Positions 1 to 31,134 of a stretch of 31,134 nucleotides of DNA are shown here, piece by piece. The stretch covers positions 1 through 31,134 of the forward strand of contig CAZBQP010000001.1 of the NCBI GenBank assembly GCA_964494075.1, written 5' to 3'. Position 1 is the first letter of the stretch. Each line of letters opens with the position of its first letter. The notes beneath the pieces are model-generated. The model saw only the letters and a program-made list of their open reading frames with translations. It ran no database searches and was not told where the DNA came from. The stretch is from an uncultured Clostridia bacterium (GTDB taxonomy: Bacteria > Bacillota > Clostridia > Christensenellales > Borkfalkiaceae). The position numbers were made by a program, and so were the translations under genes.

Positions 1-1018
1 CGGGACGAAGAAGGGCAGGATCGAGAATGTCCGCACGGTTGGTCGCCGCCATGACGATGATGCTTTCCGTGCTTTCAAAGCCGTCCATCTGCACGAGGAT
101 TTGGTTGAGCGTCTGTTCTCGTTCGTCGTGACCACCGCCAAGACCTGCACCACGCCGTCTGCCCACTGCGTCGATTTCGTCGATAAAGATGATACAAGGC
201 TGATTTTTCTTCGCCATGTCGAAGAGGTCACGTACACGTTTCGCACCCATACCAACATACATTTCCACGAAGTCGGAACCGGACACAGAGAAGAAGGGAA
301 CGCCGGCTTCTCCGGCAACCGCTTTCGCAAACAACGTTTTACCCGTTCCCGGAGGGCCTACCAACAGGACACCCGTAGGAATCTTTGCACCAAGCGCATG
401 GAACTTTTTCGGGGATTTGAGGAACTCAACGACCTCTTTCAATTCTTCCTTTTCTTCTTCCGCACCTGCAACGTCCGAGAAACGCACTTTCAAATTGCTC
501 TGCATTTGTGCTTTGGACTTACCGATATTCATCGAAGAGGGATTAGAGCCGGACGTGCTGCGAAGCACCATCCAGAACACTACGCAAAGAAGAATCAATC
601 CCACAAAGGGAAGAAGACTCGACCATACGCTACCTGCGTTAGGATCGGAAAATTCCAAACTAAAGGGGAGCTGCATTCCACCGCTAATCACTTCGGGCGC
701 TATCAATGCAAAGAAACTGTACAGGGAATCAAAACTGTACACTTCGGGCGCAATCGTCGTATAAGTAGCAACGACTTTATCGCCCTCTTTTACAACTGCC
801 GTCCACTTATACACGTCCACGGACAAGTCGCTGATTTTCGTAATTACGCCGTCGCCGTTAAGATCCACTCCAGTGAAAGTTTCTTTGAGCAATATCGCAA
901 ACTCGTCAAACGTGATTTCCTTTGCGCCTCCGACAACGTCCATCAAGAGCACGCCAAGCAACCCAACGAGCAGGACTGCCGCAACAATCCACATAATTGT
1001 TTTTGTTTTCTTGTTCAA
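1..1018 (-). CDS. ftsH: ATP-dependent zinc metalloprotease FtsH, N-terminal part; runs off the left edge of the window
   Basis: Not in the ORF track; translated by hand. TTG start at 1018 after a GGAGAG RBS, two TM segments, Walker [10 protein letters not shown], Walker B IIFIDEID, then [13 protein letters not shown] and the SRH motif [16 protein letters not shown]. Confidence 0.95.
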
Positions 1019-1220
1019 GGTTTTCTCTCCTATCTAAATATAATTCACAGTATATAGACAATACCGCATCGTGCCATCATGCGAGAATCGTAAGCGATTT
1101 TGAGAAGGAAAAAGGCGGATTTTTTACAGCAATAGCACTTCCTATTACAAAAAAACAACGCATTTATTGCCAAAATCGGAGCTTACCCCATTGCATATAT
1201 TATGCGATAACATCTATACT

Positions 1221-1249
1221 ATTTTACCATATTAAAAAAGGTTTTTCAA
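1221..1249 (-). promoter_or_regulatory. sigma-A promoter for ftsH
   Basis: TTGAAA-17 bp-TAAAAT with TG at the extended -10 position, about 200 nt upstream of the start codon. Confidence 0.6.
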
Positions 1250-1392
1250 GTGTTTACAACCCGAAAAACCAAACATTTAGCAAACGTTCACGAAGTTAAC
1301 ACAATTCACCGTACAATTTTGTCGAAAGCCGCATGGATAGGGAACTGTTTCGATGGATTCTTCCTCGCGACCGCTTCAAACTATGTACCAAC

Positions 1393-2070
1393 TCAAAGAA
1401 AGCTCTCAATCAAAATCTTTAAGCCGATGGCAATCAATACAACGCCGCCAAACATGGACGCTTTGTCCGCAAGCTTACTTCCAAGCATTTTTCCAATGTA
1501 CACCGCACCGACACTCAATCCAAACGTACACACGCCGATCACGCCCGTCGCACCCCATACGCCGAGTGCCAAACCTGCATCCGAAATTGCAGCCATCTGC
1601 AAGGTCACACCTACCGCCAACGCATCAATCGAGGTTGCGATTGCCTGCGTAAAAAGTTCCAAAATTGTAAGTTCTTTTTGAGGTTCTTCTGTTTGTAAAC
1701 AAACACCTGCCCCCGTCATTTGTTCTTCTTCTGCATTTTCAACAAGTGAAGAGGACTGCTTACTTTCCGCTCTCGCCGCACGAAATTCTTTCACACCTTC
1801 CCACAACATTCTGCCACCGAGAAAGGCGAGAAGACCGAAGGAAATCCAAGCCGAAACGGACTCAAACACGTCCATAAACGCACCCGTCACGATTCCCGTA
1901 ATAAAGTAGCCGATGACAGGCATCAAAAACTGAAAGAAGCCGAAAAATGCGCCGATCAACAACGCTTTTTTCACAGGCATTTTCGGATAGAGCATCCCGT
2001 TCGTCATAGCCACCGTGCACGCATCCATTGAAAGTGCCACTGCCAACAATAAAATTTCCCAAATTTGCAT
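1393..2070 (-). CDS. mntP: Manganese efflux pump MntP (DUF204 duplicate)
   Basis: ALSMDACTVA and ATSIDALAVG motifs, six hydrophobic helices, and an acidic insertion between the two halves. Confidence 0.9.
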   Translation of the reverse strand: MQIWEILLLAVALSMDACTVAMTNGMLYPKMPVKKALLIGAFFGFFQFLMPVIGYFITGIVTGAFMDVFESVSAWISFGLLAFLGGRMLWEGVKEFRAARAESKQSSSLVENAEEEQMTGAGVCLQTEEPQKELTILELFTQAIATSIDALAVGVTLQMAAISDAGLALGVWGATGVIGVCTFGLSVGAVYIGKMLGSKLADKASMFGGVVLIAIGLKILIESFL

Positions 2071-2082
2071 AAACGTTTTCCT

Positions 2083-2709
2083 TTATAAGCAATTTTTTTC
2101 TTTCAAAATCGTAAGAACATCCGCAAAAATTTCCTGAGGCGTTTTTTTGCCGTCTACACAAACGACACGTTCAGGTTCGTCCTTCGCAATCTTTTTATAT
2201 CCTTCATAGACTCGTTCATGGAACTCCGTTCCGGCAAGCTCCATGCGATCGTTTTGATCGGCGCCGTGTTTTCTATCAAATGCGTCCTTAGGCGAAAGAT
2301 CTATGAAAATGGTCACGTCGGGGGCATAATTTTTCATAGCGTACCCATTGATTTGCCCCACAAAATCAACACCCAAACCACGCGCATACGCTTGATAAGC
2401 AAGGGACGAATCCACGTATCGGTCGCAAATAACAAGTTTCCCTTCTTGTAACGCAGGTTCTACTCGATCATGTAAATGCTGCACTCTCGACGCCGCATAC
2501 AAGAGCGCTTCGCAAGCGTCCGTCATTTCCATATTTTTGCCACTGAGCAAAATCTCACGAATCATCTCGGATATTTTGCCACCCCCCGGTTCTCTCGTGA
2601 AAATATGGGGGACGTTCTGCTCCGTCAAATATTTATTGAGCAATGTAAGCTGCGTACTTTTACCGCATCCGTCACAGCCTTCAAATGTGATAAATTTTCC
2701 TCTCTTCAT
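2083..2709 (-). CDS. tmk: Thymidylate kinase
   Basis: FITFEGCDGCGKST P-loop, TREPGG, CDRY, AYQ and IDL motifs. Confidence 0.97.
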   Translation of the reverse strand: MKRGKFITFEGCDGCGKSTQLTLLNKYLTEQNVPHIFTREPGGGKISEMIREILLSGKNMEMTDACEALLYAASRVQHLHDRVEPALQEGKLVICDRYVDSSLAYQAYARGLGVDFVGQINGYAMKNYAPDVTIFIDLSPKDAFDRKHGADQNDRMELAGTEFHERVYEGYKKIAKDEPERVVCVDGKKTPQEIFADVLTILKEKNCL

Positions 2710-3989
2710 CTTCTTTTCCTCTCTTCTTCGTCTTCTTTATATACCAAAATCTCGCCTTCTACAATTCCAAATACGTTGTCCGCCTTGGCAAGCAATTCTA
2801 TCTTTTCTTTTTTCACTTGTTCACCAGAGAAAATCAAAGGTGTACAAGGGGGGAAGAGTCCGCAATTTGCCGCACAGACTCTGTTTTCGCCATCTCGCAA
2901 ATCCACCCATTCCGTCTCCCTGTCTTGATAAGAAACAGTGGGGGCAGGTATGCGTTGAGTTTGTTTTATCGGGGTATACGGATATAGCTTGAACAGCTCC
3001 AGCAGACGAGTTTTCAGTCTCTCAAACTCCTGCATCGTCGTCGCAGGGGAAAGATAGAACATCACCACGTCTCCGTCGCAAAATTCAGCGTAAATTCCTT
3101 CTCGTTCAAGCGTTTTTTCCACCTCGAACGACTGCGCTCCAAACAATGCGCAGATTTTCGTCCAGTCGTCTCCGCTCACCACTCTTTCTTGTCGTTGAAA
3201 AGCTCGAACAGCCTCTTCCAATATCTTATTTCTTGGATATTTGACCGCATATTCCACGCTCGCCATGATAGGATAGGAAGGGCTTGACGTGCGGAAAATT
3301 TCCACCCCTTCACGCAACGCCGCCGCATATTTTTCCGTCCGTGCGGAAACCACAGCGCCTTGCGTCATAGCAGGCAAACTTTTATGTACCCCGTCCACCC
3401 AAAGATCGGCATACGTTCCGGCATAACGAGGCTTGTCCATATGCAAATGTCCGCCATGCGCACCGTCAATCAAAAGCAATTTCCCCTTTTTCTGACAGTA
3501 TTCACGCACCCATGAAAGATCGGGAATACGTCCGTAATAATCGGGAGAGATGACAAATATACAATCTGTGTGCTCAAAAATATTCGTGAACGCAGACATG
3601 GGTGCTTCATTTTCATAAAGCATGGGAGCCAATCCCAATAATTTGCACCCGTTAAACGCACTCTTATGCCCATTTACAGGCAATGCAACCGTTTTCACCC
3701 CGAGCTGCTTTGCCGCATAGAGCATGGAAAGCACACCGCAGGTGCTCCCGTCTGTTAAAATAAAACTCTTTGCCGCACCGACGATTTCCGCAATTTCCCT
3801 TTCCGCCTCTAAAATGCAACCATGGGGCGCAGATAAATTGTCCGAAAAAGAAAGCTCCGTAATATCCCACCCTTCGACTTTATGCCCGGGCGTGTGAAAG
3901 GACAAATGAGGCTTGTCTGCATTCTCCAGCAGCATTTGATAGATGCGGCACTTTTTCAAAGTTTCTTGATTACGAAAATAATTTTGCAT
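2706..3989 (-). CDS. Orn/Lys/Arg decarboxylase, PLP-dependent (YaaO-like)
   Basis: SFHTPGHK, LTDGST, DGAHG, HKSLP (PLP lysine), TSSPSYPIMAS and C-terminal PPCTP; its position upstream of tmk matches Bacillus yaaO-tmk. Confidence 0.85.
   Translation of the reverse strand: MQNYFRNQETLKKCRIYQMLLENADKPHLSFHTPGHKVEGWDITELSFSDNLSAPHGCILEAEREIAEIVGAAKSFILTDGSTCGVLSMLYAAKQLGVKTVALPVNGHKSAFNGCKLLGLAPMLYENEAPMSAFTNIFEHTDCIFVISPDYYGRIPDLSWVREYCQKKGKLLLIDGAHGGHLHMDKPRYAGTYADLWVDGVHKSLPAMTQGAVVSARTEKYAAALREGVEIFRTSSPSYPIMASVEYAVKYPRNKILEEAVRAFQRQERVVSGDDWTKICALFGAQSFEVEKTLEREGIYAEFCDGDVVMFYLSPATTMQEFERLKTRLLELFKLYPYTPIKQTQRIPAPTVSYQDRETEWVDLRDGENRVCAANCGLFPPCTPLIFSGEQVKKEKIELLAKADNVFGIVEGEILVYKEDEEERKRR
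2944..2956 (-). repeat. Dispersed motif copy, core AACGCATACCTGC, inside the decarboxylase CDS (sense strand)
   Basis: Exact match to TSAACGCAKACMTGS; context aaactcAACGCATACCTGCccc. Confidence 0.8.
3589..3601 (+). repeat. Dispersed motif copy, core AACGCAGACATGG, inside the decarboxylase CDS (antisense)
   Basis: Exact match; context cgtgAACGCAGACATGGgtgc. Confidence 0.8.
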
Positions 3990-4068
3990 ATACGATCACT
4001 ATTTTTTAATAAAACGCATTCAAGCACCAACTCGCAGCTAAAGACATTCCACGTATAGCATTCGCTTC

Positions 4069-4113
4069 AAAAAAGAAAGCACCGAGTTTCCGAAGGTAGA
4101 AATTCGGCGCTTT
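4069..4113 (-). terminator. Intrinsic terminator downstream of lysS
   Basis: Minus-strand stem aaagcgccgaatttc/gaaactcggtgcttt followed by a U-tract. Confidence 0.7.
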
Positions 4114-4223
4114 GTGCAAGCAACTGCATAAGGTCATCAAGCGAGCGTTGTTCGATTTTGAGGAATACAACGCATTCATTCAAAATCAGCCCTTTGCGCC
4201 GTATGTGATTGTGCGTGTTTTCC

Positions 4224-5735
4224 TTACTTTTTAGGTTTCATCGTGGGGAAGAGAATAACGTCACGAATGGTGGAGCTATCCGTCAACAACATGACGAAAC
4301 GATCAAGCCCCATACCCAAGCCACCTGTGGGAGGCAAGCCGTATTCCAACGCATTGATGAAATCCTCATCAACCTGTGCTTCATTATTCCCCTTCGCACG
4401 CTTCGCTTCAATCTGCTTCACCATACGCTGCTTTTGATCAATGGGATCATTCAACTCGGAGAAGGCGTTGCCATACTCGTGGCCGCAGATGAAATATTCA
4501 AAACGTTCGGTAAACAGGGGGTTGGAAGGCTTACGTTTTGCCAGGGGGGAGTTTTCTACGGGATAATCGTAAATCACGGTGGGTTGAATCAACTTATCTT
4601 CTACGAATGCATCGAAGAGTTCGATAAGTACCCAGCCCTTGGTTGCATTTACATGCTCGAGTTCTACACCCAAGCTTGCCGCCGCTGCCCTTGCGTCTTC
4701 GTCCGTTGCCCAGTCGTTGTAATCAACGCCGGCATATTTTTTCACCGCTTCCGCCATGGTGAGACGTTCCCAGTTACCCATATGAATTTCCGTGCCCTGA
4801 TAGGTGATATCGAGCGTACCGCAAACATTGAGTGTAACCGTCTTGTACATTTCTTCGATCATGTCCATCATGCCGATATAGTCAGTGTACGCCTGATACA
4901 TTTCAATGGTGGTAAATTCAGGGTTGTGATATGCGTCCATACCTTCGTTACGGAAAATACGGCCCACTTCATATACTCTATCCAAACCACCTACGATAAG
5001 ACGCTTCAAGCAAAGCTCAGTTTCCACACGCATATACATATCCAAATCAAGTGCGTTGTGATGCGTCTTGAAAGGACGGGCATCCGCACCGATTTCCATC
5101 GTCAAAAGGGTAGGCGTATCCACTTCGAGGTATCCACGATTGTCAAGGAAGTTTCTGATCTCTTTCAAAATCTTGGAACGCATACGGAAGGTATCACGCA
5201 CGTCCTTGTTCATAATCAAATCGAGGTGGCGCAAACGATACTTCATATCCTTGTCCTGCAACCCGTTGTATTTTTCAGGAAGGGGAAGAAGGGACTTCGT
5301 AAGCAAAACGAGTTCGTTTACGTGAATAGAAACTTCCCCCGTCTGCGTCTTGAATACAAACCCTTTGAATCCGAAAATATCACCGATATCGTAATCCTTT
5401 TTATAGGACATATAATTTTCTTCGCCGATATCCTGACGAGTTACGTAAATTTGAATAGAACCGCTCTTATCGGAAATATGCGAGAAGGAAGCTTTACCCA
5501 TGATACGACGAGACATCATACGCCCCGCCATACAAACGGTTTTCCCTTCGTATTCTTCGTAATTATTTTTAATCGTTTCAGAATCCGCATCCACGGGATA
5601 TTTTACCTGTTCGTAAGGATTTTTGCCTTCCGAAATAAGTTTTGCGAGCTTCTCACGACGAATTCTCGCCTGTTCGATCAGTTGCTCTTCTTCGGACACC
5701 TCCACAGGCGCCTTCACATTTTTATTATCTGCCAT
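4224..5735 (-). CDS. lysS: Lysine--tRNA ligase, class II
   Basis: OB anticodon-binding domain (MAGRMMSRRIMGKASF), motif 2 FRNEGMDAYHNPEFT, EYGLPPTGGLGMGLDR and VILFP. Confidence 0.99.
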   Translation of the reverse strand: MADNKNVKAPVEVSEEEQLIEQARIRREKLAKLISEGKNPYEQVKYPVDADSETIKNNYEEYEGKTVCMAGRMMSRRIMGKASFSHISDKSGSIQIYVTRQDIGEENYMSYKKDYDIGDIFGFKGFVFKTQTGEVSIHVNELVLLTKSLLPLPEKYNGLQDKDMKYRLRHLDLIMNKDVRDTFRMRSKILKEIRNFLDNRGYLEVDTPTLLTMEIGADARPFKTHHNALDLDMYMRVETELCLKRLIVGGLDRVYEVGRIFRNEGMDAYHNPEFTTIEMYQAYTDYIGMMDMIEEMYKTVTLNVCGTLDITYQGTEIHMGNWERLTMAEAVKKYAGVDYNDWATDEDARAAAASLGVELEHVNATKGWVLIELFDAFVEDKLIQPTVIYDYPVENSPLAKRKPSNPLFTERFEYFICGHEYGNAFSELNDPIDQKQRMVKQIEAKRAKGNNEAQVDEDFINALEYGLPPTGGLGMGLDRFVMLLTDSSTIRDVILFPTMKPKK

Positions 5736-5807
5736 TGTTTGTCACCTCGTAATTATTCCCCAAAAATGTACTTCATCAAATACATGGGGTGCTTCTTTTA
5801 TAAAATC

Positions 5808-6278
5808 TTAGAAAATCTCACGCACGTGAAGCTTGTATTCCCCGTCGGGCGCAAGCACACGAACCGCATCCCCGACTTTATGTTTAAGGAGCGCTTTGCC
5901 AACAGGGGACTCGTTGGAAATTTTGTTTTCCATTGCGTTCGCTTCGGTGGAGCCGGTGATTTCGTACACCTCTTCCTCATCGAGTTCTTCATCGTAAACG
6001 CGAACTTTCGAACCAACGTGTACGTAGGACGTATCAGTGTTTTCTTCGATGATCACTGCGTTCTTGATCTTGTAGTCAAGCTCTACGATTTCACCTTCGT
6101 TCGCTGCCTGTTCGTTGCGTGCTGCATCATATTCTGCATTTTCGGAAAGATCGCCGTGGCTTCTCGCTTCCGTGATTCTATCCACGATTTCCTGACGCTT
6201 GTCCGTCTGCAAATACTTCAAGCGTTTTACCGCCTCATCGTAACCCTTTTGTGTCATAATAAACTGCTGTTCAGCCAT
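5808..6278 (-). CDS. greA: Transcription elongation factor GreA
   Basis: ARSHGDLSENAEYDAA and ISNESPVGKALL. Confidence 0.99.
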   Translation of the reverse strand: MAEQQFIMTQKGYDEAVKRLKYLQTDKRQEIVDRITEARSHGDLSENAEYDAARNEQAANEGEIVELDYKIKNAVIIEENTDTSYVHVGSKVRVYDEELDEEEVYEITGSTEANAMENKISNESPVGKALLKHKVGDAVRVLAPDGEYKLHVREIF

Positions 6279-6357
6279 TTAATTCCTCCTGTTCCGCAAT
6301 TTATAATATTCCGATTTTTTCGTCGTTATACCCGCTCCATACAAAATAGAGTACACG

Positions 6358-6423
6358 AAAAAAACCGTTCGCTTACGGAACGTAAAAATACAACCGTGAC
6401 TTTTCGTCATCTGAAAGCCACGG
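6358..6423 (-). promoter_or_regulatory. Structured greA leader: a 10-bp hairpin plus a short hairpin with U7 (possible attenuator)
   Basis: Stem ccguggcuuu/aaagucacgg, then cguuc..gaacg or ccgu..acgg followed by a U7 tract, all between the promoter and the greA start. Confidence 0.4.
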
Positions 6424-6443
6424 CAGCGTATTTGATTATCTTT

Positions 6444-6472
6444 ATTATACCCTATTTTTTAGGGTTTGTCAA
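6444..6472 (-). promoter_or_regulatory. Consensus sigma-A promoter for greA-lysS
   Basis: Perfect TTGACA-17 bp-TATAAT; the spacer contains the inverted repeat ACCCTA-N5-TAGGGT. Confidence 0.85.
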
Positions 6473-6508
6473 TGATTTTTATAAGTTTTCAAAAGAATTT
6501 CCGTCGAT

Positions 6509-7678
6509 TTATCCGTTTTGTTTCAAAAATTTCGACATTCGTTCAAACGCTTCCGACAGGGCGTTCATACTCGTCGCATACGAAAGTCTAACGTTATGCT
6601 CCCCGAACTGTCCAAACGCATTGCCGGGCACAACCGCCACCTTTTGACTTGCAAGCAGTCCGTTGGCAAACTCTTCCCCGTTAAGCCCCGTCGAACGAAC
6701 GGAGGGGAAGGCGTAAAACGCACCGCGCGGCTCAAAACAATCAAGCCCGATTTCTTTCAGGGAATACAACACGAATTTTCTGCGTTTGTCGTAGGATTCT
6801 CGCATTTCTTCCACCGTCGAAAAGTTATCCGAAAGTCCGTCCTTAAGTGCCTCAATCGCCGCAAACTGAGACATGGTCGGCGCACACATAATTCCATATT
6901 GATGAATTTTGAACATCGCCTCGTCAATTTCAGGCGGCGCACACACGTATCCCATACGCCAACCGGTCATGGCGAACGCCTTGGAAAAACCACTCACGTA
7001 TACCGTGCGTTCCTTCATACCGGGAATCTGCGCAATCGATGCGTGCTTTTGCCCGTAGGTAAGCTCGGCATAGATCTCGTCGCTGATGACGAGCAAATCG
7101 TGTTTGACAATCACTTTCGCAATCGCCTCCAAATCCTCCCTCGTCATAATCCCACCCGTCGGGTTGTTGGGATAGGTCAAAATCAGCGCCTTCGTCTTTG
7201 GCGTGATTGCCCTTTCAAGATATTCGGGTTTCAGTACGAAATTATCCTTTTCAAGACACTCTACGTGCACGGGCACGCCGTCAGACATGGACACGAGAGG
7301 GGAGTATGACACGTATGCAGGATCGGGAATAAGCACCTCGTCGCCACATTCCACACAAGCACGCAATGCAAGGTCGATCGCTTCACTTCCACCCACCGTC
7401 ACGATGATATGTTTGGGATCGTACGAGAGAGAGAATCTCTCCTCCAAATATCGGGAAATAAGGGAAAGCAACGCAGGCATACCACGGTTACCCGTGTACT
7501 GCGTATACCCTCTTTGTAAGGAAGTGATTGCAGCCGAACGCACCTTCCAGGGCGTAACAAAATCAGGTTCGCCCACACCCAGCGAGATCGCACCCTCCGT
7601 CACCGATACGATGTCGAAAAATTTACGAATCCCACTCGGTTGTATATTTTTTGTTTTTTGATTAACAAAATCACGCAT
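6509..7678 (-). CDS. Class I/II PLP aminotransferase (YugH/AlaT-like)
   Basis: SLGVGEPDF, PNNPTG, SDEIY, SGFSKAFAMTGWRMGY and VPGNAFG; preceded by an Lrp regulator as in Bacillus yugG-yugH. Confidence 0.92.
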   Translation of the reverse strand: MRDFVNQKTKNIQPSGIRKFFDIVSVTEGAISLGVGEPDFVTPWKVRSAAITSLQRGYTQYTGNRGMPALLSLISRYLEERFSLSYDPKHIIVTVGGSEAIDLALRACVECGDEVLIPDPAYVSYSPLVSMSDGVPVHVECLEKDNFVLKPEYLERAITPKTKALILTYPNNPTGGIMTREDLEAIAKVIVKHDLLVISDEIYAELTYGQKHASIAQIPGMKERTVYVSGFSKAFAMTGWRMGYVCAPPEIDEAMFKIHQYGIMCAPTMSQFAAIEALKDGLSDNFSTVEEMRESYDKRRKFVLYSLKEIGLDCFEPRGAFYAFPSVRSTGLNGEEFANGLLASQKVAVVPGNAFGQFGEHNVRLSYATSMNALSEAFERMSKFLKQNG

Positions 7679-7709
7679 TGTTATTACCTATGACACTAAA
7701 ATGAGCATA

Positions 7710-7722
7710 CCATGTATGCGTT
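7710..7722 (-). repeat. Dispersed motif copy, intergenic between the Lrp gene and the aminotransferase
   Basis: Exact match; part of a 35-bp segment (7697-7731) nearly identical to 9602-9637. Confidence 0.85.
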
Positions 7723-7728
7723 GAGTTA

Positions 7729-8220
7729 TTATGCCTGTATAGACAAGCGATAATCGGCGTCTTCCTTTTCCGTCAACGTACCCTCGATTTTATACTTTTT
7801 CAAAATAAAATGGGTTGCAGTGCTCAATACGCCGTCAAACGTAGAGATACGTTCGGAAACAAAACGAGAAACCTGCTGCAACGTCTTATCTTCGATAAAC
7901 ACGGCAAGATCGTACGCTCCGCTCATCAGGTACACCGCTTTCACCTCAGGGAAGGAAGCAATCTGTTTGGCAATCCCGTCAAATCCTTCTTTCTTTTTAG
8001 GGGTAACCTTCACTTCTATCAACGCTTCTACGAGCGGCTCATCCGCCTTTTCGCTGTTAAGAATTGCCGTGTATTTAACGAGCAAGCCATTCTTTTCCAT
8101 ATCTGAAATGCACGATTGCACTTGCTTTTCGTCCACGGACAGCATCGCAGCGATTTTATTCGTGGGAATACGTGCGTCTTCCGTTAAAATATTCAAAATA
8201 TCCCTTTCAAGACCGGTCAT
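7729..8220 (-). CDS. Lrp/AsnC family transcriptional regulator (YugG-like)
   Basis: N-terminal HTH (ILNILTEDARIPTNKIAAML) and C-terminal RAM domain (VYLMSGAYDL). Confidence 0.92.
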   Translation of the reverse strand: MTGLERDILNILTEDARIPTNKIAAMLSVDEKQVQSCISDMEKNGLLVKYTAILNSEKADEPLVEALIEVKVTPKKKEGFDGIAKQIASFPEVKAVYLMSGAYDLAVFIEDKTLQQVSRFVSERISTFDGVLSTATHFILKKYKIEGTLTEKEDADYRLSIQA

Positions 8221-8235
8221 AATAAACTCCTTTCT

Positions 8236-8490
8236 TTAGAATATATTTTCGATAAACAGTTGGTCATAACCTAACGTTTCAACAAAATCACGAGGGAGAA
8301 ATTTCACACGATTAAACTTCGCAAAATTAAATACGTGCGTCTTAGTCAAAACAGGCGTAGGCACGTCAAGTTCCTGGCAAATCTCCGTCAAATAATCAAA
8401 AAAATGCGAATAAGTGAGTTTTTCACGAAGCTCATATACGTATTGCTTCTGCATTTTTCCGTCTGTAATCAATTTTGCCCAAATCCGCAT
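8236..8490 (-). CDS. Hypothetical protein, 84 aa; start reassigned to ATG at 8490
   Basis: GAGGTG RBS before MRIWAKL; first gene of an apparent operon with Lrp and the aminotransferase. Confidence 0.7.
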   Translation of the reverse strand: MRIWAKLITDGKMQKQYVYELREKLTYSHFFDYLTEICQELDVPTPVLTKTHVFNFAKFNRVKFLPRDFVETLGYDQLFIENIF

Positions 8491-8541
8491 AGAACACCTC
8501 GCGCCCCTGTAGTATCTACCTGTGTGGTATTTATATGAAGT

Positions 8542-8570
8542 ATTATACATGATTTTCCCGAAAAAGTAAA
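8542..8570 (-). promoter_or_regulatory. sigma-A promoter for the hypothetical-Lrp-aminotransferase operon
   Basis: TTTACT-17 bp-TATAAT. Confidence 0.55.
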
Positions 8571-8597
8571 CTGTTTCCAACAGATTTTTTATTTTTC

Positions 8598-8627
8598 GTC
8601 ATATTCGTAAACGACGAAGAATAGAGT
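8598..8627 (+). promoter_or_regulatory. Possible sigma-E (or sigma-F) sporulation promoter upstream of pdaB
   Basis: GTCATATT-14 bp-AATAGAGT resembles the sigma-E consensus ATA-N16-CATACAnT. Confidence 0.35.
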
Positions 8628-8793
8628 AGGATACAGCACATCCCACGAGAAAAATCCATCAAAACCCTTGGCGAAAGTTCTCGCACAACCGTCTTGCCTC
8701 TTTCACAAAAAGAGCGTTTTTACAAAAGCAGTTTTTCTTCGGCTTTTTTCGTGAAATTTTTTGGTCAACGTTTTGCTATGATAGAGGTACCCC

Positions 8794-9594
8794 ATGCACA
8801 TGAATTCAAAGAAACTTTCCCCCACCCTTCTTGCGACAATCTCCCTTCTTTGCACCGCAATTTTCGTCGTACTATCCACGACGGCTCTCAGTGTGAAAGA
8901 GGGGCTTAAAAATCAAGCTACGGCAGGGGTAGGTACAAGTTCAAGCCGTTCTTTGCCTATTTATTCGGTGGAGACGGAAGAGAAGAAAATCGCCATCAGC
9001 TTCGATTGCGCTTGGGGCGTCGACCACACCGATACACTTCTTGACACCATGGCGAAAAACAACGTTAAATGCACCTTTTTCGCCGTGCAATTTTGGGTGG
9101 AAAAATACCCGGAGTACGCCAAGAAAATCGTTGAAGCCGGGCACGAGCTGGGCACACACAGCCGTACTCATTCGTATATGAGCAAGCAATCGGAAGGGGA
9201 AATTCGCGACGAGCTTTCCACCTCTTCCAAAGCCATTGAAAAGGTGACGGGGCAAAAAGTTACCCTCTTCCGCCCTCCTTACGGGGATTACGATAACGAT
9301 GTGATTGACACCTGTCTGGATATGAAAATCTACCCCATTCAATGGGACGTCGATTCTCTTGACTGGAAAAATCTTTCCGCCATGGAAATTGCCATGCGAG
9401 TGATCAACGGCGTGAAACCCGGCTCCATTATCCTTTGCCACAACAACGGTCTGCACACGGCAGAAGCGCTCCCCCTTATCTTCTCCACCTTGAAAAATCG
9501 AGGGTATGAGTTCGTGCCCGTCGGGGAGCTTATCTACAAAAACGATTACACCATCGACCACAACGGCAGGCAATGGAAAAACTCTAATAAATAA
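8794..9594 (+). CDS. pdaB: Polysaccharide deacetylase, PdaB-like (sporulation)
   Basis: N-terminal membrane anchor, IAISFD, HELGTHSRTH, FRPPYG, WDVDSLDW and GSIILCHN (NodB domain). Confidence 0.8.
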   Translation: MHMNSKKLSPTLLATISLLCTAIFVVLSTTALSVKEGLKNQATAGVGTSSSRSLPIYSVETEEKKIAISFDCAWGVDHTDTLLDTMAKNNVKCTFFAVQFWVEKYPEYAKKIVEAGHELGTHSRTHSYMSKQSEGEIRDELSTSSKAIEKVTGQKVTLFRPPYGDYDNDVIDTCLDMKIYPIQWDVDSLDWKNLSAMEIAMRVINGVKPGSIILCHNNGLHTAEALPLIFSTLKNRGYEFVPVGELIYKNDYTIDHNGRQWKNSNK

Positions 9595-9611
9595 AGGAAT
9601 TTAATAAACTC

Positions 9612-9624
9612 AACGCATACATGG
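9612..9624 (+). repeat. Dispersed motif copy, intergenic between pdaB and the SSB-like gene
   Basis: Exact match; 21 bp identical to the copy at 7707-7727. Confidence 0.85.
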
Positions 9625-9671
9625 TATAGTCATTTTATTAATTGAATTACTTTTGGAGGTATAAAAATACT

Positions 9672-10373
9672 ATGAATTACGTTTCAGAAAAGAACAACAA
9701 AGTCTTCATTTCAGGGGAAATCGTGAGCGATGCAACCTTTTCCCACGAAGTATTCGGGGAAGGATTTTACGAATTTCACGTAAGCGTCATGCGACTTTCC
9801 GGTCAAGCGGATATTCTTCCCGTCACTCTGTCCGAGCGGCTCATTCAAGACGGAATGCTCGCCAAAGGAAAATCCATCTGTGCACTCGGTCAATTCCGCA
9901 GCTACAACAAAATCGAGAACGGAAAATCCCGTTTGATGCTCACCGTTTTTATTCGTGAGCTTATCAACGAACTGCCCGATCGAAACCCAAACAGCATTTT
10001 GCTCAGCGGCTACATCTGCAAACCGCCCATCTACCGAACCACCCCGTTCAATCGTGAAATTGCCGACGTTCTCATCGCCGTCAATCGTGCTTACAATAAA
10101 TCCGATTACATTCCCTGCATCGCTTGGGGACGGAACGCTCGATTCGTGAAGAACTTAAACGTAGGGGATCGCATTGCCATTTCAGGCAGAATTCAAAGCC
10201 GTGAGTATCAAAAAAAGATCTCAGAGAGCGAGACGAGGACGATGACCGCCTACGAAGTGTCCGTTTCCAAACTGGCTGCCTTTGAGACGGGAGAAGAGTT
10301 TGACATCGAGAGCGAATTCGATTTATATTCTATGCAGAGCAAAACGCCGCTCACAGCGCACGCTGATTGCTGA
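9672..10373 (+). CDS. Single-stranded DNA-binding protein with two tandem OB folds; start reassigned to 9672
   Basis: GGAGGT RBS; first OB fold NNKVFISG...GQFRSYN, second OB fold NSILLSG...SDYIPCIAWGRNA...GRIQSREY. Confidence 0.85.
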   Translation: MNYVSEKNNKVFISGEIVSDATFSHEVFGEGFYEFHVSVMRLSGQADILPVTLSERLIQDGMLAKGKSICALGQFRSYNKIENGKSRLMLTVFIRELINELPDRNPNSILLSGYICKPPIYRTTPFNREIADVLIAVNRAYNKSDYIPCIAWGRNARFVKNLNVGDRIAISGRIQSREYQKKISESETRTMTAYEVSVSKLAAFETGEEFDIESEFDLYSMQSKTPLTAHADC

Positions 10374-10392
10374 CGTTTACCTATAAAATTCC

Positions 10393-10414
10393 AGACGGCG
10401 AAAAGCCGTCTTTT
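10393..10414 (+). terminator. Intrinsic terminator after pdaB-ssb
   Basis: agacggc-gaaaa-gccgtct followed by ttt. Confidence 0.65.
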
Positions 10415-10471
10415 CCTTATTTCGCCTTCTTAATTTCAAAAACAACACTTACAAAATCTGCTTTTTCACGC

Positions 10472-10500
10472 TTGACATTCCACGTTTTCCATGCTATACT
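10472..10500 (+). promoter_or_regulatory. sigma-A promoter for the solo nuclease gene
   Basis: TTGACA-17 bp-TATACT with TG extended -10. Confidence 0.75.
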
Positions 10501-10627
10501 TACCATAAGATTTTACAACAAACCCAAGCGACTTTTATTAAAAACAACAGGAAAACAACGTAATTTTTCAAGCAGTTTGACCTAGTCGTTAAAAAAATCA
10601 AAAAAGTTTAACCCAAAGGAGTACGTT

Positions 10628-11341
10628 ATGCCCATTTCCAAAACAGATTTCATCCGTGCTTTGCAATGCGAAAAAATGTTGTGGCTGGATGCGCACGCAC
10701 CACAATATAAAATTATTCCGCCGGAAGTACAAGCAAAACTCGACGCAGGCAACGAATTTGGAGACGTAGCCATGGGCATTTTTGGGGAATTTGTGGAAAC
10801 AACCACCTTCCGTGAAGACGGTAGATTGAACTATGCGGAAATGCTTGAGAAAACCAAAACGCTACTCGAAGCCAACACGCCCGTCATTTGCGAAGGCGCT
10901 TTCACGTGGTACGGCAATTTTTGCGCCGCCGATATTCTAAAAAAGGAAGGGAGAGGGTACGCTCTATACGAGGTGAAAAACGCCTACACCGCAAGAAAAG
11001 AATTTATCAACGACTTAGGATTCCAGCATTTTCTTCTACACAAATGCGGCGTAAACGTAACCTCCTGCAATCTGATTTTACGTGGCGACGAACCGCCGCA
11101 GAACTATCCACTCGCAGACGAGCCCTTTGAAAAGGAAGAATTTCTCACTCACGCCAACTTTCGTTACCGCATCGTAACCGTTTCCAAAGGTGCACTCCAA
11201 GCAGACAAGCTCGCTTCCGAACACATCTTTGAGTACGGAAAGCTCAAGCGCAAAGATTCCTGTATGCCTAATATTTCGCCCTCCGAACACTGCGAGTCGC
11301 CCTACCGTTGCTGGTATTATGATTACTGTCATAGAATATAA
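10628..11341 (+). CDS. PD-(D/E)xK nuclease-like protein with a Cas4/AddB-type four-Cys arrangement (resembles the N-terminus of DUF2779 proteins)
   Basis: SKTDF..QC14EKMLWL, AADIL...LYEVK catalytic-like motif, and C-terminal C222-x5-C228-x5-C234. Confidence 0.6.
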   Translation: MPISKTDFIRALQCEKMLWLDAHAPQYKIIPPEVQAKLDAGNEFGDVAMGIFGEFVETTTFREDGRLNYAEMLEKTKTLLEANTPVICEGAFTWYGNFCAADILKKEGRGYALYEVKNAYTARKEFINDLGFQHFLLHKCGVNVTSCNLILRGDEPPQNYPLADEPFEKEEFLTHANFRYRIVTVSKGALQADKLASEHIFEYGKLKRKDSCMPNISPSEHCESPYRCWYYDYCHRI

Positions 11342-11416
11342 GTATAGCTTATAAATCAAGTATATAAATCGAGGATGAGTTTTGCCACTTTCATGCAGGC
11401 AAAACTTTCTTTTTTG

Positions 11417-11445
11417 TTCTATTTTCCTTTCCCTTTGCATAGAAT
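11417..11445 (+). promoter_or_regulatory. Possible sigma-E promoter for the spoIVF genes
   Basis: TTCTATT-14 bp-CATAGAAT; spoIVF is sigma-E dependent in B. subtilis. Confidence 0.4.
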
Positions 11446-11475
11446 ACAATAACCAAGGCAATAAGGAGATTATGT

Positions 11476-12444
11476 ATGAACGAAGAAATCGAATATGCAG
11501 AAATGTTGGAAATTCCCGTCTCGACCGTCAACGTCGTACGAAAAAACAATCGACGCAAAAAGCGCACGGATGCAACCGAATTAAAAGGCGCAAACACACA
11601 CGACACCCCCTTAAAAGAGTCCGTCATCGAACAAGTAAACGAGCGGTTACACGAGGAAGAACAATCACAACCGCCCTTACAACAACCCTTGCAGGTGGAA
11701 GGGGATCTTTTCGCCGAGAGCGTAAACAGCGAAGGGAGGTTAGATTTTGAACCCATTCCCGAACGCATCGACACCGTGCGTTTGTATTCAACCGAGGAGA
11801 CAGAAGGCAATTCTTCCTCTCGACTTTTTCCACAAGATTATTCGTTGCATTCTGAAAATGGAGAGGGTAAGTATGCGTTGAGCAATAAAAATCATCTTGA
11901 AAAAATCTTCAACACAACCCTCAATGCAGAATTTATCGCCGCCTGCGCATTATGTGGAGCCATCTTTTTAACCAACGTGTTTATGCCGCAAAGCGCCATC
12001 AACACTTTTTTCCGCGCCATTGCAGACGTGCCTACGATTTCACAAACAGACAATCGAACGTATGAGGATTTCCATTTATCTCCCGTCGTCAGCGTTCTTT
12101 CCGATGCGGAACTTTCCCTTTCAGCCGCCGGCATTTTATCCTTTCAAGACGATTGCTGCGTATATCCTTGCGCAAACGGAACCGTGGCGGAAGTCAGTCA
12201 ATCCAGCGATGGAATTTATACAATTAAAATCAAATATTCCGATTCCTTCACCGGCGTTATCAATGGATTAAACTACGTCTATTACACCGTAGGAGAGGAA
12301 GTGAAAGCAAACGTTCCCGTCGGATACACGGACGGCAACACTGAAGTGCAGGTTACAATGTACGATTCAGGCGCTTTGCTAAATTGCTTCTGTCTCACGG
12401 AAGAAAACTGTCTTGCGTGGTTGAAGGATATGGAAGAAGAATAA
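11476..12444 (+). CDS. SpoIVFA-like membrane protein with a degenerate M23/LytM domain
   Basis: Acidic disordered N-terminus, one TM helix (FIAACALCGAIFLTNVF), C-terminal LytM-like fold (ANGTV...VGEEVKANVPVG) lacking catalytic His; directly upstream of a spoIVFB homologue. Confidence 0.6.
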   Translation: MNEEIEYAEMLEIPVSTVNVVRKNNRRKKRTDATELKGANTHDTPLKESVIEQVNERLHEEEQSQPPLQQPLQVEGDLFAESVNSEGRLDFEPIPERIDTVRLYSTEETEGNSSSRLFPQDYSLHSENGEGKYALSNKNHLEKIFNTTLNAEFIAACALCGAIFLTNVFMPQSAINTFFRAIADVPTISQTDNRTYEDFHLSPVVSVLSDAELSLSAAGILSFQDDCCVYPCANGTVAEVSQSSDGIYTIKIKYSDSFTGVINGLNYVYYTVGEEVKANVPVGYTDGNTEVQVTMYDSGALLNCFCLTEENCLAWLKDMEEE

Positions 12445-13431
12445 GTGTGGCTTATGTCTAACACAAAATATTTGCCAGCGTGGCAGCCTGATGGTTGCCA
12501 CGCAAATTCCACAAACAACACTAATAAAAGCCTTTTTTCTATTCATCCTCTCTTCCTTCTTACAGGGATTTGGTACGCCTGTACAGGTGAACTTTTTCTC
12601 TTTTTATTAAGCACACTCGTCGCCATTCAACACGAGTGCGCACACGCATTCGCCAGCGCCTCCCTTGGATATCGCCTGCATAAAATCGTACTCATGCCGT
12701 ACGGCGCAGTTATCGACGGCGATTTGAAGGGGATTAGCTTCAAAGACGAGATTTTCGTCGCCACTTGCGGACCACTTTGCAACCTTATCACCGCCGTGTT
12801 TTTCGCCGCATTATGGTGGACGTTTCCCACAACCTATCCTTTCACCGACGTTGCGTGTTATTCTTCCCTCTCCATTGCGCTCATTAACCTGCTCCCTGCC
12901 TATCCGCTCGACGGCGGCAGAATCTTGAAATGCGCACTCACGGAAAGTTTTCTAAAACGCTACACGGAAGAGAGTAAGGCGGAAAGACGAGCCGAGAAAA
13001 TCTGCCGCATTCTCACTCTCTTTTTCGCCGGCATTATCCTCGCTCTATTCATCTTATTCTGTATGAAGGGCGCATGGAATTTTTCCCTACTCTCCTTCAG
13101 CATTTTTCTGATCGTTGGCGCATTTGGCAACCGAGACAAACAAGCCGTCTACGGAAAGATAGACTTTTCCTATCGAAATTCTTTGGAAAAAGGAGTGGAA
13201 ATCCGCCGAATTGCCGTACTCGAAAGCTGTACAGTCAAGAAAGCGTTGCGATTTTTAACACGTGGAAGCTATCTACAACTCGAAGTCTACAATGAGAAGG
13301 AAGAATACCTTTACAACCTTTCGCAAAACGAGCTTTCCGAGCTTTTTTTACACTCGAAATCTCCATACGATACCATCGAAAAATTACGCAAATCTACTCA
13401 AAAAGAGAAAAAAGGCCCTCTTTCTTTGTAA
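12445..13431 (+). CDS. spoIVFB: SpoIVFB-like M50 intramembrane metalloprotease
   Basis: HECAH (HExxH), GPLCN and NLLPAYPLDGG; several TM helices. Confidence 0.8.
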   Translation: MWLMSNTKYLPAWQPDGCHANSTNNTNKSLFSIHPLFLLTGIWYACTGELFLFLLSTLVAIQHECAHAFASASLGYRLHKIVLMPYGAVIDGDLKGISFKDEIFVATCGPLCNLITAVFFAALWWTFPTTYPFTDVACYSSLSIALINLLPAYPLDGGRILKCALTESFLKRYTEESKAERRAEKICRILTLFFAGIILALFILFCMKGAWNFSLLSFSIFLIVGAFGNRDKQAVYGKIDFSYRNSLEKGVEIRRIAVLESCTVKKALRFLTRGSYLQLEVYNEKEEYLYNLSQNELSELFLHSKSPYDTIEKLRKSTQKEKKGPLSL

Positions 13432-13448
13432 CGATCAAGGGAAAACTC

Positions 13449-13477
13449 TTGCGAAACGCCGCTTTTTATGTTATAAT
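13449..13477 (+). promoter_or_regulatory. sigma-A promoter for rng
   Basis: TTGCGA-17 bp-TATAAT with TG extended -10. Confidence 0.65.
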
Positions 13478-13524
13478 AGTATTCGGCGTATTTTTCAGAC
13501 GCACACAAACAGGTTGGATACAGC

Positions 13525-15066
13525 ATGATCGAAACAACGAAGAAAGAATGGTTTTTGGATAGATATTGCGGACAGCAGTTCGCCGCACTTTTGGAAAACG
13601 GGCGTTTAGCTGAATTTTCCTGTGAAAAAGAACCGCGAACCGCCTGTGTGGGGAACATCTACAAAGGAAAGGTTGTCAACGTACTCTCCGGCATGAATGC
13701 AGCCTTTATTAATTGTGGTTTATCCAGAAATTGTTATCTTTCCATGGACGAAACGTACACCGATTACTCCAAGTACGACGGAGTCATGGCGGAAACGAAC
13801 GACAAAATCCACAGTCTGAAAGAGGGCGACGAGCTCATCGTCCAAATCACCAAACCAGCCCGAGGCAATAAAGGCGCAAAAGTAACTACGCACCTTTCCT
13901 TCGTGGGGAAGCGAATCATTTACCTACCCAACACCCCCTTCCTCGGAATTTCCAGAAAAATCACCGACGAAGCGGAACGAGAAAAGCTTTTGACCGTCGC
14001 AACTTCTATGCGTTCGGATGCGGAAGAGGGGTTTATCGTCCGCACGCAAGCCCCTTTCGCCACCGAGTTGCAACTCAAAACGGAAACGGACTATCTTAAA
14101 AAACTCAACGCAACCATTCTCGAAAAGGCGGAGTCCGCCTTAGTCGGTTCTCTTTTATACGAAACGGAAGACCTGCCGGCACGTGTCATTCGAGACTGTT
14201 TTGACGGAGCTCTGCACGCCATTCACGTTGGCGACGAAGCGCTCTATCAGCGACTTTTACAACTCATTCGATTGCGTGGTGATATCCCCGAAAGCAAGCT
14301 CATCAAATACATGGGTGATAGATCCATGTTGCAGGAGTACGGAATCACCCCTCTCGTACATGATACAGTGCGCCCGATGGTTCCCTTGGAAAACGGTGGA
14401 TACCTCGTCATTGAACCCACCGAAGCCATGACGGTGGTGGACGTCAACACGGGGAGTTTTATCGGCAGCGAAAACCTTGAAGACACCGTCTTTCAAATGA
14501 ACCTTGTCGCAGCAAGAGAAATCGCACGGCAAGTCCGCCTTCGCAATATCGGTGGCATCGTCGTCGTAGATTTTATCGACATGGCAGACGAGGCCCACAA
14601 AATCGCCGTTACAGAAACACTCAAAAATGCGTTAGCTCTTGACCGCGCAAAATGCAACGTCCTCCCCATGAGCGAACTTTGCATTACGCAATTTACGCGC
14701 AAACGACTGGGCAACAACGTACTTTCCTACCTCGTCAAACCTTGTTCTTGTTGCAACGGAATTGGTCACGTCCGAGAGGACATTTTCGTCGTCACCAAAA
14801 TCCGCAATGCCTTACTCGACTGTTTTTACAACGGATTCACCACGGCTGTTGTGGAGCTAAACGATCGCATTATGCGGAAAATTATTTCCGAACAACTCTT
14901 CGCCATTGAAGCACGTGAGCGATGGAAGGATAAAAATATATATTTCGTACCACACCGAACGTATAAAGAAGAATATTTCAGCGTTCGTGGAGAACGGGAA
15001 GGGGAGTTTACTTTATCCGAAAAAGCACAAAGTTTACACGAAATGCCCATACCATGTATGAAATGA
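13525..15066 (+). CDS. rng: Ribonuclease E/G family (RNase G-like)
   Basis: S1 domain GNIYKGKV, EAMTVVDVNTG, LRNIGGIVVVDFIDM, TRKR and the CxxCNGxG zinc link. Confidence 0.93.
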   Translation: MIETTKKEWFLDRYCGQQFAALLENGRLAEFSCEKEPRTACVGNIYKGKVVNVLSGMNAAFINCGLSRNCYLSMDETYTDYSKYDGVMAETNDKIHSLKEGDELIVQITKPARGNKGAKVTTHLSFVGKRIIYLPNTPFLGISRKITDEAEREKLLTVATSMRSDAEEGFIVRTQAPFATELQLKTETDYLKKLNATILEKAESALVGSLLYETEDLPARVIRDCFDGALHAIHVGDEALYQRLLQLIRLRGDIPESKLIKYMGDRSMLQEYGITPLVHDTVRPMVPLENGGYLVIEPTEAMTVVDVNTGSFIGSENLEDTVFQMNLVAAREIARQVRLRNIGGIVVVDFIDMADEAHKIAVTETLKNALALDRAKCNVLPMSELCITQFTRKRLGNNVLSYLVKPCSCCNGIGHVREDIFVVTKIRNALLDCFYNGFTTAVVELNDRIMRKIISEQLFAIEARERWKDKNIYFVPHRTYKEEYFSVRGEREGEFTLSEKAQSLHEMPIPCMK

Positions 15067-15082
15067 AGTAAAAAATAATAGT

Positions 15083-15113
15083 AACGGGTGCGCCTTTTGC
15101 TCACCCGTTTTTT
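15083..15113 (+). terminator. Intrinsic terminator after rng
   Basis: aacgggtg...cacccgtt followed by a U-tract. Confidence 0.7.
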
Positions 15114-15180
15114 ATATCCTTCGCCCAGCCAAAGCTTTCTTCAAAACACCGATATTCCAAAATCACCCTCAATAAAACGC

Positions 15181-15210
15181 TTTACTTTTACGCACAAATC
15201 ATGGTATACT
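15181..15210 (+). promoter_or_regulatory. sigma-A promoter for lon-engB
   Basis: TTTACT-18 bp-TATACT with TG extended -10. Confidence 0.5.
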
Positions 15211-15277
15211 ATAATCCAAGATTTGAAAACACGAGAAATCCGTTTGATTTCAACAAAAAACGGGTACATATACTAAT

Positions 15278-17722
15278 ATGGAAAACAAGAAAGAAAAAGT
15301 TTTGAATACAAATTTACTGCCCGTCGTGCCCCTTCGTGGCAAGGTAGCATTTCCGCACACTTCCATTTCCTTTGAAGTGGGCAGAAAAATGACACTCAAA
15401 GCCATCGAACGCGCTTCCAACAACGACGATCGTTTGGTGCTTATTCTCACGCAAAAACAGACGGAAAAGGACGACGTGGAACCTTCCGACCTTTACACGG
15501 TCGGGTGTGTGGCAAAAATCAAGCAAGTTGCCCAGCTTTCGGGCGGCGTTATTCGTGTCCTTTGTGAAGGACTTTATCGAGCAAAAGCACGCGCACTTTC
15601 CTTGAGCGAGAGCGACGGCTGTATCTACGGCGTCGCAGACGAACTCTCCATTCAACACGGAGACGAGGTGTTAGAGGAGGCATACTTCCGCACAGCGAAA
15701 GCGTTGGTGAAAGACGTACTCTCCGCAGACGGAAAGATTCCCAAAGATACGATTGCAAAGCTCGACAAGATTGAAGACGCTGACGAATACGTGGACGTGA
15801 CGCTCTCTTCCATGCGTGTTCGCATCGACGTGAAACAACACCTTTTAGAAGAAACGCATATCGTGGAAAGGCTCAAACGTTTTGAGCAATGCTTAAACGA
15901 CGAGCTTGAAATCTCCAAAATCGAGAAAAAAATCGCAAACTCCGTTCGTCAAAATATTGACAAAAATCAAAAGGAATACTTCTTGCGTGAGCAAATCAAA
16001 GCCATTCATACAGAGCTTGGCGACGATGAAAAGGAAGAGGATGAATATCGAGAAAAGGTACTCAACAAACACCTGCCTGCCTCACTCGAAGAAAAATGCC
16101 TTAAAGAAATCCATCGCATGAGCAAAATGCCCAGTTCCTCGCCCGAGTATACCGTCATTGCAAATTACCTCGATCAGGTGATTGCGCTGCCCTGGACGGA
16201 AGAGACTGTGGATACCGAGAAACTGGAAGATTGCGTCGCCGTTTTGAACGCCGACCATTACGGCTTGGAAAAAATCAAGGAGCGCATCACCGAATATCTC
16301 GCCGTGTTGAAGTTGACGGGAAATATGAAAGCGCCCATTCTCTGCTTTGTCGGGCCCCCGGGCGTCGGCAAGACAAGCATCGCAAATTCCATCGCAAGAG
16401 CTTTGGGGCGTAAATTCGTTCGCATGAGTCTCGGCGGCGTCAAGGACGAAGCGGAAATCCGCGGACATCGCCGCACTTATATCGGCGCAATGCCCGGACG
16501 TATTTTGTACGGCATGAAAAACGCAGGTACCATCAACCCCGTCTTTTTGCTTGACGAAATCGACAAACTCTCTTCGGATATGCAAGGAGATCCTGCAAGC
16601 GCTTTTCTCGAAGTGCTCGATCCCGAGCAGAACGCAACCTTCCGTGATCGCTACCTCGAATATCCCTACGATTTGAGCAAAGTACTTTTCATTACGACGG
16701 CAAACTCGCTTGAAGGAATTCCTTCCCCCTTGCGTGATCGTATGGAAATTATTGAGCTTTCAGGCTACACAATGGAGGAGAAAACGGAAATTTCCAAACG
16801 TTACCTCATTCCCAAACAACTTGAAGCGAACGGCTTGACAACGGACAACCTCACCATCACCCCCGACGGCATTCAAGCCACCATCGAAGGATACACCCGA
16901 GAAGCGGGCGTACGTACCTTAGAACGAACCATCGGCACTCTCTGCCGTAAGGTTGCCGTGCGGTACGCCAACGACAAAAATCTTCCATGCGTGGAACTCA
17001 ACGCAGACATGGTATCCGCATTTTTGGGTACTCCTCGTTTTAACACGGACGACGAACGCTTTGATAAAGAAGTGGGTGCCGTAACGGGACTTGCCTGGAC
17101 AGCATTCGGCGGCACGACACTCACCGTGGAAGCCTCATTAATGCCCGGCAAAGGCGATTTAAAACTCACGGGAAAGCTGGGCGACGTAATGAAAGAATCT
17201 GCCTTGGCAGCGCTTACGTACATTCGTGCGCACGCCGATCAATATGGTATTCCGACTGAAAAATTCAGCACGACCGACTTGCACGTACACGTTCCCGACG
17301 GCGCAACCCCCAAAGACGGGCCGAGCGCCGGCGTTACGATTGCAACCGCCATACTCTCCGCCTTCACGGGTAGACACGTACGTGGCGATGTTGCTATGAC
17401 GGGAGAAATCTCCCTTCGAGGCAAAGTGCTGCCTATCGGCGGACTGAAAGAAAAATCCCTTGCCGCAAGACGAGTAGGAATTCACACCGTGCTCATCCCC
17501 AACGGAAATCGTCGTGATTTGGATGAACTTCCCGAAATCGTGAAAGAGGACGTACTCTTTATCCCCGTTAAGGAAGTAAGCGAAGTATTCGATCTCATGC
17601 TCGAAGGCGGTAAATTCTACGAATATTCCGAAAGCGAACTTAGGAAAAACAAACAAGAACAAAATACTACACCCATTCCCGCTATGTCGGAAAACGATCA
17701 AGCGGAAAGCATTCGTTGTTAA
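15278..17722 (+). CDS. lon: Lon ATP-dependent protease
   Basis: N-domain LPVVPLRG, Walker A GPPGVGKT, LLDEIDK, catalytic PKDGPSAG and AMTGEISLRG..PIGGLKEK. Confidence 0.99.
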   Translation: MENKKEKVLNTNLLPVVPLRGKVAFPHTSISFEVGRKMTLKAIERASNNDDRLVLILTQKQTEKDDVEPSDLYTVGCVAKIKQVAQLSGGVIRVLCEGLYRAKARALSLSESDGCIYGVADELSIQHGDEVLEEAYFRTAKALVKDVLSADGKIPKDTIAKLDKIEDADEYVDVTLSSMRVRIDVKQHLLEETHIVERLKRFEQCLNDELEISKIEKKIANSVRQNIDKNQKEYFLREQIKAIHTELGDDEKEEDEYREKVLNKHLPASLEEKCLKEIHRMSKMPSSSPEYTVIANYLDQVIALPWTEETVDTEKLEDCVAVLNADHYGLEKIKERITEYLAVLKLTGNMKAPILCFVGPPGVGKTSIANSIARALGRKFVRMSLGGVKDEAEIRGHRRTYIGAMPGRILYGMKNAGTINPVFLLDEIDKLSSDMQGDPASAFLEVLDPEQNATFRDRYLEYPYDLSKVLFITTANSLEGIPSPLRDRMEIIELSGYTMEEKTEISKRYLIPKQLEANGLTTDNLTITPDGIQATIEGYTREAGVRTLERTIGTLCRKVAVRYANDKNLPCVELNADMVSAFLGTPRFNTDDERFDKEVGAVTGLAWTAFGGTTLTVEASLMPGKGDLKLTGKLGDVMKESALAALTYIRAHADQYGIPTEKFSTTDLHVHVPDGATPKDGPSAGVTIATAILSAFTGRHVRGDVAMTGEISLRGKVLPIGGLKEKSLAARRVGIHTVLIPNGNRRDLDELPEIVKEDVLFIPVKEVSEVFDLMLEGGKFYEYSESELRKNKQEQNTTPIPAMSENDQAESIRC
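17000..17012 (+). repeat. Dispersed motif copy inside lon (sense strand; encodes NADMV)
   Basis: aactcAACGCAGACATGGtat matches the intergenic copies at 20 of 21 positions. Confidence 0.85.
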
Positions 17723-17755
17723 ACGATAAATAATAATAAACAAAAGGAGGGCACC

Positions 17756-18424
17756 ATGTACGAGACGAATGATAAAAACCAAGCGCCTGCACTCGTGATT
17801 AAAAACGCAACCTTCATCACAAGCGCAGCGAGAGCCGATCAATTTATCACCCCCGATAAGCCGATGATCGCTGTGTGCGGAAAATCCAACGTGGGGAAAA
17901 GCTCCTTTATCAACATGCTGGCAAACCGCAAAAAACTTGCAAAAACGAGTAGTGAACCGGGGCGCACCCGACTTGTCAACTACTTTGATTTCGGCGAATT
18001 CATCCTTGCCGACCTGCCCGGATACGGCTTTGCGAGAGTTTCCAAGGGTGAAAAGGAAAAATGGGCAAAGACACTCGATCAATTCTTCAAAAAGAGCGAA
18101 CACATCGCCCACGTTTTTATGCTCGTCGATTCCCGTCACGATCCCACGGCGGACGACGTTCAAATGATTGAATTTTTACATTATTACACCATCCCCTTCA
18201 CCGTGACGCTCACCAAAGCGGACAAGCTGTCCAAAATGAAGCTCAGGGAACACGTCAAGGCAATCGCCGCCGACCTGTACTTAGGGGAAAAGAACTTGCT
18301 CGCTACGAGTGCAGAAACGAGCTACGGGAAGAACGACGTACTCAATAAAATCGCTTCCGTCATCGAGCTTACCAAATCCCCCCTCATTGTAGAAGAAGAG
18401 GAAGACGAGGATATAGAAGAATAA
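17756..18424 (+). CDS. engB: Ribosome biogenesis GTPase EngB/YsxC
   Basis: G1 GKSNVGKSS, PGRT, G3 DLPGYG and G4 TKADK; follows lon as in Bacillus lonA-ysxC. Confidence 0.96.
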   Translation: MYETNDKNQAPALVIKNATFITSAARADQFITPDKPMIAVCGKSNVGKSSFINMLANRKKLAKTSSEPGRTRLVNYFDFGEFILADLPGYGFARVSKGEKEKWAKTLDQFFKKSEHIAHVFMLVDSRHDPTADDVQMIEFLHYYTIPFTVTLTKADKLSKMKLREHVKAIAADLYLGEKNLLATSAETSYGKNDVLNKIASVIELTKSPLIVEEEEDEDIEE

Positions 18425-18428
18425 GACC

Positions 18429-18461
18429 AAAACGCCTTTGCAGCCTTGCCAAGGCGTTTTT
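18429..18461 (+). terminator. Intrinsic terminator after lon-engB
   Basis: aaaacgcctt(t)g...caaggcgtttt followed by t. Confidence 0.65.
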
Positions 18462-18713
18462 ATTCCTTCAACACAGCCGAAAACACAAGCAAAATGCCAC
18501 ATCGGTATGTCCGACAGGACATTCTATAAAAAATAATAATCGCTTCCTGCTTGTTTATAATTCCCACCGCTTTTTTAATACTCAAAATTTGGTATAATTA
18601 TGAAACAATAGATTTTCGTAGAATACAAGTAATTCTGATAAATTTTTATGGAAATCACACCACATTTTTTGGTATTTTGGGTATTTTACCAAATTTTATG
18701 GTATTATAAGAGT

Positions 18714-18914
18714 ATGATAGAAATTAGATTTGCGGACAACTTAAAGAATTTACGAATAGAATCGGGGCTTACCCAAAAAAAATTAGCCGAAATGGTAGGT
18801 GTAGACCAACGCACGATAAGCGCATGGGAGCGTGGTGCCAGTCAACCGAGTTTGGAAATGCTCGCTCTTTTATGCGAGATCTTTGAAGAGACGTTTGACG
18901 GACTGTTGACATAA
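18714..18914 (+). CDS. Small XRE/Cro-family HTH protein, about 66 aa; start probably at 18714
   Basis: NLKNLRIESGLTQKKLAEMVGVDQRTISAWERG is a classic HTH_3 pattern. Confidence 0.85.
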   Translation: MIEIRFADNLKNLRIESGLTQKKLAEMVGVDQRTISAWERGASQPSLEMLALLCEIFEETFDGLLT

Positions 18915-18941
18915 CGAAAACAGTCTTCCATTCAAAAGAGC

Positions 18942-18981
18942 AAAAGACGACGCTCGTCAAATGACGAGAGTCGCCTTTTTT
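18942..18981. terminator. Bidirectional terminator-like hairpin
   Basis: aaaagacgacgctcgtca-aa-tgacgagagtcgcctttt, with an A-run on the left and a T-run on the right. Confidence 0.65.
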
Positions 18982-18994
18982 ACACATACAAGCG

Positions 18995-19069
18995 TTAGGG
19001 GATTGTAGAGAGCTGCCGAGAAATGCACAAGAGCATTCTTTTCAGAGGGTGAATTTCCAACCTTAGCAT
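18995..19069 (-). CDS. Candidate 24-aa small ORF, MLRLEIHPLKRMLLCISRQLSTIP
   Basis: AGGAGAG RBS 6 nt before the ATG; the ORF lies between two terminators; no recognisable family. Confidence 0.25.
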   Translation of the reverse strand: MLRLEIHPLKRMLLCISRQLSTIP

Positions 19070-19109
19070 AGCCTACTCTCCTAAAAAACACACAAAACAC
19101 GTTAAGTAT

Positions 19110-19141
19110 AAAAAACCCGGCTGCAATTTGCAGTCGGGTTT
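19110..19141 (-). terminator. Intrinsic terminator of rplU-rpmA
   Basis: aaacccgactgcaa-a-ttgcagccgggtttttt. Confidence 0.75.
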
Positions 19142-19155
19142 CAATCTCATTTTGA

Positions 19156-19434
19156 TTATTCCGCGATGGGATAAACGCTTGCTTTTTTCTTATCTTTGCC
19201 CATTCTTTCGTAACGAACTACACCGTCAACGAGCGCGAACAAGGTGTCATCTTTACCGATGCCTACGTTCGTACCAGGATGAATCTTCGTGCCTCTCTGG
19301 CGAACGAGGATGTTCCCTGCAAGAACCGCCTGACCGTCGCTGCGCTTCGTGCCAAGACGTTTTGCTTCACTGTCTCTACCGTTGTGGGAGGAGCCGGTAC
19401 CTTTTTTATGAGCGAATAAACTGATAAAAATCAT
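19156..19434 (-). CDS. rpmA: 50S ribosomal protein L27 with a 7-aa N-terminal extension
   Basis: [22 protein letters not shown]...KRLG...[10 protein letters not shown]; AGGAGA RBS. Confidence 0.98.
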
Positions 19435-19489
19435 CTTTATTTCTCCTTAAAATTCTAATTTCTCCGCTTCTTAACAGAAGCACTTGCAA

Positions 19490-19795
19490 TTAAAGTTCGA
19501 TTTTTTCAACTTTGATTGCGGTGAAGGGCTGTCTGTGACCCTGCTTTTTACGCTCGTTCTTCTTTGCTTTATACTTGAAAACGATGATTTTCTTCGCTTT
19601 GTCCTGCTTAACAACAGTAGCGGTAACTTTTGCGTTTGCCACTTCAGCGCCAGCTTTTACGCCGTTTTCATCAGCAATCATAAGAACTTTGAAGCTTACG
19701 GATTCGCCTTCAGCTGCTGCGAGCTTTTCAACTCTTACAACGTCGCCTTCCGCAACCTTATACTGCTTGTTCCCGTTATCAATAATAGCGTACAT
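19490..19795 (-). CDS. rplU: 50S ribosomal protein L21
   Basis: [18 protein letters not shown]...KQGHRQPFT. Confidence 0.98.
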
Positions 19796-19799
19796 AGTT

Positions 19800-19887
19800 T
19801 TACCTCCTCTTTCCAGTCTCGAAGAAATGCAAGGCGCAGCGTTTTTTATAAAACGGCTGACTTAAAAAGCCCGTTCCTATCGGCTCG
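19800..19887 (-). ncRNA. Possible L21-type ribosomal leader
   Basis: About 90-nt 5' UTR between the promoter and rplU containing short stems; the call rests on position only. Confidence 0.25.
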
Positions 19888-19893
19888 ACTATT

Positions 19894-19923
19894 ACTATAC
19901 CACAAAATTCTTGTTCTCGTCAA
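19894..19923 (-). promoter_or_regulatory. sigma-A promoter for rplU-rpmA
   Basis: TTGACG-18 bp-TATAGT with TG extended -10. Confidence 0.7.
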
Positions 19924-19941
19924 GCATTTTTGCATGATTTT

Positions 19942-19971
19942 TCATATTTTTCTGTTTTTTACACCATAATA
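19942..19971 (+). promoter_or_regulatory. Possible sigma-G promoter
   Basis: TCATA-18 bp-CATAATA, compared with the sigma-G consensus GHATA-18-CATAHTA. Confidence 0.35.
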
Positions 19972-20001
19972 GAAATAGTAAATAAAAAAGGAGATCGCCT
20001 T

Positions 20002-20448
20002 ATGGAACAAGACAACAAGAAAACGGAAGAAGCGTTGGCGGAAATTTACCGCAACGCACAGCTTGCTTTAACCTCCATCGCCAACATTCTGCCCGAAATC
20101 GGCGAGGACGAACGATTAAAAAACGAGCTTCACGCCCAACACGAGGAATACGAACAATTTTCCGCCAAAGCATGCATGCTCGCACAAGATGAAAACATTG
20201 AAATCAAAGAGCCGAATCCGATAAAAAAAGCGATGACGTGGGGTTCTATCAAGATGAACACACTGACGGACAGCTCTCGCTCACACATTGCAGAAATGAT
20301 GCTGCAAGGAACGGTGATGGGGATTTCCGCTCTTAGAAAAACAGCAGGGGAGCTTGGTGAAAATAGCAATGAACGCATACCTGCCCTATTGCAAGAGATG
20401 ATAAACCGTGAAGAAGCTTTTGAAAAAGTTTGGAAAGAAATGTTGTGA
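20002..20448 (+). CDS. Hypothetical all-helical protein, 148 aa, possibly ferritin-like; start reassigned to 20002
   Basis: AAGGAG RBS before MEQDNKK; helical pattern ending SHIAEMMLQGTVMGI. Confidence 0.75.
   Translation: MEQDNKKTEEALAEIYRNAQLALTSIANILPEIGEDERLKNELHAQHEEYEQFSAKACMLAQDENIEIKEPNPIKKAMTWGSIKMNTLTDSSRSHIAEMMLQGTVMGISALRKTAGELGENSNERIPALLQEMINREEAFEKVWKEML
20372..20384 (+). repeat. Dispersed motif copy inside the hypothetical CDS (sense strand; encodes ERIPA)
   Basis: Exact match; context aatgAACGCATACCTGCcct. Confidence 0.8.
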
Positions 20449-20631
20449 TTTTTTCTATTTTCGCATTTATTTCTGCAAATTAAAGTCTTAAATCAGCAAG
20501 CAAACGTCTTCTACACACGGAAACACACCGCTTACAACCCCTTTTTCAAGCAAGTAACGAAGGACTGCTCGTACAATAAAAAAAAGGGGGGGCTACACTA
20601 ATTACGCAAGCTTCTTTATTCGCGCAAACTC

Positions 20632-20660
20632 AAAAAGACTTCCTTTCGGAAGTCTTTTTT
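20632..20660. terminator. Bidirectional terminator between convergent genes
   Basis: aaaaagacttcc-tttc-ggaagtcttttt. Confidence 0.8.
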
Positions 20661-20661
20661 C

Positions 20662-22380
20662 TTATTTATGTCCGTTCGGAGTCACCAACACCGTTTTATA
20701 ATCGGTGTACGTCACAAATCCTGCCTTACTCTTGCTCGGTTTTTTGACGAATTTTCGCTTACAATAATCGACGGGAATCTTGTCGCCGTCCTTTCCGTCC
20801 GAATAGTACGCACAGATTTCAGCTGCAAACAACAGCGTTTCATCGCTTACCTGCCCACCTTCCGTCACAATAATCACGTGAGAGGAGTGATACTTTTGTG
20901 TATGCAACCATATATCCTCAGGCGATGCCGCTCGAAGCAAACGATCGTTTTGCACGTTGTTTCGTCCGGCGTAAATTTTCATACCGCCGTGTTCATATTC
21001 ACGGAAGGGGATTGTCTGTTCCTTCTTCTTTCCGCCCACCCGTTCTTTGGGTGCACGCAACAATCCTAACTCAACCAATTCCGCCTCGATTTCCTTCAAA
21101 TCCAGCGCCGTCTCCGCCGTGGAAACAGCGGCGAACACGCTATCCGTATAGTCAATTTCCAACTCCTCTTTTTGGAGCATCGGCGTCAAAATTTCCTTCG
21201 CACGTTTGTGTTTATTGTACGTCTTAAAATACCGTTGCGCATTCTTCGACGGGGGCAGGGTTGCGTCCAACGATATTTTCACCTTCTCCATATCGGGGGA
21301 ATACCAGTTTTCCAACTCCACTTCCTTCATGCCTTTTTCCAACCGATACAAGTTTGCAGTAAGCAGCTCGCCTTTTATACGATACTCTTCCGCATTCTCC
21401 GCATCTTTCAATCGTTCAAGCGTTTCCTGCAACTTTTTCGTCTGTTTTTTCTTCAAATTTCTGACCGCCGTTTCCAGCTTCCGTCTCTTATCTTCAAATC
21501 CCTTCTTACTCTCTCTCGACGTATAGAAAACGTCTTCCGCTTTGCACAGCGAGGGCGTTTCCTCGCCACCAACGACGGGAAAAGCAAAGAAATCGACGTA
21601 GCTGCCGTTCTGCGGTTTCAAGCAGGGACGATTTGGCTCGTTTTGGCAAAACTCCCCGACGAACGACCAAAGGGGAATCTTGGCGTTTTTGCTTACAACA
21701 TCTTCCCCTTGATTGAGTACCACCGCTCGACGAACAATTTCACGAGCCGTAGACATCGCAAGCCCTGCCACGTTTTCAAAAAGGAAGAGTGCTAAACCCT
21801 CCTCTTCCCATCCGTCGGTGCGCATGGAAAGGTAATTTTGCAAACGTGAACGCATACCTGCCCCGTCGAAAGGGGATAATTTATCCTGTGGCGTCGGGTA
21901 TTGATAGCGTGCACCTGCAAGCAGCAAACGATGGTTTTCACTCTCCAACGCCGTCGTTTTGAGTGCGCCTAAAATAATTCCTTTTTCGCTTAAAACAATG
22001 TTGGAATACTTGCCCATAAGCTCGCAATGCAACACACGATCACACTCCGAAAAGTCCGTCGTACAATGCACGACAATCTCGATAATGCGCTCGAATTCAT
22101 GCTGCCGCACTTCCAAAATTTCCGCATTTTGCAAATGTTTACGCAAGAGCATACAAAAGTTGGGGGCAACGGGCGCAGGTTCTTTTTCCGTCAAAGACAG
22201 ACACACACGTGCGTTGGATGCGTTGGCGCTCAAAATCAGCTTGACCGTCGTTTTCCCCGTGTACACGATCAACGTGAGCTCATCCTTGTTGACCTGTGAA
22301 ATTCGATTGATTCGTCCTCCGACGAGAAAGGCGTTGAGTTCTTGGGCTAATCGCCGTATATGAAATGCGTCCTGGGGCAT
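20662..22380 (-). CDS. rqcH: Ribosome quality-control factor RqcH (NFACT/FbpA family)
   Basis: NFACT-N (GRINRISQ...PNFCMLLRKHL...ELMGKYSNIVL), coiled coil, KNAQRYFKTYNK, and NFACT-R (GRNNVQNDRL...WLHTQKYHSSHV...VDY). Confidence 0.93.
   Translation of the reverse strand: MPQDAFHIRRLAQELNAFLVGGRINRISQVNKDELTLIVYTGKTTVKLILSANASNARVCLSLTEKEPAPVAPNFCMLLRKHLQNAEILEVRQHEFERIIEIVVHCTTDFSECDRVLHCELMGKYSNIVLSEKGIILGALKTTALESENHRLLLAGARYQYPTPQDKLSPFDGAGMRSRLQNYLSMRTDGWEEEGLALFLFENVAGLAMSTAREIVRRAVVLNQGEDVVSKNAKIPLWSFVGEFCQNEPNRPCLKPQNGSYVDFFAFPVVGGEETPSLCKAEDVFYTSRESKKGFEDKRRKLETAVRNLKKKQTKKLQETLERLKDAENAEEYRIKGELLTANLYRLEKGMKEVELENWYSPDMEKVKISLDATLPPSKNAQRYFKTYNKHKRAKEILTPMLQKEELEIDYTDSVFAAVSTAETALDLKEIEAELVELGLLRAPKERVGGKKKEQTIPFREYEHGGMKIYAGRNNVQNDRLLRAASPEDIWLHTQKYHSSHVIIVTEGGQVSDETLLFAAEICAYYSDGKDGDKIPVDYCKRKFVKKPSKSKAGFVTYTDYKTVLVTPNGHK
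21849..21861 (+). repeat. Dispersed motif copy inside rqcH (antisense; encodes GAGMRS)
   Basis: Exact match; context cgtgAACGCATACCTGCcccg. Confidence 0.8.
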
Positions 22381-22509
22381 AAAACACTCCTATAATCTTC
22401 CTTACAAAGTCCCTTGAACCGTTGCCGCCGAAAAAATATCAACGGATTTACTCTCAATTTGACAGCTAATCACGACGTTTGACGTCACGTGGGACTATCT
22501 TTCCTTATA

Positions 22510-22538
22510 ATTATAACCGAAAAATTACAAATTGTAAA
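22510..22538 (-). promoter_or_regulatory. sigma-A promoter for rqcH
   Basis: TTTACA-17 bp-TATAAT. Confidence 0.6.
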
Positions 22539-22699
22539 TAAAATCTACCTAAAAACGCTTTATTTTCTTTTGAAAATATGGTAAAATTATAAGTAGCGTG
22601 TTTACGATCCATATAATGTGTTTATAAACAATTATATTGTGGACGTACCTTTTACGAAAAAAATAAAAAAATCAGCAATAAAGTTCAGGAGAAACAACT

Positions 22700-23998
22700 A
22701 TGAAGTACACGACCAAAGCGGCAGAAAAAAGCACGGTAAAGATCACCATCAAATTTGACGGTGAAGAATGGAAGAGCGCACAGCAGGCAGCTTACCTTAA
22801 AACGAGAGGCAGATTTGCAGTAAACGGATTCCGTAAGGGCAAAGCTCCCAAAAACGTAATCGAAAACGTATACGGCAAAGGCGTATTCTTTGACGAAGCG
22901 CTCAACACCATGTTCTCGGACGCTTACGGCAAAATCTACGACGAAGTTTCCAAAAAGCGCCCTATTGTAGGCGATCCCGACGTTTCCGTAGAAAAACTTG
23001 ACGACGAAGGCATCACCATGGTGGCAGTCGTTCCCGTTAGACCCGAAGTGAAAATTTCTTCCTACACGGGTATGAAAATCAAAGAATATGCGTATACTGT
23101 TAAGGACGAAGAACTCGACGCAGAAATCAACCGTCTGCTCGACAGAAACGCTCGTAAAGTGAACGTGGAAGGCAGAAGCGCCATTCTCGGCGACATCGCA
23201 AACATCGACTTCGTCGGCACGGTGGACGGCGTTAAATTCGACGGCGGCGAAGCAGAAGGCTTCGACCTCACCCTCGGCAGCGGTCAGTTCATTCCCGGTT
23301 TTGAAGATCAGGTAGTGGGCATGAACATCGGCGAAACCAAGGACGTCAACGTAACCTTCCCCGAAAACTATCAGGCAGAAGCACTCAAAGGCAAACCCGC
23401 TGTATTTGCCGTTACTCTTAACGCTCTTCAAGCAAAAGAACTTCCCGAGCTCACCGACGAATTCATCAAAGACGCTACGGGTAGCGCTACGGTAGAAGAA
23501 TACAAGGCAAAAACGAAGGAAAGATTGCAAAAGCAGGCTGATCGCAGAGCAACCGACGCCACCGAAAACAGCATTTTGGAAGCAATCGCAGCCAACGCAG
23601 AAGCTGAAATTCCTCAGGCAATGATCGAAAGAGAAATCGACTCCCTCGTACAGAAGTTTGAATACCAGCTTATGTATCAGGGCTTGAAGCTCGAAGACTA
23701 CCTCGACTTCCTCAAAGTCAGCCTTGCAGACTTCAGAAAGAACTATGAAGAACAGGCGAAGAAGAACGTGATGAGCCAGCTTATCATCGCTCACATCATC
23801 AAGGAAGAAAAGATCGAAGCTACGGCAGAAGAAATCGATGCAAAAGTTGCAGAACAGGCTGCTTCCGTTGGCAAAGAAACGGAAGAATACAAGAAGAACA
23901 TGGATCCTCGCCAGCTCGACTACATCTCCAGCGATATCGTCATCACGAAGTTGTTTGATTTCTTGAAGGCAAACAACGAAATGTATAAAGAAGACTAA
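22700..23998 (+). CDS. tig: Trigger factor
   Basis: GFRKGKAP ribosome-binding motif and FKBP domain (DFVGTVDGVKFDGG..GSGQFIPGFEDQ). Confidence 0.99.
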   Translation: MKYTTKAAEKSTVKITIKFDGEEWKSAQQAAYLKTRGRFAVNGFRKGKAPKNVIENVYGKGVFFDEALNTMFSDAYGKIYDEVSKKRPIVGDPDVSVEKLDDEGITMVAVVPVRPEVKISSYTGMKIKEYAYTVKDEELDAEINRLLDRNARKVNVEGRSAILGDIANIDFVGTVDGVKFDGGEAEGFDLTLGSGQFIPGFEDQVVGMNIGETKDVNVTFPENYQAEALKGKPAVFAVTLNALQAKELPELTDEFIKDATGSATVEEYKAKTKERLQKQADRRATDATENSILEAIAANAEAEIPQAMIEREIDSLVQKFEYQLMYQGLKLEDYLDFLKVSLADFRKNYEEQAKKNVMSQLIIAHIIKEEKIEATAEEIDAKVAEQAASVGKETEEYKKNMDPRQLDYISSDIVITKLFDFLKANNEMYKED

Positions 23999-24013
23999 TT
24001 TAAGGTTGACATT

Positions 24014-24604
24014 ATGGAAAAGAACGTTTTAATCCCCTACGTCGTAGAACGCACCGCTTCGGGCGAACGCTCGTACGATCTTTACTCCCGCTTGCTCGAT
24101 GATCGAATCATCTTTTTGAGCGGAGAGATTGACGACGCCGTTGCGAACACCGTGGTGGCGCAGCTCATCTACCTCGAAGGGAAAGATCCCACGAAAGATA
24201 TCAGTTTGTACATCAATTCCCCCGGCGGCAGCGTATCCGCAGGCATGGCGATTTACGATACGATGAACTATATCAAATGCGACGTCTCCACCATCTGTAT
24301 CGGTTTGGCGGCGTCCATGGGCGCATTCTTACTTTCCAGCGGTACACGTGGCAAGCGCTATGCACTTCCCAACTCCGAGATTATGATTCACCAGCCCCTC
24401 GGCGGCGCGCAAGGTCAGGCGAGTGACATCAAAATCCAGGCGGAGCACATTCTCCGCACGAAAGCCAAACTCAACCGCATCCTTTCCGAAAACACGGGCA
24501 AAGATCTTGCCACTATCGAAAAGGACACCGACCGTGACAACTATATGTCGGCGGACGAAGCGAGATATTACGGCTTGATCGACAGAGTGTTCGTAAGAAG
24601 ATAA
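24014..24604 (+). CDS. clpP: ATP-dependent Clp protease proteolytic subunit
   Basis: [24 protein letters not shown] (catalytic Ser), MIHQP and DRDNYM. Confidence 0.99.
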
Positions 24605-24629
24605 TTCAAGCGATCCTTTACGATTCTAC

Positions 24630-24662
24630 GGCGCGCGCAATGCATTGCACGCGCCTATTTTT
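24630..24662 (+). terminator. Terminator-like hairpin between clpP and clpX
   Basis: ggcgcgcgcaat-gc-attgcacgcgcc followed by tattttt. Confidence 0.55.
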
Positions 24663-24704
24663 CCCCAAAACACACAATAGTTTGAGAATATTGGAGAACA
24701 GATT

Positions 24705-25946
<1,242 letters not shown>

Positions 25947-26011
25947 AACGCACGATTTATGTGTTTCCTGTAAAAAAGTTGAAATATTTTCAACTTTTTT
26001 TTACTTTCCTC

Positions 26012-26040
26012 TTGACTTAACGGCAAAGTTAGTGTATAAT
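26012..26040 (+). promoter_or_regulatory. sigma-A promoter
   Basis: TTGACT-17 bp-TATAAT. Confidence 0.75.
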
Positions 26041-26080
26041 TTAACTTATAAGAAAGCATTCTCGAAAAGGAGGTACTTTT

Positions 26081-26737
26081 ATGAAGAAGAACAATACGAA
26101 TTCGCAGCCGGAAGTAACGCAACAGCAACAGCAGCAACAGCAACCTTACGGCTATGGTTATCCCCAAGGCTATCCTTACGGTTACGCTCAACAACCTTAT
26201 GCGTACGGCTATCCTCAAGGGTATGGATATCCTCAGCAACCCGTAAAAAACGAACCTTTATACGTCATGAAAAAGAGTGCATGGACCATCATTCGCTTTA
26301 AATATTTCTTACCTATGTTGCTCGCAGGGATTATTACCTTGATTGCTCATTTGTTTATGAAAGAAATTCTTCCCGATGTTGTGTTCTACGGCTTGTACGC
26401 ACTCACTGCGCTTTGCGTCATCATTCCCATGTCGATCATGATTATCAGAATTGCCAACATCAAAGACGACCAAATTTTGATTTACCCGAATAAAGTCGTT
26501 AAGAAATGGGGCATCTTGCAAAAGCATGAAGATACGAATATTTTCACGCAAATCCTTTCCGTCACCGCACATCAGACTTTCTGGGGCAGACTTTTCAATT
26601 ACGGTACTCTTAAAGTAGACGTCATGGGGAAATGGGATTTCGACATGAGAGGTATCAAAGATCCTTTCAAAGCGAGAGACTTCCTCGAACGTTTCGCTGC
26701 AAACGGCATGAGTATGCAACAGTTTATCATGAACTAA
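26081..26737 (+). CDS. Membrane protein with a Gln/Pro-Tyr-Gly repeat N-terminus, two TM helices and a bacterial PH (bPH_2-like) domain
   Basis: QQQQQQQPYGYGYPQGYPYGY..., two hydrophobic segments, and WGRLFNYGTLKV typical of bPH_2. Confidence 0.75.
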   Translation: MKKNNTNSQPEVTQQQQQQQQPYGYGYPQGYPYGYAQQPYAYGYPQGYGYPQQPVKNEPLYVMKKSAWTIIRFKYFLPMLLAGIITLIAHLFMKEILPDVVFYGLYALTALCVIIPMSIMIIRIANIKDDQILIYPNKVVKKWGILQKHEDTNIFTQILSVTAHQTFWGRLFNYGTLKVDVMGKWDFDMRGIKDPFKARDFLERFAANGMSMQQFIMN

Positions 26738-26751
26738 CCTACATAAACAAC

Positions 26752-26782
26752 AAAAGCTCACGGACTGTCCGTGAGCTTTTTT
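26752..26782 (+). terminator. Intrinsic terminator
   Basis: aaaagctcacggac-t-gtccgtgagctttt followed by tt. Confidence 0.8.
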
Positions 26783-26865
26783 ATTTTCCTTTGCGTTATT
26801 TTTGTCTTGTAATGCTCGTTTGTCACAATAACACTTTTTCTTTACTCATTGCTTTTTCTATGATA

Positions 26866-26896
26866 TACGCCCCGAACGAAATTCGTTCGGGGCGTA
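26866..26896. repeat. Perfect 31-bp palindrome with 15-bp arms
   Basis: tacgccccgaacgaa-a-ttcgttcggggcgta, with no flanking U-tract. Confidence 0.85.
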
Positions 26897-26920
26897 CTTC
26901 ACGATTGTTTTCAAATTATT

Positions 26921-27781
26921 TCAAAGCTCTTCAGAGTCGTCTTCGTGTTCCTCTTCCTGCTTATTATTCTTCTTAAAACGAAGCTCGTCCACGGGGTAGT
27001 CCTTGTAAATCCAACCGCCGTTTTTATCGTCACTCTTCACCTTCACCGTCATTTTCAGCATATTCACCGATACGACGATAGCTCGACCTTCGGGCGTACC
27101 CACCTCTAAACCGACTTTGGGCATTTTCTTGCTCGCCTCACTGTAATATTCGTTTTCATAACTCAAACAACACATGAGTCTTCCGCAAAGCCCGCTGATT
27201 TTTTCTGCGTTGAGGGACAATCCTTGCGTCTTCGCCATACGCACGCTCACCTTCTTAAACTCGGGCATATTGCCGGCGCAACAGCACGTTCTGCCACAAG
27301 GTGCAATGCCGCCGAGGTACTTCACCTCATCCCTGGTACCTATCTGTCGCAATTCAATACGGTTTCTGAAAGCGGATGCAAGGTCTTTGACAAGCTCACG
27401 GAAATCCACTCGGTTTGCCGACGTAAAGTAGAACACGATCTTCGATCCGTCGAATGCGTACTCGCAATCAATGAGTTTCATATCCAACTCGTGCTTGGCA
27501 ATCTTCTCTTTACAAAGCTGCATCGCCTGCGGCTTTTTCGACTGATACAACTCATACGTCTGCGTATCTTTTTCGGTTGCAATGCGCACAATCGGCTTCA
27601 AAGGGGGGACAATTTCGTCGTCTGCCACCTCTTTCACGGGATAGGACACCCACGCATATTCCAACCCTCTCGCCGTTTCCACGATGACGGGCATATTCTT
27701 CTCGTATACGTCTCCTTCTTTAGGGGAGAAGTAATACAGTTTTCCGCTATTTTTGAATTTAATTCCTACTACTTTTACCAT
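26921..27781 (-). CDS. ricT: RicT/YaaT (PSP1 domain; stage 0 sporulation family)
   Basis: VIVETARGLEYA, FYFTSANRVDFRELVKDLA, RIELRQIG, CGRTCCC and KISGLCGRLMCC; follows holB. Confidence 0.92.
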   Translation of the reverse strand: MVKVVGIKFKNSGKLYYFSPKEGDVYEKNMPVIVETARGLEYAWVSYPVKEVADDEIVPPLKPIVRIATEKDTQTYELYQSKKPQAMQLCKEKIAKHELDMKLIDCEYAFDGSKIVFYFTSANRVDFRELVKDLASAFRNRIELRQIGTRDEVKYLGGIAPCGRTCCCAGNMPEFKKVSVRMAKTQGLSLNAEKISGLCGRLMCCLSYENEYYSEASKKMPKVGLEVGTPEGRAIVVSVNMLKMTVKVKSDDKNGGWIYKDYPVDELRFKKNNKQEEEHEDDSEEL

Positions 27782-27789
27782 AAAATTAC

Positions 27790-28752
27790 CTATTTATTTC
27801 TAATTTTTGCCATGCACGTTTCTATGCACTGGGGGAATACGGCGTTGAATTGCACTTCCATTTCCGCTTGAGAAATCGCATCTTGCGCATAGAGCAATGC
27901 GACTTTGGAATACTTCATCGCCACGTCGTGCACCCTGATTTTTTCCGACTGTAACAACACTGCGCCTCGATAGGGAGCGCCGTTCATCTTGACGAGCAAA
28001 GCGTCTCGGAAAATCAAACGCAACAAGGACAACAATTCCTTTTTATATTTGGTTTCGCCCATGGAGCGAATCACCTGAGGAAGACGGTGTTCTTCCGTCA
28101 AAGCAAGGGAGAACGCCCCTTCCAAAAGCGTTTTGTAATAGCCGCCTTCCAACATGTTTTGCGCTTCGCCAACCACACCGCCACAAGTGGCTGCGCATAA
28201 GCTCAACGCAGACATGGTATACTTGTCTTGATAAATTCGAGCCAGACACGCCGTCACTTCTTCCATTGTGAAAGGGAGAATTTCCAGCCGTTTCGTTCTC
28301 GATAAAACGGTGGTTAATACGGAATACACCGACGTTGCGCCAAGCAGGAACACAACGTCTTTGGGCGGTTCTTCCAACAACTTCAAGAGCTTGTTTTGCG
28401 TCTGCGAATTCGCTTCGCTAAAATCTGCCAAAAGAAAGACTTTCTTACCACCCTCAACAGGGCTTAACAAGCTTTCTTCCTTGATTTTTTCCGCATCTTC
28501 GACGGTCAGTTTTTTTCCGTCCGTTGGATAAACGGGACAATCGAAAAAGCTTTCCTCGTCGATGAGTTTCTCCCGTCTTTCGTTTTCAAAAGAATTCTCC
28601 GTTTGAAAAAAGAGCTTCGCAAACGTTTTGAGCACGAAACGCAAGTTTTTACTATCATTACACAGCAAAAGATACGCATGAGAATGGGTATTCTCGGCGC
28701 ATTCCTTTTTAAGCAGACGATACGCCTGCGTTGTCTGTAACAATTCCTTCAT
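27790..28752 (-). CDS. holB: DNA polymerase III subunit delta'
   Basis: SHAYLL, QNKLLKLLEEPP and TTVLSRT; upstream of ricT/yaaT. Confidence 0.88.
   Translation of the reverse strand: MKELLQTTQAYRLLKKECAENTHSHAYLLLCNDSKNLRFVLKTFAKLFFQTENSFENERREKLIDEESFFDCPVYPTDGKKLTVEDAEKIKEESLLSPVEGGKKVFLLADFSEANSQTQNKLLKLLEEPPKDVVFLLGATSVYSVLTTVLSRTKRLEILPFTMEEVTACLARIYQDKYTMSALSLCAATCGGVVGEAQNMLEGGYYKTLLEGAFSLALTEEHRLPQVIRSMGETKYKKELLSLLRLIFRDALLVKMNGAPYRGAVLLQSEKIRVHDVAMKYSKVALLYAQDAISQAEMEVQFNAVFPQCIETCMAKIRNK
28205..28217 (+). repeat. Dispersed motif copy inside holB (antisense; encodes TMSAL)
   Basis: gctcAACGCAGACATGGtata matches the 9612 copy at 19 of 20 positions. Confidence 0.85.
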
Positions 28753-28816
28753 AACGGCTCCCGCTTCGATAAAGCAAAACTCAAATCTCGTTTTTTCTTC
28801 GGTATTTTCCTATATT

Positions 28817-28845
28817 AGTATACCACGTTTTTTTTAATTTGTCAA
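28817..28845 (-). promoter_or_regulatory. sigma-A promoter for holB-ricT
   Basis: TTGACA-17 bp-TATACT with TG extended -10. Confidence 0.8.
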
Positions 28846-28885
28846 GTAGTTGCCACACCTTCATAAAATATCAAAAACGAGGCAC

Positions 28886-28898
28886 CCATGTATGCGTT
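28886..28898 (-). repeat. Dispersed motif copy, intergenic, 10 bp past the stop codon of the 406-aa gene
   Basis: Exact match; context gttcAACGCATACATGGgtgc. Confidence 0.85.
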
Positions 28899-28907
28899 GA
28901 ACAATGG

Positions 28908-30128
28908 TTATAAGCTATCAAACAAGTCAGTCTCGTCTCCATTGCAAGGCTGCAATGCGCCGAGTTTGACACAAAATTCCGTATTGAACAGTTTCTTTTT
29001 CTCACCCTTTTCCGTCAGAGAAAAAACCTTTTTCCCGTTCGTGTACAAAAATAAAGCGTCGTCGTCAAGCAAGCAAAAATCAGCCACACCCGAAGCCAAC
29101 TCCACAGCAGCCGAAGGAAGATACTCTTCTCCGAAATCGCCGCCGTTTTTGGGAATTTTCACGAGTTTCCAGCTGTGAGGAATAAAACCGCCGTCGCCGT
29201 CCTTGGCGTTGCGTTTCAGTTCCTTTTCCACGTTGAGGATATGGTTGTTGACAAACGCCTTTTTCCCGTCGGCATTTTTCGCTGTGCTTCCGCCCAACGA
29301 CGTCTTTCCCTTGCCGTCCACGAGGGGCTTCCCTGTAAACATCGTCACGAAGAGAGAAATGAATCCTACAAGCGCCTCTACAATCCGTACGGGCACGAGC
29401 AAAATATTCAAAAACAGATTGCTCTTTTCCTTATCGTCTCCGGGTTTTCGAATACAGTACAAATTCCCTGCCTTATCGAATACAGGTTTGATATACGAAT
29501 TTTTTCCATCCGAAAGCAAGGTGTCAATTCGACGGGAGTGTACGTTGAGTTTCAAAATCTCGGAAGGTGCATATTGCACGAACTCGTTCTCCAAGTTTCG
29601 CCCCACACCGTAAGAATTGAAGTATACGTCGCCGTTTTTGCCGAAGAAGGGATGTTCGTCAAGACTATCACCGCCCGTCACGCATTTATAATCACCCCCG
29701 TCCTTGGAAAAAATGGCAATATCGGACGTAAGCGGAGAACTTTGCACCACACCGGCAATCTCCCCTCGACGATTCACGACGACGTCACGGAAGATCACGT
29801 CATTAGACGAGAGGACGTGCGCCTCCGTCTTTTTCTCATCGTCGGTATATTTATAATAAATGCCTGCGCTTTCGTTGACGGAAAAAGCATAGAGCAGCCG
29901 ATTTTGCTCCGTCGTGGGGGATATGGAAAGAAGCTCGACGTCCACTCGTTGATCGTCCGAGAAAAAATCGTCGTACAACATGGCATCGCTCTTCTTTTTC
30001 CATTCCTTATTTTTACGATCTCGAAGGACGGTTTCACGATAATTCGTAATATACGCACTGTCGTATTTCTCTATTTTTCCGTCGTCGTACACGCACAAAT
30101 TTTCATTGTCGATAAACGTGAATGTCAT
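28908..30128 (-). CDS. Hypothetical protein, 406 aa; possible TolB-like beta-propeller with an internal hydrophobic segment
   Basis: Repeated beta-rich units (SISPT, HPFFGKNGDVYF, KPVFDKAGNLY) and the hydrophobic stretch LFLNILLVPVRIVEALVGFISLFVTMF. Confidence 0.7.
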   Translation of the reverse strand: MTFTFIDNENLCVYDDGKIEKYDSAYITNYRETVLRDRKNKEWKKKSDAMLYDDFFSDDQRVDVELLSISPTTEQNRLLYAFSVNESAGIYYKYTDDEKKTEAHVLSSNDVIFRDVVVNRRGEIAGVVQSSPLTSDIAIFSKDGGDYKCVTGGDSLDEHPFFGKNGDVYFNSYGVGRNLENEFVQYAPSEILKLNVHSRRIDTLLSDGKNSYIKPVFDKAGNLYCIRKPGDDKEKSNLFLNILLVPVRIVEALVGFISLFVTMFTGKPLVDGKGKTSLGGSTAKNADGKKAFVNNHILNVEKELKRNAKDGDGGFIPHSWKLVKIPKNGGDFGEEYLPSAAVELASGVADFCLLDDDALFLYTNGKKVFSLTEKGEKKKLFNTEFCVKLGALQPCNGDETDLFDSL

Positions 30129-30148
30129 AACGATCTCCTATCACCCTC

Positions 30149-30835
30149 TCACAGAGGACTTTTACGCTCTTTTCCCTGACCACGAGGATATTTCAGGGGA
30201 GTAGGCTTTGTCTTTTCTACCACCGCCAACACTCTCTCGCCATATTCTTCGGGCAATGCGTACGGACAGGTCTTCACAAGTCTGCCGCCCAGCGTCTTAT
30301 ATGCGCTCTTCGCTTCCTCGATTTCCGAAACGTCGCTACTTTTGTATGCGATAAAGCTACCGCCCACCTTGACGAAGGGCATACAATATTCACTCAGCGT
30401 ATTCATTCGTGCCACCGCTCTTGCCGTTGCGTGATCGTATTTTTCACGGAATTTTTCATCCCGAGCAGCATCTTCCGCCCGAATATTATAAATATGCACG
30501 TCTCGTAAACAGAGTTTATCCACAACCGCTTGCAAAAACTCGCATTTTTTGCCCACGCTTTCAAGCAAATCGAACTTTAAATCCTCTCTTACGATTTTTA
30601 ATGGAATGGAGGGGAATCCTGCCCCCGAGCCGATCTCGGCGATTTTTCCGTCCCTCTTAAACAATTCCGTACCGGCGATACTGTCCAAAAAATGCTTAAA
30701 TTGCATGTCTTTTTCTTCCAAAATCGTCGTTAAATTGTATCGTTGGTTGTATTCCAAGATCATCGCCCGAAAAAGCTCGAATTTTTCTTTGTATTCTCCA
30801 AGGATCTTTTGTTCGTAAAGTTCTTCGATTTTCAT
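30149..30835 (-). CDS. rsmG: 16S rRNA m7G527 methyltransferase RsmG (GidB)
   Basis: YNLTTI, KHFLDS, EIGSGAGFPSIPL, RAED, TARAVA and TPLKYPR. Confidence 0.97.
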   Translation of the reverse strand: MKIEELYEQKILGEYKEKFELFRAMILEYNQRYNLTTILEEKDMQFKHFLDSIAGTELFKRDGKIAEIGSGAGFPSIPLKIVREDLKFDLLESVGKKCEFLQAVVDKLCLRDVHIYNIRAEDAARDEKFREKYDHATARAVARMNTLSEYCMPFVKVGGSFIAYKSSDVSEIEEAKSAYKTLGGRLVKTCPYALPEEYGERVLAVVEKTKPTPLKYPRGQGKERKSPL

Positions 30836-30837
30836 AG

Positions 30838-31134
30838 TTGTTCACACCTTTGTTGATAAAGTTATCCACATTTGTACAACTCCTTGTGGATAAGTTGATA
30901 AATTATTTTTATACGTTGGTTTTTGTATATTTATACATTTTGTGTTTGGCTTGCTATCCACCGCATCTCCACAAATCCACATTTCGTCCACAATTTCTTC
31001 CACAGGAAAAAGGTGGGTTGTCCACGGAGGGAAGAATCTTGATCTTTCCAGGAAAATCCTGACGATTTTGAGGGCGAAAAGTGGGTTGTCCACAATTCCA
31101 CAGCACCCTACTAATACTACTATTATATTTATAT
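30838..31134. other. Replication origin (oriC)-like region: DnaA-box cluster plus DnaA-trio/AT-rich unwinding element
   Basis: Perfect TTATCCACA at 30862-30870 and TGTGGATAA at 30885-30893. Many near-boxes (30838, 30851 reverse, 30954, TCCACA at 30968/30976/30987/30999, 31018, 31086). Then TTGTCCACA-ATTCCACA-GCACCC-TACTAATACTACTAT-AT-rich at 31086-31134. Confidence 0.85.

Follow-up and report, generated by a model that had tools for sequence, protein, structure and literature searches.

The genome of an uncultured gut Clostridia bacterium of the genus Candidatus Scatosoma carries a 15-bp, non-palindromic word (core consensus T-S-AACGC-R-K-AC-M-Y-G-S) that is a genuine, genome-wide signal at the level of DNA. 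Within the window, by which we mean the whole stretch of 31,134 nucleotides that was analysed, TSAACGCAKACMTGS matches at exactly nine places, the number given in an earlier note on this DNA, and at none in 100 dinucleotide-preserving shuffles. The excess extends to the rest of this small genome (1.28 Mb), which holds 77 exact 15-mers in 1.277 Mb and whose top-ranked 12-mers all stem from the word; the word family has about 100 members, and a position matrix was built on 102 copies. About half of all copies lie inside genes, sense and antisense and in several frames. We regard the word as a DNA-level signal because called CDSs contain 35 exact copies, compared with a mean of 1.1 after synonymous-codon shuffling (and 0.0 after shuffling of codon order), which upholds the earlier claim that it can be put down neither to protein sequence nor to codon bias. 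Metagenomes assembled independently in two other studies contain the same copies, and the runs matched as holding the sequence are DNA runs only. The iterated word is thereby confirmed as an observation, while the interpretation first given to it, a binding site for a protein acting in DNA uptake, origin anchoring or recombination, is partly supported.

Six of the nine exact copies in the window are coding, as had been claimed, and three are intergenic; the positions first given identify the right sites, but they refer to a 13-bp core offset by 0-2 bases from the 15-mer. The copies, with one degenerate member and the gene that holds two of them, are as follows.

2706-3989, minus strand: Orn/Lys/Arg decarboxylase gene, holding two exact copies
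2944..2958, minus strand: exact copy TCAACGCATACCTGC, CCTGC-CCC subtype, sense in the decarboxylase gene
3587..3613, plus strand: exact copy TGAACGCAGACATGG (15-mer 3587-3601) with 3' extension GTGCTTCATTTT, antisense in the decarboxylase gene
7698..7724, minus strand: exact copy TCAACGCATACATGG (15-mer 7710-7724) with TATGCTCATTTT, intergenic, 4 bp past the stop codon of an AsnC-family gene and 32 bp ahead of an aminotransferase start
9610..9636, plus strand: exact copy TCAACGCATACATGG (15-mer 9610-9624) with TATAGTCATTTT, intergenic, between a polysaccharide deacetylase gene and an SSB-like gene
11867..11881, minus strand: degenerate copy TCAACGCATACTTAC (two mismatches), followed by CCTCTCCATTTT, antisense in ORF 11476-12444
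16998..17024, plus strand: exact copy TCAACGCAGACATGG (15-mer 16998-17012) with TATCCGCATTTT, on the sense strand of lon, coding LNADMVSAF
20370..20384, plus strand: exact copy TGAACGCATACCTGC, sense in ORF 19930-20448, coding NERIPAL
21847..21861, plus strand: exact copy TGAACGCATACCTGC, antisense in rqcH, coding GAGMRS
28203..28217, plus strand: exact copy TCAACGCAGACATGG, antisense in holB
28874..28900, minus strand: exact copy TCAACGCATACATGG (15-mer 28886-28900) with GTGCCTCGTTTT, intergenic, 7 bp past the stop of a 406-aa ORF and 134 bp ahead of holB

Copies inside genes are in-place substitutions without indels, as seen in lon, holB, the decarboxylase gene and ORF 19930-20448. Of the 45 listed orthologues of lon, 40 align gaplessly with the copy; at this site distant congeners encode VD(E/K)EKVxEL, and graded intermediates link that sequence to the word. 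In ORF 19930-20448, which we consider coding because its differences from the relative G200 fall mostly at third codon positions, the genome G201 reads DENIKTL, gaplessly, where the word codes NERIPAL. The site orthologous to the antisense decarboxylase copy is likewise graded and free of indels, with one mismatch in G200 and four in G022, and the sense copy in the same gene is kept in both of these nearest relatives. They also have the holB copy in common, and more distant species carry unrelated sequence at that site, equal in length within the one- or two-base gaps of low-identity alignments. At rqcH, 13 orthologous loci show 0-2 mismatches in a gap-free alignment. Unitig breaks in the assemblies of independent runs fall at the rqcH copy. 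One relative, L018, has overwritten a conserved motif of the Lon catalytic domain with the word: G-K-K-V-R-G-D, as in L023, has become G-R-Q-V-R-V-D in the protease domain, at a site where 74 of 75 gapless orthologues have 3-9 mismatches to the 15 letters of the word.

Gains between genes come with small length changes, unlike the point substitutions within genes. The spacer between the AsnC-family and aminotransferase genes is 7-18 bp long and lacks the motif in nine species; in nine others it measures 45-68 bp (161 bp in one) and contains a motif of varying subtype. At 9610..9636 some relatives keep the copy with a change of dialect and others lose it together with a change in length, and the 15-mer at 28886-28900 has one mismatch in G200 and five in G022.

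Between species the core changes about three times less than its flanks (4.4% against 15.2% in comparison with G200, 8.6% against 21.3% with G022). Its spelling differs by species and genus, with the dialects AACGCATAC and AACGCGTAC, and AACGCGGGCATGG in a sister genus. The A form dominates in the source genome, other species carry 98, 81 and 70 copies of the G form, and AACGCGGGCATGG occurs in six of seven sister-genus genomes, at 11-24 copies in five of them; the word is absent from all 16 genomes that represented the order's other families. Copy number among congeners ranges from 2 to >130, and density is near zero in some and at best about one per 12 kb. These comparisons show that copies arise in place by point substitutions in genes and through small changes of length between genes, that the core is then preferentially kept and that the favoured spelling shifts from species to species and from genus to genus.

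Copy density follows the tolerance of the location: intergenic DNA has 0.16-0.30 copies per kb and CDSs have 0.043 (a 4-7 fold difference), and whether the context is that of a promoter or a terminator makes little difference. Intergenic copies are oriented 17 to 13 relative to flanking genes, with similar density in convergent spacers and lower density in divergent ones. Strand bias is wholly accounted for by base skew: of 94 copies, 55 fall on the strand favoured by composition, where skew alone predicts 60.6, and a polarity of the Chi or KOPS type is therefore unsupported. Anchoring of the origin in the manner of RacA or ParB fares no better, because sites are spread over 11 of the 14 contigs of the most contiguous relative and the excess in the origin-syntenic, origin-proximal block is only 2-5 fold in several species. 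In G011 sites are found genome-wide. The clustering of copies exceeds what a Poisson model would allow.

The sequence around the core is also patterned. T occupies positions +23 to +25 in 53-79% of copies, compared with a 25% background, to a similar extent in intergenic, antisense and sense-CDS copies. A/T patches centred near -19, -9, +23 and +33 lie on both sides of the core at about 10-bp phasing, giving a footprint of approximately 50-60 bp, and such phased tracts suggest a sequence-specific protein that binds the word and bends the DNA. The 3' flanks in the window fall into the subtypes originally described (ATGG-TAT four times, ATGG-GTG twice, CTGC-CC three times). Over the 77 genomic copies, the 3' half reads C-TG-C in 34, A-TG-G in 30 and is mixed in 13, and the K position is G only together with A at M; a simple one-reader matrix would not predict two such covarying forms. 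Several copies have 26 identical bases in common, homology does not extend past about 35 bp, and some copies are paired as perfect 27-bp palindromes.

From these observations, we tentatively hypothesize, with a probability of about 40%, that the word is a lineage-specific signature of double-stranded DNA, made up of core and phased A/T tracts, that is bound by a protein and serves as a self-DNA tag under molecular drive. The bound protein would bend the DNA, and the word would most likely bias which DNA is kept or recombined, its upkeep resembling that of USS in Pasteurellaceae and DUS in Neisseriaceae. The evolutionary side of the uptake-like signal proposed earlier is supported by the in-place gains, the conserved core, the dialects and the tracts, but the uptake reading fails on one defining feature, since nearly all genomes of the genus lack pilus genes of the ComGA/ComGB type. 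Both ComEC and DprA occur; ComEC, however, is found in 145 of 151 genomes of the family and, being universal there, does not track the word and is uninformative. Of 41 genomes from the genus, only 3 yielded a true T2SSE ATPase of the ComGA/PilB type, and T2SSF was found in none of five, one of which is 100% complete. Known transformation systems of Gram-positive bacteria require pilus genes of this kind. If the word is a tag, its DNA would therefore have to take a route into or within the cell other than the canonical ComG/type IV pilus. Also against a tag are a density ten times below that of USS or DUS and a copy number of 2 to >130, and no reader gene or protein was found. Drive and weak selection cannot be distinguished on these data.

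Weak selection is what we would expect if the copies were sites of a nucleoid-associated or chromosome-organising protein, like Noc NBS, SlmA SBS or RacA ram, each kept without drive for its part in chromosome architecture, perhaps in sporulation. We consider this possible but the less likely reading. The phased tracts would imply wrapping of DNA, about 100 sites per genome is within the range of Noc sites, the origin-block enrichment and conserved core fit, the palindromic pairs are such as dimer binding would give, and the organism is a spore former with SpoIIE and SpoVT. Set against this, so wide a range of copy number and spelling shifts between sister species are odd for essential architecture, most sites are non-palindromic half sites spread beyond the origin, and no candidate protein was found. 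The sole ParB-family protein, the kind of reader suggested earlier, carries specificity residues of the parS type, and canonical parS sites are present. NBS, parS and ram likewise number tens to about a hundred across genes with some origin-proximal excess; they are, however, palindromic, conserved across genera and read by ParB-family proteins or RacA, whereas the word is asymmetric and fast-evolving. We think it unlikely that the word represents a miniature repeat, some 30-35 bp long, multiplied by copying (by way of a transposase, a recombinase or short-patch gene conversion between copies), coding copies being conversions of chance near-matches. Intergenic copies that come and go with 30-50 bp of extra DNA, different subtypes in one spacer in different species, discrete covarying subtypes resembling repeat subfamilies, the shared 26 bases and the clustering would all suit such a repeat, but every testable CDS copy is a gapless substitution in a conserved gene, and the 19-mer occurs in only one viral contig. 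Species and dialects alike retain both 3' subtypes, a finding that points to constraint and away from drifting subfamilies. The end of an IS element or MITE, named earlier as an origin that would undo the proposal, is unsupported; there are no terminal inverted repeats or consistent target duplications. REP/BIME elements with RAYT, and MITEs, are also short (about 35 bp), dispersed between genes, sometimes hairpin-forming and often beside terminators; they differ in being transposase-dependent, intergenic-only insertions. Half of the word copies, by contrast, lie in genes as substitutions without gaps, and neither G000 nor G022 with its 129 copies nor the complete G045 has the Y1 transposase (RAYT/IS200 type).

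It is improbable that AddAB reads the word as a Chi-like signal that lets carrier DNA escape degradation and recombine. An AddA-like gene is present, the word, like Chi, is over-represented and lineage-specific and occurs in place within genes, and drive might then act through any gene-transfer route without a pilus. Known Chi sites, however, are 5-8 nt long and read on single-stranded DNA, whereas the word combines a 15-bp core with phased tracts, a typical sign of bending in duplex DNA, and neither the strand distribution nor the low density fits. Still less credible is a transcription or RNA element (extended -10 promoter, half terminator, leader mini-ORF or small RNA). The ATGG-TAT subtype contains TGnTATnnT, the reverse complement of the word reads M-x-x-P-C-M-R-stop, many intergenic copies adjoin a terminator T-run or form a hairpin arm followed by Ts, and a full palindromic pair with TCATTTT behind it would adopt a terminator fold; the CCTGC-CCC subtype, however, has neither -10 box nor hairpin, and both the orientation and spacer distribution of intergenic copies and the many genic ones speak against it. 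No Rfam families or tRNAs occur in the window. REP/RAYT, MITE, parS/Noc, Chi/KOPS, origin-only anchoring and known RNA families were each tested and are unsupported. An assembly, adapter or primer artefact was considered because of a likeness between the core and a stretch of the SMART template-switch oligo, which has TCAACGCAGA and ACATGG in common with the word. This reading is refuted as far as present data reach: copies are in frame within intact conserved genes, identical sites occur in MAGs of many independent projects and in contigs of independent runs at >99.7% identity, species have dialects, and the upstream flank never matches the oligo.

Among known systems, the Pasteurellaceae USS (a 9-bp core, AAGTGCGGT, with two helically phased AT-rich tracts over about 29 bp) shares with the word a non-palindromic core, phased tracts, occurrence on both strands and in place at tolerant positions in genes, intergenic enrichment, occasional terminator-like inverted pairs, lineage dialects, core conservation and a lack of replication polarity. 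Biased uptake of DNA carrying the word is putative; the word is ten-fold less dense and varies widely in number between congeners, it has a longer core of 15 bp whose 3' half comes in two covarying forms, and its host is a spore-forming Firmicute of a genus nearly devoid of ComGA/ComGB-type pilus genes. The Neisseriaceae DUS is a 12-mer with genus dialects that is read by the minor pilin ComP. It resembles the word in forming genus and species dialects of one family, in over-representation in core housekeeping genes and in inverted pairs near gene ends, but it is far denser and lacks extended A/T tracts, and since most genomes here are without a type IV pilus, the word would have no pilin receptor. 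HIP1 (GCGATCGC) and other iterated words of cyanobacteria and other phyla are likewise genome-wide, kept in place in genes by a force at the level of DNA and lineage-specific in spelling. HIP1, a short and far denser palindrome, is linked to methyltransferase sites, whereas the word is long, asymmetric and flanked by bending tracts.

The window contains nine exact copies of the non-palindromic 15-bp motif TSAACGCAKACMTGS (core T-S-AACGC-R-K-AC-M-Y-G-S; "the word"), just as the earlier note had claimed, and none were found in 100 dinucleotide-preserving shuffles. The 3'-flank subtypes it described (ATGG-TAT, ATGG-GTG and CTGC-CC) were also recovered, and Pfam and NCBIfam searches place six of the copies in genes, the number that had been read from the sequence.

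Copies of the word in the window
Orn/Lys/Arg decarboxylase gene: two copies, one sense and one antisense (Pfam/NCBIfam)
lon: one copy, sense (Pfam/NCBIfam)
ORF 19930-20448: one copy, sense (coding status from third-position substitutions relative to G200, a nearest relative)
rqcH: one copy, antisense (Pfam/NCBIfam)
holB: one copy, antisense (Pfam/NCBIfam)
AsnC to aminotransferase: intergenic copy in a short spacer
deacetylase to SSB-like gene: intergenic copy in a short spacer
406-aa ORF to holB: intergenic copy in a short spacer
11867-11881: degenerate tenth copy, confirmed

GC skew is negative throughout the window, which fits an origin at its right end. The 406-aa ORF (28908-30128, minus strand) follows rsmG in the noc position, where it stands instead of noc, parA and parB; it has no Pfam or NCBIfam match and one hydrophobic, TM-like segment, and is therefore no evident DNA binder. 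A second ORF without a family match, of 812 aa (4209-6647, plus strand), is a long shadow ORF that runs antisense to two minus-strand genes, one for a class II aminoacyl-tRNA synthetase (4224-5735) and greA (5808-6278); most probably it is no gene. The window's most conserved DNA across the genus, at 80-93% identity, is rpmA (L27) with rplU (L21) at 19156-19795 (minus strand).

The assembly to which the window belongs, as contig C1, is 1.277 Mb long (G000; 197 contigs, 45.8% G+C, 87% complete) and has 77 exact word 15-mers. The word is the source of all the most frequent 12-mers in this assembly, for example CGCATACCTGCC with 50 occurrences, so that, as with the uptake-type signals USS and DUS, one oligomer is over-represented genome-wide, on both strands and with coding DNA included. 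The codon-preserving shuffle proposed in the earlier note bears out the excess: called genes contain 35 exact copies, against a mean of 1.1 when synonymous codons are shuffled with the proteins kept, and against 0.0 when codon order is shuffled within genes. The abundance of the word is neither coding nor compositional in origin. Unitigs in Logan, from independent metagenome runs, end exactly at the rqcH copy (21845-21874), and chimeric joints in them connect the copies at 7710 and 2944; the word is repeated enough to break up short-read assemblies. At >99.7% identity, the locus with the same copies is also present in independent runs of two further studies, and of the 40 differences listed out of 74, none falls within a word core, which excludes an artefact. 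A 215-bp tandem duplication holding AACGCATAC (contig C31, 7415 and 7630) bears no relation to the word family.

In a position matrix built from 102 copies the core spans T(-2) to S(+12), each position having some 1-2 bits; secondary information lies at +18 to +23 (TC.TTT), and A/T-rich patches recur around the word every ~10 bp. A T-run at +23 to +25 (numbered from the 15-mer's first T) occurs in 53-79% of copies; the background is 25%. Because this enrichment is seen separately in intergenic, antisense-CDS and sense-CDS copies, we conclude that the extended signal (50-60 bp) belongs to the element itself and is not produced by its surroundings; the phased tracts suggest a protein that bends the duplex. 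Covariation within the two 3' forms is strong, and both forms recur across species. Where two copies meet head to head and overlap at S, the result is a 27-bp palindrome, GCAGGTATGCGTT-S-AACGCATACCTGC, that is perfect or nearly so; such pairs occur in four relatives (G009, G012, G007 and G156) and in the assembly itself (C12:5885, C45:7393), and account for the C/G ambiguity at motif position 2.

Using our own crude codon-usage caller, which assigns 82% of the DNA as coding, we observed 49 of 94 copies outside called genes and 45 in CDS; the caller misses some genes (e.g. ORF 19930-20448 and an M50 peptidase), so that the intergenic enrichment is somewhat overstated. Density falls from 0.30 copies per kb in co-directional spacers through 0.26 in convergent and 0.16 in divergent spacers to 0.043 in CDS, and thus tracks tolerance, not promoter or terminator context. 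The spacer classes show no promoter preference, and intergenic copies are oriented 17 against 13 with respect to flanking genes; they often lie directly 3' of a stop codon or of the T-run of a terminator. The raw strand bias of 62:32 in favour of the C-rich strand is fully explained by base skew, since the composition-favoured strand carries 55 of 94 copies where 60.6 are expected. Chi and KOPS are short (5-8 nt) and are oriented with replication; the word, with its 15-bp core and no polarity beyond skew, differs from Chi in length, in polarity and in the form in which it would be read, and was rejected as a signal of this kind. AddA is present in the genome. Copies are over-dispersed (p = 2e-4), with nine on C1 against 2.3 expected, and blocks syntenic with the window (the origin-syntenic blocks) are enriched 2-5x in several species. 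RacA ram-type anchoring sites keep to origin-proximal DNA; the word has 35 sites in G011, the relative with the most contiguous assembly, and these occupy 11 of its 14 contigs.

The relatives of lon place the lineage in the uncultured gut Clostridia, in Candidatus Scatosoma, with Borkfalkia-type MAGs more distant. The word was found in 23 of the 24 congeners first sampled (0-129 copies), whereas the 16 genomes sampled elsewhere in the order, outside the family, have none. Within the family, over 150 genomes, it is abundant in this genus only, and low-copy congeners still have 2-8 exact copies, too many for a clean presence/absence profile against a zero-copy congener. Other Scatosoma species favour the spelling AACGCGTAC, with 98, 81 and 70 copies compared with 2 in G000. 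A sister genus has AACGCGGGCATGG in six of seven genomes (11-24 copies in five; reversed-pattern controls 0-1), and related words are in excess in a third genus. The word family therefore predates the genus and is spelled in dialects, by species and by genus; dialects in related taxa are also a property of USS and DUS.

The earlier note had proposed comparing orthologous lon, holB and rqcH genes. This comparison revealed substitution in place at lon and holB, and a copy that has been kept in rqcH, with 0-2 mismatches in 13 gapless orthologous loci. The lon copy encodes LNADMVSAF; the alignment is gapless there in 40 of 45 among the orthologues listed, with no insertion behind the copy. Distant congeners have VD(E/K)EKVxEL at the same codons and nearer ones form a graded, unpolarised series, of which one (L006) is ancestral-type in its 5' half and motif-type in its 3' half. 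Substitution in place is likewise seen at holB, at ORF 19930-20448 (NERIPAL in the window, DENIKTL in the relative G201) and at the antisense decarboxylase copy, which has one mismatch in G200 and four in G022, the other nearest relative. The clearest case is the Lon protease domain of one relative (L018), where the word gives G-R-Q-V-R-V-D instead of the G-K-K-V-R-G-D of another (L023), and where 74 of 75 gaplessly aligned orthologues have 3-9 mismatches to the 15-position word. Once present, cores are preferentially kept: the nine cores differ from those of G200 at 6 of 135 positions (4.4%) compared with 15.2% in flanks, and word cores diverge by 8.6% from G022 compared with 21.3%, while the bases adjoining the core, at 22-27%, are no better kept than flanks. 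In-place gain by substitution together with preferential maintenance of the core is again behaviour of USS and DUS.

The intergenic copies follow another pattern. In nine species the AsnC/aminotransferase spacer is 7-18 bp long and without the word; in nine others it is 45-68 bp (161 bp in one) and contains it, with varying subtypes and junctions. Such length polymorphism is MITE-like, and a mini-repeat that copies itself is an explanation to which we give a small probability. MITE and IS ends have terminal inverted repeats, target-site duplications and insertion polymorphism with a change of length; the word has no inverted repeats and no consistent duplications, and its CDS copies are gapless, so that the mobile-element end which the earlier note had raised as an alternative finds no match. 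REP elements with a RAYT are imperfect palindromes, intergenic only, in genomes with a Y1 transposase, and were rejected because most copies are non-palindromic and CDS harbours 45 of the 94; the transposase (PF01797) is absent from G000, G022 (129 copies) and a further relative, G045. That the word is instead an architectural binding site, a reading to which the phased tracts and the enrichment in origin-syntenic blocks lend themselves, is somewhat more probable than the mini-repeat, though we still consider it unlikely. parS and Noc NBS are palindromes of 14-16 bp with a ParB-family reader whose specificity residues match. Each genome has a single gene of the ParB type; in G000 it lies on contig C145 (973-1914 of the stretch L169, minus strand), downstream of ftsH and adjoining the window's left end, with no parA in the 3-kb stretch examined around it and a degenerate CTP-binding patch (AERD instead of GERR). 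Canonical parS has no exact match in G000, one site with a single mismatch, and 1-3 sites in relatives. The HTH residues of this protein look parS-type to us by the assignments reported by Jalal et al. 2020, and the ParB-like reader that the earlier note had suggested was rejected.

The remaining candidates are less probable still. An RNA family or intrinsic terminator was rejected, given that the window yielded no Rfam match, that intergenic copies point both ways with respect to flanking genes and that only some copies give hairpins; the window has no tRNA either, and the sequence was found in DNA runs only. A crude scan of G000 found no array from which solitary CRISPR repeats could derive, and the 19-mer occurs on only one viral contig, as a single copy, which does not suit a phage origin. 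Long table-11 ORFs and occurrence in several frames contradict both a conserved N-terminal peptide (reverse complement ATG-x-x-CCA-TGT-ATG-CGT-TGA) and an alternative genetic code; with TGA read as sense at 7710, TAG follows a few codons on. By eye, there was no fit to sigma-54, ECF or sporulation-sigma promoters, or to cre, LexA, CtsR or DnaA boxes. Genes on motif-dense contigs, considered as readers, are ordinary housekeeping and sporulation genes.

The word is a genus-wide, DNA-level element, with a 15-bp core and phased tracts, that is created in place, preferentially kept and spelled in dialects. We hypothesize that a sequence-specific, DNA-bending reader protein binds it and that its fixation would be biased, by drive or by weak selection. 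On the sequence comparisons, we tentatively favour the possibility that it works like a self-DNA tag, at a probability of about 0.4. The uptake-type signal suggested in the earlier note holds for over-representation, in-place gain, core maintenance and dialects, and the sequence-evolution behaviour of the word is the same as that of USS and DUS; the suggestion fails at the uptake machine, which would comprise a type IV pilus or ComG pseudopilus together with ComEA, ComEC and DprA. A true T2SSE is found in only three of 41 genomes of the genus, and T2SSF in none of five examined, a 100%-complete one included. The full-length type IV pilus/ComGA-type ATPase (~466 bits) of those three (G198, G002 and G192) may lie on accessory DNA or mark a subclade. 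ComEC and DprA are present; ComEC was rejected as a gene co-varying with the word, being universal in the family and hence uninformative. Since the canonical pilus is missing, we refrain from classing the word among uptake sequences.

A more specific version, a pilus-free self-DNA recognition system of the uptake-sequence type in Candidatus Scatosoma and its sister genera, is doubtful, slightly more so than the architectural site. Here a protein would read the 15-bp word with its bending tracts and would bias how DNA of kin is imported, protected or recombined; this protein and the species-specific dialects would evolve together. Self-DNA tags shape recombination, species boundaries and genome composition, and sequence-specific ones are to our knowledge established in two proteobacterial families only; we know of no uptake-sequence-type signal in Firmicutes, and a literature search found no description of the word. 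That uncultured, spore-forming Clostridia of the gut have a comparable word, one strong enough to have replaced conserved Lon residues, would mean either that current views underrate how widespread and how mechanistically diverse self-DNA tags are, or that Firmicutes have another undescribed genome-wide DNA-reading system, architectural or defensive. The dialects of sister species offer a direct handle for finding the reader through covariation, and in metagenomes the word is of practical use as a marker, both in binning and to follow the genus at strain level. SpoIIE, whose gene holds two copies of the word, and SpoVT are encoded on contigs C28 and C129 of G000, and this small-genome gut lineage is therefore apparently a spore-former.
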